Source: Candidatus Omnitrophota bacterium (GTDB taxonomy: Bacteria > Omnitrophota > Gorgyraeia > 2-01-FULL-45-10). From it: DNA of 64,000 nucleotides. Where the stretch lies: positions 3,748-67,747 of the forward strand of contig JAFGRN010000002.1 in the NCBI GenBank assembly GCA_016935115.1, read 5' to 3'. The notes under the pieces were generated by a model. The model was given only the letters and a program-made list of their open reading frames with translations, was not told the DNA's origin and did not search any database. The position numbers were made by a program, and so were the translations under genes. Within the stretch, counting starts at the first letter, position 1. Each line of letters begins with the position of its first letter. This document shows, piece by piece, positions 1-64,000 of the stretch.

Positions 1-1128
1 CAGTGAGAGGGAGCGAAAAACGGGCTTGTGCGGTTCGTAGGCGAATTCGACATTTTCGAAGTTTATCTCACCGGAGAGCTTCCGGAAATCTCTGGCCCCC
101 GATATAACCGTCATCTTTCCCCGGGTATCGGACATATTTTCATAGTTATTAAGCGCCGCGACATCGGAAAGCGCGGTCGAACGCATGGCATTCAATTGAT
201 TCAACTGCGCGAGCATCTTGACAAGTATCAACATATACGCAGCTACGGACGGGAGCGATGCCGCCATGTCAATTCGAATGACATTCAGGAGGACCAGAAA
301 CGAAATCGTAATCAGGCCGAAGATCACGGTTTCGGATAATGGAACAAGCATGTTGATTTCATGGCTTAAGTCACACTGGCACCTGTACATATCATTCGCC
401 ACAGCGCGGAAGTTCCTGCGCTCTTCTTCCTCCGTCCCTCTCTCCTTGATAAGGCGTATGCCGTTCAATATCTCGAGCATCTTGAAGCTGAAATCTCTGA
501 TCACAGAGGAGCGCCTTTCACCGACACGGGCCAGGCGCTTCATCAGGATCTCGAGAGGCAGGAGAACAACCGCTATCATTATGGATAAAAAGACGCTTGC
601 CTTCCATGATATCAGGAAGAGCACCACAACAAAGGTCGCGACACGGGTAATGAGAAACCCAAGGCTGAGAACGCTCATGATAAAACTGCCGATACGGATA
701 GTCTCGGCATCTATATGCGCGGTCAGATAACCTGTTTTGGCCCGGTCAAAGTAAGCCATGTCATACCCTATCAGGCGATCCACCAGCGAAGCTGAAAGGT
801 CGCGCGTAACCGTCAACCGCAGACGCATGATAAGTGTCGTCGAGAAGTAGAGAAAGACGTTCTTCAGGCAGAGCGCCAGAAAGATGACTACAAACATTAT
901 GCTGATGGCCTTCTCCTGCGAAAGTATGGAGCCAACGGGCAGAAACTTTTGCATTAGGACGAGGATACGACTGCTTTCCGCGGAGTTTATCATGCTCTGG
1001 ATAAGCGGGACGAGCATGCCGAAGCTTATGCCTTCGAAGAGCGCGGTCCCCAGCATGGAAAAAAAGGCCATGCAGGTCATTGCGGGATATCGTTTCAGAT
1101 ATCGAAAAGCAGCCATTATTATCTTCAC
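1..1128 (-). CDS. ABC transporter, fused permease/ATP-binding type-I exporter (MsbA/PglK-like); partial, with the C-terminus beyond the window start
   Basis: Manual minus-strand translation from 1116/1128 downward is open to position 1. A hydrophobic multi-helix N-terminal region is followed by the start of a nucleotide-binding domain (…GEINFENVEFAYEPHKPVFRSLSL) at the window edge. GAGGGAGG lies upstream; the GTG at 1128 overlaps the TGA of the upstream gene (GTGA), with an alternative ATG at 1116. The track omits it because no stop falls inside the window. Confidence 0.6.
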   Translation of the reverse strand, partial: MKIIMAAFRYLKRYPAMTCMAFFSMLGTALFEGISFGMLVPLIQSMINSAESSRILVLMQKFLPVGSILSQEKAISIMFVVIFLALCLKNVFLYFSTTLIMRLRLTVTRDLSASLVDRLIGYDMAYFDRAKTGYLTAHIDAETIRIGSFIMSVLSLGFLITRVATFVVVLFLISWKASVFLSIMIAVVLLPLEILMKRLARVGERRSSVIRDFSFKMLEILNGIRLIKERGTEEEERRNFRAVANDMYRCQCDLSHEINMLVPLSETVIFGLITISFLVLLNVIRIDMAASLPSVAAYMLILVKMLAQLNQLNAMRSTALSDVAALNNYENMSDTRGKMTVISGARDFRKLSGEINFENVEFAYEPHKPVFRSLSL

Positions 1129-3059
1129 AACGCCTCCCTCATCACATTCGTATTCTCCATTTCCCATAGGCCATGAGGTGTGTAAAAATCTTCATCTATC
1201 CTGTTGTCGGCGCGGTATTTCTTTACGACTCTTTCGAGGGACGCGTCCGCGTCACCGCTAACGGACTCTTCACGCATGAAATCCTGTATAAATTGCCCTA
1301 TCCTGCCTACAGCTTTGTCGTCGTCGAAATGATTTAGTATACGCCTCCATGCGGAAAGATCTCCTATGGTGGTATCGCCCTGGCTCGCCTTCACAATAGC
1401 CTGTTCCAATTCTCCCATGTCCCTGAAGATGAACTTCTGCTCCCTATCCCTGTAGCACGGGTAATGTAAAAATCCGGCGCTATCCCAGTGCACGGCGCGT
1501 TGGCCATAGATACCGGCCCATATTCCCGCCGTGTTGATCGAATAGCATATCGAAAGGTCCACCGCCGATGATGCGGTAAGGGGTGAATTTGAGGCATCCA
1601 TATATACCAGCCGTTTTTGGACAATGAGAGATTTCATCTTTTTCAATATCTCTTCTCCCCGCGGTAACCTTTCGATATCGGCCATGGTCCTGGACTTGCT
1701 CTTTACGATGCCGCCCCATTCCGCGTTCTTTTCCATAAGCGTGAATATCCTGATGTAAAATTCCGCTAGGGAGTGCTCATCCTGGTAGATATTGTATGCC
1801 GCGGAAGAATCGAAGACGGCAATAATGAATTTCAGTCCTTCTTTCAATCCCGCGATCGCGGAGCCTTCCTTGTGCCTGACCACGCATAGGCCCGACGGTA
1901 GTACATAGCGGCATGTATCGCCCCTCTTCTTTATCCACTCGTAGTTCATCCTGCCCCAGACGAAATATACATGCTGGAAATGCGCCACAGGAGTGATCAT
2001 ATAGTAGACGGAATTAGATCTGTGAAATCCTATCGCTATGCCGCCGGCGTCCTCCAGGGCTTCCAGCTGAGGCGCCTGCGTCCACTGGGTAATCTGATGC
2101 TGCATCAAAACCTTCACCTTGAAACGGCTGAAGACGGGCCTATACAACAGGTACCACATTCTGTATTCGAATTTAAATAACCTGAACCATAATGGCGCGT
2201 TCGCCGGGGATGAAAAAAACGCTCCAATCATATCAGTCAGCTCCCTGATGCCGATCCGGCTGAGTTTTACGAGTTGACGGAAATGGAGGTCTATCCATTT
2301 TAATCCGTCCCCCTCTATGTCTCTGATCTGTCTCTCCAGCGGGATATTGTCATTTCTGTCGAGATAGCAGACTATGTCAAACATCTTCTCATCCAGATGC
2401 CCGCGCCAAAACATATGATCTTCCGCGCAGTTCTGGGCGTACTCGACCCATACGGATGGTTTTGGTTCCGCTATATTGGTGTCCACCTTGCCGGCCAAAA
2501 GCCGATACACTATTATCGACCATAGCCGGTGAAACGGTTTCATATATTGCCTGATGTGCTCAAGCGGTATGATCGACTCTATGAGGAGATATCCCTTCTC
2601 CCTGTAATAAGGCATGATGACGGCATTCATAGGATGCCGTTCCAGGTATATTACATTAACGGAGTCCGTGTCTTTAAAGTCTCGTTCATGCCTGACCATG
2701 GTAATAAACGTCACGCGGTAAGTCAGGTACGCCGTGATGTGTAATCGCACCGCGTTATTGAACCTGGGCGAGTCGCTGCCTGTATATTTGTCGCAAAAAC
2801 GGGTCCGGCATATGTCCGTATCGTTTTCCATTTCGTAATTTATGGCATACCCATCCTCATCCCTCTTATCGAGCGAAAGCCCGGCTTTATGCACATTCCT
2901 GCAGAGCCCCCATCTCTGCAGGACATCCACCAGGAGCGTGGCGCCATAGGAGGCTTTATTCTCATCATATCGTATAGAGGCTCCTGATATGGCGGACTCC
3001 GCGCAGAGCGCGAGCAGATCCGGTATCCCTAATTTTTCAACCCAGATATTCTTCTTCAT
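1125..3059 (-). CDS. large (644 aa) unassigned transferase-like protein; possible glycosyl/phosphoglycosyl transferase (TagF/KpsC-like or Maf-like is only a guess)
   Basis: Long ORF in the gene-array orientation whose ATG at 3059 sits 3 nt after the upstream stop. I recognise no diagnostic motif. Size and context (between the ABC exporter and the sugar-tailoring genes) suggest a transferase. Confidence 0.4.
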   Translation of the reverse strand: MKKNIWVEKLGIPDLLALCAESAISGASIRYDENKASYGATLLVDVLQRWGLCRNVHKAGLSLDKRDEDGYAINYEMENDTDICRTRFCDKYTGSDSPRFNNAVRLHITAYLTYRVTFITMVRHERDFKDTDSVNVIYLERHPMNAVIMPYYREKGYLLIESIIPLEHIRQYMKPFHRLWSIIVYRLLAGKVDTNIAEPKPSVWVEYAQNCAEDHMFWRGHLDEKMFDIVCYLDRNDNIPLERQIRDIEGDGLKWIDLHFRQLVKLSRIGIRELTDMIGAFFSSPANAPLWFRLFKFEYRMWYLLYRPVFSRFKVKVLMQHQITQWTQAPQLEALEDAGGIAIGFHRSNSVYYMITPVAHFQHVYFVWGRMNYEWIKKRGDTCRYVLPSGLCVVRHKEGSAIAGLKEGLKFIIAVFDSSAAYNIYQDEHSLAEFYIRIFTLMEKNAEWGGIVKSKSRTMADIERLPRGEEILKKMKSLIVQKRLVYMDASNSPLTASSAVDLSICYSINTAGIWAGIYGQRAVHWDSAGFLHYPCYRDREQKFIFRDMGELEQAIVKASQGDTTIGDLSAWRRILNHFDDDKAVGRIGQFIQDFMREESVSGDADASLERVVKKYRADNRIDEDFYTPHGLWEMENTNVMREAL

Positions 3060-3062
3060 ATG

Positions 3063-4451
3063 CTATGTCTGCCTAAATCCCCTGAAGGCTCTGTCCTTTT
3101 CGGAGTACAATTTATGGGCCTGCTTCAATACGATAGCCGTTTTGTTCTTAAAATAGTTTCTTATCAGCGTCGAATTCGCGTCAAACAAAGCTTTATGAAA
3201 CTCCTCATCGGTCATATCGGTAAAGTTTACCGAGAGGAGCTCCGAGTTCAGGTGCCTCTTCTCGTAAAAGTCCTCGCAATCTTTGAGCAGTCCTTTTTCG
3301 ATCGCATGGTAATAGAGAGGCGAGCCCGGATACGGCGTAACTGGCCGTATGGTGCGCATCTGCGCGCCGTCGTCGTACTTAAGCAGGAATTCGACTCCCT
3401 TATTCAGCGTCTCCTTCGTCTCCCCTATGTTGCCGAAGATGATATTAAATCCGGGGCTTATGCCTTCGGCAAGAGTGGCCTCTATACCTTTCTTTATCTG
3501 TTCAGTATTAAGGGCTTTATTCATGTTCCGCAGGATTCTGTCATCGAAGGCCTCTATGCCGTAGTTTATGAAAACGCATCCCGCGCGCTTCATCGTCTTG
3601 ATGATCCTGGATTCGGCGTAATTCAACCTTCCGTTGCATTCCCATTTTATATTCAAACCCTCGCGGATGAAATCCTCGCACAGGCTTATGGTCCTCTCGC
3701 GGGAGGACATAAGGAGATCGTCTATGAAGTCGATGTAATTAATGCCATAATCTTTCTTCAGAAGTTTTATCTCATCGATGATACTCTTGTTCGAACGGGG
3801 GCGGAAACCTTCCTCGATCCGGTAGCAGAAGTTACATTTAAACGGGCACCCGCGGCCGGATATCATCGCCATGACAAAATCGGTGCTTGTGGAATGAGGT
3901 ATACGTATCAGCCTGTAGTAGTCCATGGGAAAGAGCTTATACGCCGGCAGCGGCAGCGAATCTATATCCTTTATGACCGGCCTGCGCGGATTGACGGAGA
4001 CATTGGCTCCGTCTCTGAAAGCTATGCCTTTTACTCCGCCCAACCCCTTGTGATTCGAGACGGCATCAAGGAGCTCCACTATAGTATCCTCCCCCTCGCC
4101 GATAACGACAGCATCGGCCTGTGTCTTCTTCAGGAAAAACTCCGGTTCAGGGGATGGCCCGTGGCCGCCCAGAATATAGAAAGGCCTCTGTTTTGACCGG
4201 TTGATCGCCTCAGAGATCTTCAATAGCTTCCGGTACTGGTAATAATTCCCAACTATGCTCATGCCCACAACATCGAATTTATTCTTATCGAGATAAGCGG
4301 TCAGGTGGCTGTCCGGATAATGGAACTTATCCTGGCTGTAGACCACAACGTCATGGCCGGCCTTTTTAAGCATAGCGGCGATATACGCGGTTCCTATAGG
4401 AAAGTAATGCACAAATGACTCGTTATCGTACACCACCAATAAAATTCGCAC
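3063..4451 (-). CDS. cobalamin-binding (class B) radical SAM enzyme, about 460 aa
   Basis: N-terminal B12-binding-like Rossmann region (MRILLVVYD…ILGGHGPS…VVIGEGE) followed by CxxxCxxC (GCPFKCNFCY). GTG start at 4451 preceded by AAGAGGG. Paralogous to 15901..17355, with a shared TIRPVTPYPG motif. Confidence 0.8.
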   Translation of the reverse strand: MRILLVVYDNESFVHYFPIGTAYIAAMLKKAGHDVVVYSQDKFHYPDSHLTAYLDKNKFDVVGMSIVGNYYQYRKLLKISEAINRSKQRPFYILGGHGPSPEPEFFLKKTQADAVVIGEGEDTIVELLDAVSNHKGLGGVKGIAFRDGANVSVNPRRPVIKDIDSLPLPAYKLFPMDYYRLIRIPHSTSTDFVMAMISGRGCPFKCNFCYRIEEGFRPRSNKSIIDEIKLLKKDYGINYIDFIDDLLMSSRERTISLCEDFIREGLNIKWECNGRLNYAESRIIKTMKRAGCVFINYGIEAFDDRILRNMNKALNTEQIKKGIEATLAEGISPGFNIIFGNIGETKETLNKGVEFLLKYDDGAQMRTIRPVTPYPGSPLYYHAIEKGLLKDCEDFYEKRHLNSELLSVNFTDMTDEEFHKALFDANSTLIRNYFKNKTAIVLKQAHKLYSEKDRAFRGFRQT

Positions 4452-4506
4452 GATCTTCAGCCCTCTTTCTTTGTAAATCCATGCGCCCCGACGCCATCGA
4501 CAGGCA

Positions 4507-5325
4507 TCATCTGGCCCACGCTTTGCTTACGGGAAACACGCCGGTTCCCGATCCGACATTCCATTCCGCCATGGCTATGCCATGCTCTTTCAGTACAGCT
4601 CTGGTTTCAGTAAGGCCACCCGCCATAAAGTTGAATAGATTAGCCGTCGAAACTGCCTGAACAGAACCCTTATTGATCGCTTCTGCCATATGGTCAAACC
4701 TTCCCGCGCCGCCTGATGCTATTATAGGTACGGGCGATACGGCGGAAGCTTTTCTCAGGGTCTCGATATCATACCCCTGGCCGGTCCCATCCCTATTCAT
4801 GGACGTCAGATATATCTCGCCCGCGCCCAAATCGACAGCGCGCCTCACAGCCGCCTCCACCGAGAGGTCCGTGTCAAAAGACCCGTTGTCCGTAACCACA
4901 TGTTCCCGGCCGTCGATTATTTTGTAGTCAATTGACGCTATTATCGACTGGCCACCGAACGTCCTCACCAGTGACTTTACCAGTTCCGCGTCTTTTATGA
5001 TCGCGGTATTGACAACCAGCTTATCCGCACCGGCATCGAATAGCCTGAAAGCCACATCGACCGAATTCACGCCACCACCCGCCGCTAACGGCATGAAGCA
5101 ATTTTTCGTCAGCTCCGAAACATTCCTGGAGAACAACTCTGTATCTTTCCGGCCCCTCTCGACATTCAGCACGACCAGTTCGTCAATGGAAAAGGCTATA
5201 GAGTTAAAATCATAATGCTCTTTTATCCAGCTCAGGCCACCCACCTTCTGCAACCTGAAATTCCGGCTCAACATGAAGACGCCTCTATCCATCAGCAATG
5301 TAAATATCAATCTGTGTTTTAACAT
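4507..5325 (-). CDS. HisF-like cyclase subunit of the N-acetyl-sugar amidotransferase system (WbuZ-like)
   Basis: TIM-barrel HisF-like sequence (…VVLNVERG…DAGADKLVVNTA…) paired with the adjacent HisH-like and WbuX-like genes; overlaps the upstream gene by 7 nt. Confidence 0.7.
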   Translation of the reverse strand: MLKHRLIFTLLMDRGVFMLSRNFRLQKVGGLSWIKEHYDFNSIAFSIDELVVLNVERGRKDTELFSRNVSELTKNCFMPLAAGGGVNSVDVAFRLFDAGADKLVVNTAIIKDAELVKSLVRTFGGQSIIASIDYKIIDGREHVVTDNGSFDTDLSVEAAVRRAVDLGAGEIYLTSMNRDGTGQGYDIETLRKASAVSPVPIIASGGAGRFDHMAEAINKGSVQAVSTANLFNFMAGGLTETRAVLKEHGIAMAEWNVGSGTGVFPVSKAWAR

Positions 5326-5942
5326 ATTCTTTCGTAAGACGCGAAATTCTTAAGCACCCTCAGGCCGCTGTGCTGGCTCTTTTCGGGATGGAACTGGGTC
5401 CCGAATACGTTTTCGCGGCAAATGCTGCTGGCAAACCTCTCGCCATTATCGGTCCAGGAAGATATATCCGATTCGCAGCTGCAATTTAACACATAACTGT
5501 GCACAAAGTAGAAATCGGCGCGGGCTTCAAGACCTTCAAACAGGACATTGTCGCTCCGTGAAAAATACGCCGTATTAAATCCTATGTGGGGAACCTTGAA
5601 ACCTTCCTTCGGGCTGATCCTGCGTACGTGCCCGCGGATCCACCCGAAACCGTCTTTCGGGCCATCCTCATCCCCTGATTCGGCGAAGAGCTGCATGCCG
5701 AGACAGATGCCCAGTATCGGTACCTTTCTCATGAGCACGGCCGTATTGATCGGCTTTAGAAACCCAAGCCTCTCTATGTTCCCCATAGCCTTTGCGAAAG
5801 AACCGACGCCCGGTAATATCAACTTCTGGCTCCCGGCAACCTGTTCTGGAGAGCTGATCACCTCATTTTCAATTCCGAGATAAGCCAGGGCATTCTGAAT
5901 CGACTTTATATTACCCATGCCGTAATTAACGATCGAGATCAT
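5319..5942 (-). CDS. HisH-like glutamine amidotransferase subunit (WbuY-like)
   Basis: Class-I GATase motifs: MISIVNYGMGN start, catalytic GICLGMQ, and C-terminal FHPEKS. Confidence 0.75.
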   Translation of the reverse strand: MISIVNYGMGNIKSIQNALAYLGIENEVISSPEQVAGSQKLILPGVGSFAKAMGNIERLGFLKPINTAVLMRKVPILGICLGMQLFAESGDEDGPKDGFGWIRGHVRRISPKEGFKVPHIGFNTAYFSRSDNVLFEGLEARADFYFVHSYVLNCSCESDISSWTDNGERFASSICRENVFGTQFHPEKSQHSGLRVLKNFASYERIC

Positions 5943-5964
5943 GCCTGTGGCTTATCGGCCAAGT

Positions 5965-7077
5965 TTAATGGGGAGTAAATACCGGAACCCATCTGCCGTT
6001 TTCCTTCCTGAATATTTTTTTGTTCACGATACCATCAAGCGTGGCATCAAACTCTTCCTTTGTCATTCTGAAATACTTGAGATACTCCTCTATGTACGGT
6101 TCCGGATATTCGCCGTCATACCTCTTCACAAGCTCAACCGCCTGTTTGCGTGTTATGGAGCCGCGGCGTATATCTATCCCCACATCCTGGGAACACCTGC
6201 CGAACCCGTACTTCAGGTACATCAGGTACGTCTGAAGAACATAAAGACTTGTATCTGTCTGGGCAAAATTGCCATAGGTTCCAATACACCGTTCCGTTTC
6301 TTCCTGAAGACCATACTTCTCCTTCGCGAGTAAATAATGCTCATAGGGATCCCAATTTTCAAAATATGACCAGTGGGCAACTGCCGGCTTCAGCTTGTTA
6401 AGCTCCTCTCTGGACGGAAAGAGCCACCAATACAGCTCCTTCTCGGAAAATTTTCCTATCATCTCCTGCGGATTAAAACCACTCAGGTATATATCCATAC
6501 TATACTCCTGATCGTAACACGCTCCTTTCTCCTGTTTTAGCTTTGAAGTTCCCCCGTACTCAGTCTCCCCCTCCTCACCAAACATGACAAAAGGTATATC
6601 CAATAGAACGGCTATTTTAAATATCACGGTCTGCAGGGCAATCAGCCACTGAAAATACCCCTGGCCCCGTTTTATAAAATACTCCCTATCAATTACCCTG
6701 CCCACTTCAGGGTTAGGTGTTACGTGTATATGGTCGTACCCGCACTTGATAAAATTCTCCAGGTTCTTCTTCCCGATCTCAAACTCAAGCGGGGGCCTGA
6801 CGGTAACCCCCAATGTACGCATTCCCATTTTCTCCTTCATCATATATGCAACGTATGAACTGTCCTTGCCGCCGCTGACCGGAAGGATACAATCAAATTT
6901 TGAATTAGAACGATTTCTGTACTTATCGCATAACTCCTCTAAGTACTTCCAGCGCGTTTTCCAGTCTACCCCGGCCTTCTTCTCTTCCGCCCAGCAACAG
7001 GCATTACAGACCCCGTCTTTATTAAATGTTATCCTTGGCCTGGTTTCCGGCATCAAGCATCGAGTACAATACTTCAT
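5965..7077 (-). CDS. N-acetyl sugar amidotransferase (WbuX/PseA/WbpG family, PP-loop ATP pyrophosphatase)
   Basis: N-terminal Zn-ribbon (CTRC…CNAC) and PP-loop SGGKDSSY; the family is known to form acetamidino groups on amino sugars together with HisH/HisF-like partners. Confidence 0.75.
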   Translation of the reverse strand: MKYCTRCLMPETRPRITFNKDGVCNACCWAEEKKAGVDWKTRWKYLEELCDKYRNRSNSKFDCILPVSGGKDSSYVAYMMKEKMGMRTLGVTVRPPLEFEIGKKNLENFIKCGYDHIHVTPNPEVGRVIDREYFIKRGQGYFQWLIALQTVIFKIAVLLDIPFVMFGEEGETEYGGTSKLKQEKGACYDQEYSMDIYLSGFNPQEMIGKFSEKELYWWLFPSREELNKLKPAVAHWSYFENWDPYEHYLLAKEKYGLQEETERCIGTYGNFAQTDTSLYVLQTYLMYLKYGFGRCSQDVGIDIRRGSITRKQAVELVKRYDGEYPEPYIEEYLKYFRMTKEEFDATLDGIVNKKIFRKENGRWVPVFTPH

Positions 7078-7784
7078 CGGATCGATCCTCCTCTTTTCAT
7101 TAGTAACTCCGCAAGTTTCCAGTCCAACTTATCGTCTATATCTACCGACCGCTCCCTGGGCATCACGTACGCGTATGTATGATCGCCGAACCATCCTCTC
7201 CTCTTCCTGAGATAATCGGTATATGCGACGTAAACCGCTCCGTTCAGCCTGTAAAGAGACGGCAGTTCCTGCTTATTCTTGTTCTCGGACTCAAGCCTGA
7301 CAAAATCTTTCATGCATCTGTCTTTCGGCAGGGTATTCGTCCAGTACGGATGATGCTCCGTTTCACATACTGAAACGACCGCCCGGGCATTCTTCAGGAA
7401 TAATTCCCTGATGGCATTATCTATGTCCGACGGCAGTCTTAAAGGGGACGTCGGCTGTAATAGCACTACGACGTCATATTTTGCTCCTTCTTGGAAAACC
7501 CGGCCAAGCGCATGGTCGATAACATCTATTGTCTTCGCGCTGTCCGTCGCCAGCTTTCTCGGCCTCAAAAACGGAACACATGCCCCGTGCCTCTTTGACA
7601 TCCGCGCGATGAATCTGCTGTCTGTGCTCACCAGCACTTCATCCAGGTAACGGCTCTTCTTTGCCTGCTCTATGGCATGCACGGTCAACGGCTTACCGCA
7701 AAGATCGCGCGCATTCTTTCCGGGGAGCCTCCTGGATCCGCTCCTCGCCGGTATTACCCCTATTATCCTCTTGCCTTTGAACAT
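7074..7784 (-). CDS. CMP-nonulosonate synthetase (acylneuraminate cytidylyltransferase family, LegF/NeuA-like)
   Basis: N-terminal IGVIPARSGSRRLPGKN motif typical of CMP-sugar cytidylyltransferases; ATGA overlap with the upstream gene. Confidence 0.7.
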   Translation of the reverse strand: MFKGKRIIGVIPARSGSRRLPGKNARDLCGKPLTVHAIEQAKKSRYLDEVLVSTDSRFIARMSKRHGACVPFLRPRKLATDSAKTIDVIDHALGRVFQEGAKYDVVVLLQPTSPLRLPSDIDNAIRELFLKNARAVVSVCETEHHPYWTNTLPKDRCMKDFVRLESENKNKQELPSLYRLNGAVYVAYTDYLRKRRGWFGDHTYAYVMPRERSVDIDDKLDWKLAELLMKRGGSIR

Positions 7785-7789
7785 ATTGC

Positions 7790-8860
7790 CTATATCCCCA
7801 ATTGTTTCAGGCTGTCTTTATACTCCTCCCACTGGCCTATATCAAACCATCCGCTGAAGATTGTATATACGCTCACCTTGTCCTTCTTCGCCACCGTTTC
7901 TATCAGCTCGTTTATATCCATCTTTTTGTTATCCGGAATGTACGACAAAACCCTCGGCTCAATAACATAGACGCCCGTGTTGATGATAACATCGTGCACC
8001 GGCTTCTCTACCATCTTCTTAAGCTTTCCATCCGATACTTCCAGGACGCCGAACGGTATCTTCACTTCATTGTGGCAGCCGACTATTGTTATCGCGGCAT
8101 CGTACTGTGAATGCCACTTCAGGAGTTGCGCAAAGTCCGCGGCAAGCAGTGAATCGCAATTGGTGACGAAGAATGTTTCCTTCAATTTCTCTCTCAATAA
8201 TGAAAGGCTTCCTATGGTGCCAAGATAATTTTTCTCTTCGACCCAATTGAGTTTATAGGAAGAAAAATCGTTCTCCTGCAGAAATATCTTTATATACTCC
8301 TTTTTATAATTCAACGTATAGTTAAAGTTGTGAAAGCCGTGCTTATAAAACTTCTCCATTATAAGCTCAATGACGGTCTTATCTCCTATGGGAATCAGCG
8401 GCTTGGGGAGTATCTTGGTGAATGGGTCCAGCCGTAATCCCTTACCACCGGCCATTATCACTACGGGGTTCGATTTGAGCGCGGCCTGTAATGGAACGAC
8501 ATCTTTATCAAAAATATCGATCCATCGGATCATGTCTTCTATGACACCATCTCTATTGACAATGGGAATCTGCTCAAGCTTGTCGTTGAACATGATCTCT
8601 TTCACATGGTACATAAGATTATCCATGTCGCTATCCACCTTCACAAAATCCCTGCGCATCAATTTACTGATCCCGTCTTTAAAAGCGCACCCGTGAATGA
8701 TCCCGCGACGGATATCGCCATCGGTGACGGTTCCCACCAGTTTATTCCCTTCCTCGACAACGAAGAGTATCCGTTCCGCGGTATAATCAAGTTTTTGCAT
8801 AGCCTCTTTTATGCTCATATCAGCAGAAACCAGAATAGACTGCAATTTTACACTGTCCAT
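7790..8860 (-). CDS. CBS-domain-containing sugar-phosphate nucleotidyltransferase (PtmE-like)
   Basis: Tandem CBS region followed by the nucleotidyltransferase motif VVIMAGGKGLRLDPFTKILPKPLI. The track start at 8884 is a GTG inside the upstream gene; the ATG at 8860 has the Shine-Dalgarno sequence AAGGGGA 8 nt upstream. Confidence 0.65.
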   Translation of the reverse strand: MDSVKLQSILVSADMSIKEAMQKLDYTAERILFVVEEGNKLVGTVTDGDIRRGIIHGCAFKDGISKLMRRDFVKVDSDMDNLMYHVKEIMFNDKLEQIPIVNRDGVIEDMIRWIDIFDKDVVPLQAALKSNPVVIMAGGKGLRLDPFTKILPKPLIPIGDKTVIELIMEKFYKHGFHNFNYTLNYKKEYIKIFLQENDFSSYKLNWVEEKNYLGTIGSLSLLREKLKETFFVTNCDSLLAADFAQLLKWHSQYDAAITIVGCHNEVKIPFGVLEVSDGKLKKMVEKPVHDVIINTGVYVIEPRVLSYIPDNKKMDINELIETVAKKDKVSVYTIFSGWFDIGQWEEYKDSLKQLGI

Positions 8861-8873
8861 GGACTTTATCCCC

Positions 8874-10052
8874 TTATTTACCACTGATCCTTAACGGAAT
8901 ATCATAAAAACTTTTTTTGGTCCATTTTTCAAACTTATGTTTCTTAAGTATCGTCCATATTTTCAACGATGCGTTTCTCCCCTCATACGAATTTTTAACG
9001 TTCCTGAGACTATTCTGAAACTTCGCCGAATACAGCTCTTTCAGAGCCCTTACTATATCGGATCTCAAGGGACGGCAATCAATAACACTTCTTGACTTGA
9101 TCCTCCCTCTTTGACGGCTGCCTATATTGATAGTTCCCACTCTGAAGCTCGGCGCCTCCATTATACCGCTGGAGGAATTTCCCACAACGGCGTCCACAAT
9201 TCTCATCGCCGACAGATAATTAAGGCGCCCCATAGACGTAAACGCTTCGGCCCTGTCGGGTCTCATGGAAACATATTCATCTATCATACGATTAACTATT
9301 TTTCCGCCGCTGTCCGCATTTGCCTTGGTGAATATCAAATGCGTACTGTTAAGTCCGTCAAGTGCGCTGAGCAGGTTTTTAAATTGCCATCCCGCGCTTC
9401 CATCCTCCAGTGTAGCCGGATGAAAGGTAATCAACAGGTTACGCCTGTCAAAGTTTATCCTCAGTTTCTTTTTCAACTGATCTCTGGTCAGAAAGGGCAT
9501 GTCTTTTAGGCCATCCAGTCCCGGCGCGCCTACGTTAAATACGCATTCGGGCGACTCTCCAAGCTGTATCACTCTTCTTCTGTACTCCTCGGTAGCGGTG
9601 AAATGCAGCTGGCTCATCTTGGTTATGGAATGGCGAAATGCATCATCTATAACTCCTTCTGTCAACTCTCCCCCGTGTATATGCGCTACCGGTATGCAGG
9701 CAACATGAGCGGCGGCAACAGCACCGAATATTTCAAATCTGTCACCCAGGACAACCACTACATCCGGCTTCATCTCCTCATAAGCGGCGGCAAAACCGGA
9801 TATTGCCATAGCCATTGATCCGGAAATACCGACAGCAGTATCGGATATCAAATTAATATCTACCTTTCTATCAATGCAAAAACTATCTTTTTCGATCTCC
9901 TTATACGTAAACCCGAATTCTTTTTTGAGATGCGCCCCGGTAACTGCTAATTGCAGCTTTAGATCCCCGTCATTTTTTATCTTCTCAAGAAACGGCCTCA
10001 GCAACCCGTATTCAGCTCTTGATCCTGTAACAACGAAGATTTTTCTTTTCAT
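8874..10052 (-). CDS. UDP-N-acetylglucosamine 2-epimerase (hydrolysing), NeuC/LegG family
   Basis: MKRKIFVVTGSRAEYGLL… N-terminus and overall length are typical of NeuC-type hydrolysing 2-epimerases. Confidence 0.75.
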   Translation of the reverse strand: MKRKIFVVTGSRAEYGLLRPFLEKIKNDGDLKLQLAVTGAHLKKEFGFTYKEIEKDSFCIDRKVDINLISDTAVGISGSMAMAISGFAAAYEEMKPDVVVVLGDRFEIFGAVAAAHVACIPVAHIHGGELTEGVIDDAFRHSITKMSQLHFTATEEYRRRVIQLGESPECVFNVGAPGLDGLKDMPFLTRDQLKKKLRINFDRRNLLITFHPATLEDGSAGWQFKNLLSALDGLNSTHLIFTKANADSGGKIVNRMIDEYVSMRPDRAEAFTSMGRLNYLSAMRIVDAVVGNSSSGIMEAPSFRVGTINIGSRQRGRIKSRSVIDCRPLRSDIVRALKELYSAKFQNSLRNVKNSYEGRNASLKIWTILKKHKFEKWTKKSFYDIPLRISGK

Positions 10053-11056
10053 AGTATTATGAATTCATCTTTTTTGTAAGTTCTTTTTGCCCGCCTGCCT
10101 ATAACCGAATCCCATTTTATAGGGCTCATCCCATAGGCGGGACGTTTTGTGGTAATATTAGCCTCGAAAAATTCTTCGCCTTTCCCTATGTGGCGGGCAG
10201 CCACGATACTTTTTCGTACAATATCTCTATTTTTTAGCTCTGCAGCGAGGGGCCTTTTGATACCGTCTCCGAGGCCTTTTTCCACGTTGCGCACAGCGCT
10301 GACCATTTCATTAAACTCGCGTGGTTCCAGCGATGCCCGGTGATCCGGCCCCCTCATATTTTTATCAAGAGTAAAATGCTTTTCGATAACCGTCGCTCCG
10401 AGCGCCACGGCCGCTATTGCCATCTCCGTGCCGGGCGTATGATCAGAATACCCCACATTCACTCCCAGGACTTTTTTCATAGTCAGCATAGCATTTAGGT
10501 TTGCATTTTCAAAAGGCGCGGGATATGCCGTGGTGCATTGCATAATGGTAATATCATCTTTTCGGGTGCCGCAGGATACTAAAATCTTTATCGCCTCTCT
10601 GACTTCATCAAGATCCGACATGCCGGTAGACAACAGGATCTTCCTCTTCAAGGCTCCTGCTTTTCTAAGATACGGCACATTATCAATCTCGCCGGAAGGT
10701 ATCTTGAGGGTGCGAAGCCCGAGCCGCGATAAAAAATTCAGGCTTTCTATGTCAAAAGCGCTTGACATGAACTCAATGCGCATTTTTTTGCAGTGAGCTT
10801 GCAACTTAATAAAGGCGCCTTTATTAAGCTCCAATTTTTTCAGCATTTGAAATTGTGACCGAAAACCCTTGGCGGCTCTCTTCTGATATTCGGCTTGCGG
10901 CGCGCTTTTCGTGGCAATTGCCCCGGCGATAAATGTTTGAAATTTTATACCGTCCGCGCCGGATTTCGCTGCAGCATATACCATCTTCCTGGCAGCTCCC
11001 AAGCTACCGTTATGATTAACACCCGCCTCAGCTATGATAAAGGTCTTATTTGCCAT
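10049..11056 (-). CDS. N-acetylneuraminate-synthase-family nonulosonate synthase (NeuB/LegI-like)
   Basis: KTFIIAEAGVNHNGSLG…GADGIKFQTF motif. The track N-terminus (11155) runs into the upstream gene; the ATG at 11056 (MANKTF…) with GGAGG just upstream is the likely start. Confidence 0.75.
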   Translation of the reverse strand: MANKTFIIAEAGVNHNGSLGAARKMVYAAAKSGADGIKFQTFIAGAIATKSAPQAEYQKRAAKGFRSQFQMLKKLELNKGAFIKLQAHCKKMRIEFMSSAFDIESLNFLSRLGLRTLKIPSGEIDNVPYLRKAGALKRKILLSTGMSDLDEVREAIKILVSCGTRKDDITIMQCTTAYPAPFENANLNAMLTMKKVLGVNVGYSDHTPGTEMAIAAVALGATVIEKHFTLDKNMRGPDHRASLEPREFNEMVSAVRNVEKGLGDGIKRPLAAELKNRDIVRKSIVAARHIGKGEEFFEANITTKRPAYGMSPIKWDSVIGRRAKRTYKKDEFIIL

Positions 11057-11762
11057 GTGCCTCCGGCATATATACAAATCTGTAGCCATGCAGCTCCAGG
11101 CAGGCACCCTGCATAGCCGGGTAAGCGGTTGCCTTGATACGCCTTGCGATCTCATCTTTTTCCATATCAGGGCTCAACCGGCATAAATCATTGAGTTCTC
11201 TACGGGTGTAAAGCCTGTCGCTCCAGCGTTCTGTGGCAGAACAACAGGATAGCGCGCCTGTAGATACATATTTTTCGAAAACTCGATGGAATTGCCGGGC
11301 CAGGTGATCATAACATTTTTGGGTCAGAGAATAGACCGTATCCCCGGGTGATATCGCAAATCTTGCCACATCAACTATTCTGCCGGAATCTACATTCGCG
11401 GCCATAAGGTGCGCCGTAACCCCATATTTTGTCTCCCCGTTATATATGGCGAAATTGGTACATCCTATACCGCGATATTCAGGCGGCCCAGGATGGAAGT
11501 TGATGGAGAATTCTCTTATACTATCCAAAACCCCGGAGGGAACTATCCACGGCGACAGATACGATATGCATATATCGTACCCATGCCTTTCTACCCCCCG
11601 GGGAAAAGGGTCTCCTACTTTTCCGATAAAGCTGTCCACTATGCCGAAACATTTCCGTAAAATACCAAGCGCCTTTTTAAGCCCAGGTTTATCCTTGGCG
11701 AATAAAACCACCTTTTTGTCCTGCATCCTCTTTGTCACACAACCAGGCCCATTCCCTTTCAT
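11046..11762 (-). CDS. formyltransferase-domain protein (Fmt-like; candidate sugar N-formyltransferase)
   Basis: HPGPPEYRGIGCTNFAIYNGETKYGVTAH… resembles the HPSLLP…G core of N10-formyl-THF formyltransferases, and the gene sits inside the Leg-like module. Confidence 0.6.
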   Translation of the reverse strand: MKGNGPGCVTKRMQDKKVVLFAKDKPGLKKALGILRKCFGIVDSFIGKVGDPFPRGVERHGYDICISYLSPWIVPSGVLDSIREFSINFHPGPPEYRGIGCTNFAIYNGETKYGVTAHLMAANVDSGRIVDVARFAISPGDTVYSLTQKCYDHLARQFHRVFEKYVSTGALSCCSATERWSDRLYTRRELNDLCRLSPDMEKDEIARRIKATAYPAMQGACLELHGYRFVYMPEAHGK

Positions 11763-13813
11763 TTCAATACGCCCTCCGGCCGCACGAGTGGCTTCACCTT
11801 CCTGAAATAGTTATCGATATGAACCAGGGTTGTCGTCTTAAACAACCCGTAGGGATTATTTTCATCGACGTCGTACCTTTCGATCACGGTGCTTATAAGC
11901 TTGGCCTGATCATCCGATATCTCAAATGTTATGGCCACGGGATGTTCCAGCTTATAATCCGAGAGTTTCCCCCGGAATCCCGACTCGATCCATTTCAGTA
12001 TGTCATGCCGCACGGTGATCACTTTTTCTCTCACGATATTTTTGGATATGACGCCGGATAATTTTGCCAGGATATACTCGCGTATATCGGCCATCTCTTC
12101 ACGGATCCGGGCCGCCTCACCCTTTTTCCCGTCGGTTAAGTAACGCCCGGCCATCTCCGAAAAATATGCCGCGTACGTATCAAAATATACCGAGGACGCG
12201 AATATGCTGCACTTCTGCATGAGGTTATCCCCCTGCTCGCGCTCCACCAGCTTCCTGTAATTCTCTTCTTTCGAATAGAACCGGATCAGCTCCTCGGGCG
12301 AGTTCCAGAGCTCCGATCTTGCCTCAGCGGTAAATTTTCCGAAGCACCCGGCGGCCTTAGACCTGTTTTTCCTCAGGTCCTCAAAAACGTAGACCAGCCA
12401 GTCAAATATATCGACTCCATACTGTTTCATGTATTCGATGAGCTCGCGGTATATGCCGTTATTCACGAGAAGCCTTAACAGGCCGTGGAAACTCCGGAAG
12501 TATATGTAATCCTCAAAATTATACGAATTCGTGCCGACGACGACCTTCTCTATCTCGAAGCTGTACTTTCCATTCACCTTCCCGAAGTTTCTCGGTATGA
12601 GACGATAGCGTATGTCATATTTGAACTTTTCGTGCGCTTCTTCCGAATCCAGCTCTATCCCGTCGAGGAGCATAAATGTGAAGGGATCCACGAAATCGAA
12701 ATTATACTTCATCATATCCCGGAGGGTATTCATGTGAGACTGTCGGGTTTCGTGGGGAAGCCCCGTGATGATCTCGGTACTGACATTCTTATTCATACTG
12801 TGCACCAGATTTATGTATTCTACGATCTTATCCCCGCTGAGATTGCGCCTCTTTATGCCCTCCAGAACCTTCTGGTCTGTGGACTGCATAGCAAGCCCGT
12901 ACTTCATGCCCTTGAGCCTGGAGATGCGCTTTATATGCTCACTCGTGGCGGCTTTGCCATAGGGCGCAGTAAAGATCCTGGGATAGTCTAACTCCTGCTG
13001 TAACCTGTACACGACATCGACCGTATCATAATCCCTTTCATACAAGCCAAAATTGGAATCGCATACCATAAGATCATAAATATTATTAGCTATCGCCATT
13101 TTCGATATATACTCCAGTTCTTTTCTTATCCTGTCCATACTGAAATTACCTATGCGCCTGTTCTGTTCATTAGAAGCCCAGCAGTACGCGCATGTATGAG
13201 GACAGCCTCTTGTCGTCTGCATGGACGGAGTAAACCTCTTCTCATTAAAAAACTTGTCCATTAAACCGGTAAGGTGCGGCGACGGAAATATGTCAAGCTC
13301 TTTTGGGCGCGAAATATTCGCGCCAGCTACAAACTCTCCTTTTTTGTTAATACATAATACGCCTTCTATTGGTGTGCTCTTCATTTTTTCAATATCACAA
13401 CCTGTATCGAAATAGGCATTTAGAAGATTAGAAAAAGCTATCTCCCCATCATACGGAATCAAAAAATCGATATGGCTATTTTCCTGGAGAAATAATTTTT
13501 GCCTTTTCTTATCCAGCGGAAAGGCGAGCCCCCCGAAGACTATCATAGAATCGGGATTTTTCTGCTTTACATATTTACTTGCCATCAAAGCGACATTCTT
13601 ATTCCATACATAACATGAACCGGCAAATATATCCGGAGGGTTATTCTCGACCAATTTAAAAAATTCGTCCGCATATTTAAAGATGCCTGCACTACATCTG
13701 GATCCGAAATTAGCCAGCGCATATGCCGCAACATACGCGCTGCCAAGCGGCATTACATCACATGCCAGGATACCATCATTATAAGTAAGATCCGCAAAAT
13801 ATATTTTCCTCAT
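11759..13813 (-). CDS. large (684 aa) cobalamin-binding radical SAM enzyme with extended C-terminal domain
   Basis: B12-binding-like N-terminus, radical SAM motif TRGCPHTCAYC, and a C-terminal extension of about 250 aa. Paralogous to 22168..24195 and 47366..49381 (shared IPSPYLTG…TxRGCPxxCxYC). TAATG overlap with the upstream aminotransferase. Confidence 0.8.
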   Translation of the reverse strand: MRKIYFADLTYNDGILACDVMPLGSAYVAAYALANFGSRCSAGIFKYADEFFKLVENNPPDIFAGSCYVWNKNVALMASKYVKQKNPDSMIVFGGLAFPLDKKRQKLFLQENSHIDFLIPYDGEIAFSNLLNAYFDTGCDIEKMKSTPIEGVLCINKKGEFVAGANISRPKELDIFPSPHLTGLMDKFFNEKRFTPSMQTTRGCPHTCAYCWASNEQNRRIGNFSMDRIRKELEYISKMAIANNIYDLMVCDSNFGLYERDYDTVDVVYRLQQELDYPRIFTAPYGKAATSEHIKRISRLKGMKYGLAMQSTDQKVLEGIKRRNLSGDKIVEYINLVHSMNKNVSTEIITGLPHETRQSHMNTLRDMMKYNFDFVDPFTFMLLDGIELDSEEAHEKFKYDIRYRLIPRNFGKVNGKYSFEIEKVVVGTNSYNFEDYIYFRSFHGLLRLLVNNGIYRELIEYMKQYGVDIFDWLVYVFEDLRKNRSKAAGCFGKFTAEARSELWNSPEELIRFYSKEENYRKLVEREQGDNLMQKCSIFASSVYFDTYAAYFSEMAGRYLTDGKKGEAARIREEMADIREYILAKLSGVISKNIVREKVITVRHDILKWIESGFRGKLSDYKLEHPVAITFEISDDQAKLISTVIERYDVDENNPYGLFKTTTLVHIDNYFRKVKPLVRPEGVLK

Positions 13814-14922
13814 TAGGCAATCAGCTCCTTTAGCTTGGTCGTAACACGATATATATCATCCTTCGTATTCATTACGGAACTCGGAAGGCATAGGCCCCTG
13901 TCGTAAAGACCGCGCGACCGACTGTAATCACCCTTTCCGTACTTCCTATATGGCGGAAACCCGGTCGCAGGCATAAAGATCCGCCTGGTCGGAATATTAT
14001 GTTTCATGAGTTTCTTCTGCAGCCTGGCTATATTAATGCCATCGGCAAAAGATACACAGGTAAACCAATTTGAGCTCCGGCCTCCGTCGCATTCCTCCTG
14101 AAAACGTATAGTCTTGATACCACCGAGCTTCTCGCGGTATATAGAATTGATCCGGTTCTTGCTGGCCAGAAACCGGTTGATTTTTTTCAGCTGCGCGAGG
14201 CCGAGTGCTGCCTCTATATTGGTCATCCTGTAATTGAATCCCATCTCAGGGTGGTAGAGGGAATTTGCCTTATCCTTTGCCTGATTCACGAGAAACTTTA
14301 TATGCCCCGCCTTCCCCGCGTCCCGGCTGACGACCATGCCTCCGCCGCCGGTCGTTATGATCTTGTTGCCGTTAAAACTGAAGCAACCGAAATCGCCGAA
14401 TGTGCCGGTCTGCCTGCCCTTATATGTGGCACCAAGACTCTCCGTGGCATCCTCTATTACGGCCAGCCCGTGCTTCCTGGCTATTCTCATGATAGCGCCC
14501 ATATCGCAAGGATTTCCATACAGATGCACCGGCAGTATCGCCTTCGTTCTCCTGTTTATTAGGCGCTCTATGCGGCAGGGGTCTATATTCCACGTCCGGC
14601 TGTCGATATCCGCAAAGACCGGCCTTGCGCCGACATAAAGGACCGGATTTATTGACGCTATAAAAGTTAGCGCCGGCACTATGACCTCGTCTCCCCGCCC
14701 AATTTTCAATTCATGAAGCGCCATATGCAGCGCCGCCGTCCCGCTCTGAGTGGCGACAGCATTTCTCGACCCGACATAACGCGCGAAGGCTTCTTCAAAA
14801 TCGAAAACAAACCGCCCGGCGCTCGACACGTAGCCGGTATCCACGGCTCTGCTGAGATATCTCTTCTCCGCGGCCCCGATGCTCGGCGCATCGAGATATA
14901 TAGTCTTATATATTGTAGACAT
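13813..14922 (-). CDS. DegT/DnrJ/EryC1/StrS-family PLP aminotransferase (LegC/PseC-like)
   Basis: Aminotransferase fold sequences (…VATQSGTAALHMAL…EVIVPALTFIAS…) typical of sugar 4-aminotransferases. Confidence 0.8.
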   Translation of the reverse strand: MSTIYKTIYLDAPSIGAAEKRYLSRAVDTGYVSSAGRFVFDFEEAFARYVGSRNAVATQSGTAALHMALHELKIGRGDEVIVPALTFIASINPVLYVGARPVFADIDSRTWNIDPCRIERLINRRTKAILPVHLYGNPCDMGAIMRIARKHGLAVIEDATESLGATYKGRQTGTFGDFGCFSFNGNKIITTGGGGMVVSRDAGKAGHIKFLVNQAKDKANSLYHPEMGFNYRMTNIEAALGLAQLKKINRFLASKNRINSIYREKLGGIKTIRFQEECDGGRSSNWFTCVSFADGINIARLQKKLMKHNIPTRRIFMPATGFPPYRKYGKGDYSRSRGLYDRGLCLPSSVMNTKDDIYRVTTKLKELIA

Positions 14923-15904
14923 CGCTCCTGTAAAATTTCATATTGTCCTTACTGCGAAACCACTCTATCGTCTCTTTCAGGCCCTCTTCCAGCGAATACC
15001 CGGGACGCCATCCCGCCAGCTTCCTGATCCTGGCATTGCTTCCCACCAGCCTCTCAACCTCACTCTTTTTCGGCCTGAACCTTTTACCGTCGGATATTAT
15101 CCTGGCTCCGGGGTTGATCATCGAGATCAGCTTCCGGGCAAGATCCTTTATGGATATCTCGCTCCCCGTGGCGATGTTGATCTCCTTCCCTATGGTTTTT
15201 TCCGAACGCGCTATCGCGACAAAGCCATTGGCAACATCCTTCACGAAGACCAGATCCCTCGTCGGATAGACGTTTCCGAGCTCAATATCCCTCCTGCCGG
15301 ACAGGAGCTGTGTTATTATGGTAGGTATCACCGCCCTGGCCGACTGCCTTGGCCCGTACGTATTGAACGGCCTGACGATGGTTACAGGCAGCCCAAAACT
15401 CCTGTAAAAAGATTCTGCGATGGCATCGGCCGCGATCTTCGTAGCGGAGTATGGCGATTGACCCTGCCTGGGATGCTTCTCGTCCATCGGCGCATATCTG
15501 GCTGTGCCGTATGTTTCGGAAGTCGATGTAACCAATACATTCTTCACGCCTATATCCTTTGCCGCCTGGAGGACATTCAGAGTTCCTTTTATGTTGGTGT
15601 CTACATAGCTTTCCGGAGAGTGGTAGCTGAATGGGATGCCGATAAGGGCCGCGAGATGGAATATGATATCCGTACCCCTGGCCGCTACCCTGACGTTGTC
15701 GGAGTCCCTGACATCTCCGAGCGCAATATCGATCTTTTTCATCTTCTCCTTGGGAAATGAATCCAGCCAGCCCAGGCTGTTGAAGGAGTTATAGAGCACG
15801 AACGCCCTGACCTTGCACCCTTCTTCCAGTAACTTCTCGACAAGGTGGCTTCCTATGAAACCCTCGGCCCCCGTAACCAGGACTCTCTTCCCCTTAAGGA
15901 TCAT
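14906..15904 (-). CDS. NAD-dependent epimerase/dehydratase (SDR); candidate nucleotide-sugar 4,6-dehydratase (LegB-like)
   Basis: Gly-rich VLVTGAEGFIGSHL and catalytic YSATK. Positioned directly upstream of the aminotransferase, as in Leg/Pse pathways. Confidence 0.7.
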   Translation of the reverse strand: MILKGKRVLVTGAEGFIGSHLVEKLLEEGCKVRAFVLYNSFNSLGWLDSFPKEKMKKIDIALGDVRDSDNVRVAARGTDIIFHLAALIGIPFSYHSPESYVDTNIKGTLNVLQAAKDIGVKNVLVTSTSETYGTARYAPMDEKHPRQGQSPYSATKIAADAIAESFYRSFGLPVTIVRPFNTYGPRQSARAVIPTIITQLLSGRRDIELGNVYPTRDLVFVKDVANGFVAIARSEKTIGKEINIATGSEISIKDLARKLISMINPGARIISDGKRFRPKKSEVERLVGSNARIRKLAGWRPGYSLEEGLKETIEWFRSKDNMKFYRSDVYNI

Positions 15905-17355
15905 TTTCTACCCCCTACCTTCTCCTGTTTTCTATCGTAGTGTCTGGCTCCGCGAAACTTATATTCGCCCTTGAAGTAAAGGTTATAAAACTGTTCTATC
16001 AGATGATTCGCTTCCTTCATGTCCCCGGCCGTATGCTCATAATGGTCTATTATGAGCTCCTTATTCACATTGAAGAGGCTCTCATAAAATTGTTTTTCCG
16101 GAATATCCGTAAAGTTCACTGTCAACAGGTCTGAATTTTTGAAACGCTCGAAGAAATCTTCCGGGCCGCTCAGCAGTCCGCGCCTTATAGCCTCATAGTA
16201 GAGATCACACCCGGGGTATGGCGTCACGGGCCGTATTGTCCGCAGATGATAGTATGTATTTAGCTCCCGAATGAGGCGCACGTTCGATTTAAGCGACGCC
16301 TCGGTATCGCCTATATTCCCCCACAGGAAGTTCAGTCCTATGCCCACGCCCGTCTTCTTCGCTATCCTGACCGCTTTTATATTCTGCTCCACCGTGGTCC
16401 TCTTACCCATGGCGTTGAGCACATTCTGGTCCGACGACTCAAGCCCGAAATTCAGGAAGACGCACCCGCACTCGGCCAGCGTATGAGCTATCTCCTCATC
16501 GAATATATCCACCCTTGCATCACAGTTAAATGTTATTTTAAGGCCCGCCGATTTCAAGGCGTCCCTGAACTCGAGAAGCCTTCTCCTGGACGATATGAAG
16601 AGCTCGTCCTGCATATTGAAATGCCTTACGCCGTACTGTTGATAAAGGATCTTCATCTCCTCTATCACATTGTTTATGCTCCTTAAACGTATGCCCGATT
16701 CCATGCGGTAACAGAAGTTACAGCGATTGGTGCATCCGCGGCCCGTTATGACCGCCAGGACCTTCCCGCCCTCTTCCATGCCCTTCAATCCGACGCAATC
16801 GGCGTAATCCTTCATGGGAAAGATCTCCCACGCCGGGAATGGAAAACGGTCGAGCTGTCTCGACGGTTCCCGCCTCTTGTTCACTACGACGCCATCCCCC
16901 GACCTGAAGGCTATGCCGTCGACATTCGAAATGTCGTTACCGCCGGCAATCTTGCATTTCAGGAGGTCAACCATCGTCTCCTCCGCATCGCCTATGGCCA
17001 CAATATCCGCGCCCGTTGTCTTTATCATATATTCGGGTATCGATGACGGGCCATGCGCACCCAGCACGAGCCAGGCGCCCCCTTTATACTGATTAATGAC
17101 TTCACACAGGTCCAGGACGGTCTCCTTGAACCTGGCGGCCATAAATCCCACACCTATCAGGTCATAGGATCCGTTTTGCAGATACCGCCTGACCAGTTCT
17201 TCATTGGAATAATGAAATACGTCCTGGCACGCCACCGTAACCTCGGCCCCGGATGCTTTAAGAGCCGAAGCGATATACGCGGGCCCGAGCGGAAAGATAT
17301 TATCTTCCTGATAGACGTCGTGTATGATCAGCAGAACCCTGCCTCCGCGACTCAT
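15901..17355 (-). CDS. cobalamin-binding (class B) radical SAM enzyme, 484 aa
   Basis: B12-binding-like N-terminus, GCTNRCNFCYR, and the C-terminal TIRPVTPYPG motif shared with 3063..4451; ATGA overlap with the upstream gene. Confidence 0.8.
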   Translation of the reverse strand: MSRGGRVLLIIHDVYQEDNIFPLGPAYIASALKASGAEVTVACQDVFHYSNEELVRRYLQNGSYDLIGVGFMAARFKETVLDLCEVINQYKGGAWLVLGAHGPSSIPEYMIKTTGADIVAIGDAEETMVDLLKCKIAGGNDISNVDGIAFRSGDGVVVNKRREPSRQLDRFPFPAWEIFPMKDYADCVGLKGMEEGGKVLAVITGRGCTNRCNFCYRMESGIRLRSINNVIEEMKILYQQYGVRHFNMQDELFISSRRRLLEFRDALKSAGLKITFNCDARVDIFDEEIAHTLAECGCVFLNFGLESSDQNVLNAMGKRTTVEQNIKAVRIAKKTGVGIGLNFLWGNIGDTEASLKSNVRLIRELNTYYHLRTIRPVTPYPGCDLYYEAIRRGLLSGPEDFFERFKNSDLLTVNFTDIPEKQFYESLFNVNKELIIDHYEHTAGDMKEANHLIEQFYNLYFKGEYKFRGARHYDRKQEKVGGRK

Positions 17356-19220
17356 CTTAACACACCCTCTTCTTTTGCTATACAGGACGCGATCCTCGCC
17401 GCCGGTTCTTCCCCCCCGACCGGAAAGACATATTTATCTATCATATCCGGGGAATATTTTGAAGGCAGCGCCCCTTCCTTATATTGTTCAAGGCACCGCC
17501 TTAAGCCGTCCCGGTCGCTGACAAAATAGCATCTCGATTCGAGATCCGCTCTCGTCCTGGCATTCAATATGGAGCAGTCCTTAAAGTAAAGGATTATCGG
17601 GATGGGATACAGAAACGCTATCTGGATCAGCATTGTATCGATATTATCTATGATGAGCATGCCATAATCTCCGAAGATTTCCTCAGCCGGGATCTTCCGC
17701 ACAATACGCGCGTCTTTGCCGTACCGTTTTATCAGCCTATTGAAGTGGGCATTCTGGTAATCATCCTGCCCCGGGTGCACCTTCACATCCAGGCGAAGGG
17801 ATAATTCGGCGGTTACGCCCAGGATATCCTTGTGCACAATATACATTTCACCATCCGGCACGTTATATAGTAGCTTCTTCCATGCGTTGAAATTAAATAC
17901 TGTGGGGCCGAACAGGATGGTCCTGCTCTTCAAGGGCGCGATCTTCGCCTTTTTATAGATATCAAAAAATTTCATGGATCCGCATGTGACACCCCCGGGG
18001 AGACCAAGTTCATCGGCACATATTGCATGCTCGATCTTTGAGTGGTATATCTGTATCTTCCTGATATGTTCATTATGCTCGCAATATTTCTGATGGGGGC
18101 ACTTATGAAACGCCTGAACCGACCCGCCATGCTGAAAATAGAATACCGGGATATTATTCTCCGACGCCACATGGGCATAGAGATCCTCGTATGCCCTGCT
18201 TGAGCCGATGGAATAAAGAAAAGCCGATGGCTTGTATTTCTCTATCATGGCCCTTATGGAAAAATCGAAATGGCTTATACGCTCCACGATGTCACGCCGG
18301 TAAATATCGAAGAGCTCCGCCACATACTGCTCAAATACCGGAAAAAACCTCTTAGAGAATGCCGCCAGCTTGTGCCCGTCCCCCATCGCTTTAACGCCCG
18401 CGCCGGAACTTTTCCCTGCATCAGCCGCCAGTTCCCGAGACACTGAGATGAACTTATGGCCGCGCAGGTGCCTCTTCAAACTGGCCACCTCATAGCCATC
18501 CTGAATCACAAATAATGTTCTGGCGCGACCATTCCGGGCAGAGAAGCCGGCGGACATAATCGAAACTGCCTTTTTCCGGATTTGCTTTAACCTGTAGCAA
18601 AATAATCTCCAGCTGATATATCCCGCGGAAAGCTCTCCCCGCGCGCCGTCGATCCACCTGTATCGTCCTGAAAGACATTGAGACAACATGCGAACTTTAT
18701 TTTCGAGCCCAACGAAACGCGGCATAAAGCCATTCGGCGAGACCAGGATGTTCATTTTGAGCGGCCCGTCCCACTCCTTCCTTCCTACGATAATAAAATC
18801 GCCGTACAACTGTTTCATATTTTCGGATACTTTGGAAACATACAACATATCTATGAAGAGTATCAGAAACCAGTAGATATTAGCCGTATAAGCCCTGGGA
18901 AAGCGCGAGTAATGCCCGTACTGCTTATCGAGATCCGCAAAGAGTCCCTCTGTGGCGGCCTGCAGGGTGCCGGCATCAGAATGAAACTGACTACAGGCAT
19001 AAAAGTCCTCGTTTGTTATGCAGGGAATGCCGTTTTCTTCACAGCTGAACATCGCTCCGGGCGTCATGGCATAAATATCGGCGTCTTTCAGGAGCTCTTC
19101 CCCGAGAAGATCCCGCCTGACATAATCGGTCAATATTACCAGTTTCCTATTACCTCGCGTATCTTTCACCGAATACAGCCTCTCTGCATATCCTGCATTC
19201 CCTGGGTGTCTTATTGTCAT
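17352..19220 (-). CDS. large (622 aa) unassigned transferase-like protein; C-terminal region loosely reminiscent of TagF-type glycerophosphotransferases (uncertain)
   Basis: Long ORF in the array orientation. The C-terminal …KVHPGQ…YGMLIIDNIDTMLIQIAFLYPIPIILYF loosely resembles the KxHP…LITDYSS…PVIFF pattern. The annotated ATG at 19220 overlaps the upstream gene by about 70 nt, so the true start may be an internal GTG (about 19169). Confidence 0.4.
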   Translation of the reverse strand: MTIRHPGNAGYAERLYSVKDTRGNRKLVILTDYVRRDLLGEELLKDADIYAMTPGAMFSCEENGIPCITNEDFYACSQFHSDAGTLQAATEGLFADLDKQYGHYSRFPRAYTANIYWFLILFIDMLYVSKVSENMKQLYGDFIIVGRKEWDGPLKMNILVSPNGFMPRFVGLENKVRMLSQCLSGRYRWIDGARGELSAGYISWRLFCYRLKQIRKKAVSIMSAGFSARNGRARTLFVIQDGYEVASLKRHLRGHKFISVSRELAADAGKSSGAGVKAMGDGHKLAAFSKRFFPVFEQYVAELFDIYRRDIVERISHFDFSIRAMIEKYKPSAFLYSIGSSRAYEDLYAHVASENNIPVFYFQHGGSVQAFHKCPHQKYCEHNEHIRKIQIYHSKIEHAICADELGLPGGVTCGSMKFFDIYKKAKIAPLKSRTILFGPTVFNFNAWKKLLYNVPDGEMYIVHKDILGVTAELSLRLDVKVHPGQDDYQNAHFNRLIKRYGKDARIVRKIPAEEIFGDYGMLIIDNIDTMLIQIAFLYPIPIILYFKDCSILNARTRADLESRCYFVSDRDGLRRCLEQYKEGALPSKYSPDMIDKYVFPVGGEEPAARIASCIAKEEGVLR

Positions 19221-20211
19221 TCGAGTTGACAGATCTTCTTATTTCCCGCATGCGCATAGAATTCCATATATCGTAAACACTCTCTAAAAATATGTTTCCC
19301 ACTATCAGTGTGGCGCCATACCAATGGCAGCACGGATGGACCGTACCGTCGTGATATATGGTGAGTCTTTGATATGGTTGAGGGCACGGGCCCGGATTTT
19401 TCAGGTCCTTGCTCTCTATATAGAACATCTCCTGCTGGGCATCTCTGCTTGGATAGCCCTGAGCGGGATTTATATAAGCCTGTATGGATACAAAGTCCAC
19501 TTTATCCTTCCAGCTCCGCACAAATTCGTCCAGCTCACGTTCATTTATTTTACTCTTCACGAAAGATACCCTCGTTACCGGAAGCATGCTCTTCAGCTTG
19601 CGCTTCATGGCCAGCAGGGACCTGATATTGGATACCACCCGCTGCAGGTCTCCTCCCTTACGGACAATGCGATATGTAGATTCTGTCGCGGCATCGATCG
19701 AAAAATAGAGCTTTGTAAGTCCGGCGGCTATCAGCTCTGCCGAGAGCTTCCCGGTAAGCAATGTGCCGTTGGTAATCAATATGACGTCCAGGACACCCGC
19801 AGACCGAGCATATGCCACATAGCGGGCTATGTCAGGAATGAGAAGCGATTCGTTGTTCACGCCGAATGTCACCGACCGGAGCCCGCGGCGGATCCCATCA
19901 TCTATTATCTCTTTATATTTGGCGAAGTCGATACGCTTGCCCCTGTTATCCGGATGATAAGGATTGGACGGCTCAAGTTCGCCTGGATCCACCTGCAGGA
20001 TGCACTGCGGACATTGCAGGTTGCATGCCGCGGAGAGCTCAAAGTCGAGATGAATCGGATAATCCTGCACAAGCTCGCAATTGGCGGCCTTTTCCCAGCA
20101 GGCGCGATATTCGCGGTATGGCGCACCCAGAACCTGAGCGACCATGGCATCAGGGTCTTTTGTATACTCAAACTGTTTCCAGCGCTTGACCGTTTTCATA
20201 ATCTCTCTCAA
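19150..20211 (-). CDS. radical SAM enzyme with C-terminal SPASM/twitch-type Cys-rich domain
   Basis: CNLQCPQC radical SAM motif plus a C-terminal …GPCPQPY…HPCCHWYG auxiliary-cluster region. Confidence 0.7.
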   Translation of the reverse strand: MREIMKTVKRWKQFEYTKDPDAMVAQVLGAPYREYRACWEKAANCELVQDYPIHLDFELSAACNLQCPQCILQVDPGELEPSNPYHPDNRGKRIDFAKYKEIIDDGIRRGLRSVTFGVNNESLLIPDIARYVAYARSAGVLDVILITNGTLLTGKLSAELIAAGLTKLYFSIDAATESTYRIVRKGGDLQRVVSNIRSLLAMKRKLKSMLPVTRVSFVKSKINERELDEFVRSWKDKVDFVSIQAYINPAQGYPSRDAQQEMFYIESKDLKNPGPCPQPYQRLTIYHDGTVHPCCHWYGATLIVGNIFLESVYDIWNSMRMREIRRSVNSNDNKTPRECRICREAVFGERYAR

Positions 20212-21377
20212 TCCCAGATATTATCTTTGGCCCAATTACCGTTTACATCTTTCCACCATACCCGCGGATCCCTGAAGGTATCGGCTATTCTGTCAAACTC
20301 GCTTTCTGACATGCCCACATACGGAAGCCACCGGCGCAGGTCCTTTGACTTGACATGGTCCATACGGCGCACGATCTCGATGGCCTCGGGGCGGGAGATT
20401 CTTCCGGCCCTTATGTCTTTACAGCAATGGTCTGTGGCCCGGCCATACCCGAACTTTATGAACTTCATATAGTCGTGGATACCGTTCTCATGCATATCAT
20501 CCAGATTGGAGAGCGTCCGGTAAGTGCGTTCGAACGGCTCATCAGCGCCTTTGAATCCGTACTTATCCACCATGAGATTGCCATGCTCATTGGCCTCCCA
20601 CTTGAAAAAATTGGATACATATATTCCCCTGACGCCCACTCTCTTGATCTCTTCATCCGAAGGATACATCCACGGTATGAGATCTGCGGGTTTGAGCCCC
20701 TCGGCCAGCTCGGGCCTGCCCAATTTCCGCAGGCCGTCATCGGTCATGTCGTACCACTCGTATCCCCGCAGGCAATGTTCATGACGATAACGATATGTAA
20801 ACTCGACCATGTCCCTGTAGGAGTGCATCCCTCCCAGATCCATGAACCCGTGCTCACCCCATATCATGAGCGGTATATTCATCTGTACAGCAACACGGAT
20901 CGGGTACGTGAATATGCCGGCATGCGCATGCCAGTTCATGTCGCCCATGAGCCTGAACCCTATCCTGTTCAGCTTTATCAGAACATCTATGCTCGGAGTG
21001 AAGAATATGTGATCCACGCCGAATACCTTCCGCATATTGACCAGATTCTCCATGCCCGCGGGGGTATAGTTATTCCCATGATATGTAACAAGCAGGGGGT
21101 TCAGGCCGTAAATCTTCTTTATTATGTGAATCTGATAATAACTGTCCTTTCCGCCGCTCACGGGGATTATGCAGTCGTAATTTCTCCCGTCCTTTGAACG
21201 ATACTCCTCTATCATCTCTTCAAACATTGCCTTGCGCCTGTCCCAATCCACGTGAACCCTTTCAAGCGCCGTACGGCAACCGCTGCAGGTCCCGTTGTCG
21301 TCGAACGCAAGCGGGACCGCCGATGATGCCGGATACACGCATTTTCTGCACCAACGCATCTTTGGGGGCCTGTTCAT
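20208..21377 (-). CDS. N-acetyl sugar amidotransferase (WbuX/PseA family), second copy
   Basis: N-terminal Zn-ribbon CRKC…CSGC and PP-loop SGGKDSYY; paralogous to 5965..7077. Confidence 0.75.
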   Translation of the reverse strand: MNRPPKMRWCRKCVYPASSAVPLAFDDNGTCSGCRTALERVHVDWDRRKAMFEEMIEEYRSKDGRNYDCIIPVSGGKDSYYQIHIIKKIYGLNPLLVTYHGNNYTPAGMENLVNMRKVFGVDHIFFTPSIDVLIKLNRIGFRLMGDMNWHAHAGIFTYPIRVAVQMNIPLMIWGEHGFMDLGGMHSYRDMVEFTYRYRHEHCLRGYEWYDMTDDGLRKLGRPELAEGLKPADLIPWMYPSDEEIKRVGVRGIYVSNFFKWEANEHGNLMVDKYGFKGADEPFERTYRTLSNLDDMHENGIHDYMKFIKFGYGRATDHCCKDIRAGRISRPEAIEIVRRMDHVKSKDLRRWLPYVGMSESEFDRIADTFRDPRVWWKDVNGNWAKDNIWD

Positions 21378-21378
21378 G

Positions 21379-22167
21379 TCAATTCGTCCTCACGCCTATG
21401 CCGTTCCTGATCATATTATCTTTGGCCCTCGGATATGCCATTTCGGTAAAATGAAATATATTGCCGGCCGCGACCGCCGATACCGTGGTATTGCGCGCGA
21501 CATCGATCAGATCGCGGAATGTCCCCGCGCCCCCGCACGCTATCACCGGTATCGTCACGCTCTTCGCCGCTTTTCCGATCATACCGACATCGTAACCGTT
21601 CGCCATCCCGTCCCGGTCGATCGCATTTAAGAATATCTCGCCCGCGCCGCGTTTCTCCGCCTCGACAGCCCAGGCTACAGGATCGAGATCCGTCTCTTCC
21701 GCGCCGCCCTTATAGACCTTCGGAGCGCCGTTCATATACCTGTAATCTATCGAGACGACTATGCATTGCGAACCAAACTCTCTGGCGCTTCTCGTAATGA
21801 ACGACGGGTCCTCGATCGCCGCAGTATTTATCGTGACTTTGTCGGCGCCGCGCCTGATCCTCTCGCGAATGTCCTCGAGTGTCCTGATGCCCCCTCCGAA
21901 TGTGAGCGGCGCGAAGCAGACCTTCGATATTTCACGTATGATATCCAGGATGTTATTCTTTCCCGTCACCCTGAGATCGTCCCGGCGCAGGTCATAATAT
22001 TTCTCCCTGCTGATATCGACATATATGAGCTCGTCGACATTCCAGTCGTTGTAGCGCTTAACCTCGTCGAGCGGGTTGCCCAGGTTCTGATGGTAGCTGA
22101 ACGTCTCGCTCCTGACGATAAGGCCATTCTTCAAAAATAGCACGGGAATGAGCCTGCGTTTCAACAT
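21379..22167 (-). CDS. HisF-like cyclase subunit (WbuZ-like), second copy
   Basis: HisF-like TIM-barrel sequence (…GADKVTINTAAIEDP…IPVIACGGAG…). Confidence 0.7.
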   Translation of the reverse strand: MLKRRLIPVLFLKNGLIVRSETFSYHQNLGNPLDEVKRYNDWNVDELIYVDISREKYYDLRRDDLRVTGKNNILDIIREISKVCFAPLTFGGGIRTLEDIRERIRRGADKVTINTAAIEDPSFITRSAREFGSQCIVVSIDYRYMNGAPKVYKGGAEETDLDPVAWAVEAEKRGAGEIFLNAIDRDGMANGYDVGMIGKAAKSVTIPVIACGGAGTFRDLIDVARNTTVSAVAAGNIFHFTEMAYPRAKDNMIRNGIGVRTN

Positions 22168-24195
22168 CTATGCCTCTTCCGCATAACTCATCCGCCTTCT
22201 CATGCCGGGAGTATTGGTATGCCTGAAAAAAGACTGTTTCCATTCCGACGAATTACGAAGCTTCCTGCCTCTTTCATGAATATCGTTAAAGTGCGCTATA
22301 TTGGGAACCGACAATTTCAATCTTACGGGAGCGCATTTGTATCTGCCCAGCCTGTCCCTGTAAGACCCTCTCGCCCAGCTCAAGACATCGTGATTGAGTT
22401 TTATATAGATATTTTCCTCTTCCTTCTTCTCGGGGTTCAGGACCATATTCATGGCCAGCTTCTTCAGATCACGGGCCGCCGAACTGAAATCTCGCGCCTT
22501 GATATCGTCCTTATCGTCCAGCAGGACAGTCATAGCATCTATATATTCGTCGATACCCTTATCAAATTTATCGCCGAATACGAACTCTCCTATAAGCACA
22601 TGCCTGAACCTCGTGGGAGGGAAAGGCTTTTTTGAATCGATGATGGACTTTACATGCCTGTAGACCCCTTCCGTCGATTCGAAATAGACACCCTTCACCT
22701 TTCCGGCATACTCGGAGAAGAGGCCATTGAGTATCGGGTACTTATCAGACGAGCCGATTATTTCATCGAATATCCTTATCGGCTTTATCCCGTAGGTAAA
22801 GCCGTGATAAGCAAGCTCCCTCATATAACCGTAAAATAGCGTGATGGTGACGTAAAAATCGACCGCGTAAAGTTTATAGTGCTCCTCGGCCGTCATATAC
22901 TTCGAGCTCTTGACATGTTCCTCGCATTCACAGATCAGTTCTTCGTCAATAATGGATAGCGCATCCGCGCCCAGGGTGAAGTGTGATTCAAAACCATGTT
23001 TAGCCCTGCTATCCTTCGAAGCAAGCTCCGTGTTAGGCAAAAGCCACACTTCATGGCAGCCTACGCCATCGACCCGCAGTTCATATACATCGTTCACGCA
23101 CCTGGTAAAAGTTTCGTATGTCTCTCCGGGAAATCCGTGCAGGATCTCGGTTCCGGTAACCATATTATTCTCTTTAGCCCAACGGAACGCTTCGGACATC
23201 TCCTTCATCGAACAGTTTCTTCTGTTGATGTTTTTAAGAACCTCGGGAGTGGTCGACTGCAGGCTGATATTGTACGGTATGTGCTCCTTAAGCGCCAGGG
23301 CTACCCTCCTTACGCGGTCGTTCGTCGCTTTGTCCGTGTAGACCTTCAATGCTTCCGGATACCCTTCCTTTGAATATAGCCTTCCTATGAATTCGGCCAA
23401 TTCCACATCCCGGTCCAGGATGCCCAGATTATCGTCGGTGATGCGAAAGCTGCGGTTCTTTGCATGCTTCTTGATATAGAGGATCTCGTCCTTCGCCCTC
23501 TCCAGCGAAAAAGGACGGATCTTCGAATAAACTTTCTCTCCGGAAACACAGTAGGAACAGCGGTACGGGCATCCCCGCATCGTCTGAATAACCGGCATGA
23601 GCATTGGATCGCCTAAAAATTCATCCGTAGCTCCCGTCAAATAAGGTGAGGGTATCTCGTTGACATCCCCGAGAAGCGGCAGCAACAGGCCAGACGATAA
23701 CCGGCCCCTATCGTATGTAAAACAACCCTGAATCGGATCTGAAAATATGTTCTGTCTCGAAAGCGCGCCCATCACACGCTCCAGAAGACGAACCATCGGC
23801 AGCTCGCCTTCATACGGAATGTACACGTCAAACAAGCCGCCGTATCTATCGGCATAACGCTCTCTTATATTACCCTCGTTCGCCGGGATATTTAACCCCC
23901 CTGCCACAAGAATGGCATCCGGATGCATTCTTCGGACAGCCCTTGCGAACCATATGCTGAGATTTTCATTCCACGCGTATATACCGAACCCCGCTACATC
24001 GGGTTTCTCTATCTTTATCCTCTCGAGCAGCGCGTCGGGATAACGAAATGTGCGGATCTCCACGCCACCCTTAAAGTGCTTTTGAAGCATCGCCTTGACG
24101 TAAGAGATACCTATGGGAACCGTCGACGGGCTGATGTTGAAATAGGTATGCCCCAGGTCTGCTAAAAATATTTTCAAACGCGCTTTCGTATCCAC
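22168..24195 (-). CDS. large (675 aa) cobalamin-binding radical SAM enzyme, inserted between the HisH-like and HisF-like genes
   Basis: MRGCPYRCSYC with a B12-binding-like N-terminus; a member of the three-gene 675-aa paralogue group. Confidence 0.8.
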   Translation of the reverse strand: MDTKARLKIFLADLGHTYFNISPSTVPIGISYVKAMLQKHFKGGVEIRTFRYPDALLERIKIEKPDVAGFGIYAWNENLSIWFARAVRRMHPDAILVAGGLNIPANEGNIRERYADRYGGLFDVYIPYEGELPMVRLLERVMGALSRQNIFSDPIQGCFTYDRGRLSSGLLLPLLGDVNEIPSPYLTGATDEFLGDPMLMPVIQTMRGCPYRCSYCVSGEKVYSKIRPFSLERAKDEILYIKKHAKNRSFRITDDNLGILDRDVELAEFIGRLYSKEGYPEALKVYTDKATNDRVRRVALALKEHIPYNISLQSTTPEVLKNINRRNCSMKEMSEAFRWAKENNMVTGTEILHGFPGETYETFTRCVNDVYELRVDGVGCHEVWLLPNTELASKDSRAKHGFESHFTLGADALSIIDEELICECEEHVKSSKYMTAEEHYKLYAVDFYVTITLFYGYMRELAYHGFTYGIKPIRIFDEIIGSSDKYPILNGLFSEYAGKVKGVYFESTEGVYRHVKSIIDSKKPFPPTRFRHVLIGEFVFGDKFDKGIDEYIDAMTVLLDDKDDIKARDFSSAARDLKKLAMNMVLNPEKKEEENIYIKLNHDVLSWARGSYRDRLGRYKCAPVRLKLSVPNIAHFNDIHERGRKLRNSSEWKQSFFRHTNTPGMRRRMSYAEEA

Positions 24196-24208
24196 ACTCG
24201 CTCCGACG

Positions 24209-24832
24209 TTAACAGCAGACGGCCTCTTTTACCTCCGCGAACCGCCTGAGAATACCCAACCCCGCAGCCTGACTCTTCTCGGGATGAAACTGCACCGCAT
24301 AGATATTGCCTTTTTCAATCATGGCCGTAAACTCCAATCCGTAACGGCACGTTGCTGTAATTATCCGGCTATCCGCGGTATCGACATAATAGCTGTGGAC
24401 AAAGTACATGTCCGGGCTGCCGGAGGCATCGAGGAGGCGGTTACCGCGCCTGACTGTTATATCATCCCATCCCATATGGGGTATGCAGACACCCGTATTA
24501 TCCGGGATGCGCCTTACAACAGCGTCTATCCATCCGAGCCCATCATGGCGCCCGAACTCGAAACTCTCCCTGCATATGAGCTGCATGCCGAGGCATATGC
24601 CTAAAAACGGCTTATTCTGTTCTATAACCTCTTCCCGGAGCGCTTCAATGAATCCTCTTTTTCGGAGCGCTTCCATGCCGACACCGAATGCCCCTACTCC
24701 TGGGAGGACTATCCTGGAACAGGCGGAGAGATCATCCCTCTTTTCAATTACCTGGGCGGCGGCGCCGACATATTCGAAACCGTTAAGCACCGACTGGACA
24801 TTGCCCATACCATAATCAATAATACCTATCAT
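24209..24832 (-). CDS. HisH-like glutamine amidotransferase subunit (WbuY-like), second copy
   Basis: MIGIIDYGMGN start, catalytic GICLGMQ, and FHPEKS. Confidence 0.75.
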   Translation of the reverse strand: MIGIIDYGMGNVQSVLNGFEYVGAAAQVIEKRDDLSACSRIVLPGVGAFGVGMEALRKRGFIEALREEVIEQNKPFLGICLGMQLICRESFEFGRHDGLGWIDAVVRRIPDNTGVCIPHMGWDDITVRRGNRLLDASGSPDMYFVHSYYVDTADSRIITATCRYGLEFTAMIEKGNIYAVQFHPEKSQAAGLGILRRFAEVKEAVCC

Positions 24833-24834
24833 TG

Positions 24835-25881
24835 TTATCCTTTACCGGATCTGCCGGAATAAAAATGAGAGAGCTTCAGCGGTGTCCCGCGGCGAAGCGC
24901 CCTGCCGGCACGTTTTCCTATAACCGTCTTGATATGCACCGGAGCGATGCCATTAGCCGGGCGTATCGAACGGATATTGCCGGCCGTCAGGAGAGCTCCC
25001 TTCTTTATATCCTCTACGATAAAGAGCGACCTGCGGAATATGCGATTCTTCTTCTCCCCGGCGGTGAGCTTATAGGACACATCCCCCGACGCCTTCTCGG
25101 CTGTACGCACATCCTGCACCAGCTGCTTCATCTCATCCGGCTCAAGCGAGAAAAAACTGTCGGGTGTCTTCATCGCCCTGGATAGCGTGAAATGCTTCTC
25201 TATGACCGATGCGCCGAGCGCTACCGCTACAACCGGCACTACAGCGCTCAGGCTGTGATCGGAAAGGCCGATGGGGCATCCGAAGCGGGAGCGCATGTCC
25301 GGTATGGTCCTCAGGTTCATCTCTTCGGGAACGGCCGGATAACTGCTGACGCATTTCAGGAGTGTGATGGACCCCGCGCCATGCGAACGCGCAGCCGTAA
25401 CCGCCGCGCGAACCTCTTTCCTGCTGGCCATTCCAGTAGACATAATCAGCGGCTTCTTCGTTCCGGATACGTACTCGATCAATGGTATGTCGATGAGCTC
25501 AAAAGACGCTATCTTGTGCGTCGAAACGCCGAGCTCCTCCAGAAAATCCACGGAAGTAGGGTCAAAAGCGGTCGACAGAAATCCCAGCCCTTGGTCGTCC
25601 GCCTCTTTCTTCAGCTTTTTGAACCACTTCCATGGCGTATACGCCTTGCGGTACAACTCATACAACGTCTGGCCTCCCCATCTGGGATGGTCTATCCTGA
25701 AGTGCCCGAGCGCGCTGTCTATCGTAAGCGTATCTGGCGTATAGGTCTGAAATTTCACCGCATCTACACCGCACGCCCTGGAAGCGCGTATGAGCTTAAT
25801 AGCAGTCCCTATGTTCTGGCCGTGATTGGCGGAAATTTCGGCTATGATAAATGTTTTCTTATCTCTGGATACATTCTTCAT
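24835..25881 (-). CDS. NeuB-family nonulosonate synthase (PseI-like) with C-terminal SAF domain
   Basis: KTFIIAEISANHGQN…VDAVKFQTY motif and a C-terminal antifreeze-like domain. Confidence 0.75.
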   Translation of the reverse strand: MKNVSRDKKTFIIAEISANHGQNIGTAIKLIRASRACGVDAVKFQTYTPDTLTIDSALGHFRIDHPRWGGQTLYELYRKAYTPWKWFKKLKKEADDQGLGFLSTAFDPTSVDFLEELGVSTHKIASFELIDIPLIEYVSGTKKPLIMSTGMASRKEVRAAVTAARSHGAGSITLLKCVSSYPAVPEEMNLRTIPDMRSRFGCPIGLSDHSLSAVVPVVAVALGASVIEKHFTLSRAMKTPDSFFSLEPDEMKQLVQDVRTAEKASGDVSYKLTAGEKKNRIFRRSLFIVEDIKKGALLTAGNIRSIRPANGIAPVHIKTVIGKRAGRALRRGTPLKLSHFYSGRSGKG

Positions 25882-25884
25882 CGA

Positions 25885-27117
25885 TCAGGCAGCCTGTTGT
25901 TTAATGTCTTCTTTTGTCGGTTTATATGCCATAAAATACATCATCCCGAGTCCGTTCGTACCTTTGAATATATGCCTTGATCCCAATATCCTCTTTTTAA
26001 TAGCAACCTTATCTTTACGTTTCAGGGGCCTGATGATAGCGCAAAGCTCCCTGAAGAATGGATCCTGTTTTTTGCCAATACGCCTCATTAAATCGACCTT
26101 GCCGACCGCCGAACGATACCTGCGTATCATGTCAAGAAAACTATCACAATTAAATGGTGAATTAGGAGAAAAATCATTAACATAGTCTATGAGATCGTAC
26201 TGTGTTTCGGCCAGTTTCCGGAATGAATCCAGAAGCCATGGGACCTCTTTAATATCGTCCCTCTTATGAGTCATCCAGAGCGCTTCCGCCAGGACGCCTA
26301 TGTCCGGATACCTCTGTGCCATGGTCGTCGGGCGCATGCCGGAATCTCCGAACACGGGTAACAGGATGGGTGGATACGACGAATAGTACCTGAGACCCTT
26401 ATCCGACATCCATTTGAGCACTTCCGACACGGCAGGATAATCGGTCTTGGGATTTACAAATTCGTCATAGATAATCGCCCGGCGCGTCCTCTTGCCGAAT
26501 TTCTGGGCCCTGGAGATATCTTCACGGAACAATTCCTCGGCTACGTCAACTATATCTTCCTCTGTCCTGGCAAAACGGAATATTATCGCCCTCTGGAGCA
26601 TCCTCTGGAAACAACCAGCTTTGGAGTTTATTCCGAGGAAAAGATATCCTCCTTCTTTCAGGTGATCATTCATTATCGAAAAAGCGCCTTCTTTGTCGGA
26701 GGTGTGATGAATCGCTCCGTTGGACACGACGATATCGTACTTTTTCCTATCACTGAAGTCGAAGATGGATGAATTGATAATCTTATGTTTTTTCGGATGC
26801 GGCGCGAACTTATCGAAGATCATCCTTGCCCGGGCGCATGCCAGGTCATTCATCTCTACGAGCGTGCAGGTAGCCCCCCACCTTGCGTACTGGACGGTGT
26901 TCTCCCCAGTCCCCGCGCCGAGGTCTATGAGCGTCTTGCCAAGGAACATATCGATGGGAAAATGCAGGAGATCCCTGAATAGCCTGACTCGCTTGCTTTC
27001 CCAGCTGTGAAAATCTTTCTGCGACCTGTCGATGAAATAAGTTGAAGGATTCTCCTTCCTGTATACCTTAAGCACTCTCTTCTCCATCGACCTGGTCTTT
27101 TTTGCTGTCATACGCAT
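25885..27117 (-). CDS. class I SAM-dependent methyltransferase with C-terminal extension (410 aa)
   Basis: SAM-binding motif I LIDLGAGTGENT and an acidic loop VEMND. Confidence 0.6.
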   Translation of the reverse strand: MRMTAKKTRSMEKRVLKVYRKENPSTYFIDRSQKDFHSWESKRVRLFRDLLHFPIDMFLGKTLIDLGAGTGENTVQYARWGATCTLVEMNDLACARARMIFDKFAPHPKKHKIINSSIFDFSDRKKYDIVVSNGAIHHTSDKEGAFSIMNDHLKEGGYLFLGINSKAGCFQRMLQRAIIFRFARTEEDIVDVAEELFREDISRAQKFGKRTRRAIIYDEFVNPKTDYPAVSEVLKWMSDKGLRYYSSYPPILLPVFGDSGMRPTTMAQRYPDIGVLAEALWMTHKRDDIKEVPWLLDSFRKLAETQYDLIDYVNDFSPNSPFNCDSFLDMIRRYRSAVGKVDLMRRIGKKQDPFFRELCAIIRPLKRKDKVAIKKRILGSRHIFKGTNGLGMMYFMAYKPTKEDIKQQAA

Positions 27118-27118
27118 C

Positions 27119-28867
27119 CTATGTGTTTAAGACATCATCCTTGTCATTAACAACAAGATAATTCTCCATCGCCAGATATTTCAATCCACTGTCCCGGAAT
27201 GCCCTGAGAGCGTCGTTCGGCGTGCAAACTATAGGCTCCTCATGCATGTTGAAGCTGGTATTAATGAGGCTCGGGTTCCCGGTGAGCCTGTAATATTGAG
27301 TGAGGATCTTATGGAACGACGGGTTTGAATTGCGGGATACTAATTGCGGCCTGGCTGTCCCGTCGACATGCACCACACCGGGCGAGTGCTTCTTCATCCA
27401 TGGCGTGCAATCAAATGTGGTGGTCATATGCAGGGCCCGTTCCTTATAATTCGCGATCCTCCTATAGCATTTTTCGGCCGCTTCCCACAGGGTCGCCGGA
27501 GCAAAGGGCATAAACTCGCTTCTCCTGAGGGCTTTATTGAGCCAATCATTGACGGTTCTGTCCATAGTTCCGTACAGTATAGTGCGGTTGCCGAGAGCCC
27601 GTGGGCCATATTCCATTCTTCCCGCAAAACGCATTATGCAATTATTATCCTTCAAAAGCTCCGCTATCCTGACTTCAATATCCGAATGATAGGAAGACGA
27701 ATATCCGAACCTCCTGATCTCTGAAAGAACTTCCCTGTCGCCGAACTTCGGCCCCCTGTAAAGAGATCCTATCTTTACGGGCTTAAGCCTCTTCTGAAGG
27801 GCATAATAGTAGAGGGCGCTGCCGGCCGACATCCCGCCGTCTCCCATCTGCGGATAGACAAACAGGTCTTTTATCCCGGCCTTCTCCCTTATCTTCTGAT
27901 TCAATAATACGTTGGCAAATATACCGCCCGCAACCGTGACCTTCGAACCTTTTGGAATCAGGTCATTCACATACTCGAGGACAACCCTTTCCAGGACACG
28001 CTGGGCCGCCGCGGCGACATCTTCGCGCTTATATTTTTTCACGATCTCCTCAAGACGGGTATTTTCAAACTTTGCCGCGTACAGGCCGGCCTCAAAACCC
28101 CCTTCAAAAGCTTTTCTGACCCCGTTATAAGAGATCATCTTTCTCATCCACGGCATGGCCCTGTCGGCATCTCCGAGGGCGGCAAGCCCCAGCACCTTAC
28201 CCTCGTGGCGATGAGGGATGAATCCGAGGGCCTTTGTAACACTGCCATAAAAATACCCGAGCGAATCGAAAGAGTTCGACAAAGCTATCTTTTCTATGCG
28301 TCCCTTGCTTCCGCGGCACAGGATGTTGGACTCCATCTCACCCCAGCCATCCGCGGTCATTACATAGCAATCGTCCCAACCGCTGGCATAGTAGGCGGAG
28401 GCAGCATGGGACATATGATGCTCCACCACCTTTATCGGTTTCTTGAATTTTTTGAATTGCCGGATAAGGCTTATATTTCGCTCGAAAACTACGTGTTTCT
28501 CGTGCTCATAGCGCTCGCGGATCTCCTTCAGTTTATACGCCTTGAGATCCTTTGAAAGACACGATTTGCTTATCTTATCCTCAACGTACGAGAACTTATC
28601 GCGCATAAGCCCGACTTCGGCATCCAGGCCGTGATTGATAAATTCTATCCCATCCTCGCTGGAACAGTATCCCTGCGTCGCGATAACATCGACATCCTTC
28701 ATGGATATTCCCGCGTCACGAAGCACCCACTCTATCGAGCGCCGGGGAATCCCGTAGAAGAGCTTAACCCTGTTAAGCCGTTCCTCGTTTATCACACTGA
28801 CGAGCTTCCCGTTCTTTACGATGCATGCTCCCGCATCAGACAGATAGCTTATACCAAGTATGATCAA
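27119..28867 (-). CDS. carbamoyltransferase, NodU/CmcH family
   Basis: MIILGISYLSDAGACIVKNGKLV…EERLNRVK and EHHMSHAASAYYASGWDD…ADGWGE are hallmarks of NodU-type O-carbamoyltransferases. Confidence 0.8.
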   Translation of the reverse strand: MIILGISYLSDAGACIVKNGKLVSVINEERLNRVKLFYGIPRRSIEWVLRDAGISMKDVDVIATQGYCSSEDGIEFINHGLDAEVGLMRDKFSYVEDKISKSCLSKDLKAYKLKEIRERYEHEKHVVFERNISLIRQFKKFKKPIKVVEHHMSHAASAYYASGWDDCYVMTADGWGEMESNILCRGSKGRIEKIALSNSFDSLGYFYGSVTKALGFIPHRHEGKVLGLAALGDADRAMPWMRKMISYNGVRKAFEGGFEAGLYAAKFENTRLEEIVKKYKREDVAAAAQRVLERVVLEYVNDLIPKGSKVTVAGGIFANVLLNQKIREKAGIKDLFVYPQMGDGGMSAGSALYYYALQKRLKPVKIGSLYRGPKFGDREVLSEIRRFGYSSSYHSDIEVRIAELLKDNNCIMRFAGRMEYGPRALGNRTILYGTMDRTVNDWLNKALRRSEFMPFAPATLWEAAEKCYRRIANYKERALHMTTTFDCTPWMKKHSPGVVHVDGTARPQLVSRNSNPSFHKILTQYYRLTGNPSLINTSFNMHEEPIVCTPNDALRAFRDSGLKYLAMENYLVVNDKDDVLNT

Positions 28868-29913
28868 TTTGGCCCATCTCCTCTTTCAAGCAGAATCTTA
28901 TTGAGAGCGGAATATGCGCGATCGGGGCTCTTGCCGTCTATGATGCGCTGGCCTATCTCAGAACACCTGCGGCGTTCCTGCCTGGGCATCAGGCCCATGA
29001 CGCATCTGCGCACATTTTCAATTATCTCGGGATCGTCATGCCATCCGGCAAATGTCATAAATCCGGCGGCTTCCCAGCCGGAAAGGTTCACTTTCTGATT
29101 ATCGGCGACGCCGATACCCACCGTAGGGACACCCATAGACGCCAGTTCATAGAGCGTCTGCCCGCCGGCCGATATGGAGATGTCCGCCTTTCCCATGGCA
29201 TCTCTCATGGCCCGGGCATCAGGATGATAGATCAGCTCCACGCCATTTCCGGTCAGCTGTTCTATCCTCCCGACCTCTTTAAAACCTTTTCCCACAATTA
29301 CCAGCACCGACAGTTCCGGAAATCCGGAGCGGAACATCTCCAGAACGCGCGGCGTCATCCGCCGCATATCCTCCCCACCGAATGTAATGAGCGCGGTTTC
29401 AGGCAGAGCCGGTATGTCCTTTTTGGGAGCTTTCCGGAATTCGCTTCGCAGGAAGGCGTACTGCGCGCCGAGAATGTAACTCATCTCCTCTCTTTTGGGA
29501 TAACCCAGTTTCTCCGAGGATATGGCGCCGTTAAGTACCACTCCTTTCGGATAATCCATCCTTTTGAAATCGTCAATATATACGGCGCATCCGGCCTCAT
29601 CGGAAACCCTTTTGTAAAAACTTCTTCCGGCCAGGTAAGAATCCAATATCACCATATCGGAATCTCGCACGTATCCGAAGAATCTATCAGCCTCATTGAT
29701 CCAGTCAAATACATGCAGGCGCTTTCCGCTTACCAGATCCGCCACTGCTTCGTCTCCGTTTATGATGAAGAACGGCTCGTCCCCATTATCCTCAAATACC
29801 TCGTACAGGGATATACACCTGGTTATATGCCCGAAGCCTATACTCGCGCTTCCTTCGGTAATGATACCGACTTTCATCCCACGGCGATCCATATTTTGTC
29901 CTCTTTGCACCAC
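28864..29913 (-). CDS. PseG-like UDP-sugar hydrolase (MurG-like GT-B fold)
   Basis: N-terminus KVGIITEGSASIGFGHITRC resembles the PseG (UDP-2,4-diacetamido-2,4,6-trideoxy-hexose hydrolase) N-terminal G-loop. Confidence 0.6.
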   Translation of the reverse strand: MVQRGQNMDRRGMKVGIITEGSASIGFGHITRCISLYEVFEDNGDEPFFIINGDEAVADLVSGKRLHVFDWINEADRFFGYVRDSDMVILDSYLAGRSFYKRVSDEAGCAVYIDDFKRMDYPKGVVLNGAISSEKLGYPKREEMSYILGAQYAFLRSEFRKAPKKDIPALPETALITFGGEDMRRMTPRVLEMFRSGFPELSVLVIVGKGFKEVGRIEQLTGNGVELIYHPDARAMRDAMGKADISISAGGQTLYELASMGVPTVGIGVADNQKVNLSGWEAAGFMTFAGWHDDPEIIENVRRCVMGLMPRQERRRCSEIGQRIIDGKSPDRAYSALNKILLERGDGPN

Positions 29914-30794
29914 TTATCCAGCTCTTCATCTATGTAGGGCATGGGCCCGAGCATCTTCTCCGCTCTAGAAACATCCAGGGTCGTATTTTTAGGGCGCCGC
30001 GCGGTAAAACGCTCTTCATCTATGCTCTTCGGCGTTATTAGGGCCGGATCGAGCCCTAACCTTCTTGCGATACGGCATCCCAGGTCGTACTTGCTCACTC
30101 CGTCGCGGGCACCGAGATGCAGGCATCCTGTAAGTCCCGATCGGATCAGCCTCATGATAAATCCCGCATATGTCATTATATCGAGCGGCGCAAATATTAC
30201 ATCCGTAAACATGTTTATAGGAATCCCCGACCGTAAACTCCGCGCAACCCATTCCGCCAGCGAGTCTTCGCGCGTATGGCGGTGACCGATGATATTCGAC
30301 CGTAATATGAGATAATCTCCGGCGCTTTTCCTGACCTGCCGCTCACCCTCGAGCTTTGACATGGCATAATTATTTATCGGATTCGGCTTATCATCTTCAC
30401 TGTACATGCCCATGGCCCCGTCAAATACGGAGTCAGTCGATATATAGACAAACTTTATGTCCGGCGCTGCCGATTCGGCAAGGTACGCCGCCGAATCGGC
30501 ATTCACGGAGAGCGCCATTTCGTAGTTCTTTTCGCATATGTCAACATTCGTAAGGGCCGCGCAATGCACTATGACGTCCGGTTTAGTCCTGGTAACCATA
30601 TCCCGCACCGCTGATCTGTCGCAGATATCCACATTGAATGATTCCGCGGCATCCGTACTTTTAAGCGTTCTGGAGACGCTCATCGTATGATATTCTGTAT
30701 TCAGCATTCTGATCAGGGCGGCCCCCAGCATACCGGTACCTCCGACGATAAGCGCTCGGCCGCCCACTCTACGCAACCGCCTTCTGCTCGACAT
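29874..30794 (-). CDS. NAD(P)-dependent sugar reductase/epimerase (SDR, RmlD/FnlB-like)
   Basis: ALIVGGTGMLGAAL Rossmann motif at SDR size; overlaps neighbours on both sides. Confidence 0.55.
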   Translation of the reverse strand: MSSRRRLRRVGGRALIVGGTGMLGAALIRMLNTEYHTMSVSRTLKSTDAAESFNVDICDRSAVRDMVTRTKPDVIVHCAALTNVDICEKNYEMALSVNADSAAYLAESAAPDIKFVYISTDSVFDGAMGMYSEDDKPNPINNYAMSKLEGERQVRKSAGDYLILRSNIIGHRHTREDSLAEWVARSLRSGIPINMFTDVIFAPLDIMTYAGFIMRLIRSGLTGCLHLGARDGVSKYDLGCRIARRLGLDPALITPKSIDEERFTARRPKNTTLDVSRAEKMLGPMPYIDEELDKWCKEDKIWIAVG

Positions 30795-31494
30795 GCCGGT
30801 TTATCGCCACGAGATCGGGCCTATTCCTGAGCAGGGCAACGACGTCGCGCGATCGGATAAACTTAAGATGCCCCAGCGCCTTAAATATTTCGGACACGTG
30901 ACGAAGATCGTCGGCGGTATCGACGGTCACCCTGAAAGATGATGCATCGTCATCGCCGGCATATGCCTTTACAGGAAGGTTTTCGTATATGTACGGGGTT
31001 ACATGCTCCCGTTCACGCTTCTCTCCTGCTTTGTCATATGCCTCTTTGAGCGAATCCATACTGAAAACTTCAGCGTCAAACCCGCGGGGGTATGTCCTTG
31101 TAATGGTATTGGACATGTACGCTACATCATCAGCTGACAAAAAGGAGCGCACCATGTCATCGATCATATATGGATCCGATAGCGGACAGTCGGAAGTTAC
31201 CCGCACCACGGTATCCAACCTGTATTCTTTCGCCGCTTCGTAATATCGTGCCAGCACGTCGTCCTCATCGCCGCGATATACTGAAACGTCCTCATCCCGG
31301 GCGCATTTGACTATAACGTCATCGCGCCCGTTCCTGGTGGTAGCCACGATTATCACGTCCGCGGTCTCGCAGGCTTTCAATCGCCCGAGCAGAATGGCAA
31401 GCATGGGCTTATCCGCTATCTCCATCATCACCTTGCCGGGAAGCCTGCTCGAACCCATCCGCGCCTGCACAATGATACCGGTCCTTCCAGCCAT
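30769..31494 (-). CDS. CMP-nonulosonate cytidylyltransferase (PseF/SpsF-like)
   Basis: TGIIVQARMGSSRLPGKV N-terminus typical of the PseF/SpsF cytidylyltransferase family. Confidence 0.65.
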   Translation of the reverse strand: MAGRTGIIVQARMGSSRLPGKVMMEIADKPMLAILLGRLKACETADVIIVATTRNGRDDVIVKCARDEDVSVYRGDEDDVLARYYEAAKEYRLDTVVRVTSDCPLSDPYMIDDMVRSFLSADDVAYMSNTITRTYPRGFDAEVFSMDSLKEAYDKAGEKREREHVTPYIYENLPVKAYAGDDDASSFRVTVDTADDLRHVSEIFKALGHLKFIRSRDVVALLRNRPDLVAINRHVEQKAVA

Positions 31495-32472
31495 TTATCC
31501 GCCTCCGACAAGAGACTTAAGTTCGCTCACGGAAAGCCATTCACCGTTCGAATCGCTGGAATACCTGAACCCGTCGGGCACGCTCCTGCCGCGCTTGTAC
31601 TTCTTATCCGGATGGTAAAACGCGGGCCGGATTACATAATACCTCCCGAACTCCGTGGTATTACGGGAGTCGTCTTCGGAGATCATCACCTCGTGAAGCT
31701 TCTCGCCCGGCCGGATACCTATAGTCTTCAGGCGGCATCCGGGCGCGATAGCCCTGGCAAGATCCGTTATTGACATGCTAGGAATCTTCGGAACAAATAT
31801 CTCGCCGCCTTCCATGATCTTGAATTTATCGATAACAAACTTCACCGCCTCGTCAAGCGTGATCCAGAAACGTGTCATACGCGGATCCGTTATCGGCAGG
31901 ATGGCGGTCTTCTTCCTGGCAAGAAAGAACTCCACGACTCCGCCGCGGCTTCCCAGCACATTTCCGTACCGGACCACCGAGAACCGCACGCCGCCCTTTC
32001 TGGAATAGAAATTGCCGTCGACAAACAATTTATCTGAACAGAGCTTGGTCGCGCCGTACAGGTTAACGGGATTGCACGCCTTATCACTGCTTAAGGCTAT
32101 AACCTTCTTGACGCCGCATTCGATCGAGGTCTCGATAAGATTCATCGCGCCGATTATATTCGTCTTTATGGCCTCACCGGGGTTGTACTCCATTAGCGGC
32201 ACCTGTTTGAGCGCCGCAGCGTGAACCACATAGTCGACGCCACGGAGCGCCATCCGCAGGCGTTCGCGGTCCCTGACATCTCCTATAAAATACCGCATCA
32301 CTTCTTTATGCGCGGCGAATTGCTCCTGCATCTTGAACTGCTTAAATTCGTCGCGGCTATACACTATCAGTCGCTTCGGCATATGTTGCCGCAGAACAGC
32401 CTGTATAAAACATTTCCCGAATGACCCCGTACCGCCGGTAACCAGTATTACCTTTCCCCTGAATATGCCCAT
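31495..32472 (-). CDS. pseB: UDP-N-acetylglucosamine 4,6-dehydratase (inverting), PseB/FlaA1/CapD family
   Basis: KVILVTGGTGSFGK…FIGDVRD…LYGATK match PseB-type short CapD dehydratases; GGAGA lies upstream of the ATG. Confidence 0.7.
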   Translation of the reverse strand: MGIFRGKVILVTGGTGSFGKCFIQAVLRQHMPKRLIVYSRDEFKQFKMQEQFAAHKEVMRYFIGDVRDRERLRMALRGVDYVVHAAALKQVPLMEYNPGEAIKTNIIGAMNLIETSIECGVKKVIALSSDKACNPVNLYGATKLCSDKLFVDGNFYSRKGGVRFSVVRYGNVLGSRGGVVEFFLARKKTAILPITDPRMTRFWITLDEAVKFVIDKFKIMEGGEIFVPKIPSMSITDLARAIAPGCRLKTIGIRPGEKLHEVMISEDDSRNTTEFGRYYVIRPAFYHPDKKYKRGRSVPDGFRYSSDSNGEWLSVSELKSLVGGG

Positions 32473-32489
32473 TTTCTCCTCACAAGATT

Positions 32490-32984
32490 TTAAACGAATT
32501 TATCGACTAAAGTAAGCGCTGTTGTCGCAAACGACTTGAGCTCTTCTATCTTTTTAAGCCTGTCCTCAAATATCGTCTTGACCCTCTTCTCCTCTTCGGT
32601 TTCATTTGCGCCCTGGGCGCGGATCATGTCCTTGAACCCATCGACGATGTCGGAAGTTTCATCCAGCCTTCTCTTCATTACCTCTTTTATCTTCCTGAGC
32701 ATAAAACTCTTCACGTCCAGGTTGGCTTCGTAATAGTCCTTGCGCGAACCCTTGACCCAGACGCTGTTCACCGCTCCCCAATTTTCAAGCACACGTATGT
32801 TGACGCTTACATTGCCTTTGCTGACCTTAAGTTTTTCGACAATCTCATCGAGGGATAAGGGCTTATCGCTCAAGTACAGCACGGCATACAGCTGGGCAAT
32901 GAATCTGTTAAATCCGAAATTATCACACAATTTGCCTATTCTCTCTATGAATTTGTCCTGCGCAAGTTCAAGCTTACTATCCAT
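32490..32984 (-). CDS. GbsR/MarR-family winged-helix transcriptional regulator
   Basis: Small protein (164 aa) with an N-terminal wHTH-like region (…FIAQLYAVLYLSDKPLSLDEIVEKLKVSKGNVSVNIRVLENWGAV…). First gene downstream of a promoter/operator region, with GGAGA 6 nt before the ATG. Confidence 0.65.
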   Translation of the reverse strand: MDSKLELAQDKFIERIGKLCDNFGFNRFIAQLYAVLYLSDKPLSLDEIVEKLKVSKGNVSVNIRVLENWGAVNSVWVKGSRKDYYEANLDVKSFMLRKIKEVMKRRLDETSDIVDGFKDMIRAQGANETEEEKRVKTIFEDRLKKIEELKSFATTALTLVDKFV

Positions 32985-33007
32985 TTTTAATCTCCTATTT
33001 AGGAATG

Positions 33008-33055
33008 TTTAAAACGTTCTAAATGAACTTTACCATACCGGATAATATATGTCAA
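33008..33055 (-). promoter_or_regulatory. sigma70-like promoter (TTGACA, 17-nt spacer, TGGTAAAGT extended -10) with a 16-bp imperfect palindromic operator TTTAAAACGTTCTAAA immediately downstream
   Basis: On the minus strand, TTGACA corresponds to 33055-33050 and the 17-nt spacer to 33049-33033. The -10 TAAAGT (33032-33027) is preceded by TG. The palindrome TTTAnAACGTTnTAAA at 33023-33008 overlaps the probable +1 region. An identical 16-mer with the same architecture recurs at 47260-47275. Confidence 0.6.
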
Positions 33056-33108
33056 GCAGATTATTTTACTATCATAACACTATACCTATCAATCACTTAG
33101 TTATAAAA

Positions 33109-34479
33109 TTAGTATAATGAGCTCAGCTTTTCAAGATACGTATCAGACTTCGGATATGTTACCGGTCTTTGTATAAGAGCTGTTATCTCATTGAAGTAAT
33201 GGTCCAATACCTCATCCGGAAGCTTTGTGAAATTGATCGTTCGCTCAAAGAACAGGTTACCCAGGCTCTTGATAAATTCCCATTCATCCTTGATCTGGCC
33301 GTTATTTACACATTCCCTCCACAGACGGGTGCCCGGTGACGGCGTCAGGTATGACAACTTTCCCTTCTTCTCAAGGCCGTTTCTCTTTATGAAATCGATC
33401 ATGTCAATATAATCCTTCTCTGTATCCCATGGAAAGCCTACGATGAAATTTGCGGAAACGCCGATACCATATTTTCGCAGCAGCGCAAGCTTTCCCTCGA
33501 CATCCCTGATCCTTATACCCTTACTTACGCGATTCAAGGTCTCCTGGTTTACGGACTCGATGCCGGTTGCCACAACCGCAAGGCCGTTATCTCTGCCTAG
33601 CGAGCATATCTCCTCGTCTATGGCATCTATACGACATTGTCCTCTATATGTAAAGTTCATGCCCAACCGTTGTTTTTTCACTATAAAGTCCTTGTAAAGC
33701 GCTTTTATCTCCAGAAAATTCTCGTCGACAAAGTAGAATCTGTCGAGATCATGATTATTTATGATCCCTGCCATCTCATCCAGAATCATATCAGGGCTCT
33801 TTACGCCTATTCCCTGGACCAGCTTGTGACAGAACGAACAATTCCCTTTACAGCCACGGGATCCCATAATATCGAACGACTGATTAGTTTCTTTAAGGTA
33901 TTTTATATAAAATTCCATATCAAGCGACTCGTAGTTTGAGGCGGAAAGAGCTGTCAATTGATACATATTGTTGACACGCGCTCCGACGATCATCTTATCG
34001 GGTTTTATTCCGAAGATACTGCCATTGAGCCTGTAGAATATGCCCGGTATATTATCCGGACGGAAGTTTCCGGCCCAAATAGATCGTATGAACGCTGGAA
34101 AGGCCTTCTCTCCTTCGCCTACAAGGATATACGCGCACTTACAGTTATTGAGCAATAGTTCCGGCATCGAGGAAGGCAAAGCTCCGCCATAGATGATGAT
34201 ATGTTCCGGATTTATATCAAGCGCGATCCCGGCAAATTTTTCAACCTGGTTTATCTGGTCGTTCCCGGCCATTATATTAAAACCTATTATGGCCGGCTTC
34301 GACGGGATCCTTTCCCGGAAGACCCTTTCACGATCTGCCGTATCCACGGGAACGAGATCGATGGCGTCAAAGTCGATATTATGCAGTCTGAGGGTATTGG
34401 CGAGCACGGTCAGCCATATGGGCAGCTGTACCTGCACGCTCTTTCTCGATACGTTTACAATAAATACGTCGTATGGCAT
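33109..34479 (-). CDS. cobalamin-binding (class B) radical SAM enzyme
   Basis: SRGCKGNCSFCHK with a B12-binding-like N-terminus. The track start (34629) lies inside the upstream gene; the ATG at 34479 (MPYDVFIVNV…) sits 16 nt after the upstream stop. Confidence 0.75.
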   Translation of the reverse strand: MPYDVFIVNVSRKSVQVQLPIWLTVLANTLRLHNIDFDAIDLVPVDTADRERVFRERIPSKPAIIGFNIMAGNDQINQVEKFAGIALDINPEHIIIYGGALPSSMPELLLNNCKCAYILVGEGEKAFPAFIRSIWAGNFRPDNIPGIFYRLNGSIFGIKPDKMIVGARVNNMYQLTALSASNYESLDMEFYIKYLKETNQSFDIMGSRGCKGNCSFCHKLVQGIGVKSPDMILDEMAGIINNHDLDRFYFVDENFLEIKALYKDFIVKKQRLGMNFTYRGQCRIDAIDEEICSLGRDNGLAVVATGIESVNQETLNRVSKGIRIRDVEGKLALLRKYGIGVSANFIVGFPWDTEKDYIDMIDFIKRNGLEKKGKLSYLTPSPGTRLWRECVNNGQIKDEWEFIKSLGNLFFERTINFTKLPDEVLDHYFNEITALIQRPVTYPKSDTYLEKLSSLY

Positions 34480-34495
34480 AGTGTTGTCCCGTATA

Positions 34496-35983
34496 TTAAC
34501 AGCATGACGCGCTCCGCGAGGACAGGCCTGTAAGCCTTTCCTGAAACTGTTTTCTCGCGTCTTCCGCGCATATATCGTTACCCTCGGCAATCTGTATCTG
34601 CGGCCAGATGTCTTCCGGCAGGCGGACATAGAACTCGAACGTCCGGAGCAGCCCGTCTATCTCTCCGGATGTCATCTTAGACATACCGAAAGACGATGCC
34701 CTTGAGACCGGCGTGATCATGCCGCTTTCATCCCTCAGGCGCGGATGGAACCGGTTATATATTTCGGTCCCGGGATAAGGATATATGGCGTAAACGTTGA
34801 CGGCGGGAATATCTAGAGATTTATTCAACTCTATCGTCTCAAAAACATTCTCCCGGGTCTCGCCCGGCAGCCCTATCATATTGAAAGTAGTGACCCGTAT
34901 GTTCGCGCCCTTTAAAATATCCACGGCATGCCGGATCTGGTCATTCGACATCCTGCGATTTAGGATCTCGGCGCGGATACGCTCATTCCCCGATTCGAGC
35001 CCGATATTAGCCGCCACGCAACCCATGGAGACCAGCAGGTCGACCTTGCGCTTGCTTATCGTCTCGGGGCGTAATGAACAGGCAAATTTAATGCCGAGCG
35101 GCTTCAGTTCGCCCACAAGCGACGTCAGGAATTTTTCATCGAATAATGCCAGCGACTCGTCGTAAAAACGGAAGAAGTCCGCATTATATCGCTCCTTCAG
35201 GAAGCGGATCTGCCGGCCCGTAGTCTGCGGGGATTGGAACCGGAAATACCGGCCGCAGCCCCTGAACTTATCCCTGAAGGCCCAATTCAGGCAATATGTG
35301 CATCTCTCCGGACAGCCGCGCGACATAAGAAAACATCCCCCGGAATATACGGTGCCCTGGAACGGGCGGAAGAGATGGCGCTTGTCGAAGATGCCCCAGT
35401 CCATATCGGGCAGATTGTCGAGATTGACGAACGGGCGCAATTCATTGAAACGCGTACCGCGTTCCGTCTTATACCCCAGATTCCGGATACCGGTGATATC
35501 CTTTCCTTTTTCCATCGCTTCGCATAATTCGACCATGAACTCTTCCCCCTCACCGACGCAGATCATATCGATCTCCCTGAAGGACAGGGCATCTTCGGGG
35601 CAAATGGTCGGATGGATCCCCCCGGCAACCACGCGGCAGGACGGCTTCACTTTTTTGAGAAGATCAATTACAGCGTCAAAATAGCCGGTCAATACGGATA
35701 CCGCCACCAGGTCGGGCCGGAACCGCTGCAGTTTTTCCGCAAACGCATCCTCCAGCGAAAATACCGGATCATCGGCAGTCAGGTCCTCCAGTGTGTAGCG
35801 GGTCGGAAGCAATATTCTTGTGCCATAGGTCGGCGTGGTATCACGGACAGCCGTCTTTATGAACGTCCAGTCGAAAACGTCCACTTCGTGTCCGCGCTCT
35901 TTCAACAATGAGGACAAAGTGGCTATCCCCGTCGGAACTCCGTTCGAAAGATAGGCATTGGGATACATGAAAAGTATCTTCAT
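34496..35983 (-). CDS. cobalamin-binding (class B) radical SAM enzyme, 495 aa
   Basis: MKILFMYPNAY… B12-binding-like N-terminus and SRGCPERCTYC. Confidence 0.8.
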   Translation of the reverse strand: MKILFMYPNAYLSNGVPTGIATLSSLLKERGHEVDVFDWTFIKTAVRDTTPTYGTRILLPTRYTLEDLTADDPVFSLEDAFAEKLQRFRPDLVAVSVLTGYFDAVIDLLKKVKPSCRVVAGGIHPTICPEDALSFREIDMICVGEGEEFMVELCEAMEKGKDITGIRNLGYKTERGTRFNELRPFVNLDNLPDMDWGIFDKRHLFRPFQGTVYSGGCFLMSRGCPERCTYCLNWAFRDKFRGCGRYFRFQSPQTTGRQIRFLKERYNADFFRFYDESLALFDEKFLTSLVGELKPLGIKFACSLRPETISKRKVDLLVSMGCVAANIGLESGNERIRAEILNRRMSNDQIRHAVDILKGANIRVTTFNMIGLPGETRENVFETIELNKSLDIPAVNVYAIYPYPGTEIYNRFHPRLRDESGMITPVSRASSFGMSKMTSGEIDGLLRTFEFYVRLPEDIWPQIQIAEGNDICAEDARKQFQERLTGLSSRSASCC

Positions 35984-37176
35984 CTTAAGGCGCCTTTTTT
36001 ATCGGCTGCCATACCAGAATAGCAGTTCGTCTTCGGGTCGGTTATCGAGCGATATATCGGCATGAAATCGTCATGGTATGGGGACTGTGGATCGAGAAAG
36101 GCATGCAGTCCGATGCTGTCCCTGGAATATATCTTCGACTTCAAAAAACGGTGAAGCGGCATTATCGTCCGGCCGGTGATGCCATTGTTCCTTATAAAAT
36201 CTTTCGCCCGCTTCTTCATTGCCGGAATGCCGCCATTACGCCTATTCCGCGTCGAGATAAAAGCCGTGTTAATATAATCCTTAACGGCATCTCTGGCTAT
36301 CTCTCCGGCCCTCTCCTGTGAAATATTTTCTCTTCCGGCGATCTCTTGCGCAAAACAATCGGCCAGTTTCGTATACTTCTCGGTGGCCATTATCTCCTCG
36401 CTCGATTCATGCTTCGGGACTTCCTCTCCGGTTCCGTAAAGGAGCGCGGATCCCTGGTTATCATGGGCCTCCCGCGCCAGATATAGTTTATTGAGCATGC
36501 CCGACTTACCCTGGATGACAGACAGTCCGCTCAGGGCCAGCTCTCCCACATTAAGGTGAAGATTACGGGAACAACACCACATCAGGTTCCGCTTATATTC
36601 GTCCGTGCGGTGAATTGAGTAGGCGGTTGGCATGCAGTTTCTAAGATGATTTCGCAGCCTTTCGGATGGCTTGCTATCCTGAATAGACCTTTGCCCGTAA
36701 TAACTTATCCACCTGACTGCCGGGCCGTCCGGTGTCATGCCGGCGTTGAAGAGGCACGTCATTCCATGGACAACACTGTAGTCCCTATGCGCATCGAGGA
36801 ATTCGATGCCCTCATTCAGCGTGGACAGGACCATGAAATCATCGTCCGCCCAGAAGACGGTGTATGGCGTCGAGACCTTCTCCAGTCCGGACAATATCCT
36901 GTCCTGGAGAGTTGTTTTCGTATCGAACAGGGTGCGGATCGAGTGGTTTCTCTGCAGCATCGACAGCGGGATGTTCATATCATCCGGGGTGTCGCTGGAA
37001 TCCAGGATATGGACCCTAAAAGGAAACCCTACTGAATCCATGTATGAGATCACCCGCCTCAGCCTGGAATACCTGTTGCGTGTGGGCATCAGCACCGTCA
37101 GCTTATCGGACAATCCGCCGCCGGGGCTATGCATACACATCCTGTGCGGCTTCGCTGTAGAGGATCGTACAGTCAC
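35980..37176 (-). CDS. GT-A-fold (family-2-like) glycosyltransferase, putative
   Basis: LTVLMPTRNRYSRL resembles the GT2 N-terminal strand; a DxD-like ADDD is present. Confidence 0.5.
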   Translation of the reverse strand: MTVRSSTAKPHRMCMHSPGGGLSDKLTVLMPTRNRYSRLRRVISYMDSVGFPFRVHILDSSDTPDDMNIPLSMLQRNHSIRTLFDTKTTLQDRILSGLEKVSTPYTVFWADDDFMVLSTLNEGIEFLDAHRDYSVVHGMTCLFNAGMTPDGPAVRWISYYGQRSIQDSKPSERLRNHLRNCMPTAYSIHRTDEYKRNLMWCCSRNLHLNVGELALSGLSVIQGKSGMLNKLYLAREAHDNQGSALLYGTGEEVPKHESSEEIMATEKYTKLADCFAQEIAGRENISQERAGEIARDAVKDYINTAFISTRNRRNGGIPAMKKRAKDFIRNNGITGRTIMPLHRFLKSKIYSRDSIGLHAFLDPQSPYHDDFMPIYRSITDPKTNCYSGMAADKKGALR

Positions 37177-38092
37177 TGCAGATCTTCATCGACGTCTTCT
37201 TCCCCTTCTCATTTATCGCCCTGATCGCTGTTATCTTTTCGTTATTGAATATCTCTATCGGCGACGCGTCCCTGACATTACCGAGCGAATAGTTCGCATG
37301 GTGCAGGTCCGAACAGCACAACGGCACGGTGCCATCCCAGAGGATCATAAGCCGGTCGTAAACATGATGGCACGGCTTCGCGTCAATGGCCTGGTCTCTC
37401 GCGGCGATCCTATCCTGCGGATCACCGAGCTCGCCTCCCCACGTATGCGCCCCGTAACCGATTATAAGATCCTTCTTCTCCGAGGAGATCCGCGCCTTCC
37501 AGTACGCCCTGAAATCGTCCCACTCGGCCTTGTTGGATTCCTGCCGGATAAAGCGGAATACAAAACGGGTCTTATAATTTCCGGCATCCCTCTTCCTGAT
37601 GATACTTTCGGCATTGGCGACAATGGAGTCAAAATTGACGCCCTTGCGGATATTCTCATGCGTGCTCTTCCTGTAACCGTCGATGCTGAAGATGATCGTA
37701 TCTATGCCGCTCGACAGGAGAGCGTCCTGATGTTTTTCGTTCATAAGGTCCCCATTCGTCGCAATTGCGATACTCTGAAATCCCTCGCGCTTGGCGTACC
37801 TGATCTTTTCGAACAGGGTCTTGTCCAGCAATGGCTCTCCCAGGCCCCAGAGGTCGACCTTTTCGATCTGCGCGGCAAACGGCTTCAGATCGTCAATGAT
37901 TTTCCTGAATAGTTCCATGGACATCACGCCTTTTTTGCGTTTCGTAGGCATGTCGACGGGGCACATCACGCATTTCGCGTTACATCCGAAGACCACCTCT
38001 AATTGTATCCTCTTAGGAATTAAAATATTATTCCGCATCTTGGCCTCTATCTTTACAGGTAAAGCCGGCATTAAGCCTTTTACGTAATTCAT
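37127..38092 (-). CDS. radical SAM enzyme with SPASM/twitch domain
   Basis: GCNAKCVMCPV radical SAM motif and a C-terminal KPCHHV…VPLCCSDLHH region. Confidence 0.7.
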   Translation of the reverse strand: MNYVKGLMPALPVKIEAKMRNNILIPKRIQLEVVFGCNAKCVMCPVDMPTKRKKGVMSMELFRKIIDDLKPFAAQIEKVDLWGLGEPLLDKTLFEKIRYAKREGFQSIAIATNGDLMNEKHQDALLSSGIDTIIFSIDGYRKSTHENIRKGVNFDSIVANAESIIRKRDAGNYKTRFVFRFIRQESNKAEWDDFRAYWKARISSEKKDLIIGYGAHTWGGELGDPQDRIAARDQAIDAKPCHHVYDRLMILWDGTVPLCCSDLHHANYSLGNVRDASPIEIFNNEKITAIRAINEKGKKTSMKICSDCTILYSEAAQDVYA

Positions 38093-39230
38093 TCTTGGGT
38101 TTCTCTATCGCTTCCAGCGTCCTGATCACCTGTCCTCCCCTGTGCGCCAGTATATGGGGAAACCGGCGCAGATAGCCCATCACTTTTTCCACACGTTCGT
38201 CGATCTGCGCGGCGGAATAAAACGGCAGGCCCATCTTCTCTATCCTTGCGTGCTTCACCCGCTCGAAACCGTGCACCGCGACTTCGTCGAAGATCTCCGC
38301 GACGAATTCTACGGAACTTAAGTCTTCCTGCTCGGTTGCGGTCGGATACCCGATGATCAGATCCGTCCGCAGGATCAGGTCCCTGCGCGACACTCGCAGC
38401 TTCTTGAAGTACGGCTTTAATCCGGTGACCACCGGTTTTCTGTCCATCAGGGCAAGCACACGATTACTCGTCGATTGAATAAGGACCTGAAATTCCCTCA
38501 CCTTCTTATCCATAAGCAGCGGCCATAATTCATCACGATAGACGTGGACCCAGTCCGCATTTATCTGGGACAGGTGAATTTGAAAATCAAATTCGCCGAT
38601 TATCTTCTTCAGTAATTCGGGATAAGTCGTCCCGATATCGGTGCCATACGAGCCAGTATCGTTTCCGGCAAGGCATATGGTATGGACCTTCTTCTCGAGG
38701 TTCCTGATCTGGTAAAAGATGCTCTCGGGAGGAACGCTCTTTAGGTTTCCTATGCCCAGCTTATGCGGGCAGAACGGACAGTCGGACGAGCAACCCGTCT
38801 GCAGAAGGATGAACTGTTTCCCGGGATCGTAGAGCCTATGGTCCTCTTTGCCGCGAAACCCCGTAGCTTCTGGGATATCTTTAAGCGGCACCGCAGGATC
38901 CTCTATAAGGGCCTTTACATCCGTCCAGTTGAACGAAGGGATGACGCGGTTCGGAGAGAAGGGCCTGATACGTTTCATATTGATTCCCGGCAGGCATCCA
39001 AAAACCACCAGCTCGGCACCGGACTTCATCCCCGTCCTGGCGGCCTCGATAAAGCCGACAGCCTCGTCTTCAAGGCTTTTGAACGCTCCGCATGTGCCTA
39101 TGATCACGACATCCGCCTCACTCTGGTTCGTCGTGGGAACCATATCATTGGCCATCAGGTAATTGTTTATCCTGTTCAGGATAAGCTTGTACGGAGTGCA
39201 GACATTGTCTTTTATGTAGAACGATCTCAT
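38028..39230 (-). CDS. MiaB/RimO-family methylthiotransferase-like radical SAM enzyme lacking a TRAM domain
   Basis: The N-terminal MTTase domain has three Cys at the spacing seen in MiaB (NVCTPY / IGTCGAF / FGCLPG, about 36 and 32 residues apart), followed by the radical SAM motif GCSSDCPFC. I see no C-terminal TRAM-like segment. The start is set to the second ATG (39230), which removes overlap with the upstream gene. Confidence 0.65.
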   Translation of the reverse strand: MRSFYIKDNVCTPYKLILNRINNYLMANDMVPTTNQSEADVVIIGTCGAFKSLEDEAVGFIEAARTGMKSGAELVVFGCLPGINMKRIRPFSPNRVIPSFNWTDVKALIEDPAVPLKDIPEATGFRGKEDHRLYDPGKQFILLQTGCSSDCPFCPHKLGIGNLKSVPPESIFYQIRNLEKKVHTICLAGNDTGSYGTDIGTTYPELLKKIIGEFDFQIHLSQINADWVHVYRDELWPLLMDKKVREFQVLIQSTSNRVLALMDRKPVVTGLKPYFKKLRVSRRDLILRTDLIIGYPTATEQEDLSSVEFVAEIFDEVAVHGFERVKHARIEKMGLPFYSAAQIDERVEKVMGYLRRFPHILAHRGGQVIRTLEAIEKPKNELRKRLNAGFTCKDRGQDAE

Positions 39231-39246
39231 CTTCCCTTTCTCACTG

Positions 39247-40389
39247 TTAAAGAATATGCGCTTTCGCATTTATGCCCATTCCGCTGAGCGCGCCCTCGAT
39301 CTCTTTTTTATATACGCTGTTCATGACCAGGACGTCAATCTTTCCCGTTGCCTTCCTGAGTACGGCCGGAGGCTCGATGCGCTTCGCGCTTACCGGCAGG
39401 AACCTCCCCTGCTTCTTCTCATTTATATCCACGACGTATTTCACGCGTTTCAGCAACTCGTCATTAAGGGCGCTCAGAAATAACACTCCCTTGCCCGAAG
39501 CGCCCCAGACGCATAGATTCTCCGCAGAGCGGATAAAATCGTCCCGCTCTCTTTTTATGCCCTTAAGGACGTTGCCCAAGTCAATTCCGGAAGCTTCCGG
39601 ACGGCCGCTCATCGCATCTTTGCAAGCCGTCGGGTCGTATACGGCCTCCAGCAGTATATATTCCCCTCCGAAAACATTGCTGATCCGGATATCGCGGAAC
39701 CCCGCCGAAGAGATCAGCGCCGCCAGGCTCTTCCTGCAAAAATAGTTACAGTGCTCATAAGTGATGTCATAAAAGGCCTCTTTCCTGACTATCCATTCGA
39801 GATCCGGCACTTCGACGCAGATCTTCGCTCCCTTTGCCAGAACACTGGGCCTGCATATCTGCTTCAGGAAGAGATACGGCTTATGAAGATGCTCGAGAAC
39901 ATGCCTCAGTATAAGTACATCATATCCGGAATCCGCGGCGGAAGGGCTGAAATATTCCTTCCGGAAAATTACCGATCCCTGAACGCCGTCACCGGTATAT
40001 GCCCTGTCGTAACCGAAACCCCTTGCGTGCGTCCTGTCACATAATTTCTTTAAAAAATCGCCGTTGCCGCATCCGACCTCCAATATTCTCGCGTCCTTCC
40101 GGATGTCTTTGCCGACTTTGGAGGCAAGTTCATCCAGATAATCGCGATAGGCAGGCGAGCTATCCCTGCTATTGTCATAATGCCGGTCATATTCCAGGAT
40201 ATCCGGGTCGAAAGCGCTATTAAAGACCGCGGCGCACTTATCGCAGGCTACCAGCTCGACCTCTCCCACGGGAGCCTTGACAGCCTCGGCCGCCGTCCGA
40301 TAGGTGACGTTGTTCATCGCGGGACAACGTTCCTTTCGGTAGACGACTCTGCGCTCGATCCGTTCACGGCAACATGGGCATTCGATCAT
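39247..40389 (-). CDS. sugar C-methyltransferase-like protein (Zn-ribbon plus class I MTase plus C-terminal domain)
   Basis: N-terminal CPCC…C Zn-ribbon and SAM motif LEVGCGNGDF, with a domain order like TylC3-type C-methyltransferases. Confidence 0.55.
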   Translation of the reverse strand: MIECPCCRERIERRVVYRKERCPAMNNVTYRTAAEAVKAPVGEVELVACDKCAAVFNSAFDPDILEYDRHYDNSRDSSPAYRDYLDELASKVGKDIRKDARILEVGCGNGDFLKKLCDRTHARGFGYDRAYTGDGVQGSVIFRKEYFSPSAADSGYDVLILRHVLEHLHKPYLFLKQICRPSVLAKGAKICVEVPDLEWIVRKEAFYDITYEHCNYFCRKSLAALISSAGFRDIRISNVFGGEYILLEAVYDPTACKDAMSGRPEASGIDLGNVLKGIKRERDDFIRSAENLCVWGASGKGVLFLSALNDELLKRVKYVVDINEKKQGRFLPVSAKRIEPPAVLRKATGKIDVLVMNSVYKKEIEGALSGMGINAKAHIL

Positions 40390-40408
40390 CTGTCCTGAAC
40401 CTCTATAA

Positions 40409-41125
40409 CTATAGTTTTTTTAAAAATCCGTCGGGACAATATGTCGTCTTAAGGCGGTTATAGGTCCTGTCGACTTCCCAGCCGGATCGCCCCCGTAAAA
40501 AGTCCCTTATCGCCCTCATCGGATTATCGTCCTTCCATTCCTTCTTCCCGGTCGGATTGCTTGTCAGCATCTCCTGGATTCCATCCATGACCACCATGTA
40601 ACTGCCCCTGGATACAAAGCGGGAATAGATCTCCAGCTCTTTCAGGACGTGGCCGTACGAATGATTGGAATCCAGTATTACTAGAACTTTATCGCTCTTT
40701 TTTACGCCGTTCTGAACGACCCTGACCGTATCCTCGCTCGTGGAACTGCCCTGGATGAGCTCTATCCTTTTGGATAACGGGTGTTTCCTTATAGCGGCTT
40801 CATTGGGCTTTCGTATATCTATGTCGACCCCGATCACTTTGCCATTGCCCAATAATTCTAGAATCGAGGCGCTAAGCATGAGGGACCCGCCATGGGCCAC
40901 TCCGGTCTCGATAACGACGTCAGGGCGCACTTTCCACAACAGCTCCTGCATCATCACGATATCCGAAGAGAGCTGTATGATCGGGATACCCAGCCATGTC
41001 GGCTCGTAAACGAGCCTGTTATGAAATGACACCCGCTCCCATAACCGGGCCACCAGCGACAGGCCTTCTTCGCTGTATATATCCACCTCTTTCGATTCAT
41101 CCCCGTCAAGAACCCTGATCTTCAT
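40409..41125 (-). CDS. CmcI-family (cephalosporin-hydroxylase-like) methyltransferase
   Basis: …VIETGVAHGGSLMLSA…VIGVDIDIR… is typical of the CmcI/class-I MTase family frequent in heptose-modification loci. Confidence 0.6.
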   Translation of the reverse strand: MKIRVLDGDESKEVDIYSEEGLSLVARLWERVSFHNRLVYEPTWLGIPIIQLSSDIVMMQELLWKVRPDVVIETGVAHGGSLMLSASILELLGNGKVIGVDIDIRKPNEAAIRKHPLSKRIELIQGSSTSEDTVRVVQNGVKKSDKVLVILDSNHSYGHVLKELEIYSRFVSRGSYMVVMDGIQEMLTSNPTGKKEWKDDNPMRAIRDFLRGRSGWEVDRTYNRLKTTYCPDGFLKKL

Positions 41126-42144
41126 TGCTCACTCCCTTGCCTTGGCACGGAACACGACCTGTCACAATCGCTCACATAAATGATCTTGCTCCCCTGCGAC
41201 TCAAAACTGAACGGCGTCTCCCTGAGCCCGGAAAGAGCCCTGCGCACGCCGTCCTGTTTATCCTTTTCACAATAAAACAGGAGGAAGCCGCCTCCTCCAG
41301 CGCCCAGCACCTTGCCCCCCACAGCGCCAGCCTTCAATGCCTTCTCGTAGCTTTCGTCAATCCTGTTATTCGTAATACCGTTGGCGAGCTTCTTTTTGAG
41401 CAGCCACCCTTCGTGTAATATCTCGCCAAAACCGTGCAGGTCGTTCCCCTGAAGCTTCTTCAGCAACTTCTGAGACAACGCCACTATGTCGTTCAGGTGC
41501 GCCATGTTCTGCTTTGTCTTCTCGCCCTGCTCTTTCAATATCGATGACGACACACGCGTGACCCCTGTGTAGAAGAGCATCAATTTGTCGTTAAGAATCT
41601 TTTTCGTCTCCCCCGGAAATATGACCGGGTCGACGAAGACGCTATCGTCACTGTTAAACCTGATATACTGGATCCCCCCGTATGCGGCTATATACTGATC
41701 CTGTTTACCTATGGGGTTCTTCAGTACGTTTATCTCGATCTCGCACGCCTCCCTGGCCAGGCGTTCACCGGAAACATGCTGGCCCTTGAATGCGTATAAA
41801 GCGTTCAGTACGCCTACGGCCAGGCTGCTCGAGGATCCGAGGCCTATGCCCGCGGTTCCCAGAGGGACGTCACCCATGTAGACGACCTCGATACCCCTCT
41901 TGATGCCGGCCAATCGCAACGCCTCGCGGATTATATTGTGCTCCACCTGGTCGACGGTCTCGACAAGCTCAGTCTTCGAATAACTTACCCGGACCAGATC
42001 ATCGAACTTCTGGTTCACCGTTATGTAGATGTATTTATTGATCGCGGCGGAGACAACCGAACCAGGCCTGTTTCTGTAATATTCTGGCAGATCGGAGCCG
42101 CCGCCCGCAAAACTCACTCTCAGTGGTGTCCGTGAAATGATCAT
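41122..42144 (-). CDS. GHMP kinase, D-glycero-D-manno-heptose 7-phosphate kinase-like (HddA-like)
   Basis: PLRVSFAGGGSDLPEYY N-terminus and GHMP motif PLGTAGIGLGSSSSLAV. Confidence 0.7.
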   Translation of the reverse strand: MIISRTPLRVSFAGGGSDLPEYYRNRPGSVVSAAINKYIYITVNQKFDDLVRVSYSKTELVETVDQVEHNIIREALRLAGIKRGIEVVYMGDVPLGTAGIGLGSSSSLAVGVLNALYAFKGQHVSGERLAREACEIEINVLKNPIGKQDQYIAAYGGIQYIRFNSDDSVFVDPVIFPGETKKILNDKLMLFYTGVTRVSSSILKEQGEKTKQNMAHLNDIVALSQKLLKKLQGNDLHGFGEILHEGWLLKKKLANGITNNRIDESYEKALKAGAVGGKVLGAGGGGFLLFYCEKDKQDGVRRALSGLRETPFSFESQGSKIIYVSDCDRSCSVPRQGSEQ

Positions 42145-43034
42145 ACCTTCACCTCCAGGCTCTTAAGATATTGCCTTATTCCCGACTCAATGCCGGTCCT
42201 GGCCCGCCATCCGAAAATTGTGCGCGCCCTGGATGTATCCGCCCAGAAGTCCGCCGTCGCCTTCGTCCTGGCGGCTTCCAGCGCAGCGGCTTGCACCGGC
42301 CGCCTTCCCATGGCTTTCTCCAGTTCCATACAGACTTTCCAGACATTCACCGCGGCGCCGGTCCCGAGATTATACGCGCCCGAAGGTATCTCCTCTTTTA
42401 CGGCCCGCACTATCGCCTCCGATACATCATCCACGTAAATAAAATCGTTCGCGTTCCACGGCGTGCGGATCACGGGTGTTTCGCCTCTCAATAACGCAGA
42501 GGCCATAACCGGAATCAGCGAAGTCTCCTTCTGGCCGGGGCCATAGATGAAAAAACCGCGCAGCCAGATAAACGACGTGCCGTTCTTCGCGGCGAGCGTC
42601 ATACCAAAATCGCACAGAGATCTCTTCGCCCATGCAAAATAGGAATTAACGGGCGCCAGGACATCTTCCCTGCAGGCGCCGTAAGACTGGCCATATTCCC
42701 AGCAGCTTCCCATCGATACGATCTTCCGGCATCCGCACTCCTCGGTCAACAGGCGAAATAGCGCTGTTCCCTGGCCCAGGTTCCTGCGGGACATCTCAAA
42801 ACCGTAATCCGGGATTCCTTCCCACGCAAGGTGAACACAGGCATCCGGACGGAAAGCTTTTAACGCGCCTTCCAGCGAATCCGGCTCATTAAGATCTCCT
42901 TCGATAACGCGGAGCTTTCCGGCGAGTCCGGCCGGCGCCTTACGACAGACGACGGCGATTTCATCCGCGCCGGACAAAGAACGCTGCAGCCTTCTGCCTA
43001 TAAATCCTGTCGCTCCCGTTATAACGATCTTCAT
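42141..43034 (-). CDS. NAD(P)-dependent sugar reductase/epimerase (SDR)
   Basis: MKIVITGATGFIGRRL Rossmann motif; placed after the RmlC-like epimerase, as a 4-reductase would be. Confidence 0.65.
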   Translation of the reverse strand: MKIVITGATGFIGRRLQRSLSGADEIAVVCRKAPAGLAGKLRVIEGDLNEPDSLEGALKAFRPDACVHLAWEGIPDYGFEMSRRNLGQGTALFRLLTEECGCRKIVSMGSCWEYGQSYGACREDVLAPVNSYFAWAKRSLCDFGMTLAAKNGTSFIWLRGFFIYGPGQKETSLIPVMASALLRGETPVIRTPWNANDFIYVDDVSEAIVRAVKEEIPSGAYNLGTGAAVNVWKVCMELEKAMGRRPVQAAALEAARTKATADFWADTSRARTIFGWRARTGIESGIRQYLKSLEVKV

Positions 43035-43050
43035 GATATCCTCGCCGGAG

Positions 43051-43614
43051 TCAAACGGTCACCGCGCCTTCTTTTGCCAGATAATCCTTAAATGACGGCG
43101 CGGCCAGGTCCTTATCCGAAATGATAAGCGGCCCATTGATCGGCCATGAAATATTCAGGTCCGGATCCTTCCAGTGTATCGTCCGGGAACTCTCCCGGTG
43201 GTACGGCGTATCCATCTTATACAGAAGGGAGCAATCGTCCGTCAAGGTATACATTCCCATGGCCATCCCCTTGGGCGCGTACAGAAGTTCCGGGGCCTCT
43301 ATCGAAAGCTCGACGCTATCCCATAGGCCGAACGTCGGCGAACCCGCGCGCATATCTACAAGAACCATAAAGGCCCTGCCCTGCGCCACCCGAACAAGTT
43401 TCGTTTCAGTATAAGGTGAGCATTGAAAATGCAGCCCCCTCAAAGTACCTCTCTTCTTTGAAAAAGAGTGAGTTTCCTGGATCCACCGCGTCACAAGGCC
43501 ATATCCGGCAAGAATATCCCGGTCATAGGTGCGGGCCAGGAACCCCCTGTCGTCTCGGTGCGGGGCGAGCGTGATCCGGAACGCGCCATCTATCTTTAAA
43601 GGAATAAGTTCCAT
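43051..43614 (-). CDS. cupin sugar-nucleotide 3,5-epimerase (RmlC-like)
   Basis: 187 aa; …RDDRGFLARTY…GTLRGLHFQ… matches the RmlC fold motifs. Confidence 0.7.
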   Translation of the reverse strand: MELIPLKIDGAFRITLAPHRDDRGFLARTYDRDILAGYGLVTRWIQETHSFSKKRGTLRGLHFQCSPYTETKLVRVAQGRAFMVLVDMRAGSPTFGLWDSVELSIEAPELLYAPKGMAMGMYTLTDDCSLLYKMDTPYHRESSRTIHWKDPDLNISWPINGPLIISDKDLAAPSFKDYLAKEGAVTV

Positions 43615-43618
43615 AGCT

Positions 43619-44884
43619 TCATAGCTCCCGCGCCATCAACTGCGGAGCCGAAATTACCCGCGGCGCTTTCGGAAACGGCACTATATATTGCCCCCTGAAT
43701 CCGCGCCTGGCGCATTCGTCCATGATCTCCCCGGCAAAATTCCACGCCAGTATAAAGATCACATCCGGCCTGAATGCCAGGCCTTCTTCAAACGACACAA
43801 TCGGCAGATCGCCGGCAGGAGTCATGCATCCCTGCTTGAGAGGATTATTGTCGATGATGGCTCTGAGATAGTTGGGCCCGATGCCGCAAAAATTGATAAA
43901 CGTGGCACTGCGCGCCGAAGCGCCAAAACCCACGATCACCTTCCCGCTCAGGGACTTGAGCAGATCCAGCATCTTTTCGCGATGGTCTATGGCATAGCCG
44001 GCAAATTTTTCCCAGGCCGCGAACTTATTGATCCCGGACCTTTTTTCAGCGCATAAGAGCTCTCCGTATTCCGGTTGCTGCGGACGTTTTGTCTTGGAAA
44101 AGTACAACACGATCGACCCGCCGCTAATGGGACTCTCATCTACGGCAAAGGGGTACAGCCCGTAACGTTCAAGAAGGTTTCCGAGGGAATGCGCCGTAAA
44201 ATAGCACAGGTGCTCATGATAGATGGAATCGTAATGAAGATCCCTCGCTATGACGGCTCCGCTGTGAAATTCGATCACGCCGGTACCGTCATCGGAGAGA
44301 GCGCTGGCGATACCTTCGGTCACGCCGTGAAGGTCGCTCACATGCGGAATGACATTCCGCGCTATTATCGTTTTCGGCCTGCCGTACCGGGCGACCGCCG
44401 TTTTCGCCGAAGAGGCATCCCAATACGAACAGTCCGTGGGAACTCCGTTGCGAACGGCCATCTCGGCTATATTTCTCGCCGGCTCTATTCCGAGGACTTT
44501 CATCCCGCGGGCCGCGAACTGCCTGAGGACCGTGCCGTCGTTCGAGGCTATCTCAAAGACCATATCCCCGCGGCGCAGGCCGGAGCGATCGATGACCCGG
44601 CCTGAAAATATGCCCGCATATTCCTGCGCGCATTTTGAAGTACCGGTGACCCACACGTACCGATCGAAAAGGACCTCTTTACGCAGTGTTTCTCTGAGCT
44701 GGAAAAGAGAGCATTCCGGGCAGAAGGCCGTAGAGAGAGGAAATTTTTCAATTCTGCCGGCGGCGGGGCGCACCAACGCGTTGGCAAGCGGCTGTTCACC
44801 CAGATTAAGGACATCTTTCAGCCCCTTATATCCGCAAATCCGGCAGGCTGTAATCGTTTCAAATATTTTTGACATTGGAGCCAT
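43619..44884 (-). CDS. sugar C-methyltransferase (TylC3/NovU-like family)
   Basis: N-terminal Zn-ribbon CRICGYK…CPEC, a class I MTase core and a C-terminal dinucleotide-binding-like domain; 421 aa is typical of the family. Confidence 0.6.
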   Translation of the reverse strand: MAPMSKIFETITACRICGYKGLKDVLNLGEQPLANALVRPAAGRIEKFPLSTAFCPECSLFQLRETLRKEVLFDRYVWVTGTSKCAQEYAGIFSGRVIDRSGLRRGDMVFEIASNDGTVLRQFAARGMKVLGIEPARNIAEMAVRNGVPTDCSYWDASSAKTAVARYGRPKTIIARNVIPHVSDLHGVTEGIASALSDDGTGVIEFHSGAVIARDLHYDSIYHEHLCYFTAHSLGNLLERYGLYPFAVDESPISGGSIVLYFSKTKRPQQPEYGELLCAEKRSGINKFAAWEKFAGYAIDHREKMLDLLKSLSGKVIVGFGASARSATFINFCGIGPNYLRAIIDNNPLKQGCMTPAGDLPIVSFEEGLAFRPDVIFILAWNFAGEIMDECARRGFRGQYIVPFPKAPRVISAPQLMAREL

Positions 44885-44891
44885 AATTGTC

Positions 44892-45926
44892 CTATCGGAA
44901 CAGGCGAAGGTCCCCTGAAACCTTTTTATTGTCCTGCAGATACCTGATCTGCTTTAGCCTGGCGCAGGTACGCCCGCGAAAATGATCCTCATTGAACCCC
45001 GTCTTCCTGAAAAACCCGATGAGTTCTTTCCCTCCGCTATCGAGGTCCCATTCGGGCCTGAAATAGTCTTTAAGCACGGAGAGGATCTTTTTAAAACTGA
45101 CCTGATATGTGCGGGAATCATTTCCGTGCTCGCCGGTGAAGACTAGGGAGCTTCCGGAAACCGAACGCTGCGCAGCTTCGGCGAGTTCACGCACCGTAAA
45201 GTTGCCTCCCGGGATACCGACATTGAACGCCTGGCCGGAGACGAGTGACAGCGGCGCTTCGAGCCCGGCTATATAGGCGCTCGAGACATCACGCACATGG
45301 ACCACCGGCCGCCATGGCGACCCGTCGCTCTTTATCTCGATCCTGCCCGTAGCGTAAGCGCATCCGACCAGATTATTGTAAACGATATCGCACCTGAGGC
45401 GGGGGCTCGCGCCGAATACCGTCGACGGGCGGAAGGAGACGACATGAAAATTCTTATCGGCCAATTTCTTAAGGGCGCATTCCGCTTCCCATTTTGTGCG
45501 GGCATAGGCCGTCAGCGGATGCTTCTTGCTGTTGTCCTCATCGAGCTCGCAATCGACGGCCGAAACTCCGTACATGCTCTGCGATGAGGAATAGATAAAC
45601 CTTTTCACTCCCGCGCTCTTCGCGGCCAGCGCGGCCTTCACGGTCCCGCCCAGGTTGATCTCTTCCGTCAATCCTGGGGCAAACTCGCCAAGCGGATCGT
45701 TGGATAGCGCGGCCAGATGAATCACCGCGTCGACCCCCTCCATATCCTCCGTCGTGATGTCGCGGATATCTTTCCTTATCTGCCGTATGGCCGGATTGTA
45801 CGGATGCAGAAGGCAATCCGCATAGTACCCGATATCATACCCGACCACTTCATATTTCCTGTCGAGCAGCATATCGACCAGGACGCTGCCGATATACCCC
45901 TGATTGCCCGTAACCAGTACTTTCAT
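44892..45926 (-). CDS. NAD-dependent nucleotide-sugar dehydratase/epimerase (SDR)
   Basis: MKVLVTGNQGYIGSVL and YARTK catalytic motif. Confidence 0.65.
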   Translation of the reverse strand: MKVLVTGNQGYIGSVLVDMLLDRKYEVVGYDIGYYADCLLHPYNPAIRQIRKDIRDITTEDMEGVDAVIHLAALSNDPLGEFAPGLTEEINLGGTVKAALAAKSAGVKRFIYSSSQSMYGVSAVDCELDEDNSKKHPLTAYARTKWEAECALKKLADKNFHVVSFRPSTVFGASPRLRCDIVYNNLVGCAYATGRIEIKSDGSPWRPVVHVRDVSSAYIAGLEAPLSLVSGQAFNVGIPGGNFTVRELAEAAQRSVSGSSLVFTGEHGNDSRTYQVSFKKILSVLKDYFRPEWDLDSGGKELIGFFRKTGFNEDHFRGRTCARLKQIRYLQDNKKVSGDLRLFR

Positions 45927-45927
45927 A

Positions 45928-46476
45928 TCACGCCTTTACTTTCTCCAGCTCATACGCAAGGCTATCGACTACCGACGACAGCCAGGATTGATGGACGGCT
46001 TCTATGATATTGTACTCGTCACTGTCGGTCCACAAATTGAGGTCTCCGAGCCGCCTCAATGGATTATCCGGCCTGAACCCCGAGAGAGTGATCACCTTAA
46101 GGCCCATCGATCTGGCCTGCCGGGCGGCATTCACGATGTTGGGCGACTTACCGCTGCTGCTGATCAGGATCACCAGGTCCCCGGCGCAGGCATAGGCTTT
46201 CAGCGCCTCTTCGACCCAATGCTCATAACCGTAGTCGTTGGAAAAACATGTGATCAGGTCCGCGTCGTTAAAACTGATCGCGCGGACACCCGCCGTCTTT
46301 GTAAGGTCCACCGATACATGGCTCGCGATCGCAGCGCTGGCGCCATTGCCTGCGATCATGACCTTGCCGCCGAGTGATGACGCCTCTCGCACAAGCGCCG
46401 CGCCCTTCTCTATGGCGTCGTCATCGACATCGAGAATTGCCCGGCATATCCTCTGCAGATAATCTCTGATCTTCAT
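45928..46476 (-). CDS. gmhA: SIS-domain sedoheptulose-7-phosphate isomerase (GmhA-like)
   Basis: SIS motifs (…GGKVMIAGNGASAAIASH…DLVILISSSGKSPN…). The ATG at 46476 (MKIRD…) forms an ATGA overlap with the upstream stop and is preceded by GGGAGG; the track's longer N-terminus is rejected. Confidence 0.7.
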   Translation of the reverse strand: MKIRDYLQRICRAILDVDDDAIEKGAALVREASSLGGKVMIAGNGASAAIASHVSVDLTKTAGVRAISFNDADLITCFSNDYGYEHWVEEALKAYACAGDLVILISSSGKSPNIVNAARQARSMGLKVITLSGFRPDNPLRRLGDLNLWTDSDEYNIIEAVHQSWLSSVVDSLAYELEKVKA

Positions 46477-47231
46477 TCTCCGCCCTCCCGTCTTAAGCAC
46501 GCGAATCCCTTCTCCCGGGACGCCTTTTCGAACCGGATAAGATCCCCGGGGGATGTGATGAAGTAATATTGTTCGTCAGAAACGAACGCTCCCAGCCGCC
46601 CGTCTGCGGCCAGGCGCGCCAGTATCTTCTCCTCAAAAGAGATATTGCCCTCCTCCGCCCTGTCGAGAACCTTCCTGTCTACCAGGAAAAATCCGATATC
46701 GATCCCGTTCAACCCTTCCATGCGCCGGTTCTTATCGTATGCCACGACCTTTCCGCGGTGATCCACGGCAACATTATTCCCGGAGCCATACTCGCCCGTA
46801 CCCTGTTTATTGCTGAACACCGTTGTCGTCACGGGAACCCCGATCCGCTCATAATTGAAGATCATCTTGTCCAGCGGAATCGTCCAATAATTGTCGCCAT
46901 AGAGTAACAGAAACCGGTCTTCGAGCTTTTCGTAAGCGTCCAGAAGCCGCCTGCCGGTCAGGTCATCTTCTGTCCCGACCGAATAGTCTATCCGCAGCCC
47001 GAATTCTCTGCCGTCACCATAGTAGCCCATGATCGCGTCTGCGCGATAACCTACCAGAAAGAGAATCCTACGGATGCCGGAGTTGACGAGCGACCGCATC
47101 AGATAGTCCGTAAACGGCCTCCCATTCACCGGCACCATCGGCTTCGGAATGCCATCCGTGATGGGCCTGAGGCGTTCACCGCGGCCACCCGCGAATATGA
47201 CTGCCTGCTGGATTGTCATTTGTTTATGCAT
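46473..47231 (-). CDS. sugar-1-phosphate nucleotidyltransferase (HddC/GMP-like)
   Basis: AVIFAGGRGERLRPITDGIPKPMVPV nucleotidyltransferase signature; first gene after a promoter/operator. Confidence 0.65.
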   Translation of the reverse strand: MHKQMTIQQAVIFAGGRGERLRPITDGIPKPMVPVNGRPFTDYLMRSLVNSGIRRILFLVGYRADAIMGYYGDGREFGLRIDYSVGTEDDLTGRRLLDAYEKLEDRFLLLYGDNYWTIPLDKMIFNYERIGVPVTTTVFSNKQGTGEYGSGNNVAVDHRGKVVAYDKNRRMEGLNGIDIGFFLVDRKVLDRAEEGNISFEEKILARLAADGRLGAFVSDEQYYFITSPGDLIRFEKASREKGFACLRREGGE

Positions 47232-47259
47232 ATTGTTCAGATGGCTCTATTTATGAGTG

Positions 47260-47307
47260 TTTAAAACGTTCTAAACGAATATTATCATACTACCCTATCT
47301 GTGTCAA
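47260..47307 (-). promoter_or_regulatory. second copy of the promoter/operator module: TTGACA, 17-nt spacer, TAATAT -10, then the same 16-bp palindrome TTTAAAACGTTCTAAA
   Basis: On the minus strand, TTGACA corresponds to 47307-47302, the 17-nt spacer to 47301-47285, TAATAT to 47284-47279 and the operator to 47275-47260. The 16-mer is identical to that at 33008-33023. Confidence 0.6.
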
Positions 47308-47365
47308 TATAATTGTATGTTTAGTGGTAAGGCGGGTAGATCGTGAGGAAACTGAAGAATAAGGA

Positions 47366-49381
47366 TTAAATAGCCACCCATTTCGGCCAAAAGTCTCTGA
47401 TACTGCCATCCCTGTACAACATCTGGAGCGAAAGTATGGCATCCTTATTAGCGTACATAAATTCTTTTGCCTTTTTCTTTATGTCACGCTCAAAAATAAC
47501 CCTGTATGAAGACACCCTATAAAAATCTTTCAATAGCAGTGAAGTGTTGAGATTTGCCAGCCATACAGGTATATCGTAATTGAGGCATATTTCTCTTTCG
47601 CTCAAGAGGTTTCCACCGGCAAAGACGGCCTTTACATCCCTTGTCAATAAATACTGTTTCATGTCCGCGAGAATCAGATCTACCCCCTCTTTCATATCAA
47701 TCGCGTTCAATAGCTTTTTGGCCTCGGACAATGCCAGATCAAGCACCGACCTGTAGCTATGGAATAGGACGAGTTGTTTATACTTTCTCAGCAGATTATC
47801 GCCATATTTACCTTCGCAAAGCGCCTTCCAGTTTTCGGGTTCGTCAAAAAATTCCAGGAGCGCCTCTCTCGTAGGAAATAACTCCGCTTTTGTCTCCCGG
47901 ACGAATTCCTGATAGTAAATGTTTATGTCGGAAAATTCGGACAATCTGCGATGAATATCGAAGACCCAGTCCGCCATATCGATGCCATTTTCAATCAAAA
48001 GCCTTTTGAGAGGAATCAGTTCTATTGAAGAGCAGAAAACGGATATTGTAAAGCATAGGCGGCGAAGCTCGATATAATCATCGAATGACATCGTATTGGT
48101 CCCGATGATAACTTCCTCTGTATCAAGTATCTTCTTCCCGTCGATGACACTGAACTGCCGCGGCACCACCCTGTGGCGGATCACATAGCCGTACTTGCGG
48201 GCATTCTCCTCAGACGAAAGCGGCGTCCCCTTAAGCGCCATCAGAGTGTATATGCAAATGTTTTGCACGCCCGATCTTATGACCTTTCTTATTGTTTCGA
48301 GAAAGCTATCCTTGGTCTCCCCCGGAAGGCACAGGATCAATTCGGTTTCGGATGCTTCGCCGGTTTTCCTCAAAATCTCATGCTGAAACGAGATGAAATC
48401 CTCGAACGGGATATTTGTCCTGTTAATATTTTTTAATACTTCCGGCGTCAGTGTCTGTAACGCGATACCCGGATTAAATCGGATGATCGAGGACATCTCC
48501 ACCAGCTTCTTCGGATCCTTTCCGGAATTGAAGTTCATATTCCTGGGCCAGTCGTATTTTTTCTGTGTATCGCGGATTATCCCGGCGATCACGAAGTCCT
48601 CTTTGAAGAGGCTCATGTTAGTATTGGCCAGGTATAACATCACTTCATGTTTCCCGGAGAAGCGCCTGCCGAGATATTCCATATCCCGCCTGAAAATATC
48701 CGGGGAGAGAAAGAGCATGCGCGAGTAATATCTGTCGCTCGTATGGCAAAAGGCGCATGTGAAGGGACAGCCGCGATGGGTCTGTAAAAAAGGATGGGAT
48801 CCGCTGTCGAGAAATTCATCAAAAATCCCATCGGCATAAAGAGATCCCAGGGCATCCAGGGAATTAAGGCGCGGAGGCGGCTCCGGTGAGTCCACTATGT
48901 CGCCGCGGGAAGCATCGTAAGAATACGTACCGGGCCCCGGTTTCCTGCGGATATCGCCGGGCTTCTCCCCTTTCAAAAGGCGCTTCACGGTCTCGGTGAA
49001 TGGAATCTCGCCATCATATGAAACACAAAGATCAATAAAGGCATATTTTTTGAAAAAATTTCTGCGGCCGGATTTAAGCAGGTCGAGATTAGGCCCCCCG
49101 GCTATGACAAGACACCCCGGATCGGCGTCTTTAATCCGCGCGGCTACATGCAGGTTAAGCTCACTGTTCCATGAGTATTGGGCTATACCCAGCACATCGG
49201 GACGCCAGGACTTAAAAGCCTTCAGGGCCTTATCAGTATCTTTGAAAAGCCTGGTATTTACGCTATTCCCCACTGCTTTGTCCAGATATCGCGCGATCGC
49301 CCCCAACCCCAACGGCACTGTGTTGGTGTGTATGCCCCGCGTCGTATGGTTTAAGTCCAACAAAGCTATTTTCATTCCCAT
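47366..49381 (-). CDS. large (671 aa) cobalamin-binding radical SAM enzyme
   Basis: THRGCPFTCAFC and a B12-binding-like N-terminus; third member of the 675-aa paralogue group. Confidence 0.8.
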   Translation of the reverse strand: MGMKIALLDLNHTTRGIHTNTVPLGLGAIARYLDKAVGNSVNTRLFKDTDKALKAFKSWRPDVLGIAQYSWNSELNLHVAARIKDADPGCLVIAGGPNLDLLKSGRRNFFKKYAFIDLCVSYDGEIPFTETVKRLLKGEKPGDIRRKPGPGTYSYDASRGDIVDSPEPPPRLNSLDALGSLYADGIFDEFLDSGSHPFLQTHRGCPFTCAFCHTSDRYYSRMLFLSPDIFRRDMEYLGRRFSGKHEVMLYLANTNMSLFKEDFVIAGIIRDTQKKYDWPRNMNFNSGKDPKKLVEMSSIIRFNPGIALQTLTPEVLKNINRTNIPFEDFISFQHEILRKTGEASETELILCLPGETKDSFLETIRKVIRSGVQNICIYTLMALKGTPLSSEENARKYGYVIRHRVVPRQFSVIDGKKILDTEEVIIGTNTMSFDDYIELRRLCFTISVFCSSIELIPLKRLLIENGIDMADWVFDIHRRLSEFSDINIYYQEFVRETKAELFPTREALLEFFDEPENWKALCEGKYGDNLLRKYKQLVLFHSYRSVLDLALSEAKKLLNAIDMKEGVDLILADMKQYLLTRDVKAVFAGGNLLSEREICLNYDIPVWLANLNTSLLLKDFYRVSSYRVIFERDIKKKAKEFMYANKDAILSLQMLYRDGSIRDFWPKWVAI

Positions 49382-50916
49382 TAGTCCGCCTTAGCGTAAT
49401 CCAGCCGCGGCATTAATTCCACCGCGAGATTCTTTAATATCTTAACGTCGTATATCTGCGTCCAGTGGCGACGATCTTCGGGCAATGACCAGATGTAGCC
49501 ATTTATATCCTCCGCCCGGAGCCTGAACAACCTGCCCTTTTCCGAATCGTATACGTTTATATATGCGTCTACCTTCTCTCCGATGCGGTACTTCCTGTCG
49601 GTCAGGTGACCGCCGGCATATTCAAAGCGCTTATTGAGGGCGCTCGTCACTATCGGCCGATGGAAGAGCAGTCTGTATACACACATCGGAACCCATCCTT
49701 CGGATAAGAACTCTATATTACTCACAGGCCCGTACTTACTGTATTGATTACCGGAGAAATATAAGGTCCTATCCTCTTTATACTCCCGCAGGGCATCATT
49801 ATCCTTCATCGTCAGGATCACTTTTTGCTGATGCAAGCTCCAGCGCTTCCAATGGTCGGAGATCCCGAAGATGGCAAAGATAAGAATAATGCATACCGCG
49901 GCCTTGAGCTTCTTCGGCAGAGGAATTGATATTAAGAGATATGTAACCAATAATGATCCGAAGATCGTCACCCTGTTACCCAGGCCGAAACAGACCTGCG
50001 GATACCGGCCGGTGAACGCGTACATGAGAAAAGATAGAGCCGTCAACATAACCAGGCAGGCGCCCAGCCGCGAATTATAAACGACATTACAGCGCGTTAT
50101 CACCCTATAGCAGACAACCGAAATTATTAAACATAATATGACCGACTGCGCGGACAGCTGGGAAAAAGCGTAGTATACCTTGAGCCACATCGACGGGCCC
50201 AGCGCGGCGTCGGTGAACGTCAATACTTGCAGCGCGTACTGTTTGATGATGCCGGAAACGCTGACCGCCTCAAGAATCCTGGGATGCCCCGCGCTCCGTA
50301 TGGCCGTTAAATAGATGAAGTAAGAGGCATATATTATGTTGGGGACTATGATAACCGCGGCTTTCTTAAAATTTTTGCCGAGGCAGAAGAGCGCAAAGAG
50401 CGCTACAGCTATGGGCGTACTGCCGTATGATATAAATGAGGCCGCAAGCGCCGACAGGAACGCGAAGAAAAGCTTATCGCGATGCGCCAGATAGAAGGCG
50501 TAGAGATACAGGGCAAATGACAGGGTGAGATACTGGTTCATGAACATATACACAGTGGAATCGTGCGAAGGGAAGAATACAAATATGAAAGATGCCAGGA
50601 CGGCGAGCGATTCGTCCATATAGATCCTAAGGAACTGCGCTATCATGTACAGCGCCAGGATGATATAGGCGATCTTTACCGCGTTCACGGCGGCCGCATT
50701 ATCAAAGCTGAAGAAGTAATACGGGAGGTAGTGGCTGTAATACATCACCGGCGTGTCCGCGTAATAGGGACTGTTTACGGGTATCAGTATATTTTTGAGG
50801 CCCGTGATCTTCGAGCTTGTGACGGCATCGAAGTCGTCGGAGAATAGCCCCGTGTTTATGACAAGATAGGCCGTCAATATGAAGAACAACAGATACATCA
50901 GCTGTATTTTTTTCAT
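49381..50916 (-). CDS. polytopic membrane protein, putative GT-C-fold glycosyltransferase or polymerase
   Basis: About 10-12 predicted hydrophobic helices, an acidic SDDFD motif after the first helix (resembling the GT-C first-loop motif), and a soluble C-terminal domain of about 130 aa. Confidence 0.45.
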   Translation of the reverse strand: MKKIQLMYLLFFILTAYLVINTGLFSDDFDAVTSSKITGLKNILIPVNSPYYADTPVMYYSHYLPYYFFSFDNAAAVNAVKIAYIILALYMIAQFLRIYMDESLAVLASFIFVFFPSHDSTVYMFMNQYLTLSFALYLYAFYLAHRDKLFFAFLSALAASFISYGSTPIAVALFALFCLGKNFKKAAVIIVPNIIYASYFIYLTAIRSAGHPRILEAVSVSGIIKQYALQVLTFTDAALGPSMWLKVYYAFSQLSAQSVILCLIISVVCYRVITRCNVVYNSRLGACLVMLTALSFLMYAFTGRYPQVCFGLGNRVTIFGSLLVTYLLISIPLPKKLKAAVCIILIFAIFGISDHWKRWSLHQQKVILTMKDNDALREYKEDRTLYFSGNQYSKYGPVSNIEFLSEGWVPMCVYRLLFHRPIVTSALNKRFEYAGGHLTDRKYRIGEKVDAYINVYDSEKGRLFRLRAEDINGYIWSLPEDRRHWTQIYDVKILKNLAVELMPRLDYAKAD

Positions 50917-50933
50917 ATTTTAAAACCCTGCCG

Positions 50934-52505
50934 TCAATCCTGCCTGCCGCGGGTGATCAGGTTCCTCAAAAAAGGAAATGCGTGACAGATACTGGTCACG
51001 GGATCCGCGGTAAGATACAGGAATTTCATGATCCTGACCGGATTATAACCATGGCTCCTGACGATCATGAACAGAAAGTTCTTTGCGTTCATGATGGATC
51101 CGTAAAATGTCAACAAAGGCATCGCGCACCTGACCGGCAGGCTATTCTCGCGCCTGACAAGAAATCGCACGAACGCCGCGGGAATGTGCGGGGTTATGAA
51201 TATGATATTGTTAAGAAATTTCTTATCGCCGCGCGACTCGATGGTCGCCTGCGTCTTGTAAAGATCGCACTCCGTTATCACGCCCTCTTTAAGGGCCCGC
51301 GCCGTGATCTCGGTGCCGGGATAAAACCTGAAGCCGTATAATTCGAGAAGAAACGGTTTCGGCAGGGATGCGAGCGTTTCGACGGTCTCAACTATGTCGT
51401 TCCGGAATTCATACGGATTATCGAGCATGACATCGATGATCGGCATCATGCGAAGGCCGCTGAGCCTGCGCGAGGTCTCGACGAACGTCGATATCTTCAC
51501 GGGCCTTTTATAGACTTCGCTCAGGACGCGATAGCTTCCCGACTGCAAGCCTATGCCGGCCGCTATGACGGATAGCTGGGACAGAAGCCGGTACTTGTCA
51601 TCATTGGCGCTGCCCGGTATCATGCGAAACATTAGCGGCAGTTTGATATCACGAAGGTAACGCGGCACGAAATCCTGGAACCACGACAGCGGGCGCGATG
51701 TGAAGCTGTCGTCGTGAAAATTGATAAAACGGATGGTCGGGCGCGAGGAGACGGCTGCAATCAGCTCCTTCATGACATGATCTACGCTGCGCAGGCGCAC
51801 TCTCTTCCACTCATTGCCATAAAGGTTCTTATTGATGTTGTCAGCGCAATAAGTGCATTCCAGGGGACAGCCGCGGGAAGTCGTTATGTCGTACCCGTTA
51901 CCGTTATAACGCTGAAACCTGCCGACATCGGCCGCGCGTATCGGGGCAAACCGCCCTGCGCCGTAAAAGAACGCGGATTCATCCATAACCGGCAGGACGG
52001 CGAGAGAGTCCATGTCGCGGAATAATGGAGCCGCGGCACGGGGCCGGGCGGAACCGGCTGCGGTTACGATGCCCGGCACGTCCATGTTTTCGAGCGAGCC
52101 CTTCTGCTCATAGCATTTCAGGAACTCTGCAAATGATATCTCCCCCTCGCCCAGGCAGACCGCGTCAAAAAATTCCAGGGAGCTTTCGGGAAATGCCGTA
52201 ACGTGGATGCCGCCGCCGGCCAGTACAACACGGGGATCGATTCTTTTAATATCGCCGCATATGCGCCTTACCAGAGCCGACTGGTAGGACATGAAGCTGA
52301 TCCCCACCACATCCGGGTTATTCTTCCTCAGGAACGATGGGAGAGCCTCCGCGAACTTCAGATATCGCGACTCTTCCGTAATCTCGCTTCGGAGATTCGG
52401 ATATACCAGAATTGCGCGATGGCCCGCTTTCAATGTTTCGTAGAAAACGTATCGTATCCCGAAGGTGCACAGGTTTTCCTGCATTGATATGAGTATAACG
52501 TTCAT
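50934..52505 (-). CDS. cobalamin-binding (class B) radical SAM enzyme, 523 aa
   Basis: MNVILISMQE… B12-binding-like N-terminus and SRGCPLECTYC. Confidence 0.8.
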   Translation of the reverse strand: MNVILISMQENLCTFGIRYVFYETLKAGHRAILVYPNLRSEITEESRYLKFAEALPSFLRKNNPDVVGISFMSYQSALVRRICGDIKRIDPRVVLAGGGIHVTAFPESSLEFFDAVCLGEGEISFAEFLKCYEQKGSLENMDVPGIVTAAGSARPRAAAPLFRDMDSLAVLPVMDESAFFYGAGRFAPIRAADVGRFQRYNGNGYDITTSRGCPLECTYCADNINKNLYGNEWKRVRLRSVDHVMKELIAAVSSRPTIRFINFHDDSFTSRPLSWFQDFVPRYLRDIKLPLMFRMIPGSANDDKYRLLSQLSVIAAGIGLQSGSYRVLSEVYKRPVKISTFVETSRRLSGLRMMPIIDVMLDNPYEFRNDIVETVETLASLPKPFLLELYGFRFYPGTEITARALKEGVITECDLYKTQATIESRGDKKFLNNIIFITPHIPAAFVRFLVRRENSLPVRCAMPLLTFYGSIMNAKNFLFMIVRSHGYNPVRIMKFLYLTADPVTSICHAFPFLRNLITRGRQD

Positions 52506-52527
52506 CTCTGTGGCATTCTCGCTTTCA

Positions 52528-53295
52528 TTACGGCCTTATATCTTTTCTCCCCACGGCGAGTATCGAAACACCGAAAGGAAAGCCGCCGAAGATCTTTATC
52601 GCCGCCAGCTCGCATGACATGGCGAATTTAAGGAGTCCGTTAACGACAGGAGGCGGAGCGCCCAGTTCATCCGACGCTTTCTTCGACCGGAAGAGACCGG
52701 CGCGCTGAAGCATTGACGATAATAATAACGGCAGAAAACTTATGCTGTTAAAATATGTGATCCTCGCGACATTGAACCCCGCGGCCTTCATAATATCGCG
52801 GATCTCCGGTACCGTATACCTGCGCTTGCCCATACAGATCCTGTCATTGTCGCGATACAGGAACTTGTAAGCAGGTTCATTTATTACTACAAACCCTCCG
52901 GGCCTGACCAGGCTAAACGCTTCTTTCAAAACCCGCGTATCGTCCAGGATCCATTCGTGGTACAGGACGTTGAAGAACGTCACTATATCGAATTGCTCGC
53001 CGGCAAATGTCTTATCGAGATCATTTGCCGAGCCTATCCTGATCCTGGCGGAGGGATGTTTCCTGAGGCAGATGCCGGCCGCGTGAGCCGAGATCTCAAG
53101 CCCGGTTACGGCGCCATATTTTCTAAGGGTCTCCAGCATTCCGCCCGTACCGCATCCGACATCCAGGATGCCGGCCTGATGGCAGGGTCCGCGCCTTATG
53201 CTGTCCATATAATACTCTACGAGTTTTCTGCGGCCGGTGTGATACCAGTGGGTATCCTCTACGCGAGCCAGATCATCATACGCCTGATTATCCAA
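52528..53295 (-). CDS. class I SAM-dependent methyltransferase
   Basis: Motif I ILDVGCGTGGM, 255 aa. Confidence 0.65.
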   Translation of the reverse strand: MDNQAYDDLARVEDTHWYHTGRRKLVEYYMDSIRRGPCHQAGILDVGCGTGGMLETLRKYGAVTGLEISAHAAGICLRKHPSARIRIGSANDLDKTFAGEQFDIVTFFNVLYHEWILDDTRVLKEAFSLVRPGGFVVINEPAYKFLYRDNDRICMGKRRYTVPEIRDIMKAAGFNVARITYFNSISFLPLLLSSMLQRAGLFRSKKASDELGAPPPVVNGLLKFAMSCELAAIKIFGGFPFGVSILAVGRKDIRP

Positions 53296-53297
53296 TA

Positions 53298-55898
53298 TTA
53301 AACCCTCTGAGCGGCATAATGTTTCGCCGCGTCCCTCGGAAGCATCGATATCATCTCCCTGTCCGCCGCCAGGCCCTTCAACAGCTCTTTATACATCCTC
53401 ACCATAAGATCGTTTCCGCCATAGTATGGATCGGGATGCGTGACCACGGTAACACATCCCATGTCGTCTTTGATGCGCGATATTTTAGACTTCCAGAAAG
53501 CGTTGAGATCCTCCGGTTTCACCCCGCATTGGACCGGAAATTCGTAAGGCAACGTCGTCGGCAGCTCCACAAGGGAGCCTATCATGTAGGGAAATACTGA
53601 ACAGCATCCTCCGACGCCGGCGGGCGATATGTAATCCACATCCAGGACGCTGCAATCGTAAGAAAAATAATCCTGCAATACTCTGAAGAGGCATCCGCTC
53701 CGCAGCCAGGATGGCGACCTGAAACCCGCCATCTTATAAGCCCCGATGATATCCTTGCACGCGTCCATTCTTCTTCTTATATGCGCTTCGCTTAAAAACG
53801 CCAATTTGTTATCGTGATTATACCCGTGGAGGCCTATCTCGAATCCGTTCCGCGCCAGCCAATCCAGCACGGAATAGTCTATCCTGTAAAGCCTGGGGAC
53901 GACATTCCACGACGACCTGAAACCATACTCCATCTCCGCTTCGGCGATCGCCTTCACCCACTTCCAGTTGTTGCCATTTTCTATGTCGTGGGTAAGTATG
54001 AGGGCGCACTTTTTATCTCCCGGCCATGATACTCTCCCCGTATACCTGAGGCAATCTTCCGGAAGGCTCTTAGAGGACGCTCTACGCAACCGTTCCAGGG
54101 AGCCTTCGTAGGGCCACAACGGAAATGACGAGGATGGCGGAGAACCGCGCCTGAAGAGTTTCTGCCCATAGTACCTCACGGGAGCCGGGATCTTCTGGTA
54201 GTTAAAAGGGACGGATGTGTATAAAGGCCTTTTGAGATCCGCGTACTTTTCATATATAACATTCTCAAAAATCTTTCCGGCATACAAATTGTAAAGGGAG
54301 TCGACAGGGCCGGACCCGGAAGCTTCCCCGCGAAGATCGTAATAACCGGATAGTTTGTCCAGATCATCCTTAACGGCATCGTATCCGGGCGAACTACCCT
54401 TCCTGACCCTGCCTATGGCCACTTTCAACGCCACGTAGAAGAACCTCATATTCAGGAAGAAAACAAGCCGCGCCATATTCCACATCTTCGCGGGCGAAAG
54501 ATACCACTTCCCGGACATCTTTATAACATTGCCTCCGGCGAATGAGGATTTAAGAATCCGCTTTATGCCCTTCACGCTGAGATAGAACGACAGATTAGCG
54601 TACATAGTGTCAAACATAAGCCCATACCGGTCATTGCCCTTCGGGACATACGGCAGGTCATCGCCTTCCCACATATACTGGACCGCAAAATTTTCCCAAT
54701 CCTTCTTAATGACCACTTCACCCCGGCTCTTCAGCATCTCGTAGACTGGCGTGCCGGGATAAGGCGTGAGAGTATTGAATCTCGTGCTTGCAAGCGGCAT
54801 ATCGTTTGCCAGTTTTATGGCGTCCCGGCGGTCCCTGGCGGTCTCTCCCGGAAGGCCGAAGATGATGGTAGTGGCGGCGGCTATGCCCTTATCGTTCGTC
54901 ATCCTCACCGCGTCCACGACCTGCTTTACCGTCTCGCCTTTCCCTATCAGGCTCATGAGAGACTCCGAGCCGGTCTCCATCCCAAAGGCTATCATCCTGA
55001 AATTCGCCGCTTTCGCTTTATCGAGGATGGCTTCGCTGATATTATCCGCCCTCATGGAACCGTGAAAAGAGACATCTCCGGGAAAGCCCGCGGCTATTAT
55101 TGAATCCAGGATCTCCATAAAGCGCCGGCTATGGCCCGCGATGTTGTCGTCCATCAGCCATATGGTCTTCTGTCCGTACTTTTCTACGAGCGCCTTTATC
55201 TCGGAGACGACCCTCCCGACGCTGAAATACCTGTACCTCTTGCCCGATATGCTGCGGGATGAGCAGAATATGCAGTTATAAGGACAGCCCCTCGAAGTGA
55301 ATATGCCGCCGAATGAGGGGTATCGGTCCTTATCCTTCTCAAAAAGATGATATGGAAACGGCGGTATGTCGTCGAGATTTTCTATGACAGGCCTGTCGGG
55401 ATTATGGACAAACCCGTTCTTGCCTTTGAAGGATATGCCGGGAATATTTTTTGGATCATCGCCGCTCATAACCAGCCGCGACAGCTCCTCGAACGTCTTC
55501 TCCCCCTCACCCCTCACGACCATATCTATTCCGGGGCTGCTGAGAGCCTCTTCGGGAAGCACTGTGGGATGTATCCCCCCAGCCACCACCAGGCATTCCG
55601 GATCCACGCCCTTTATCTTCTCGCCGAGCTCGTAGGCTCTCTTGGAATTTATGGTCAATACGCTAAGCCCGACAATACGCGGCTTCTCCAGGGAGAGGAT
55701 AATGCCGGGCAGGCCCCTATCCTTAATGAAATCCAGCTGTTCATCTATTATGCGGACCGGGCCTATGCCGCGCGCGCCCAGAAATCCCGCGAGGGCGCCG
55801 AGGCTTGTGGGGAACGTGGTATTTATGACCGCATTTACGATCTTGTTCTGCGACGAGGAATTGATGGCCGGGTTAATCAGCAGGATATTTTTGCCCAT
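53298..55898 (-). CDS. fusion protein of a cobalamin-binding radical SAM enzyme and a polysaccharide deacetylase (CE4/NodB-like) domain, 866 aa
   Basis: B12-binding-like N-terminus, SRGCPYNCIFC, then a C-terminal region of about 240 aa with deacetylase-like motifs (LTHDIEN…GLHGYNHD). Confidence 0.7.
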   Translation of the reverse strand: MGKNILLINPAINSSSQNKIVNAVINTTFPTSLGALAGFLGARGIGPVRIIDEQLDFIKDRGLPGIILSLEKPRIVGLSVLTINSKRAYELGEKIKGVDPECLVVAGGIHPTVLPEEALSSPGIDMVVRGEGEKTFEELSRLVMSGDDPKNIPGISFKGKNGFVHNPDRPVIENLDDIPPFPYHLFEKDKDRYPSFGGIFTSRGCPYNCIFCSSRSISGKRYRYFSVGRVVSEIKALVEKYGQKTIWLMDDNIAGHSRRFMEILDSIIAAGFPGDVSFHGSMRADNISEAILDKAKAANFRMIAFGMETGSESLMSLIGKGETVKQVVDAVRMTNDKGIAAATTIIFGLPGETARDRRDAIKLANDMPLASTRFNTLTPYPGTPVYEMLKSRGEVVIKKDWENFAVQYMWEGDDLPYVPKGNDRYGLMFDTMYANLSFYLSVKGIKRILKSSFAGGNVIKMSGKWYLSPAKMWNMARLVFFLNMRFFYVALKVAIGRVRKGSSPGYDAVKDDLDKLSGYYDLRGEASGSGPVDSLYNLYAGKIFENVIYEKYADLKRPLYTSVPFNYQKIPAPVRYYGQKLFRRGSPPSSSFPLWPYEGSLERLRRASSKSLPEDCLRYTGRVSWPGDKKCALILTHDIENGNNWKWVKAIAEAEMEYGFRSSWNVVPRLYRIDYSVLDWLARNGFEIGLHGYNHDNKLAFLSEAHIRRRMDACKDIIGAYKMAGFRSPSWLRSGCLFRVLQDYFSYDCSVLDVDYISPAGVGGCCSVFPYMIGSLVELPTTLPYEFPVQCGVKPEDLNAFWKSKISRIKDDMGCVTVVTHPDPYYGGNDLMVRMYKELLKGLAADREMISMLPRDAAKHYAAQRV

Positions 55899-55918
55899 AT
55901 GTTTGCCGAAGCATCACC

Positions 55919-56863
55919 TCAATCGGTTTCAGCGTTCGTCGTGGAAGCCTCGATAAAATAAAGCGGGCGTTTTCTGGATTCATCCAGATTGCGCCACAGG
56001 TATTCGCCTATTATGCCGAGCATCATCATCTGGACTCCGCCCAGTATAAATATAGCGACCATGATGGAGGACCATCCCGGGCTCGGACTGCCGACCATAT
56101 AGTTTATTACAAGGTACAGGCCGTATATGAAACCGAATACCGCAATGAACATGCCTATCGCCGACATAATCTTCAGGGGAAGCCCCGAGAACGCTATTAT
56201 CCAGTCCTTGGCCAGGCGGACGCGCCGCCTGAAGCTCCACTTTGTCTTTCCCGCTGCGCGCGGCCTCCTGTCGTATTCGACGAAATCGCTTCCGAAGCCG
56301 AGCCAGCCGATAAGCCCGAAGAGGGATGTATTCTTTTCAGAACACGCGTTTATGGATTTAACCACCCTGCTATCCAGAAGGAAAAAGTCGGCACGGGAGA
56401 AGTCTATCCCCCTCTCCTGGCTCTCCCCCAGGAAGGAGAGCGCATAGTAAAATAATTGCGCAAATTTACGGATATGCCAGTTCTCGGATCTCCTGTCTCT
56501 TCTGAGGGCCCAGACTATCTTTGCCCCGGCCTTCCACTTCCCCGCCATCTCCGCCAGCACGCCGGGATCCTCCTGCCCGTCGGCCGATATGCACAGAGTG
56601 GCGTCCCCGCGCGAGTGCCTCAGCCCCGCGCGTATGGCGGTATGGCTGCCGCCGCGCCTGCTAAGCCGGATGCTGTTTATATTCTTTTCTCCCATGCCCT
56701 TCACCAATTCGAAAGTGCTGTCCTCCGAGTGGTCATCGACCACGATGAACTCACACTCCTTTACGCCGGACCGGGAAACCGCTTCCCTTATATCACGGAT
56801 GGTCCTCTCTATGCTATTCGCTTCATTGTAAGCCGGAATCACTATCGATAGTTTCATATTCAC
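55919..56863 (-). CDS. polyprenyl-phosphate glycosyltransferase, GT2 (ArnC/GtrB/DPM1-like) with C-terminal TM helices
   Basis: LSIVIPAYNEANSI…VVDDHSEDST…SADGQED, with C-terminal hydrophobic helices and a GEYLWRN…RPLY tail. Confidence 0.7.
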   Translation of the reverse strand: MNMKLSIVIPAYNEANSIERTIRDIREAVSRSGVKECEFIVVDDHSEDSTFELVKGMGEKNINSIRLSRRGGSHTAIRAGLRHSRGDATLCISADGQEDPGVLAEMAGKWKAGAKIVWALRRDRRSENWHIRKFAQLFYYALSFLGESQERGIDFSRADFFLLDSRVVKSINACSEKNTSLFGLIGWLGFGSDFVEYDRRPRAAGKTKWSFRRRVRLAKDWIIAFSGLPLKIMSAIGMFIAVFGFIYGLYLVINYMVGSPSPGWSSIMVAIFILGGVQMMMLGIIGEYLWRNLDESRKRPLYFIEASTTNAETD

Positions 56864-57513
56864 TCCGCCTTCCTTATGACACGGGCAGGATTGCCCACCG
56901 CCACGACGCCCCCGTCAATATCGGATATGACATTGGCACCCAATCCTATCAGGGCCCCTTCTTTAACGGATACGGATTCCTTTATGCGCGAGCCGGACCC
57001 TATGTAGCAGCCTGCGCCCACCCTCACGCCTCCCGATATCGAAACATTGGAGCCGACACAGGTATAATCACCTATAACGGTATCGTGCAGTATGGAGGTA
57101 TTCGGCAGGACGATGCAGTGGTCCCCTATGGTAACCCCGCAGCTTACAACCACATTGGCCATCAACAGCACATTGCGCCCTATCCGGGCATCCGGAGATA
57201 CGACGACCGACGGGTCTATGATGGTCGCGAAACGCTTATCATCGAGCCCCAGGCTCTCTATGATCTCCCTGCGCCTTGAGAAACTCTTAGGATTTCCCGG
57301 CACCGCAAGCACCGACACGCCGGGAAAACCGCCCAGGACCTCTCTGCCGCCCAGGACCTTCACTCCGAGACAATCTTTGCCATGAACCTTCGGATCATCG
57401 TCTATAAAACCCAGGACATCCCATTCTTTCTTCTTCGCGTTTGCCGCCAGAATCGGCAGGAGCGCTTCTCTGGCATTACCGCCGAACGGAAAGAGCGCGA
57501 TCTTTTTAGGCAT
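56860..57513 (-). CDS. PglD/NeuD-family sugar N-acetyltransferase (left-handed beta-helix)
   Basis: N-terminal Rossmann-like IALFPFGGNAREALL followed by hexapeptide repeats. Confidence 0.7.
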   Translation of the reverse strand: MPKKIALFPFGGNAREALLPILAANAKKKEWDVLGFIDDDPKVHGKDCLGVKVLGGREVLGGFPGVSVLAVPGNPKSFSRRREIIESLGLDDKRFATIIDPSVVVSPDARIGRNVLLMANVVVSCGVTIGDHCIVLPNTSILHDTVIGDYTCVGSNVSISGGVRVGAGCYIGSGSRIKESVSVKEGALIGLGANVISDIDGGVVAVGNPARVIRKAE

Positions 57514-58690
57514 CTTTTATAATCTCCGCTATCTTTCTTATCTCAACTTCCTTCAATCCATGGAAGACCGGCAGCAGGATCACCGAATCACGGGCCCTTT
57601 CGGACATCTTCAGGTCTTCCCTGTGCGCCCTGTACGGCGCTTCCTGATGCGCATTCATGATGCCGCGGCGCGTCGAAACGCCCCTGTCCAGAAGACGCTG
57701 CATGAGGCTGTCCCGGCTGCGGGGGGCGCCTTTCAGGACCGTCACCGGATAACTCTGATAGTTCGTCCTGCAATAAGCCGGCTCCGTCGGAAGCCTGAGC
57801 CATGGCACATCCGAAAGTTCCTTTTCGTACACCGAGGCAAGCCGCCTCCTCCCGGCAATCATCACATCTATACGTTTCAACTGCTCGATTCCCACGGCGG
57901 CCTGTATATCCGTCATCCTGTAATTGTATCCCGTCATCAGATACGACTCGAAAGATACCTTCGCGGCAATATGCCTCTTCCTGTCCGAGACGCTCATGCC
58001 ATGCTGCCTCAAGAGCCGGAACAGCCTGTCGTGTTTTGCCGAACATGTCGTCAGCATACCGCCGTCGCCGGTAGTCAATATCTTCCTTGGATGAAAACTG
58101 AAACATGCCACATCTCCATGAGGCCTGCCGATCCTCTCCCTCGCGGATCCTCCCTTAATCGCTATCTCGCTGCCTATGGCGCAAGCGGCGTCCTCAACCA
58201 CAGGAATGCCGTATCTGCGAGCGATTGCCAGTATGCTCCTCATGTCGGCGGGCATGCCCATCTGATGCACCGGCATTATTGCCGCGACCTTCGAAACTTT
58301 CTTGTAATATAAACTGCCTCCGCGCGGGATACAATCCCTTCTCAGGCACCTCTCGAGGGACTCGGGCGACATGTTAAAGGTGCATGAGTCGATGTCAACA
58401 AATACCGGCTCGGCCATGCAGTAACGCACGCTGTTCGCGGTAGCTATGAAGGAATGGCTGACCGTTATCACAACGTCGCCCGGTTTTACCCCGACTGCGA
58501 TGAGCGCCAGATGCAGGGCGGTGGTACAGCTCGAAACCGCGCAGGCATGTTCGGCGCCGGCGTAAGAAGCGAAATCTTTTTCAAATTGCTCAACCCTAGG
58601 CCCCTGCGTAACCCAGCCCGAGAGCACCGCCTCCGCCGCCGCGGCCGCTTCCGGCTTACCGAGAGAGGGCCTGGCTATCGGTATCTTCAT
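57506..58690 (-). CDS. DegT/DnrJ/EryC1/StrS-family aminotransferase (PglE/WbpE-like)
   Basis: Sequence typical of PLP sugar aminotransferases (…SSCTTALHLALIA…DVVITVSHSFIATAN…). Confidence 0.8.
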   Translation of the reverse strand: MKIPIARPSLGKPEAAAAAEAVLSGWVTQGPRVEQFEKDFASYAGAEHACAVSSCTTALHLALIAVGVKPGDVVITVSHSFIATANSVRYCMAEPVFVDIDSCTFNMSPESLERCLRRDCIPRGGSLYYKKVSKVAAIMPVHQMGMPADMRSILAIARRYGIPVVEDAACAIGSEIAIKGGSARERIGRPHGDVACFSFHPRKILTTGDGGMLTTCSAKHDRLFRLLRQHGMSVSDRKRHIAAKVSFESYLMTGYNYRMTDIQAAVGIEQLKRIDVMIAGRRRLASVYEKELSDVPWLRLPTEPAYCRTNYQSYPVTVLKGAPRSRDSLMQRLLDRGVSTRRGIMNAHQEAPYRAHREDLKMSERARDSVILLPVFHGLKEVEIRKIAEIIKDA

Positions 58691-59670
58691 GACCGGACCT
58701 CCGCTCTCTGCTCATCAAGCCAGGCTACGAGAGCGCCAAGCCCTTCCTTAAGCGAAACTTTCGACCGGAACCCTATCTTCTCCCCGGCCTTCCCCGTGTG
58801 GGCGAGCCGCCGGCTCACTTCAACCTTCCTCCTGTCGTCGGAGATCGGGATATATCTGGGCCTCAATTTTGCATTCATCACCTCAAGGAGCAGGAAGCAT
58901 AAATCTTCCAGCGATGTCTCGGTGCCGCTGGCTATATTGAACACTTCGTCCTTCACGTCTGCCTTCATCGCAAGTATGTTGGAGCGCGCTACATCGGCCA
59001 CATAGACAAAGTCCATCGTCTGTTTCCCGTCGCCGTAGATGAGAGGCTCCTTTCCCGCCCTGATCATATCGTACCACCTTATGAGCACCTCCGTGTATTT
59101 GCCGTGTATGTCCATGCGCGGGCCATAGACGTTAAAGTAGCGGAGCATATCGTATGCCAGGCCGTACATCGAGCAGAAGGAGCGGAATATCAGTTCATTT
59201 GCCATCTTGGCGGCGCCGTAGAGCGTCCGGTTATTATACGGGTGGTGGTCCTCTTTCGTGGGAAATGTATCCGCATTCCCGTAGATGGACGCCGAGGAGG
59301 CGGCCACGATCTTCCTGACCTTATGTTTAACGCATGCCTCCGCTATATTGAACGTTCCGTCTATCATTACCTCCACCGCTTCCCTGGGACTCTCCGCGCA
59401 ATGCGTTATGCGCAGGGCGGCCATGTGAAAGCAGTAGTCGACGCCTTTTAACAATCCGTCTACCAGGTCTTTATCCCTTATGTCGCCCTCGATGAACCTG
59501 GCCTTTCCGGAGCCTGTGATGCCGGCTATATTATTCCTCGAGCCGCGTATGAGATTATCCAGAATTATTACCTCTTTCACGCCTTCCGGAATGAGCTGCT
59601 CCGCGGTAAACGAACCCACGAATCCCGCGCCGCCCGTGATCAGTACCTTCGATCCCTTTAAGTCGTTCAT
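58687..59670 (-). CDS. NAD-dependent nucleotide-sugar epimerase/dehydratase (SDR)
   Basis: VLITGGAGFVGSF and YGAAK. Confidence 0.7.
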   Translation of the reverse strand: MNDLKGSKVLITGGAGFVGSFTAEQLIPEGVKEVIILDNLIRGSRNNIAGITGSGKARFIEGDIRDKDLVDGLLKGVDYCFHMAALRITHCAESPREAVEVMIDGTFNIAEACVKHKVRKIVAASSASIYGNADTFPTKEDHHPYNNRTLYGAAKMANELIFRSFCSMYGLAYDMLRYFNVYGPRMDIHGKYTEVLIRWYDMIRAGKEPLIYGDGKQTMDFVYVADVARSNILAMKADVKDEVFNIASGTETSLEDLCFLLLEVMNAKLRPRYIPISDDRRKVEVSRRLAHTGKAGEKIGFRSKVSLKEGLGALVAWLDEQRAEVRS

Positions 59671-59683
59671 CTTATATGCAGCC

Positions 59684-60163
59684 CTATGCCTTCCTCATGA
59701 ACCTGGCGGGATTTCCCGCCCATATCTCGCCGCCGGGGATATCTTTCGTCACCACACTGCCCGCGCCGACGGTAGAACCGATACCTATTGTCACGCTTCC
59801 GAGGATGGTGGCATTACTGCCTATCGAGGCGCCTTTACCGACGCGCGTCTTCTTAAACCTCGGCGCCCAGTCTTTTTCCGACTCCACCAGCCCCATCTTG
59901 TTTACGGCCCTGGGATAATTATCGTTGATGAATACCACTCCATGGCCTATAAAACAGCCGTCTTCCACCGTCACGCCTTCGCATATGAACGTGTGGGAAG
60001 ATATCTTGCAATTTTTGCCGACGCTGGAATTCTTCTGAACCTCCACGAACGCCCCTACTTTTGTGTTATCGCCTATTCTGCACCCGTAGAGATTGATAAA
60101 CTTCGACAATTTCACATTCCTGCCCAGCTTAACGTCTTCGGATATGCACCTGTAGTCGTTCAT
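59684..60163 (-). CDS. hexapeptide-repeat N-acetyltransferase (WbpD/WlbB-like)
   Basis: 159 aa left-handed beta-helix repeats, adjacent to a Gfo/Idh/MocA dehydrogenase as in the WbpB-WbpE-WbpD pathway. Confidence 0.65.
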   Translation of the reverse strand: MNDYRCISEDVKLGRNVKLSKFINLYGCRIGDNTKVGAFVEVQKNSSVGKNCKISSHTFICEGVTVEDGCFIGHGVVFINDNYPRAVNKMGLVESEKDWAPRFKKTRVGKGASIGSNATILGSVTIGIGSTVGAGSVVTKDIPGGEIWAGNPARFMRKA

Positions 60164-61164
60164 ATCTTTATCAACTTGCCTTTCGCCTTCAGGGACGAGT
60201 CGGAAGCCTCAAGCATTCTCACTATCCGGAGGCCTGCATTGCCGTCGTTGATCGGCTCCTTATCCCTCTTTATGCAATCCACAAAATATTCCAACTCAAG
60301 CTTCAGGGCCTCTGCGTGGTCCACGCGCGGCGCCCACATGTCCCCGGAACGGTACTCCACCAGAAGGTTATATACGCTCTCCGCGCTCTTCACCGTCACT
60401 CCCTTGTCATAAACCTTTATCTTCTCGTCGGTGGCCATATCGTTCCAGACCAGCATCTTCTTCTCCCCTCCGATCAGGGTCATCCTCACCTTGACCGGAG
60501 ACATCCAGTTCAGGTTGAAATGAGCTATAAGGTTGCTCTTGAAATATACCGTGATGTAGGCTATGTTTGCCAGGTTCCTGCCGAAATGGTCTATCCCGGT
60601 AGCCGTTATCGCAACCGGCTTCTCCTTTATGACATAGTCCATCACCGAGAGGTCATGAGGGGCGAGATCCCAGATGACATTGACATCGTGCTGGAACAGC
60701 CCCAGGTTGACTCTCGTGGAGTCGTAGTAGTAGAGCCCGCCCAACTTGCGGCTGTCAACCATCTCCTTTATCTTCTTGACGGCTCCGGTGAAGAGGAATG
60801 TATGGTCGACCGCGATCTTCAGGCCTTTTCTATCGGCCAACTCTATCAATCTTTCGGCATCGCGGGTGTTGGCCGTAAACGGTTTCTCGACGAATACATG
60901 CTTGCCGTTACTCAGGGCGTCTTTAGCCAGCTTAAAATGGGTGGAGACCGGCGTAATTATAGCCACCGCGTCGATGTCCCCGGCGGCGGTGATATCGCGA
61001 TGATCGGCGGTAATCCTCGCGTGCGGATACGCTTTTCCGGCGCGGCCCAACGATTCCTGTCTCCTGTCGCAGATCGCGACGACTTTCACTCCGTCGATGG
61101 AGCTGAGGTTACGGACAATATTCGGTCCCCAGTATCCGTAACCTATGATACCCACATTAAGCAT
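60160..61164 (-). CDS. Gfo/Idh/MocA-family oxidoreductase (WbpB/WlbA-like UDP-sugar 3-dehydrogenase candidate)
   Basis: MLNVGIIGYGYWGPNIV…FVEKP N-terminal Rossmann motif. Confidence 0.7.
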   Translation of the reverse strand: MLNVGIIGYGYWGPNIVRNLSSIDGVKVVAICDRRQESLGRAGKAYPHARITADHRDITAAGDIDAVAIITPVSTHFKLAKDALSNGKHVFVEKPFTANTRDAERLIELADRKGLKIAVDHTFLFTGAVKKIKEMVDSRKLGGLYYYDSTRVNLGLFQHDVNVIWDLAPHDLSVMDYVIKEKPVAITATGIDHFGRNLANIAYITVYFKSNLIAHFNLNWMSPVKVRMTLIGGEKKMLVWNDMATDEKIKVYDKGVTVKSAESVYNLLVEYRSGDMWAPRVDHAEALKLELEYFVDCIKRDKEPINDGNAGLRIVRMLEASDSSLKAKGKLIKI

Positions 61165-61199
61165 AAAACACCCCCATGACTACATTATCACACGCGCCG

Positions 61200-62345
61200 T
61201 CAGAACAGGTCAAGGTCGGAATCGCCGCGCGTCAGGCACCAGCCGCGTTTGAAAAAATCCGCGCCTTTGGCCCTGAGTTCCCCGCTGAGCGGAGCCGCGT
61301 AGAACCTGTTGCGCGACGCCATATCGATAAATCCCGCCAGCCTGAACGCTGACCTGAGCCGCGGGCCCAGAAAATCGGATCTTATGATGTCCACCCGGCC
61401 CTTAAAGTACCCTATCGCCGCTCCGAGAAGCGCCTGTGCCGTACGCCTGTCCTCCGGATCGCACAGGATATCGGATATTATTCCCGCTTTCAGCCCGTTC
61501 AGCCTGCCTCTGGAGACCTCTTCTTCTCTGAGCGCCAGATAACCCCTTACACCCTCCTTCGATCTGCCTACAAATATTTTATATCCGCCGCGCGGTTCGT
61601 CAACGAATCTCCATGATATGAAATCCCCGCTCCTCCTGATGCTCAAAGGCAGGTCTCTCGACACTTCCGAGCAGAGGGCATCGAGCTCGCCGGGCGTTCC
61701 TGAATACTGCGCTACCTCGACATCTCCACGCGCGAGCAGGGATCCGGCGATGCCCGATACGCCGAATACCGCCCCGGCGGCGAGACGCAAAGGGATCCTC
61801 AGCGCGGCATTGCCGGTAACCGCTCCGGAAAAATTCCCAGGATTCGATATGATCACGGCCCTGTCCATAAAACCCGCGTCTATGTAAGAGGCCTTGCTGA
61901 ATATCCTGTACGAAGCCTCGCTGGCGACTATCGCAAGCAGCATCTCCACATATTTCCCGGACTGCTCCGTGACCTGCTTTACTATGGAATAGCCCATACC
62001 CTTCTTCCTGTGCCCGGGCAGCACTATGAAATCCTGGCACCAGCCAGCTTTATACGGCCTGCCGAAAATATTCAGAGTTACCGGCATTACGCACATCTGT
62101 CCCGCTATCTTTCCGCCGATCCTGAGTATCCATATGAGCGGTTTGCCGTCCGCGGGGGCCGGGTTCTGCACATACTCCCACAGCCACCTATCCTTCACCT
62201 TCTTCCTGTCCCTGAACATGCCGGCGTGGAACTGGTCTTTGTATGCCTCTATCAGAAAGTCCGTGTACTCTTCTCCGTCCACAATGGAAAGCTTTTCCAT
62301 CATGACTTCGCCGGCCATCATCTCGGCCCTGCCATCATCTGCCAC
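61200..62345 (-). CDS. GNAT-fold acetyltransferase-like protein (tentative)
   Basis: …QDFIVLPGHRKKGMGYSIVKQ… resembles the GNAT acetyl-CoA motif; the start is uncertain because several in-frame Met codons lie near the N-terminus. Confidence 0.4.
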   Translation of the reverse strand: MADDGRAEMMAGEVMMEKLSIVDGEEYTDFLIEAYKDQFHAGMFRDRKKVKDRWLWEYVQNPAPADGKPLIWILRIGGKIAGQMCVMPVTLNIFGRPYKAGWCQDFIVLPGHRKKGMGYSIVKQVTEQSGKYVEMLLAIVASEASYRIFSKASYIDAGFMDRAVIISNPGNFSGAVTGNAALRIPLRLAAGAVFGVSGIAGSLLARGDVEVAQYSGTPGELDALCSEVSRDLPLSIRRSGDFISWRFVDEPRGGYKIFVGRSKEGVRGYLALREEEVSRGRLNGLKAGIISDILCDPEDRRTAQALLGAAIGYFKGRVDIIRSDFLGPRLRSAFRLAGFIDMASRNRFYAAPLSGELRAKGADFFKRGWCLTRGDSDLDLF

Positions 62346-63181
62346 ATGCGATACCAGTCATAATCGCCGGATAGCTCCTTCGCAAATTCAGTTTTATCAT
62401 CGTACCAGGATATGCGGGTCCTTCTTAACCTGAACGGATCCGTATTCAGAGTATTGAATCCGGCTATCGTGGTAAAGGCCGCCCTGTACCCGCACGACCT
62501 CAGGAACTCCTCTGTCTTCGAATCGAAAGATCCGTATGAGCCGAACGGATAAGCAAAGAGGTCAACCGCGGCCGCAAGCCTGTCTTCAAGTATATGTTTT
62601 GATGTCACCAGCTCCTTTTCCAGGTCCGCCGTGCCCAGAAGGCTCAATTTCCTGTGGCTCATCGAGTGGGAGCCGAAGGATATCAATCCTGACCCGGACA
62701 GCGTTTTTATATCATCCCAATTGAGGTATTCCCCGCCCCTGCCTATATAATCCACCGTAAGAAAGATCGTCGCCTTGAGACCGTATCTCTCCAGCGCCGG
62801 CAGGCCATTGACCAGGTTATCCTTAAAACCATCATCTAATGTTATGCAGACGGACTTCGGCGGCATGGCGGCGCTACCGCCCATCATATTCACCGCTTCA
62901 CTGCATGACAACACGCTGTACCCGCGCTCCTTAAGAAATCTCATCTGATCCTCGAATAACCCCCTGGGCGTCGTCATCTGTGCGCAGATGTCCCTATCCG
63001 AAAACTTGTCGGATATCGAATGATAGTTGAGAGCTCTGAAGCCATTGCCGGGGTATTTGCGCCCTGAAAGCGATCTTACCCCGGCAAAGAGCCCGGATAC
63101 AGCCTTTTTAAATATCAACTTTCCGGGAAGCAACCCGGCAGGACTAGTCGGCTCCACCGGCATCCCTCTCTTCCCTTTCAA
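62318..63181 (-). CDS. polysaccharide deacetylase (NodB/CE4 domain)
   Basis: ITLDDGF…GSHSMSHRKL motifs. Confidence 0.7.
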   Translation of the reverse strand: MKGKRGMPVEPTSPAGLLPGKLIFKKAVSGLFAGVRSLSGRKYPGNGFRALNYHSISDKFSDRDICAQMTTPRGLFEDQMRFLKERGYSVLSCSEAVNMMGGSAAMPPKSVCITLDDGFKDNLVNGLPALERYGLKATIFLTVDYIGRGGEYLNWDDIKTLSGSGLISFGSHSMSHRKLSLLGTADLEKELVTSKHILEDRLAAAVDLFAYPFGSYGSFDSKTEEFLRSCGYRAAFTTIAGFNTLNTDPFRLRRTRISWYDDKTEFAKELSGDYDWYRMWQMMAGPR

Positions 63182-63905
63182 TTCCGACAGCTTGCTTTAT
63201 CTCAAATACGATACGCGGAAGCGGCATCTGTTTCCTCGGCCTTATGGTCTGCGGTTCCGACACGCCGGAGAGATCATGGAAGAACTCCTTATAGGGCGCT
63301 CCGTTAACCAGGACCGTGCCTGTGTCTTTGCTATCCACAATAGACCTGTCCCTTACGATGTCGTCTGTTGCCGCTATCTCCCTGGAACCGGTCCTGAAAT
63401 ATATGCCTCTGTAAGCATCAAATACGCGCAATTTTCCGGACAGCCTGACAAAGGAAAGGATATACCTGTTTTCGTGGCTCTCGTCGTAAACCCTGTCGAA
63501 AAAAGCCGGGATCCCCGCATATGCGCACAATGTGGTAAAGACATCCTGGAACTGTCCCGGAGTGGCATAACCCCTTATGATTATGTAAAGCACGTGGTCA
63601 TCGCAGACGGGCATGCCGGCGGGGACGTCTTTCAGGTGAGCCCTGACCCATTTAAATATGGCCAGCACTTTTTCTTCGTCGGTCCTGCAGCCGGCCGTGA
63701 TCTCCCTCGATAATCTTCCGTATTCATAATGGCGCGCGAGAAACTGGGTCCATTTCGCGTAAAACGGCATCCTGATGATTCTATACTGTCCGCTCACGCC
63801 GACCTGGATATGCGTGGGAATATTGACCGCCAAAATCACCGCCGACAACAGGATCAGCGCCAGTATAATCCGTTTTACATTGCGCTTCATATCTTTATCC
63901 GCCAT
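63144..63905 (-). CDS. membrane-anchored protein, possibly transglutaminase-like cysteine protease fold (tentative)
   Basis: N-terminal hydrophobic helix and a Cys/His/Asp-containing core (PVCDDHVLY…TLCAYAGIP). The start is uncertain, because the second ATG at 63890 has GGCGGA upstream. Confidence 0.3.
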   Translation of the reverse strand: MADKDMKRNVKRIILALILLSAVILAVNIPTHIQVGVSGQYRIIRMPFYAKWTQFLARHYEYGRLSREITAGCRTDEEKVLAIFKWVRAHLKDVPAGMPVCDDHVLYIIIRGYATPGQFQDVFTTLCAYAGIPAFFDRVYDESHENRYILSFVRLSGKLRVFDAYRGIYFRTGSREIAATDDIVRDRSIVDSKDTGTVLVNGAPYKEFFHDLSGVSEPQTIRPRKQMPLPRIVFEIKQAVGIEREERDAGGAD

Positions 63906-63912
63906 CCAAACA

Positions 63913-64000
63913 TTAAAAGTTTATCCGCTCCTTCTCGATAACCAGCGGCCTCTGTTTCACCTGGGTCAGGATCGCGCCCACATACTCCCCTATCAGCCCT
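63913..64000 (-). CDS. C-terminal end of another polyprenyl-phosphate GT2 (ArnC/GtrB-like); partial, with the N-terminus beyond the window end
   Basis: Manual translation of the last 88 nt of the minus strand gives …GEYVGAILTQVKQRPLVIEKERINF*. This matches the C-terminal GEYxxRxxxxxKxRPLY tail seen in 55919..56863. Confidence 0.5.
   Translation of the reverse strand, partial: GLIGEYVGAILTQVKQRPLVIEKERINF

Follow-up and report, generated by a model that had tools for sequence, protein, structure and literature searches.

The 64,000-nucleotide window analysed here holds most of a ~63-kb cell-surface glycan gene supercluster of an uncultured Omnitrophota bacterium. In our view the cluster probably, though not securely, directs the synthesis of two CMP-activated nonulosonic acids (NulOs) and a heptose-like sugar, with twelve radical-SAM proteins serving as dedicated tailoring enzymes. 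The best reading of their role is cobalamin-dependent radical tailoring, chiefly C-methylation, of the nucleotide-activated NulO and heptose-like sugars, with substrates and products being inferred. The original prediction, made from the DNA alone, had tied these genes to the sugar pathways and to sugar tailoring. It is supported by four independent lines of genomic evidence, namely translational coupling, synteny of two families across phyla, two fusions to carbohydrate enzymes, and the full-length structural similarity of the ~680-aa enzymes to cobalamin-dependent C-methylases (TokK, CysS).

Organization of the supercluster

All genes of the cluster are co-directional (minus strand) and the translational coupling is directly observed, with 52 of 55 gene junctions overlapping or not exceeding 35 nucleotides. 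Four-nucleotide overlaps of the ATGA type join radical-SAM and sugar genes in the pairs formyltransferase-like/rB2, dehydratase/rB3, SPASM1/WbuX_b, and rB6/glycosyltransferase, and another one joins rB3 to the gene of the 622-aa protein, so that rB3 overlaps each flanking gene. Only two intergenic gaps of ~125-135 nucleotides are present in the cluster, each with a promoter-like site (33055-33027 and 47307-47279) and without a terminator. Therefore, every transcription unit mixes radical-SAM and sugar genes. Assuming a radical-SAM background of 1-3%, the binomial probability of twelve such genes among 57 is 5e-13 to 1e-7. The genes other than the radical-SAM genes are the following:

3..1116, minus strand: partial ABC exporter, transmembrane domain (PF00664 ABC_membrane, 61 bits), the last cluster gene seen in the window
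1125..3059, minus strand: PFTS-like 644-aa protein of GT-B fold, candidate glycosyltransferase (weak TIGR04417 match)
4507..7077, minus strand: acetamidino triad a with HisF-like, HisH-like, and WbuX amidotransferase (Pfam His_biosynth, GATase; WbuX TIGR03573 365 bits, cut-off 203)
7074..11155, minus strand: Leg-type core with CMP-NulO cytidylyltransferase, CBS-NTP transferase (PtmE-like), hydrolysing 2-epimerase NeuC/LegG (NeuC 460.7, cut-off 235.9), and NeuB/LegI-type synthase (NeuB_NnaB 467.7, cut-off 399.65)
11046..11762, minus strand: formyltransferase-like protein (PF00551)
13813..15904, minus strand: DegT aminotransferase (LegC-like) and LegB 4,6-dehydratase (TIGR04180 484.4, cut-off 475)
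17352..19220, minus strand: 622-aa protein (unk622) of unknown family
20208..24832, minus strand: acetamidino triad b with WbuX_b, HisF_b, and HisH_b, rB4 lying between HisF and HisH
24835..32984, minus strand: Pse-type set with PseI (439.8, cut-off 340.25), methyltransferase, carbamoyltransferase, PseG-like protein, RmlD-like reductase, cytidylyltransferase, PseB (493.8, cut-off 407.75), and HTH regulator
35980..37176, minus strand: TIGR04440-type glycosyltransferase (136.7 bits, cut-off 70)
39247..47231, minus strand: heptose-like nucleotide-sugar set with two methyltransferases, CmcI-type methyltransferase, GHMP kinase, epimerases, RmlC-like protein, TylC3-type C-methyltransferase, SIS isomerase, and NTP transferase
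49381..50916, minus strand: 511-aa protein of unknown family
55919..63905, minus strand: upstream sugar block, syntenic in an Omnitrophota locus (L003), with GT2, hexapeptide acetyltransferases, DegT, dehydratase/epimerase, GFO oxidoreductase, GNAT, polysaccharide deacetylase, and transglutaminase-like protein

The predicted Leg- and Pse-type pathways stand, because LegB, NeuC, and NeuB, PseB and PseI, and both WbuX amidotransferases score above the NCBIfam curated cut-offs. The GDP-heptose pathway proposed alongside them has less support: GmhA, HddA, and HddC are matched only below cut-off, and the heptose assignment of the 39247..47231 set is weak. The AF2 model of the PFTS-like protein (pLDDT 89.7) has GT-B enzymes as its top Foldseek PDB matches without exception. 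Its gene starts three nucleotides downstream of rB1. For the 622-aa protein no Pfam, NCBIfam, or PDB match was found, and family and domain searches with the 511-aa protein gave no match either. A homologue of the former (40%) adjoins a Leg cluster in L144, and one of the latter (46%) adjoins a TokK-like gene in the Omnitrophota locus L003.

The radical-SAM enzymes

Twelve radical-SAM genes had been predicted, nine of them B12-binding, two of the SPASM type, and one MiaB-like, and the domains and motifs observed confirm this inventory. All twelve genes are intact, and each product contains a Radical_SAM domain (PF04055) and one canonical CxxxCxxC motif. The N-terminal B12-binding domain (PF02310) is present in rB1 to rB9, scoring above the Pfam gathering score of 32.1 in six proteins and below it in the three ~680-aa proteins (28.3, 26.1, and 30.0 bits). 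The AlphaFold model of one of these three (11759-13813) aligns to cobalamin-bound TokK over ~660 columns, including the cobalamin domain. All twelve enzymes stay below the curated equivalog cut-offs. Two start codons are uncertain, the longest open reading frames beginning at 34629 and 39269 and the originally predicted genes at 34479 and 39230; for the first of the two, the shorter frame from 34479 gives the better domain register.

3063..4451, minus strand: rB1, B12-binding radical SAM, 462 aa
11759..13813, minus strand: rB2, TokK/CysS-like cobalamin radical SAM, 684 aa, predicted iterative C-methylase
15901..17355, minus strand: rB3, B12-binding radical SAM, 484 aa, 38% identical to rB1
19150..20211, minus strand: SPASM1, Twitch/SPASM radical SAM (PF13186), BtrN-like cysteine pattern
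22168-24195, minus strand: rB4, TokK-like, 675 aa, inside acetamidino triad b
33109..35983, minus strand: rB5 (506 aa; 456 aa from the 34479 start) and rB6 (495 aa), B12-binding radical SAM
37127..38092, minus strand: SPASM2, Twitch/SPASM radical SAM (PF13186)
38028..39269, minus strand: MiaB/RimO-like radical SAM (UPF0004 and Radical_SAM)
47366..49381, minus strand: rB7, TokK-like cobalamin radical SAM, 671 aa
50934..53295, minus strand: rB8 (523 aa, B12 radical SAM) and class I methyltransferase
53298..55898, minus strand: rB9, 866-aa B12 radical SAM with C-terminal DUF2334/CE4 polysaccharide-deacetylase domain

The comparison of the SPASM enzymes with BtrN that had been drawn holds, as the four C-terminal cysteines of SPASM1 and SPASM2 fall on BtrN positions 169/187/232/235 in a gap-free alignment. 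SPASM1 homologues adjoin TokK-like genes in many loci. PDB matches of rB9 include MgmA (84 bits) and TokK (61 bits), and residues 681-845 match the polysaccharide deacetylase 3rxz; in L084 the two parts are encoded by separate, adjacent genes. The MiaB-like enzyme has Cys24/60/92 in addition to C160xxxC164xxC167. A TRAM domain was not found in it, and a homologue of its gene is absent from the 80 genome loci.

Conservation across phyla

The orthogroup to which rB1 belongs is highly conserved and goes along with legionaminic acid operons. Among its 4744 relatives, the best 120 are 68-85% identical, and 108 of these 120 also comprise 462 aa. Of 43 metagenome loci with a length of 9 kb or more that encode rB1 orthologues (62-85% identity), 38 contain at least one NulO gene, 32 a CMP-NulO synthetase, and 31 NeuB. 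The commonest gene order is LegB-LegC-acetyltransferase-NeuB-NeuC-PtmE-LegF-rB1. In a Bacillota Leg operon (L083), the orthologue is located between LegG and NeuB, and three flagellin genes adjoin. Canonical Pse, Leg, and heptose loci had been said to lack radical-SAM genes, which to our knowledge is true for the model pathogens; in environmental Leg operons, however, B12 radical-SAM genes are common.

Both by sequence and over the full predicted structure, the three ~680-aa paralogues rB2, rB4, and rB7 resemble TokK and CysS, which are iterative C-methylases. rB2 matches TokK with 130 bits and CysS with 102 bits and has the SCYVWN motif in common with them, whose Trp is invariant in the alignment of the TokK-like family; the family profile matches TokK at E=1e-82 and CysS at 4e-73. 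The AF2 model of rB2 (pLDDT 90.4) aligns to TokK in Foldseek with a TM-score of 0.75-0.78 across all three domains. C-methylation had been named among the possible tailoring reactions, and only these three enzymes have a specific case for it. The TokK and CysS substrates known so far bear pantetheine and no nucleotide, and thus the substrate class cannot be transferred.

A TokK-like relative is encoded in 487 species genomes. The loci of at least 12 kb (n=64) include 54 with some sugar-pathway homologue and 26 with NulO genes, and the sugar-cluster loci span many phyla including archaea. The gene often lies within Leg operons or WbuX-HisH-HisF triads, also in archaea, and the arrangement WbuX-radical SAM-HisH recurs (L021, L029). 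In one protein (P0037), encoded within a NeuB/WbuX cluster and 33% identical to rB7, B12-binding and radical-SAM domains are fused to a CMP-sugar cytidylyltransferase (CTP_transf_3). The cultured Azospirillum oryzae carries a matching set, consisting of a TokK-like, two SPASM-like, and an rB1-like gene, on a plasmid in a heptose and carbamoyltransferase cluster. The sugar link is thus not a local chance. However, members of the TokK-like family also occur outside sugar clusters. NulO genes are found within 10 kb in only ~40% of its loci, and in Sneathiella aquimaris a mobile element carries the gene together with two SDR genes. Because window proteins were used as probes, the neighbourhood counts miss unrelated functions.

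Alternative explanations

The enzymes could belong to the glycan pathway and yet mostly not be methylases, rB1, rB3, rB5, rB6, and rB8 performing other radical chemistry on sugars: an AprD4-like deoxygenation or dehydration, a ring contraction or rearrangement of the HpnJ and OxsB kind, or an oxidation like that of BchE, with the small B12 enzymes substituting for O2- or NAD-dependent steps in an anaerobe. In sequence comparison with the PDB, AprD4, a cobalamin-free 1,2-diol dehydratase with an aminoglycoside sugar as substrate, indeed ranks first for rB1 (77 bits) and rB6 (52 bits), while for rB5 MgmA (45 bits) comes slightly ahead of AprD4 (37 bits). The best NCBIfam models of the six smaller B12 enzymes are the non-methylating BchE, HpnJ, or a mixture of models, and the cluster already encodes five conventional methyltransferases and the TylC3-type C-methyltransferase. 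On the other hand, all these matches are far below the family cut-offs, similar scores are reached by the methylase models PhpK, MgmA/MJ_0865, and RiPP C-methyltransferase, and the AprD4 match covers only the radical-SAM core. The B12-binding domain of rB1 is strong (68 bits). Judged by sequence, the six smaller enzymes are about as similar to non-methylating BchE, HpnJ, and AprD4 as to methylases, and a specific case for C-methylation is lacking for them. The three TokK-like proteins fall outside this explanation, which as a whole we regard as unlikely, while keeping it in serious consideration.

It is rather improbable that the enzymes act on the finished glycan, a lipid carrier, or an acceptor protein instead of nucleotide-sugar intermediates. 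The deacetylase domain of rB9 belongs to a family whose usual substrates are polymers, and the GT-B protein and ABC exporter directly follow rB1 both here and in L085. As is established for the superfamily, all twelve enzymes require SAM and a low-potential reductant, and nine of them probably also cobalamin, so that their action has to be cytoplasmic. The cytidylyltransferase fusion and the position within minimal Leg operons suggest that the monosaccharide or the nucleotide sugar is modified, although lipid-linked intermediates in the cytoplasm are still possible. That the radical-SAM genes serve an unrelated lipid, cofactor, or RiPP pathway and merely share a hypervariable island with the sugar genes, or that the contig is mis-assembled, can hardly be maintained. 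The NCBIfam matches do include a model of ladderane-lipid B12 radical-SAM enzymes as well as RiPP and cofactor maturases, and GC content ranges from 0.45 to 0.55 across the window, as in a mosaic island. Yet the 57 genes include none of the precursor-peptide, lipid, or cofactor type, the 4-nucleotide overlaps connect radical-SAM to sugar genes, the domain fusions exist, and the association in dozens of unrelated genomes, a synteny observed directly, largely refutes co-location. Speaking against mis-assembly, an independent assembly contig of SRR13394437 is 100% identical to positions 6512-17574 (11 kb).

Proposed pathway

Under the preferred reading of radical tailoring of nucleotide-activated sugars, the cluster would produce a CMP-legionaminic-type and a CMP-pseudaminic-type NulO, each with an acetamidino-forming triad, and a heptose-like nucleotide sugar. 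The twelve enzymes would most likely act at the nucleotide-sugar or free NulO stage. In the TokK/CysS-like rB2, rB4, and rB7, 5'-deoxyadenosyl would generate a substrate carbon radical to which methylcobalamin gives a methyl, possibly several times in succession, adding one or more CH2 to an N-acyl, acetamidino, or O-methyl carbon or to the sugar skeleton. rB1 and its paralogue rB3 may have an accessory role in the Leg pathway, with an unidentified radical step (C-methylation, or dehydration/rearrangement). rB9 might couple de-N-acetylation to a radical step, SPASM1 and SPASM2 (Twitch) could act like BtrN in oxidising or epimerising a sugar carbinol, and the MiaB-like enzyme could add a methylthio group. 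The GT-B and GT2 enzymes would then transfer the product, and the ABC transporter would serve in its export. Substrates, products, regiochemistry, iteration, and the final glycan are inferred, without biochemical or mass-spectrometric evidence.

The system had been thought undescribed, and we likewise found no description of B12-dependent radical-SAM decoration of NulO sugars in the open-access library to which our literature search was limited. Because the rB1-type and TokK-like families recur in sugar operons across many phyla, the data point to an undescribed vitamin-B12-dependent route of decorating sialic-acid-like sugars.

Radical SAM complement of the cluster

The original prediction had counted twelve radical SAM genes in the window, nine of them B12-binding, two of the SPASM type and one MiaB-like. 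This count is borne out at the family level. The Pfam domain Radical_SAM (PF04055) is found in all twelve proteins, each of which contains one CxxxCxxC motif, and the expected accessory domains are present in the genes named, namely B12-binding in nine, SPASM in two, and UPF0004 together with Radical_SAM in one. The nine B12-binding enzymes are designated rB1 to rB9 by rising coordinate. All nine score above the gathering score of PF04055, and PF02310 reaches more than 32.1 bits in rB1, rB3, rB5, rB6, rB8, and rB9, and 26-30 bits in rB2, rB4, and rB7. The predicted structure of rB2 superposes on cobalamin-bound TokK, the B12-binding domain included. Nevertheless, binding and use of cobalamin by the nine enzymes are inferred, there being no data from purified proteins, and a B12-type domain of this kind can be free of cobalamin, as is the case for AprD4.

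With 12 of 57 genes encoding radical SAM proteins, the binomial probability is between 5e-13 and 1e-7 against a background of 1-3%, a rate which is an assumption. A recent tandem duplication cannot account for this number because the paralogues share only 20-38% identity (38% between rB1 and rB3, 24-27% among the three proteins of about 680 residues, 27% between the two SPASM proteins). None of the radical SAM proteins of the window reaches any NCBIfam equivalog cut-off, and therefore no function can be transferred to them by family membership.

Layout and transcription

All family-matched ORFs of at least 150 aa are located on the minus strand, and the GC skew is negative in 31 of 32 2-kb windows. 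We counted 57 co-directional minus-strand genes from position 3 to 63905. Based on the 56 complete genes of the window, 52 of the 55 junctions are at most 35 nt long or overlapping, and the cluster contains only three longer junctions of 55, 124, and 134 nt. In each of the two long gaps (124 and 134 nt) we identified a minus-strand promoter of the sigma-70-like type but no terminator. Given promoters without terminators, the cluster probably comprises at least three transcription units, each of which mixes radical SAM and sugar genes. The coupling is often very tight: overlaps of 4 nt are found between a formyltransferase-like gene and rB2, between LegB and rB3, between rB3 and the next gene, between the first SPASM gene (SPASM1, 19150-20211) and the WbuX gene of the second amidotransferase triad, and between rB6 and a glycosyltransferase gene. 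In addition, rB4 is placed between the HisF-like and HisH-like genes of this second triad.

The rB2 protein (684 aa) is 100% identical to an NCBI protein from a 'Candidatus Omnitrophica bacterium' MAG, and a separately assembled contig from SRR13394437 corresponds to positions 6512-17574 of the window with zero mismatches. Start codons are uncertain for two radical SAM genes (34629 or 34479, and 39269 or 39230).

At the right edge (63906-64000, minus strand) the window contains a partial upstream gene with the C-terminal end ...GEYVGAILTQVKQRPLVIEKERINF, a tail which, judged by eye, we take to resemble the C-terminus of GtrB/ArnC-type polyprenyl-phosphate glycosyltransferases. The cluster thus runs on past this edge. 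Long plus-strand ORFs of 293-382 aa at 3060-4196, 19324-20472, 36806-37912, and 14879-15760 are antisense to well-supported minus-strand genes; without a family search behind this, the four are probably non-coding shadow ORFs. The GC content drops to about 0.445 at 8001-10000 and 32001-34000, compared to 0.50-0.55 elsewhere, which is compatible with a mosaic island built from modules of different origin.

Sugar pathways of the window

Canonical gene sets for legionaminic acid (Leg), pseudaminic acid (Pse), and GDP-heptose had been proposed for the window. For the two nonulosonic acids (NulOs) this is supported by five genes.

Leg and Pse genes of the window with NCBIfam scores above cut-off
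8874-10052, minus strand, NeuC-type hydrolysing 2-epimerase, 460.7 bits (cut-off 235.9)
10049-11155, minus strand, NeuB-type synthase, 467.7 bits (cut-off 399.65)
14906-15904, minus strand, LegB, 484.4 bits (cut-off 475)
24835-25881, minus strand, PseI, 439.8 bits (cut-off 340.25)
31495-32472, minus strand, PseB, 493.8 bits (cut-off 407.75)

The heptose part of the proposal did not stand in this form. GmhA (82 of 209 bits), HddA (143.5 of 600), and HddC (88.5 of 300) all stay below their cut-offs, and GmhB was not found in the window. The set resembles a heptose pathway in its domains alone, and a GDP-D-glycero-D-manno-heptose pathway is plausible but not established.

Other steps are covered less firmly. 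Candidates for LegC, PtmE, and LegF are assigned by Pfam only (DegT, CBS-NTP transferase, and CTP_transf_3, respectively), and a formyltransferase-like gene takes the place where LegH would be expected. The PseG-like protein scores 142 bits, below the cut-off of 153.55, and the cytidylyltransferase that is the candidate for PseF has a Pfam-level match only. Neither PseC nor PseH adjoins the Pse set, and DegT and hexapeptide acetyltransferase genes are found elsewhere in the cluster. Two WbuX N-acetyl-sugar amidotransferases score 365 and 320 bits (cut-off 203), each accompanied by HisH-like and HisF-like partners; by analogy with WbuXYZ these triads would be the machinery for an acetamidino group. 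Pfam-level matches alone identify two cytidylyltransferases, a PtmE-like CBS-nucleotidyltransferase, a carbamoyltransferase, five class I or CmcI-type methyltransferases, a TylC3-type C-methyltransferase, aminotransferases, acetyltransferases, and two glycosyltransferases.

The window shares with the Pse and Leg pathways of C. jejuni and H. pylori LegB, NeuC/LegG, NeuB/LegI, PseB, and PseI and, by Pfam matches only, a PtmE-like CBS-NTP transferase and cytidylyltransferases, and with WbuXYZ/AglXYZ the triads of WbuX, HisH, and HisF. It differs from the C. jejuni and H. pylori loci in that LegH, PseC, and PseH are not at their usual places, and from WbuXYZ/AglXYZ in the radical SAM gene between HisF and HisH. 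In C. jejuni and H. pylori the tailoring enzymes of these loci are PseA and PtmG/PtmH; we know of no radical SAM, Twitch, or MiaB-like genes in their Pse and Leg loci. WbuXYZ/AglXYZ are known for the formation of acetamidino groups.

TokK-like enzymes rB2, rB4, and rB7

The closest known relatives of rB2, rB4 (22168-24195, 675 aa), and rB7 (47366-49381, 671 aa) are found among enzymes of antibiotic pathways. TokK, ThnK, and CysS are cobalamin-dependent and methylate an sp3 carbon several times over, and KedN5 has been assigned the same role. A profile of the family with 21 members finds TokK (E=1e-82) and CysS (E=4e-73) in the PDB and nothing else better than 2e-4. The motif SCYVWN is common to rB2, TokK, and CysS, and W70 of rB2, which is invariant in the alignment of the 21 sequences including rB4 and rB7, aligns to W76 of TokK, the residue presumably lying under the corrin. 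The AlphaFold model of rB2 (pLDDT 90.4, pTM 0.88) matches TokK 7kdx in a Foldseek search with E=4e-38 and a TM score of 0.75-0.78 over about 660 columns, followed by CysS 9n1c with 0.68-0.74. The next matches (MgmA, TsrM, OxsB) only reach query-normalised TM scores of 0.38-0.49. The match to TokK spans the C-terminal domain, which sequence searches left unaligned. The three proteins are similar in length to TokK, ThnK, CysS, and KedN5 and have the same three domains (Cbl domain, radical SAM barrel, and C-terminal domain; about 650-680 aa).

However, the identity of rB2, rB4, and rB7 to TokK and CysS is only 18-22%. Their best NCBIfam model is the KedN5 family with 178, 161, and 122 bits, respectively, far from the cut-off of 700 bits, and we therefore do not place them in the curated KedN5 subfamily; by sequence they form a related clade outside it. 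From the agreement of profile, motif, and model with TokK and CysS we read the three as putative C-methylases that may act repeatedly, activity, iteration, and substrate all being inferred. Whereas TokK and CysS modify a carbapenem side chain and the alkoxy groups of cystobactamids, the context in the window is primary cell-surface sugar biosynthesis. Carrier-protein, NRPS, PKS, or beta-lactam genes were not found in the window, and the absence of the carrier-protein, NRPS, and PKS genes argues for a handle other than pantetheine. The handle of the substrate would thus be a nucleotide or sugar, as far as can be inferred. There is also a likeness, drawn without sequence comparison, to GenK/GenD1 of gentamicin biosynthesis and to Fom3, which are class B radical SAM methylases with sp3 carbons of sugars or small molecules as targets. 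Here, too, a cobalamin radical SAM enzyme would C-methylate an unactivated amino-sugar carbon within a biosynthetic cluster. Those enzymes operate in antibiotic secondary metabolism of actinomycetes, whereas the window contains NulO and heptose-like pathways for surface glycans.

Unlike TokK, CysS, and KedN5, the TokK-like family of the window is spread across many bacterial and archaeal phyla. Relatives are encoded by 487 species genomes of the GTDB collection. The best 80 loci include Desulfobacterales, Omnitrophota, Acidobacteriota, Nitrospinota, Planctomycetota, Elusimicrobiota, Pelagibacteraceae, and CPR groups, and among the archaea Nitrosopumilus, Thermoplasmata, Methanosarcinales, Woesearchaeota, and Pacearchaeota. 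NulO genes are present in 26 of the 64 loci of at least 12 kb, and 54 of the 64 contain at least one homologue of a sugar gene of the window. The TokK-like gene is often part of a Leg operon, with the order NeuB, radical SAM, NeuC, PtmE, cytidylyltransferase in two loci (L009, L014), and in two others (L021, L029) it sits inside a triad with the order WbuX, radical SAM, HisH, HisF, a placement comparable to that of rB4. The TokK-like gene frequently has a SPASM1-like gene as its neighbour. In one protein (P0037, 33% identical to rB7) a CMP-sugar cytidylyltransferase domain and a TokK-like enzyme are fused, and its cluster contains NeuB, two WbuX genes, HisH, and HisF. This fusion and the usual place beside a cytidylyltransferase gene suggest that the TokK-like enzymes act at or near the CMP-sugar stage, which remains an inference.

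These neighbourhood counts, and those for rB1, were obtained with proteins of the window as probes and single-HSP coverage filters, and the loci were selected by similarity to the radical SAM genes and not by starting from NeuB. Moreover, sugar clusters are not the only context of the TokK-like family: in Sneathiella aquimaris (CP112881.1), for example, the homologue is followed by two SDR genes and neighboured by plasmid-type (RepA_C, NikA-like, CbiA) and defence-type (Piwi, DpnII-MboI, Fic) genes.

The rB1 orthogroup and its conserved tail

A link to the Leg pathway is also provided by rB1 (3063-4451, 462 aa), whose family comprises 4744 proteins at E <= 1e-20. The best 120 of these are 68-85% identical to rB1, and 108 of the 120 have exactly 462 aa; the named sources of the relatives are Nitrospirae, Bacillota, Omnitrophota, Parcubacteria, Dehalococcoidales, and Eremiobacterota. 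A metagenome scan listed 80 loci at 62-85% identity. Considering the 43 loci of at least 9 kb, a CMP-NulO cytidylyltransferase is encoded in 32, NeuB in 31, and NeuC in 19; at least one of the three is present in 38, and NeuB together with the cytidylyltransferase in 26. A 20-kb neighbourhood is less than 1% of a typical genome, so that NeuB would be expected by chance in about 1% of cases, a figure that is reasoned and not computed. The usual order is LegB, LegC, acetyltransferase, NeuB, NeuC, PtmE, cytidylyltransferase, rB1.

In a Bacillota MAG (GCA_040755295.1, L083, 130-17389) an orthologue with 72% identity to rB1 is part of a complete Leg operon, in which it is flanked by LegG and NeuB; three tandem flagellin genes directly adjoin this operon. 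The locus has the appearance of an island for flagellin glycosylation that includes a B12 radical SAM step. It also encodes a 706-aa glycosyltransferase, an SDR, and a TylF-type methyltransferase.

Downstream of rB1 the window encodes a 644-aa PFTS-like protein followed by a partial ABC exporter; looking up the last gene gave no record that would carry the sequence further. The 644-aa protein has 38 detectable relatives and a predicted GT-B glycosyltransferase fold (model pLDDT 89.7). Its precomputed Pfam identifier, PF27878, is absent from the Pfam copy searched. The same tail of an rB1-type radical SAM enzyme, a PFTS-like protein of about 640-680 aa, and an ABC exporter is found in the window (1-4451, minus strand) and in a Thermodesulfovibrionales MAG (L085, 8001-13343), suggesting that rB1, the GT-B transferase, and the exporter work as a unit.

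The other radical SAM enzymes

The best NCBIfam models of the smaller B12 enzymes are BchE, HpnJ, a ladderane-lipid enzyme, and MJ_1487, with 95-156 bits and below the respective cut-offs. AprD4, a radical SAM 1,2-diol dehydratase of apramycin biosynthesis with an amino-sugar substrate, is the best match among solved structures by sequence for rB1 (77 bits) and rB6 (52 bits). For rB5 it is second (37 bits) to the glutamine C-methylase MgmA, which is the best solved relative of rB5 and rB9. The match to AprD4 is limited to the radical SAM core, NF033070 reaches 39-90 bits compared to its cut-off of 500 bits, and unlike AprD4 the proteins of the window keep strong B12-binding domains. rB8 (50934-52505) solely matches a 128-aa 'Radical SAM protein' fragment (4q37) via its N-terminal domain.

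In rB9 (53298-55898, 866 aa) the B12 radical SAM enzyme is fused to a DUF2334/CE4 polysaccharide-deacetylase domain. A Parcubacteria MAG (L084, 5344-9023) encodes in order a GT2, a polysaccharide deacetylase/DUF2334, a B12 radical SAM enzyme, a methyltransferase, and a 677-aa protein, mirroring the order at 47366-56863 of the window (GT2, rB9 fusion, methyltransferase, rB8, an unknown protein, rB7). Hence, deacetylase and radical SAM enzyme form a recurring unit, which is fused in the window. For two proteins of 622 aa (17352-19220) and 511 aa (49381-50916), sequence searches of Pfam, NCBIfam, and the PDB gave no match. Translational coupling joins both to radical SAM genes; a homologue of the former (40%) adjoins a Leg cluster in another locus (L144), and one of the latter (46%) a TokK-like gene in an Omnitrophota MAG (L003).

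The SPASM domain (PF13186) scores 54.6 bits in SPASM1 and 51.8 bits in SPASM2 (37127-38092), and each protein has five C-terminal cysteines. Cys276, Cys294, Cys339, and Cys342 of SPASM1 align without gaps to positions 169, 187, 232, and 235 of BtrN, which we take to be the ligands of BtrN's single auxiliary cluster, and the same 18/45/3 spacing is found in SPASM2. We therefore regard both as Twitch-type enzymes, having like BtrN a radical SAM core and a C-terminal SPASM/Twitch domain. The sequence match to BtrN is marginal (E=0.004) and limited to the C-terminal 69 residues, and the best NCBIfam matches of the SPASM proteins are unrelated maturases, all below cut-off. Characterised Twitch relatives oxidise or epimerise sugar-like carbinols, BtrN being the 2-deoxy-scyllo-inosamine dehydrogenase. 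In contrast to BtrN, the substrate of SPASM1 and SPASM2 is inferred to be a NulO or heptose derivative and not an aminocyclitol. The MiaB-like protein (38028-39269) matches PF00919 (UPF0004, 30.9 bits) and PF04055 (38.4 bits), and its Cys24, Cys60, and Cys92 are the three N-terminal cysteines of methylthiotransferases. A TRAM domain was not matched in Pfam, the best family score is 141 bits compared to a cut-off of 314.7 bits, and no homologue was found in the 80 TokK-like genome loci.

Discussion

The proposal that the radical SAM genes belong to the sugar pathways is supported by translational coupling, by the synteny of rB1 and of the TokK-like enzymes, and by the domain fusions. The support for the interpretation as tailoring enzymes comes from comparative genomics and structure prediction. 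The substrates and products of the twelve enzymes are inferred, there being no data on expression, cofactors, or products. We reject an unrelated pathway at the same location (RiPP, lipid, or cofactor), because it would leave the synteny with sugar genes unexplained and no genes of such a pathway are present. For the window, a flagellin-glycosylation island is not supported either, as neither a flagellin gene nor a Maf (DUF115) transferase was found in it; the rB1 orthologue of the Bacillota MAG shows that such a context exists for the family.

Under the tailoring interpretation, the cluster would build CMP-Leg-type and CMP-Pse-type sugars as well as a heptose-like nucleotide sugar, and conventional enzymes would decorate these with acetamidino, formyl, carbamoyl, and methyl groups. 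The radical SAM enzymes would then alter C-H bonds out of reach of conventional enzymes. The TokK-like enzymes might transfer the methyl group of methylcobalamin to a substrate radical, perhaps repeatedly. By chemical analogy, candidate targets could be the alpha-carbon of an N-acetyl or acetamidino group, or an O-methyl group: the first site of TokK is alpha to a carbonyl, and CysS acts on an O-methyl group. The position of rB4 within the amidotransferase triad and the five methyltransferases are compatible with either target. We favour this general mechanism with some reserve, as it is inference throughout, and are less confident about any particular site.

In the open-access literature searched we found no paper tying radical SAM enzymes to Leg or Pse, in agreement with the expectation that the system has not been described. 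The nearest item concerns Campylobacter fetus (C. fetus), in which two MoaA/PqqE-type radical SAM genes (CFT03427_1545 and _1558) carry phase-variable poly-G tracts (PMC6321876) and sit among methyltransferase, SDR, and formyltransferase-domain genes (PMC6321876). This hints at Twitch/SPASM radical SAM genes in glycan loci of a cultured pathogen, too. CMP-ulosonic acids have been reported whose marker fragment has ten carbons (m/z 311.10 in place of 297.09), with a +CH2 series of CMP-sugars in Magnetospirillum gryphiswaldense (m/z 679.198, 693.214, and 707.230) and C10 species at lower abundance in Methanococcus, and no enzyme has been assigned to them (PMC8157484; bioRxiv 10.64898/2026.04.20.719630). 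It could be possible that the rB1-type orthogroup tied to Leg operons and the TokK-like clade of sequential C-methylases constitute a widespread, unrecognised layer of NulO tailoring in bacteria and archaea, which adds carbon units to CMP-Leg and CMP-Pse, results in C-methylated or carbon-extended ulosonic acids, and is the enzymatic origin of these orphan compounds. We consider this tentative and rather doubtful for now, carriage of the genes in those organisms being an assumption. Alternatively, the C10 compounds could arise by condensation of a seven-carbon precursor with PEP.

Among cultured organisms, a plasmid of the alphaproteobacterium Azospirillum oryzae KACC 14407 (NZ_CP054615.1, 215000-256000) encodes four radical SAM proteins, a TokK-like enzyme of 686 aa, two SPASM1-like proteins, and an 827-aa protein with an rB1-like N-terminus, next to GmhA-like, epimerase, two carbamoyltransferase, and methyltransferase genes. 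This cluster contains heptose-type but no NulO genes, so that it does not link a TokK-like gene to NulO genes in culture; neither does the homologue of Sneathiella aquimaris, which is located outside a sugar cluster. Azospirillum oryzae KACC 14407 is a possible experimental model.

The finding joins two known kinds of systems, class B radical SAM tailoring enzymes and nonulosonic acid pathways, and extends well beyond the window. NulOs are found on flagella, S-layers, capsules, and LPS, where they influence recognition by phages and the immune system, and every modification of them known to us is the work of conventional transferases. If the tailoring interpretation is true, the known NulO chemistry would be enlarged by C-methyl, extended-carbon, deoxy, or thio derivatives, and functions could be given to thousands of genes in environmental genomes that carry no annotation beyond 'radical SAM protein'. 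The unexplained ten-carbon ulosonic acids from mass spectrometry would have a testable source. Sequential methylases of the TokK/CysS type would reach from antibiotic pathways into primary cell-surface biosynthesis, and the diversity of surface glycans would be linked to the availability of cobalamin in anaerobic communities.

What the first reader, a model, noticed from the sequence alone, without database searches (positions are those of the whole stretch)
7074..15904. Legionaminic-acid-like pathway in which a formyltransferase replaces the usual N-acetyltransferase
Gene order is dehydratase (14906..15904), aminotransferase (13813..14922), [B12 radical SAM], Fmt-like formyltransferase (11046..11762), NeuB-like synthase, NeuC-like hydrolysing 2-epimerase, CBS-nucleotidyltransferase, CMP-sugar synthetase. 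This mirrors the Campylobacter GDP-GlcNAc-based legionaminic acid route (PtmE, LegB, LegC, LegH, LegG, LegI, LegF), but the acyl-transfer step is a formyltransferase-domain protein. That predicts an N-formylated di-amino nonulosonic acid (7-formamido-type), possibly further C-modified by the inserted radical SAM enzyme.
Basis: partly seen in the sequence, partly recalled or inferred. Interest (0 to 1): 0.6.

Follow-up and report, generated by a model that had tools for sequence, protein, structure and literature searches.

The report
Legionaminic-acid pathway with a formyltransferase
An operon in an uncultured Omnitrophota bacterium makes a sialic-acid-like surface sugar of the legionaminic acid type, and it very probably puts a formyl group on one amino group where textbook pathways put an acetyl group; the same swap occurs in many uncultured phyla and has recent published precedents, so the finding is solid but not unprecedented.

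Summary
Window 7074-15904 (minus strand) encodes LegB, a LegC-type aminotransferase, a 684-aa cobalamin radical-SAM enzyme, a 238-aa formyltransferase (FT), NeuB/LegI, NeuC/LegG, a PtmE-like CBS-nucleotidyltransferase and a CMP-sugar synthetase, with overlapping stop and start codons.

The FT keeps the Asn/His/Asp triad, aligned to ArnA N102/H104/D140. It folds like 4-amino-sugar N-formyltransferases; WbkC, the GDP-perosamine enzyme, is the best match.

The FT belongs to a conserved ~220-aa family found in 162 species genomes from more than 15 phyla. In 44 of 81 loci it sits inside Leg-type clusters, typically LegB-LegC-FT-NeuB-NeuC. Only 2 of those 44 carry a real PglD/LegH-type acetyltransferase.

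A related cluster (L085, enzymes 53-61% identical) has a PglD-type acetyltransferase exactly where this one has the FT.

The likely product is therefore CMP-Leg5Am7Fo, possibly C-methylated by the TokK/CysS-like radical-SAM enzyme.

The idea is not new. PseJ does this in pseudaminic acid synthesis, and a 2026 preprint labels the Kuenenia FT "legH/fmt" and detects formylated CMP-nonulosonates. Nothing here is shown biochemically.

The parts
14906..15904 (-). LegB: NAD-dependent NDP-GlcNAc 4,6-dehydratase (332 aa)
   Evidence: TIGR04180, 484.4 bits, above the cutoff of 475. PF16363 and PF01370 also match. It is 61% identical to LegB of the comparator locus L085.
13813..14922 (-). LegC-family PLP aminotransferase (369 aa); makes the 4-amino group
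   Evidence: PF01041 E = 4e-109. TIGR04181 405.7 bits, just below the cutoff of 420; the PseC model scores only 255.9. It is 59-61% identical to LegC in L085, L018, L021 and L023.
11759..13813 (-). 684-aa cobalamin-dependent (class B) radical-SAM enzyme, TokK/CysS/KedN5-like; a presumed C-methyltransferase whose target is unknown
   Evidence: PF04055 and PF02310 match. KedN5 subfamily 178 bits, far below the cutoff of 700. Best solved relatives are TokK 7kdx (E = 7e-37) and CysS 9n1b (E = 2e-28). The sequence contains CPHTCAYC, a CxxxCxxC motif. Orthologues at 50-65% identity sit in Leg clusters with either an FT or PglD.
11046..11762 (-). Short sugar N-formyltransferase (238 aa), occupying the LegH slot
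   Evidence: PF00551, 48.7 bits, above the cutoff of 26.1. N88/H90/D125 are invariant in the family and align to the ArnA triad. The AF2 model has pLDDT 91.5. Top Foldseek hits are WbkC, Rv3404c, VioF, WbtJ and ArnA. A family profile against the PDB puts WbkC first at 2e-18 and PseJ at 6e-10.
10049..11056 (-). NeuB/LegI nonulosonate synthase (start taken as the ATG at 11056, overlapping the FT stop)
   Evidence: TIGR03569, 467.7 bits, above the cutoff of 399.65; the PseI model scores 264. The start was read from the sequence: MANKTFIIAEAGVNHNG.
8874..10052 (-). NeuC/LegG hydrolysing NDP-sugar 2-epimerase
   Evidence: TIGR03568, 460.7 bits, above the cutoff of 235.9; the non-hydrolysing WecB model scores only 65.5.
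7790..8884 (-). PtmE-like CBS plus sugar-1-phosphate nucleotidyltransferase (supplies the NDP-GlcN(Ac) precursor, probably GDP-linked)
   Evidence: PF00571 CBS plus PF00483. It co-occurs with the FT in 33 of 44 Leg-context loci. The link to the GDP route rests on my recollection of C. jejuni PtmE.
7074..7784 (-). CMP-nonulosonate synthetase (LegF-like)
   Evidence: PF02348 E = 1e-23. Nearest model is PseF TIGR03584 at 163 bits, below the cutoff of 205.7.
5965..7077 (-). WbuX-family N-acetyl-sugar amidotransferase (acetamido to acetamidino)
   Evidence: TIGR03573, 365.2 bits, above the cutoff of 203.2. It is found with the FT in 21 of 44 Leg-context loci.
5319..5942 (-). HisH/WbuY-like glutaminase subunit
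   Evidence: PF00117. TIGR01855, 214 bits.
4507..5325 (-). HisF/WbuZ-like subunit
   Evidence: PF00977. WbuZ TIGR03572 209.9 bits, below the cutoff of 299.7; AglZ/HisF2 acetamidino family 169.8 bits.
3063..4451 (-). 462-aa B12 radical-SAM enzyme, a probable further tailoring enzyme of this pathway
   Evidence: PF02310 68 bits plus PF04055. Orthologues at 60-71% identity lie in the FT-type Leg loci L004, L005, L018, L029 and L035. Best solved relative is the sugar diol-dehydratase AprD4, 6fd2, E = 1e-20.
15901..17355 (-). 484-aa B12 radical-SAM enzyme, 38% identical paralogue of 3063-4451; its stop overlaps the LegB start by 4 nt
   Evidence: Whether it belongs to the pathway is inferred from position only.

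Best explanation
This is a GDP-GlcNAc-type legionaminic-acid-family pathway in which a folate-dependent N-formyltransferase has displaced the LegH/PglD acetyltransferase.

Proposed steps:
1. The PtmE-like enzyme supplies the NDP-GlcN(Ac) precursor.
2. LegB makes the 4-keto-6-deoxy sugar.
3. The LegC-type enzyme makes NDP-4-amino-4,6-dideoxy-GlcNAc.
4. The 238-aa FT transfers formyl from N10-formyl-tetrahydrofolate to the 4-amino group, using N88/H90/D125.
5. NeuC/LegG removes the nucleotide and epimerises C2.
6. NeuB/LegI condenses the product with PEP to give Leg5Ac7Fo.
7. The cytidylyltransferase activates it as the CMP-sugar.
8. WbuX/HisH/HisF convert the remaining 5-acetamido group to acetamidino, giving CMP-Leg5Am7Fo.
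9. The TokK-like radical-SAM enzyme, and perhaps the two flanking B12 radical-SAM enzymes, add further C-methyl or other radical modifications at an unknown position.

Shown by computation: the gene identities, the intact FT active site, the fold, the conserved synteny and the positional replacement of PglD. Inferred: the formyl donor, the acceptor (N-4 of the hexose, which becomes N-7 of the nonulosonate), the order of the amidination step, the nucleotide carrier, the stereochemistry (Leg rather than an epimer) and everything about the radical-SAM enzymes.
For: The FT active site and fold:
- The triad is invariant in 27 homologues and aligns with ArnA N102/H104/D140 (the ArnA residue numbers are from my knowledge of the ArnA literature).
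- The AF2 model has pLDDT 91.5.
- The top 35 Foldseek hits are all sugar N-formyltransferases, nearly all of them 4-N enzymes. They are led by WbkC, which acts on a GDP-linked 4-amino-4,6-dideoxyhexose.
- The family profile also puts WbkC first, at 2e-18.

Synteny:
- 162 species genomes carry a family member.
- 44 of 81 loci have NeuB or NeuC next to the FT. Of these, 34 have LegC, 33 have PtmE and 21 have WbuX.
- Only 5 of the 44 give a PglD-like BLAST hit, and 3 of those are fragments.
- Of 100 otherwise unassigned ORFs inside 39 such loci, only 3 are GNATs, and Hexapep is not among the 25 most frequent families.

Positional replacement: L085 has the order rSAM-LegB-LegC-PglD-NeuB-NeuC-CMPsyn-HisF-HisH. 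Its LegB, LegC, NeuB, NeuC and CMP synthetase are 53-61% identical to the window's enzymes, and PglD sits where the FT is here.

The window cluster has no deacetylase or second FT, so the LegC-made amine is the only free amine available.

Experimental precedents:
- PseJ formyltransferase in Pse5Ac7Fo synthesis (PMC11040635, citing Reimer et al. 2018).
- Ca. Kuenenia makes CMP-nonulosonates with an N-formyl group from a cluster legB-NTase-legC-PIG-L-WbqC-'formyltransferase family protein (legH/fmt)'-neuB.
Against: - There is no biochemical or mass-spectrometric evidence for this organism or for this FT clade.
- A NeuD/PglD-family acetyltransferase (56860-57513, TIGR03570 169.7 bits, cutoff 160.8), a second hexapeptide acetyltransferase (59684-60163) and a GNAT (61200-62345) lie in the same co-directional gene array. 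LegH is also unlinked from legB and legC in C. jejuni (stated in the preprint).
- Cluster completeness is not guaranteed. FT loci L005 and L015 lack any aminotransferase within 10 kb, so essential steps can be encoded elsewhere.
- Dissulfurispira (L001) and an Acidobacteriota MAG (L047) carry both the FT and PglD in one Leg cluster.
- The only structurally proven formyl-legionaminic acid, from Halorubrum, is formylated at N-5, not N-7.
- Pfam matches only residues 73-152. The N-terminal half is shorter than in the canonical PF00551 domain.
Confidence: 0.7

Rival explanations
1. A trans-acting acetyltransferase performs the LegH step, either the PglD/NeuD-family enzyme at 56860-57513 or one elsewhere in the genome. 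The FT then formylates a different amine. That would most plausibly be N-5 after de-N-acetylation, giving a Halorubrum-like Leg5Fo7Ac, with the amidotransferase then acting on N-7.
For: - Halorubrum sp. PV6 makes 5-N-formyl-legionaminic acid from a cluster that has both an FT and NeuD-like/LegH candidates.
- The window contains PglD-type and other acetyltransferases and a polysaccharide deacetylase at 55.9-63.2 kb.
- L001 and L047 have both the FT and PglD.
- Amidotransferases of this family act on N-7 in Pse5Ac7Am (PseA).
Against: - No PIG-L-type sugar deacetylase exists anywhere in the window. The PF01522 enzyme at 62318-63181 is PgaB-like and acts on polymers.
- Where FT loci do carry PIG-L (13 of 44), 8 also carry a second, long Fmt-like FT. 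This long FT lies next to PIG-L in several of them, for example L001, L008, L016, L023 and L033. That suggests the pair handles N-5 and leaves the short FT for N-7.
- The remote acetyltransferase sits in its own SDR-DegT-AT-GT2 module and is only 27-30% identical to in-cluster LegH-type enzymes.
- The FT occupies exactly the PglD slot seen in L085.
Confidence: 0.12
2. Both acyl groups are used. The FT and a trans-acting acetyltransferase compete for the 4-amine, so the cell makes a mixture of 7-formyl and 7-acetyl legionaminic acids. The FT adds diversity rather than replacing LegH.
For: - Acetyltransferases are present in the window.
- C. jejuni and other bacteria make many nonulosonate variants in parallel.
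- The FT and PglD coexist in L001 and L047.
Against: About 90% of FT-type Leg loci have no acetyltransferase within 10 kb. The arrangement is strictly either/or between the otherwise similar L085 cluster and the window cluster.
Confidence: 0.12
3. The FT-like protein is not a formyl-THF-dependent N-formyltransferase. It could be a folate-independent acyltransferase or hydrolase, or it could act on a non-sugar substrate, and its place in Leg clusters would reflect some other role.
For: - Pfam covers only residues 73-152.
- Identity to any characterised enzyme is only 16-24%.
- Some FT loci lack an aminotransferase.
- A Bacteroidota subgroup uses the family outside nonulosonate clusters.
Against: - The full catalytic triad and the HxGxxxxxxG-type folate loop are invariant.
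- The confident whole-length fold matches sugar N-formyltransferases.
- The FT-fold enzymes I know of use formyl-folate as donor (my knowledge; HypX is a partial exception).
Confidence: 0.05

Closest known systems
Campylobacter jejuni GDP-GlcNAc legionaminic acid pathway (PtmE, LegB, LegC, LegH, LegG, LegI, LegF; PtmG for the acetamidino group)
   Same: It has the same enzyme families for every step except one: a CBS-nucleotidyltransferase, LegB (above the model cutoff), a LegC-type aminotransferase, a hydrolysing NeuC, NeuB, a CMP synthetase and a WbuX/PtmG-type amidotransferase.
   Different: There is no LegH/PglD hexapeptide acetyltransferase in the cluster; an unrelated FT fold sits in its place. 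There are no PtmF or PtmA genes. Up to three B12 radical-SAM genes are interleaved with the pathway genes.
PseJ, the formyltransferase of Pse5Ac7Fo biosynthesis (PDB 6ci2, 6ci4; Reimer et al. 2018, cited in PMC11040635)
   Same: It follows the same logic: an FT-fold enzyme takes the place of the N-acetyltransferase (PseH) on the 4-amino nucleotide sugar, so the nonulosonate carries a 7-formamido group. It is homologous to the family here (profile E = 6e-10).
   Different: It belongs to a different pathway (pseudaminic, UDP-L-sugar) and a different clade. The family here is closer to WbkC (2e-18) than to PseJ, and it has an extra ~80-residue C-terminal subdomain.
Ca. Kuenenia stuttgartiensis Leg-type cluster KSMBR1_RS09820-09860 (SugarBase preprint 10.64898/2026.04.20.719630)
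   Same: The order is legB, nucleotidyltransferase, legC, then a 'formyltransferase family protein' immediately before neuB. The authors label that protein legH/fmt, and formylated CMP-nonulosonates were detected by MS. This is the closest published analogue.
   Different: The Kuenenia cluster also has a PIG-L deacetylase and a WbqC protein, and its product keeps one free amine. It has no amidotransferase or radical-SAM genes. I could not fetch the sequence, so whether its FT belongs to the same ~220-aa family is untested.
Halorubrum sp. PV6 5-N-formyl-legionaminic acid cluster (PMC6137143)
   Same: It is a legionaminic acid pathway with a candidate FT (HrrPV6_1050) among legB, legC, legF, legG and legI, and the product is a formylated Leg.
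   Different: The formyl group is on N-5 and acetyltransferase candidates are retained. The organism is an archaeon. The FT assignment there is also only a prediction.
WbkC (Brucella GDP-perosamine N-formyltransferase) and related 4-N sugar formyltransferases (Rv3404c, VioF, WbtJ, ArnA)
   Same: These are the best sequence-profile and structural matches, with TM about 0.65-0.75 over the whole length and the same Asn/His/Asp triad. WbkC's substrate is a GDP-linked 4-amino-4,6-dideoxyhexose, chemically close to the LegC product.
   Different: Identity is only 16-24%. Those enzymes serve O-antigen hexoses or lipid A modification rather than nonulosonate synthesis.
TokK/ThnK, CysS and KedN5 class B radical-SAM methylases (for the 684-aa enzyme)
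   Same: They share the B12 domain plus radical-SAM core: TokK E = 7e-37, CysS E = 2e-28, and a partial match to the KedN5 subfamily model.
   Different: The enzyme scores far below the family cutoff (178 against 700) and has a distinct ~300-residue C-terminal region. Its context is a nucleotide-sugar pathway rather than an antibiotic pathway. One relative at 31% identity is fused to a CMP-sugar synthetase domain.

Membership tests
Formyltransferase superfamily (PF00551; PurN/Fmt/ArnA type) | Significant match to the Formyl_trans_N domain | tested here: met
   48.7 bits against a gathering cutoff of 26.1, but only residues 73-152 are covered. The profile search against the PDB covers residues 29-215.
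Formyltransferase superfamily (PF00551; PurN/Fmt/ArnA type) | Catalytic Asn-x-His and downstream Asp | tested here: met
   N88, H90 and D125 are invariant in 27 of 27 family members. They align to ArnA residues 102, 104 and 140.
Formyltransferase superfamily (PF00551; PurN/Fmt/ArnA type) | Uses N10-formyl-tetrahydrofolate as donor | not testable with these tools
   This needs an enzyme assay or a ligand-bound structure.
Sugar 4-N-formyltransferases (WbkC/VioF/WbtJ/Rv3404c/ArnA class) | Whole-chain fold similarity including the C-terminal subdomain | tested here: met
   The AF2 model has pLDDT 91.5. Foldseek gives E = 2e-16 to 1e-13 and TM 0.64-0.75 to these enzymes, ahead of PurN and Fmt.
Sugar 4-N-formyltransferases (WbkC/VioF/WbtJ/Rv3404c/ArnA class) | Acts on a nucleotide-linked 4-amino sugar | not testable with these tools
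   Inferred from three things: its position directly after LegC in many loci, the absence of any other free amine, and the nearest relatives.
PseJ family (Pse5Ac7Fo formyltransferase) | Closest characterised relative is PseJ | tested here: not met
   PseJ (6ci2, 6ci4) scores E = 6e-10 over positions 24-149. It ranks behind WbkC (2e-18), 6nbp, WlaRD, ArnA and LgrA. The protein works like PseJ but is not an orthologue.
LegH/PglD/NeuD hexapeptide N-acetyltransferases | Left-handed beta-helix with hexapeptide repeats plus a PglD_N domain, encoded in the cluster | tested here: not met
   There is no Hexapep or TIGR03570 hit in 1-36 kb. The only family members in the window are at 56860-57513 and 59684-60163.
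Legionaminic acid biosynthesis (Leg pathway) | LegB-type retaining 4,6-dehydratase | tested here: met
   TIGR04180, 484.4 bits, above the cutoff of 475; the PseB model scores only 81.9.
Legionaminic acid biosynthesis (Leg pathway) | LegC-type aminotransferase | tested here: inconclusive
   TIGR04181, 405.7 bits, slightly below the cutoff of 420. It is still by far the best model; PseC scores 255.9.
Legionaminic acid biosynthesis (Leg pathway) | Hydrolysing 2-epimerase (LegG/NeuC) and a NeuB-type rather than PseI-type synthase | tested here: met
   TIGR03568, 460.7 bits, above the cutoff of 235.9. TIGR03569, 467.7 bits, above the cutoff of 399.65; the PseI model scores 264.2, below its cutoff of 340.
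Legionaminic acid biosynthesis (Leg pathway) | D-glycero-D-galacto stereochemistry of the product | not testable with these tools
   Sequence cannot separate Leg from its 4-epi and 8-epi isomers or from acinetaminic acid. No extra epimerase gene is present in 3-17 kb.
WbuX/WbuY/WbuZ acetamidino-forming amidotransferase | All three components adjacent | tested here: met
   WbuX TIGR03573 365.2 bits, above the cutoff of 203.2. HisH-like and HisF-like genes are adjacent. The WbuZ model scores 209.9, below its cutoff of 299.7.
Class B (cobalamin) radical-SAM methylases, TokK/CysS/KedN5 group | B12-binding domain plus a CxxxCxxC radical-SAM core, with homology to characterised members | tested here: met
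   PF02310 and PF04055 match. The sequence has C204-x3-C208-x2-C211. TokK E = 7e-37 and CysS E = 2e-28.
Class B (cobalamin) radical-SAM methylases, TokK/CysS/KedN5 group | Reaches the KedN5 subfamily cutoff | tested here: not met
   178.1 bits against a cutoff of 700, with only model positions 13-387 of 624 matched.

The most novel reading that the evidence does not exclude
The formyl swap is only part of the story. This Leg pathway may be tailored by up to three cobalamin radical-SAM enzymes: a TokK/CysS-like iterative C-methylase inside the operon and two AprD4/BchE-like paralogues flanking it. These would act on the CMP-activated or free nonulosonate and produce carbon-extended or branched 'higher-carbon' ulosonic acids. 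That would give a genetic explanation for the unexplained C10 CMP-ulosonic acids reported in Magnetospirillum gryphiswaldense.

Supporting hints:
- Orthologues of the 684-aa enzyme are confined to Leg-plus-amidino clusters.
- A relative is fused to a CMP-sugar synthetase.
- A paralogue in the window sits between the HisH and HisF genes of the second nonulosonate cluster.
Probability: 0.3. Interest if true: 0.75.

Novelty: new member of a known kind. Interest (0 to 1): 0.42.

Why it matters
Nonulosonic acids on flagella, S-layers and LPS decide phage recognition, immune recognition and surface charge, and their N-acyl groups are the main source of variation.

- **An assayable enzyme family.** The analysis gives a defined ~220-aa family that probably makes the 7-formamido form of legionaminic acid. 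The LegH-to-FT swap appears to be widespread, with 162 species genomes from more than 15 mostly uncultured phyla, including archaea.
- **A practical use.** The family is a candidate enzyme for chemoenzymatic synthesis of N7-formyl Leg derivatives.
- **Annotation.** Many family members are currently labelled 'methionyl-tRNA formyltransferase' or 'hypothetical protein', and this gives a rule for correcting that.
- **A less expected lead.** TokK-like and other B12 radical-SAM enzymes are linked to nonulosonate clusters, which suggests sugar chemistry (C-methylation of sialic-acid-like sugars) that has not been described.

Tried and rejected
- **Functional pair of FT and the 684-aa radical-SAM enzyme (for example formyl methylated to acetyl): rejected.** Only 2 of 44 FT-type Leg loci carry an orthologue of that enzyme. 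Its closest orthologues sit in PglD-type clusters without an FT (L085, L086).
- **A hidden acetyltransferase inside FT-type clusters: not found.** I batch-scanned 100 unassigned ORFs from 39 loci against Pfam. Only 3 were GNATs, and Hexapep was not among the 25 most frequent families.
- **An alternative aminotransferase in the LegC-less loci L005, L015, L016 and L007: not found.** The neighbours are flippases, glycosyltransferases and MBOAT proteins. This remains unexplained.
- **The broader ~680-aa radical-SAM family as generally nonulosonate-linked: rejected.** The Sneathiella member at 30% identity lies in an unrelated context.
- **Literature on radical SAM plus nonulosonic acid plus formyl:** no papers. 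Searches for Leg5Ac7Fo, Leg5Am7Fo and similar names found nothing beyond the Halorubrum work.
- **The PseJ paper itself is not held in the library.** It is cited second-hand through PMC11040635.
- **Unused:** one homologue search, the representative-library search and one structure job, because their answers would not have changed the verdict.

Full report
**Origin and layout.** The FT protein is 100% identical to a hypothetical protein from a Candidatus Omnitrophica MAG on a 126.9-kb contig. Almost every gene in the 64-kb window is on the minus strand, forming one long glycan-biosynthesis array. The region holding the finding has lower G+C (0.45-0.48) than most of the rest of the window (mostly 0.49-0.55).

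**Checking the observation.**
- LegB: TIGR04180, 484 bits against a cutoff of 475.
- LegC-family aminotransferase: TIGR04181, 406 bits against 420.
- A 684-aa B12 plus radical-SAM protein.
- A 238-aa PF00551 protein.
- NeuB: TIGR03569, 468 bits against 400.
- Hydrolysing NeuC: TIGR03568, 461 bits against 236.
- A CBS plus nucleotidyltransferase protein.
- A CTP_transf_3 cytidylyltransferase.

Neighbouring genes overlap by 1-17 nt. The NeuB start is best placed at the ATG at 11056, which overlaps the FT stop codon.

The cluster does not end at 7074. A WbuX amidotransferase (TIGR03573, 365 bits against 203) and HisH- and HisF-like partners follow at 4507-7077. B12 radical-SAM genes flank both ends, at 3063-4451 and 15901-17355.

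**The formyltransferase.**
- The sequence reads ...SINFHPGPPEYRGIGCTNFAIY...VDSGRIV....
- A pairwise HMMER alignment to ArnA puts N88, H90 and D125 on ArnA residues 102, 104 and 140. From my knowledge of the ArnA literature, these are the catalytic Asn/His/Asp.
- In an alignment of 27 homologues at 42-59% identity, these three residues and the surrounding motif are invariant.
- An AlphaFold model built on that alignment is confident (pLDDT 91.5, pTM 0.87).
- Its best PDB matches are all sugar N-formyltransferases, nearly all of which act on 4-amino sugars. They include WbkC (GDP-perosamine), Rv3404c, VioF, WbtJ and ArnA, at E = 2e-16 to 1e-13 and TM about 0.65-0.75.
- A family profile against PDB sequences also ranks WbkC first (2e-18, nearly full length). 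PseJ, the pseudaminic-acid formyltransferase, scores 6e-10.

The protein is therefore an intact member of the sugar N-formyltransferase class. It is most similar to an enzyme whose substrate is a GDP-linked 4-amino-4,6-dideoxyhexose, and it is not an orthologue of PseJ.

**Comparative genomics.** A word-indexed search found 868 relatives. A scan of one genome per GTDB species found 162, of which 80 loci were fetched. They come from:
- Omnitrophota, Planctomycetota, Elusimicrobiota, Kapaibacteria and Nitrospirota;
- Desulfobacterota, Alphaproteobacteria and Fibrobacterota;
- Verrucomicrobiota, Acidobacteriota, Bacteroidota and Bacillota;
- two archaeal MAGs and other groups.

I searched all ORFs of these loci with the window's pathway proteins and with reference PglD, PIG-L and long-FT proteins. 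Of 81 non-redundant loci, 44 have NeuB or NeuC next to the FT. Within those 44:
- 34 have LegC and 31 a strong LegB;
- 33 have PtmE and 29 a CMP synthetase;
- 21 have WbuX and 13 a PIG-L deacetylase;
- 8 have a second, long FT;
- only 5 give a PglD-like hit. Two of these are full-length (Dissulfurispira L001 and Acidobacteriota L047) and three are weak fragments.

The recurrent order is LegB-LegC-FT-NeuB-NeuC-PtmE-CMPsyn-HisF-HisH-WbuX, as in L004, L017, L018, L021, L030 and L031. To look for acetyltransferases BLAST might miss, I scanned 100 unassigned ORFs inside 39 such loci against Pfam. Only 3 were GNATs, and Hexapep was not among the 25 most frequent families.

**The positional swap.** The clearest evidence came by accident, from the neighbourhoods of orthologues of the radical-SAM enzyme. 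Locus L085 reads rSAM-LegB-LegC-PglD-NeuB-NeuC-CMPsyn-HisF-HisH. Its proteins are 54, 61, 59, 57, 56 and 53% identical to the window's radical-SAM enzyme, LegB, LegC, NeuB, NeuC and CMP synthetase. That cluster is as close to the window's as the nearest FT-type clusters are (LegC 61% identical in L018, L021 and L023). It has a PglD_N/hexapeptide acetyltransferase exactly between LegC and NeuB. L086 is similar. This is non-orthologous displacement at one step.

**Mechanism proposed.**
- The window cluster has no deacetylase and no second FT.
- The only free amine in the pathway is therefore the one made by LegC at C-4 of the hexose, which becomes N-7 of the nonulosonate.
- The FT would formylate it at the nucleotide-sugar stage, as WbkC and PseJ do with their substrates.
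- NeuC, NeuB and the cytidylyltransferase would then give CMP-Leg5Ac7Fo.
- The amidotransferase would convert the remaining acetamido group, giving CMP-Leg5Am7Fo (calculated [M-H]- 623.17).
- The donor, the acceptor, the order of steps, the nucleotide carrier and the stereochemistry are all inferred.

**Caveats.**
- The window contains acetyltransferases far upstream. They are a NeuD/PglD-family enzyme (56860-57513, TIGR03570 170 bits against 161), a second hexapeptide enzyme (59684-60163) and a GNAT (61200-62345). The PglD-family enzyme lies in an SDR-DegT-AT-GT2(ArnC/PgfS-like) module. It is only 27-30% identical to in-cluster LegH-type enzymes, so it probably serves another sugar. A trans role cannot be excluded, especially as C. 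jejuni legH is unlinked from legB and legC.
- Clusters are not always complete. L005 and L015 have no aminotransferase within 10 kb.
- The FT and PglD coexist in L001 and L047.
- The one structurally established formyl-Leg, from Halorubrum, carries the formyl group on N-5.

**The radical-SAM enzymes.**
- The 684-aa enzyme has a CxxxCxxC motif. Its nearest solved relatives are TokK and CysS, cobalamin-dependent methylases that add methyl groups iteratively to sp3 carbons. It matches the KedN5 model only partially.
- Orthologues at 50-65% identity (about 20 proteins) lie in Leg clusters that have the amidotransferase genes, whether the acyl step is an FT or PglD.
- It is therefore a separate tailoring module and not a partner of the FT.
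- A relative at 31% identity is fused to a cytidylyltransferase domain inside a NeuB/HisF cluster. This hints that the substrate is a CMP-linked or about-to-be-activated nonulosonate.
- Two full-length paralogues occur in the window at 23-26% identity. One lies between the HisH and HisF genes of a second nonulosonate cluster.
- The 462-aa enzyme at 3063-4451 has orthologues at 60-71% identity in five other FT-type Leg loci. Its best solved relative is the sugar diol-dehydratase AprD4.
- The targets of all these enzymes are unknown. C-methylation of the sugar skeleton or of an N-acyl/amidino methyl group is the most natural guess.
- A 2026 preprint reports unexplained C10 CMP-ulosonic acids in Magnetospirillum. 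A link to these enzymes is speculative and was not tested.

**Comparison with what is known.**
- Replacing the acetyltransferase with a formyltransferase is established for pseudaminic acid, through PseJ and Pse5Ac7Fo.
- For legionaminic acid, Halorubrum sp. PV6 makes a 5-N-formyl form and has a candidate FT.
- The SugarBase preprint detects CMP-nonulosonates with one formylated and one free amine in Ca. Kuenenia. It tabulates the cluster legB, nucleotidyltransferase, legC, PIG-L, WbqC, 'formyltransferase family protein' (labelled legH/fmt), neuB, cytidylyltransferase, legG. The concept has therefore been published.

What this analysis adds:
- a defined FT family, distinct from PseJ;
- its breadth across phyla;
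- the direct PglD/FT slot comparison;
- the predicted amidino-formyl product;
- the association with radical-SAM enzymes.

**Verdict.** I file it as a new member of a known kind. Interest is moderate, and most of the remaining novelty lies in the radical-SAM tailoring.

Noticed in passing
window 20208-32472 (minus strand): A second, pseudaminic-type nonulosonate cluster. It contains PseB (TIGR03589, 494 bits), a CMP synthetase, an RmlD-like 4-reductase, a PseG-like hydrolase, a carbamoyltransferase, a SAM methyltransferase, PseI (440 bits) and its own WbuX/HisH/HisF set. It has no PseC aminotransferase and no PseH. This predicts a 7-hydroxy (fusaminic-acid-like) 5-amidino sugar, possibly O-carbamoylated and O-methylated.
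   Followed up: partly
window 22168-24195: A 675-aa TokK/KedN5-like B12 radical-SAM paralogue (24% identical to the one in the finding) sits between the HisH and HisF genes of the second cluster's amidotransferase. This hints at a functional link between these methylases and acetamidino formation.
   Followed up: partly
whole window: There are twelve radical-SAM genes in 64 kb. Nine are B12-type (starting at 3063, 11759, 15901, 22168, 33109, 34496, 47366, 50934 and 53298), two are SPASM-type (19150 and 37127) and one is MiaB-like (38028). All are embedded among sugar-biosynthesis genes.
   Followed up: partly
window 53298-55898: An 866-aa protein fuses a B12 radical-SAM enzyme to a DUF2334 domain (PF10096). 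It lies just upstream of an ArnC/PgfS-like GT2.
   Followed up: no
window 55919-63181: A separate amino-sugar module: GT2 (ArnC/PgfS-like), a NeuD/PglD-family acetyltransferase, a DegT aminotransferase, an SDR, a second hexapeptide acetyltransferase, a Gfo/Idh/MocA enzyme like UDP-GlcNAc 3-dehydrogenase, a GNAT and a PgaB-like polysaccharide deacetylase. It is the only source of acetyltransferases in the window.
   Followed up: partly
window 40409-47231: Genes for a methylated or branched deoxy- or heptose-type sugar: a CmcI-like O-methyltransferase, a GHMP kinase, an epimerase, RmlC, a TylC3-like sugar C-methyltransferase (PF08484, PF08421), an SDR, an SIS isomerase and a nucleotidyltransferase.
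   Followed up: no
window 1125-3059, 17352-19220, 49381-50916: Three large ORFs (644, 622 and 511 aa) inside the operon array have no Pfam or NCBIfam match and no similarity to each other. They are candidates for the missing nonulosonate transferases.
   Followed up: partly
L005 and L015 (also L007, L016): These FT-type Leg clusters have the order flippase-LegB-PtmE-FT-NeuB-NeuC-CMPsyn-HisF-HisH-WbuX-MBOAT, with no aminotransferase of any class within 10 kb. The source of the amine the FT would formylate is unexplained.
   Followed up: partly
L059, L061, L065-L068, L072, L073, L077, L078, L080 (Bacteroidota): A subgroup of the FT family, aligned only to about residue 214, sits next to a PglD-like acetyltransferase. 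In most of these loci an SDR and a DegT aminotransferase are also adjacent, and no NeuB or NeuC is present. This is presumably a di-N-acylated hexose pathway, so the family is not restricted to nonulosonates.
   Followed up: no
L088 9001-11802 (protein P0157): A natural fusion of a CMP-sugar-synthetase domain (PF02348) with a B12 radical-SAM enzyme. It lies in a cluster with NeuB and two HisF-like genes.
   Followed up: partly
L001 (Dissulfurispira thermophila AP022873.1, 1254536-1275264): A cultured organism carries the short FT directly followed by a PglD-like acetyltransferase, plus a long FT/PIG-L pair. Its cluster also contains an 80-aa NeuB fragment, a 110-aa NeuC fragment and a transposase, so it may be decaying.
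   Followed up: no

Follow-up and report, generated by a model that had tools for sequence, protein, structure and literature searches.

Three anciently diverged TokK/CysS-like radical SAM proteins of an Omnitrophota glycan island as putative C-methylases of nonulosonate and heptose intermediates

The stretch of DNA analysed here (the window, 64,000 nucleotides taken at its full length) contains 12 radical SAM genes, three of which, designated A, B and C, are the subject of this work (table 1); the original prediction, which had drawn attention to these three, missed the other nine. A, B and C are intact open reading frames at the positions first proposed for them, and homology searches found B to be identical to NCBI protein MBN2452651.1. 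A is surrounded by genes of a legionaminic-type module, B is found within a pseudaminic-type module that includes an amidotransferase trio, and C is next to a heptose-type nucleotide-sugar module.

Table 1. Genes and features of the window discussed in the text, in order of position.
Feature	Position	Strand	Remarks
Second amidotransferase trio	4507..7077	(-)	WbuX 5965-7077, HisH 5319-5942, HisF 4507-5325
Genes downstream of A	7074..11762	(-)	formyltransferase-like, NeuB_NnaB-type synthase, NeuC-type 2-epimerase, CBS-nucleotidyltransferase, CMP-transferase
Formyltransferase-like gene	11046..11762	(-)	motif NFHPGPPEYRG...DSG; downstream of A
Paralogue A	11759..13813	(-)	684 aa; NCBI MBN2452643.1; TokK/CysS-type cobalamin-dependent radical SAM; CxxxCxxC 13181-13204; conserved Trp70 13604-13606
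LegC-like aminotransferase	13813..14922	(-)	406 bits, cutoff 420; upstream of A
LegB 4,6-dehydratase	14906..15904	(-)	484 bits, cutoff 475; upstream of A
Block downstream of the trio around B	15901..20211	(-)	kept in metagenomic loci L002 and L004; SPASM radical SAM 19150-20211; 622-aa protein without Pfam match 17352-19220; 484-aa B12 radical SAM 15901-17355
WbuX-family N-acetyl sugar amidotransferase (trio around B)	20208..21377	(-)	TIGR03573 320 bits, cutoff 203
HisF/WbuZ-like subunit (trio around B)	21379..22167	(-)	best match WbuZ, 260 bits, cutoff 299.7
Paralogue B	22168..24195	(-)	675 aa, GTG start; NCBI MBN2452651.1; cobalamin domain approx. aa 1-190, with Trp75 (23971-23973); radical SAM core approx. 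aa 195-400, CxxxCxxC 23548-23571; TokK-type C-terminal domain aa 401-675 (22171-22995)
HisH-like glutaminase subunit (trio around B)	24209..24832	(-)	TIGR01855 220 bits, cutoff 105; directly upstream of B
PseI-type nonulosonate synthase	24835..25881	(-)	440 bits, cutoff 340; upstream of HisH
Rest of pseudaminic-type module	27119..32984	(-)	MarR-like regulator, PseB, CMP-transferase, RmlD-like reductase, PseG-like protein, carbamoyltransferase
Heptose-type nucleotide-sugar module	41122..47231	(-)	downstream of C; nucleotidyltransferase, SIS/GmhA-like, epimerase, sugar C-methyltransferase, 3,5-epimerase, reductase, GHMP/HddA-like kinase; all matches under NCBIfam cutoffs
Paralogue C	47366..49381	(-)	671 aa; three-domain architecture as in A and B; CxxxCxxC 48746-48769; Trp71 49169-49171; PSPYL motif degenerate
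511-aa protein, no Pfam match	49381..50916	(-)	its end overlaps the C start by one base

The original prediction held that the three are paralogous B12-binding radical SAM proteins, and the pairwise alignments that it had proposed as a check gave significant similarity throughout, with 24-27% identity and E values of 1e-50 to 1e-75 (BLASTP: A/B, 24% identity over 641 aa, E 6e-58; A/C, 26% over 620 aa, E 4e-75; B/C, 27% over 454 aa, E 9e-52). All three exceed the gathering score of the Pfam Radical_SAM family (PF04055; 46.3, 62.7 and 44.7 bits for A, B and C versus 29.5), the [4Fe-4S] cluster motifs being CPHTCAYC, CPYRCSYC and CPFTCAFC in the three proteins. Scores with the Pfam B12-binding family are slightly under the gathering score in all of them (26-30 bits versus 32.1); the presence of a cobalamin-binding Rossmann domain is borne out by fold comparison of the models of B and C, on which the cobalamin domains of TokK, CysS and TsrM superpose. 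CxxxCxxC is present in all copies. As to the motifs initially listed as shared, TxRGCPxxCxYC is valid for A and B, but C has FC at its end, and IPSPYLTG is exact only in B, being FPSPHLTG in A and degenerate (ALGSLYAD) in C. The C-terminal extension (approx. 270 aa) was found to be common to all copies, as expected: low complexity was ruled out, and comparison of clade profiles yielded hhalign probabilities of 99.9% for A/C (250 columns), 98.8% for A/B (219 columns) and 96.8% for B/C (104 columns). Its suggested identity with DUF4070 was not upheld, no match to DUF4070 or to any other Pfam family being obtained in the C-terminal parts with either the full proteins (E<=0.01) or the isolated parts (E<=10); the domain is of the TokK/CysS type. 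A, B and C are genuinely homologous and have a three-domain architecture in common.

The further proposal of a lineage-specific expansion had to be abandoned. The presence of three copies of one architecture within one cluster could be taken to indicate that a single gene recently gave rise to three partly redundant proteins, but this is now hardly credible, given the low mutual identity of the copies and the many much closer orthologues that each of them has in other phyla and archaea. For each copy, 143-291 proteins of other genomes or metagenomes outscore either sister copy, orthologues with 50-74% identity being found in Desulfobacterales, Phycisphaerae, Scalindua, Promethearchaeota, Nanoarchaeota and Falkowbacteria, and in a rough neighbour-joining tree A, B and C fall into three separate clades. 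The family profile retrieved 4,972 clusters (50% identity) at E<=1e-30, a count that spans bacteria and archaea and takes in the TokK-type antibiotic enzymes. Among the matches listed in a family-alignment scan of GTDB genome contigs there was no B-clade orthologue, the relatives found (22-39% identity) including actinomycete natural-product homologues, and a metagenome scan with the B-clade alignment returned only three B orthologues (L091-L093), on contigs too short for neighbours.

No solved structures other than TokK and CysS gave matches at E<1e-5 with A, B and C alike. The profile built from 52 family sequences found TokK at E 4e-101 and CysS at E 2e-86, with matches extending into the C-terminal domain, and the AlphaFold2 models of B and C (pLDDT, 94.3 and 93.9, respectively; pTM, 0.92) could be aligned by Foldseek with TokK over 657-726 columns (TM 0.73-0.77) and with CysS at TM 0.68-0.77, the TokK and CysS alignments covering 653-726 columns with the C-terminal domain included. 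The next best fold match, TsrM, was confined to the two N-terminal domains (TM approx. 0.44). In A, the C-terminal part has homology to the same domain of B and C (hhalign, 98.8-99.9%). This large domain has been described as distinct to TokK (bioRxiv 10.1101/2021.07.10.451909), and the corresponding domain of CysS is part of the substrate cavity (PMC12846815); in A, B and C it would be the counterpart of the substrate channel of the two enzymes. Furthermore, TokK Trp76 and CysS Trp75 occupy the lower axial face of cobalamin, such a Trp below the cobalt being reported as conserved only in TokK, ThnK and CysS (bioRxiv 10.1101/2021.07.10.451909; PMC12846815). TokK Trp76 aligns with Trp75 of B, at a position that is invariant in the 52 family sequences and likewise in a second alignment, and this Trp is within a Y-x-W-N motif in A, B and C. 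The best NCBIfam match of all three is the KedN5 family of methylcobalamin-dependent radical SAM C-methyltransferases (NF033712; 178, 161 and 122 bits), but membership of this subfamily was rejected, the scores being far under the cutoff of 700 with approximately 390 of the 624 model positions matched; weak NCBIfam matches to related P-methylases were also obtained.

It may be questioned whether the reaction is a methylation, as cobalamin and SAM could serve, without methyl transfer, in sugar rearrangement, ring contraction, cyclization, epimerization or dehydration. Examples of cobalamin-dependent radical SAM enzymes that are not methylases are OxsB and BchE. Full-length identity to TokK and CysS is only approximately 20%, and most cobalamin-dependent radical SAM enzymes are uncharacterized, several not being methylases (bioRxiv 10.1101/2021.07.10.451909). 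However, TokK, CysS and the KedN5 family, to which A, B and C are nearest in sequence, profile and full-length fold, are without exception methylases, the matches to OxsB and AprD4 are much poorer, and the Trp under the corrin, a feature peculiar to TokK, ThnK and CysS, does not vary, which makes chemistry other than methylation quite improbable. We regard A, B and C as anciently diverged members of a large uncharacterized branch, associated with glycan clusters, of the TokK/ThnK/CysS-type class B methylases.

The position of B is exactly that originally described, wedged between the HisH-like and HisF-like genes with WbuX next, and all members of the amidotransferase trio predicted from profile scores are present and adjacent. 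Thirteen nt separate the HisH stop from the GTG start of B, and the HisF ATG immediately follows the B stop codon; profile scores and gene order agree with the embedding of B in an acetamidino-type amidotransferase operon. In the surrounding module, PseB scored 494 bits (cutoff 408) and the PseG-like protein 142 bits (cutoff 154); neither PseC nor PseH was found in the module of B, an RmlD-like reductase and a carbamoyltransferase being in their place. The HisH-rSAM-HisF-WbuX arrangement, for which a search of other genomes had been suggested, recurs with overlapping genes in two other metagenomic loci, L002 (71% identity) and L004 (66% identity), in which the surrounding genes differ, and HisH-rSAM-HisF is missing in two of the five B-clade loci with flanking sequence (L005 and L006). 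Distant relatives (29-31% identity) are found immediately after WbuX-HisH-HisF (L097) or near HisH-HisF (L096), and a Desulfobacterales orthologue of A is near DegT-HisF-HisH.

From the B orthologues of L005 and L006, which have no HisH/HisF neighbours, and from the second amidotransferase trio of the window, which is contiguous and has no radical SAM insert, it might be argued that B came to lie between HisH and HisF by an accident of insertion, and that it acts on some other carbon or on another sugar of the glycan. This is judged to be unlikely. The insertion, with its coupled or overlapping genes, is kept at 66-71% identity even though the flanking content changes, and independent cases of a place beside HisH/HisF/WbuX genes, in other gene orders, are seen among distant members, at 29-31% identity or from the A clade. 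The three loci with the complete arrangement could be related Omnitrophota, with a synteny that is in part inherited rather than selected. N-methylation of the amidine by B was also considered, and it is unlikely since it does not need radical chemistry and genes for class I methyltransferases of the ordinary kind are close by (25885-27117; in L002, immediately behind WbuX).

A is found, as first reported, between the Leg-pathway aminotransferase and the formyltransferase-like gene, and its location inside a legionaminic-type module is borne out by LegB, NeuB_NnaB (468 bits, cutoff 400) and NeuC (461 bits, cutoff 236), which score above the NCBIfam cutoffs, with LegC slightly under. The hexapeptide acetyltransferase is missing from this module, A and the formyltransferase-like gene being in its place. 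Methylation of the N-formyl carbon by A to yield an acetyl group was considered and rejected, adjacency to the formyltransferase-like gene being all that speaks for it. The two proteins of approximately 630 aa without Pfam match that follow the trios (17352-19220 and 1125-3059) have no mutual similarity.

A place for C in an amino-sugar or nonulosonate module was rejected on the grounds that its neighbours are of the heptose type (SIS/GmhA-like, GHMP/HddA-like and nucleotidyltransferase), with scores of 82 bits for the GmhA-like (cutoff 209), 143.5 for the HddA-like (cutoff 600) and 88.5 for the HddC-like protein (cutoff 300). C is separated from this module by a 135-bp gap with promoter-like hexamers, and the link consists of adjacency and of one syntenic orthologue, that of Scalindua, which adjoins HldE-like and GmhA-like genes and has neighbours with the same three activities. 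In the two largest intergenic gaps, scanning for promoters and terminators yielded consensus-level promoter-like sites only, to be taken as a caveat and not as evidence. In L004, the C orthologue precedes a MarR-PseB module instead.

Similar contexts are found in other members of the family. In L007-9, relatives lie between CMP-transferase, formyltransferase and NeuB genes and overlap the CMP-transferase genes; in L010, a relative belongs to a NeuB cluster adjoining flagellin genes; in P0142, a CMP-transferase and a radical SAM protein of this type are fused, in a cluster with HisH, HisF and NeuB. When the collection scans, including the GTDB contig scan, were restricted to loci of 5 kb or more, homologues of the sugar genes of the window were present, among the matches listed, in 13 of the 22 loci whose radical SAM protein reaches 200 bits or more with A, B or C and in none of the 20 in which it scores below 100 bits; the other nine of the close-relative loci had, again among the matches listed, no sugar gene detectable with the proteins of the window.

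Taken as a whole, the sequence data make it fairly probable that A, B and C carry out radical C-methylation of intermediates of nonulosonate or heptose pathways. The original prediction that each paralogue modifies a nonulosonate is retained in part: a tailoring role is plausible in view of the recurrent synteny and of the CMP-transferase fusion, but C adjoins heptose-type genes. From the gene context, the three copies would each serve a sugar module of their own within a glycan island that exceeds 60 kb in this Omnitrophota metagenome-assembled genome. A would act in a legionaminic-type pathway, in the usual slot of the N-acetyltransferase and beside the formyltransferase-like gene; B in a pseudaminic-type pathway, translationally coupled within the HisH/HisF/WbuX operon by which acetamidino groups would be formed from N-acetyl groups; and C probably in an NDP-heptose-type pathway. 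By analogy with TokK and CysS, enzymes that carry out successive methylations of an sp3 carbon, a first SAM would methylate cob(I)alamin, and a second would give the 5'-deoxyadenosyl radical for hydrogen abstraction at an unactivated carbon of the substrate, with the substrate radical then taking the methyl group from methylcobalamin, possibly repeatedly. Sugar intermediates, nucleotide-linked or free, are the most likely substrates and, for B, the target is most likely the acetamido/acetamidino side chain or a carbon of that nonulosonate. GenK, GenD1 and Fom3 catalyse cobalamin-dependent radical C-methylation of aminoglycoside sugars or, for Fom3, of a CMP-linked substrate, so that sugar- or nucleotide-linked substrates are feasible.

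The substrates of both solved relatives are pantetheine-linked rather than sugars, and are bound in part by the same C-terminal domain (bioRxiv 10.1101/2021.07.10.451909; PMC12846815). Thus, A, B and C could instead methylate pantetheine-, CoA- or carrier-bound acyl precursors, with the branched acyl group later moved to amino sugars, a proposal also favoured by the B orthologue of L005, which is near genes for an FkbH_N protein, a 79-aa open reading frame and acyltransferases, and by the GNAT and polysaccharide-deacetylase genes at the far end of the window, as in L005. We attach only a small probability to it. Genes for a carrier protein, a CoA ligase or a phosphopantetheinyl transferase were not detected near A, B and C, where the tight packing of genes leaves no room for an overlooked one, and no carrier-protein or CoA-ligase domain was found among the approximately 56 genes scanned; B is coupled to an amidotransferase working on sugar-bound N-acetyl groups; and the fusion to a CMP-nonulosonate synthetase domain, together with the overlaps with CMP-transferase genes, points to sugar-level substrates.

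A bolder and rather doubtful extension is that a large TokK/CysS-like clade is devoted to the radical C-alkylation of prokaryotic surface sugars, and that B-type enzymes with HisH/HisF/WbuX convert the acetamido/acetamidino group of a pseudaminic-type sugar, possibly stepwise, to higher alkyl-amidino or acyl substituents, such as propion- or isobutyr-amidino groups, which are not known to have been described on sugars. A natural nonulosonate that is C-methylated on an acyl or amidino group is not known to us, and the literature searched, mostly outside subscription journals, held no link of radical SAM/cobalamin enzymes to nonulosonic, pseudaminic or legionaminic acids, heptose polysaccharides or Omnitrophota.

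Enzymes of the TokK/CysS type, valued for the alkylation of unactivated carbons, have to date been described from a few antibiotic pathways, and the present results point to a much larger sister group tied to nonulosonic acid and heptose biosynthesis, of which the 64-kb island with its 12 radical SAM genes is an unusually rich case. They suggest a methylation of unusual surface sugars that is chemistry not yet described for these sugars. Nonulosonic acids and heptoses are found on flagella, S-layers, capsules and lipopolysaccharides, and affect phage and immune recognition. If the proposal is correct, many uncultured bacteria and archaea would have, in their surface glycans, C-alkylated sugars not anticipated by current glycan catalogues and mass-based searches, and the substrate range of radical alkylation would be wider. 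The HisH-rSAM-HisF-WbuX operon, with four genes and a known substrate class, would then offer a defined and testable entry.

Among known systems, likeness to the KedN5 family spans the two N-terminal domains. GenK, GenD1 and Fom3, which are enzymes of antibiotic pathways, are shorter and have no C-terminal domain of the TokK type. TokK/ThnK (carbapenem C6 alkylation; PDB 7KDX, 7KDY) resemble A, B and C in the full-length three-domain architecture, and TokK also in the CxxxCxxC core, the PSPYL-type motif and the Trp under cobalamin, but TokK acts on a pantetheinylated carbapenam and is encoded in actinomycete antibiotic clusters rather than in nonulosonate/heptose clusters of an Omnitrophota genome, and neither its Arg280 nor its Trp215 is conserved in A, B and C. 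CysS, the iterative methylase of the cystobactamid alkoxy group (PDB 9N1B, 9N1C, 9N1D), is a full-length fold match with an equivalent Trp75, but its substrate is a pantetheinylated aminobenzoate, and the substrate-contact position of its gating Trp271 and of TokK Arg280 is mostly Lys in the B clade, mostly Asn in the C clade and variable in the A clade. To our knowledge, the WbuX/WbuY/WbuZ-type (PseA-like) acetamidino systems operate without a radical SAM component, and none was found for them in the literature searched. Two such trios, with WbuX and HisH above cutoffs and with HisF-like proteins that have WbuZ as their best match, are present in the window, and in the one around B, unlike the known systems, a TokK-like enzyme is encoded between HisH and HisF, as it is in L002 and L004.

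Three open reading frames of 684, 675 and 671 residues (A, B and C, respectively) were found where the original prediction had placed three paralogous radical SAM (rSAM) proteins, and the pairwise alignment proposed there as a check demonstrated their homology (BLASTP, 24-27% identity, E values from 9e-52 to 4e-75). In each of them Pfam detects a Radical_SAM domain above threshold and a B12-binding match that is sub-threshold. The predicted common motifs were found in part: CxxxCxxC is intact in all three proteins, and PSPYL is present in A and B but degenerate in C. The C-terminal extension is real, with approximately 270 residues forming a domain common to A, B and C (profile-profile comparison of the clade alignments, probability 96.8-99.9%); the check for DUF4070 was negative, as no Pfam family, DUF4070 included, matches there.

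When all PDB sequences were searched, the sole matches of each of A, B and C below an E value of 1e-5 were TokK and CysS, two structurally characterized cobalamin-dependent rSAM methylases, and with a 52-sequence family profile (TokK, E 4e-101; CysS, 2e-86) the match extends into the C-terminal domain. AlphaFold2 models obtained without templates (pLDDT 94.3 for B and 93.9 for C; pTM 0.92 for both) superpose with TokK and CysS over essentially the full length (TM 0.68-0.77), whereas TsrM, OxsB, MgmA and AprD4 match the N-terminal domains only, or much more poorly. [quoted passage not shown] The lower face of the cobalt is shielded by Trp76 in TokK and Trp75 in CysS (bioRxiv 10.1101/2021.07.10.451909; PMC12846815), and among the known methylases this Trp is conserved only in TokK, ThnK and CysS (bioRxiv 10.1101/2021.07.10.451909). 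Trp75 of B aligns with it, and the residue is invariant throughout the family alignments. Thus, by taking into account fold, profile and Trp residue, A, B and C are almost certainly, in structural terms, cobalamin-dependent rSAM methylases of the TokK/ThnK/CysS type. The residue at the substrate-contact position (Arg280 of TokK, Trp271 of CysS) varies by clade, which fits differing substrates.

The proposal of a lineage-specific expansion did not survive the search for relatives, which revealed close orthologues of A and C in other phyla. In a rough NJ tree A, B and C fall in three separate clades, with the actinomycete homologues outside them, and when 348 family proteins were pooled, the sister copies ranked no higher than 144th-292nd for one another. 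Orthologues of A at 50-65% identity include proteins of Desulfobacterales and of other Omnitrophota MAGs, with further relatives at 34-37% that include a protein of a Phycisphaerae MAG; for C, more than 120 relatives reach 50% identity or above, among them Scalindua, Promethearchaeota, Nanoarchaeota and Falkowbacteria; the B clade is rarer, with 11 proteins (45-71% identity) from metagenome and environmental assemblies. Among 1.84 billion representatives, the family profile detects 4,972 clusters (50% identity) with E<=1e-30. The top 150 of these mostly have lengths of about 660-740 residues and reach 573 bits or more, as compared with 342 bits for TokK with the same profile in the PDB search. 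TokK-like rSAM genes also occur two or three in tandem in six loci (L020, L023, L024, L026, L037 and L082) of Clostridia, Oscillospiraceae, Microthrixaceae and Gammaproteobacteria, in L023 adjoining HddA/HddC-like genes, and double-length fused proteins of about 1,270 residues exist (P0350, P0360).

The neighbours of B are, as had been predicted, the HisH-like, HisF/WbuZ-like and WbuX genes of an acetamidino-forming amidotransferase trio, with the HisH stop codon 13 nt ahead of the B start and the HisF ATG directly after the B stop. The HisH-rSAM-HisF-WbuX arrangement was found again, with overlapping or coupled genes, in two loci containing B orthologues, L002 (71% identity) and L004 (66%), where it follows a PseI-type synthase and precedes an SPASM rSAM, a protein of about 600 residues without assigned function and a B12 rSAM; it is kept despite variation of the upstream pathway genes between loci. 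The loci of two other B orthologues, L005 (63%) and L006 (55%), are without it. Independent associations are seen among more distant relatives, the order being WbuX-HisH-HisF-rSAM in L097 and, in L096, HisH-HisF followed by two genes and the rSAM. In the window, the pseudaminic-type module contains PseB, PseI, a PseG-like protein and a CMP-transferase, with no PseC aminotransferase and no PseH acetyltransferase among its genes; in their place are an RmlD-like reductase and a carbamoyltransferase, the same set being found in L004 (1415-7839). This suggests as product a nonulosonate with a C7 hydroxyl, which may be O-carbamoylated.

A is flanked, as originally described, by a LegC-like aminotransferase gene on one side and a formyltransferase-like gene on the other. 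Its module also includes LegB, NeuB_NnaB-type, NeuC-type, CBS-nucleotidyltransferase and CMP-transferase genes, after which comes a WbuX-HisH-HisF trio with all its components. A hexapeptide N-acetyltransferase would be expected after LegC but is absent from this module, its place being taken by A and the formyltransferase-like gene, in which the NxH...D motif is kept; L004, in contrast, has a PglD-type acetyltransferase at this position. The Desulfobacterales orthologue of A is found a few genes past DegT-HisF-HisH and a 406-residue protein. Links of this rSAM family to CMP-nonulosonate synthesis are recurrent. In P0142 a CMP-transferase domain is fused to a TokK-like rSAM, and the cluster also contains HisH, NeuB and two HisF genes; in L007-9 the gene of the relative overlaps that of a CMP-transferase and is followed by formyltransferase and NeuB genes; and in L010 the relative belongs to a NeuB cluster that adjoins genes for flagellin, FliD and FliS. 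Formyltransferase-family genes also recur beside members of the rSAM family in nonulosonate clusters (table).

C is translationally coupled to the 511-residue upstream protein. It is followed by a 135-bp gap and then by genes for a nucleotidyltransferase, an SIS/GmhA-like protein, epimerases, a sugar C-methyltransferase and a GHMP/HddA-like kinase, none of which reaches its family cutoff. The Scalindua orthologue (55% identity) adjoins HldE-like and GmhA-like genes, and several looser relatives are likewise next to HddA/GmhA-like genes. The heptose assignment of C is tentative, because in L004 an orthologue of C immediately precedes the MarR-PseB module.

Loci spanning 5 kb or more, taken from the matches listed in two collection scans, were compared with the proteins of the window. 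Where the rSAM scored 200 bits or higher against any of A, B and C, sugar-pathway homologues were found in 13 of 22 loci; they were found in 11/30 at 100-199 bits, in none of the 20 below 100 bits, and in 1/17 with other B12 rSAM types; these counts are lower bounds, because only homologues of window proteins are recognisable.

The window itself is densely packed, with about 56 genes that all lie on the minus strand and nearly all have sugar-nucleotide or glycan functions. The NCBI proteins MBN2452643.1 and MBN2452651.1, encoded on a 126.9-kb contig belonging to a Candidatus Omnitrophica/Omnitrophota MAG, are identical to A and B, respectively. A collection of 15 billion proteins includes A and B of this contig but no exact copy of C (best match, 74% identical); in the deposited MAG, C may have been left uncalled or may carry a different annotation.

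Coordinates of features in the window and in related loci (L numbers)
Feature	Position	Strand	Remark
rSAM gene 1	3063-4451	-	462 residues, shorter B12 rSAM
rSAM gene 2 (A)	11759-13813	-
rSAM gene 3	15901-17355	-	484 residues, shorter B12 rSAM
rSAM gene 4	19150-20211	-
rSAM gene 5 (B)	22168-24195	-
rSAM gene 6	33109-34629	-
rSAM gene 7	34496-35983	-
rSAM gene 8	37127-38092	-
rSAM gene 9	38028-39269	-
rSAM gene 10 (C)	47366-49381	-
rSAM gene 11	50934-52505	-
rSAM gene 12	53298-55898	-	866 residues
Large ORF	1125-3059	-	644 residues
Large ORF	17352-19220	-	622 residues
Large ORF	49381-50916	-	511 residues
Large ORF	35980-37176	-	398 residues
ORF cut by window start	1-1116	-
Formyltransferase-family gene	11046-11762	-	window
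Formyltransferase-family gene	10295-11062		L007
Formyltransferase-family gene	4402-4908		L010
Formyltransferase-family gene	820-3252		L005
Pseudaminic-type module	24835-32472	-
Gap	47231-47366
Gap	32984-33109
Overlapping ORFs	10049-11155/11046-11762	-
Overlapping ORFs	33109-34629/34496-35983	-
Overlapping ORFs	37127-38092/38028-39269	-

Twelve radical SAM genes are found in this single-strand 64-kb glycan cluster, nine with B12-binding domains, two with SPASM domains and one MiaB-like; only three of the 12 have the TokK-type C-terminal domain. The two shorter B12 rSAM proteins are paralogues (38% identical, E 1e-118), each encoded downstream of one WbuX/HisH/HisF trio, the longer in a position kept in L002 and L004; the product of the last gene is a fusion of a B12 rSAM enzyme and a DUF2334 domain. 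The 644-, 622- and 511-residue proteins gave no match in a Pfam search to E<=1, and the 398-residue one a sub-threshold Glycos_transf_2 match only; the 622-residue protein is kept in L002 and L004 and shows no similarity to the 644-residue one on comparison. The ORF cut by the window start resembles, by its sequence, an ABC exporter that has a membrane domain and the first part of an ATPase domain, and it may encode the flippase or exporter of the glycan. Both gaps contain minus-strand sigma-70-like hexamer pairs (e.g. TTGACA-17-TAATAT at 47307-47279), consensus matches only, and thus possible internal promoters that may split the island into operons. Three pairs of mechanically called ORFs overlap by 65-134 bp, so that the first start codon is probably placed too far upstream; NeuB is 335 residues long in the Logan gene call and 368 in the window ORF call.

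Beside the fold, cofactor-binding motifs, homology, synteny and fusion observed for this family, methylase chemistry is probable for A, B and C by analogy with TokK and CysS: SAM would methylate cobalamin to methylcobalamin, the 5'-deoxyadenosyl radical would abstract a hydrogen, and a methyl radical would then be transferred, possibly more than once. Gene context makes a substrate in a glycan pathway likely, and nonulosonate or heptose pathway intermediates would be the candidates. That B acts on an amidino or acyl group, one of the targets first suggested, is rather doubtful; the most economical guess would be the acetamido/acetamidino side chain, but a different carbon of the sugar is equally possible. 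The original observation is real and its interpretation right in part. Full-text literature, its coverage excluding most subscription journals, gave no link between radical SAM or cobalamin enzymes and nonulosonic, pseudaminic or legionaminic acid biosynthesis, and an earlier description elsewhere is possible; in a recent survey of Omnitrophota genomes, radical SAM domains come up in another context only. In NCBIfam, A, B and C all match best to the KedN5 family (methylcobalamin-dependent C-methyltransferases), with scores far below the cutoff and coverage of the two N-terminal domains only. The three proteins are outside the curated KedN5 subfamily. They represent a known kind of enzyme in a new variant that is associated with glycans.
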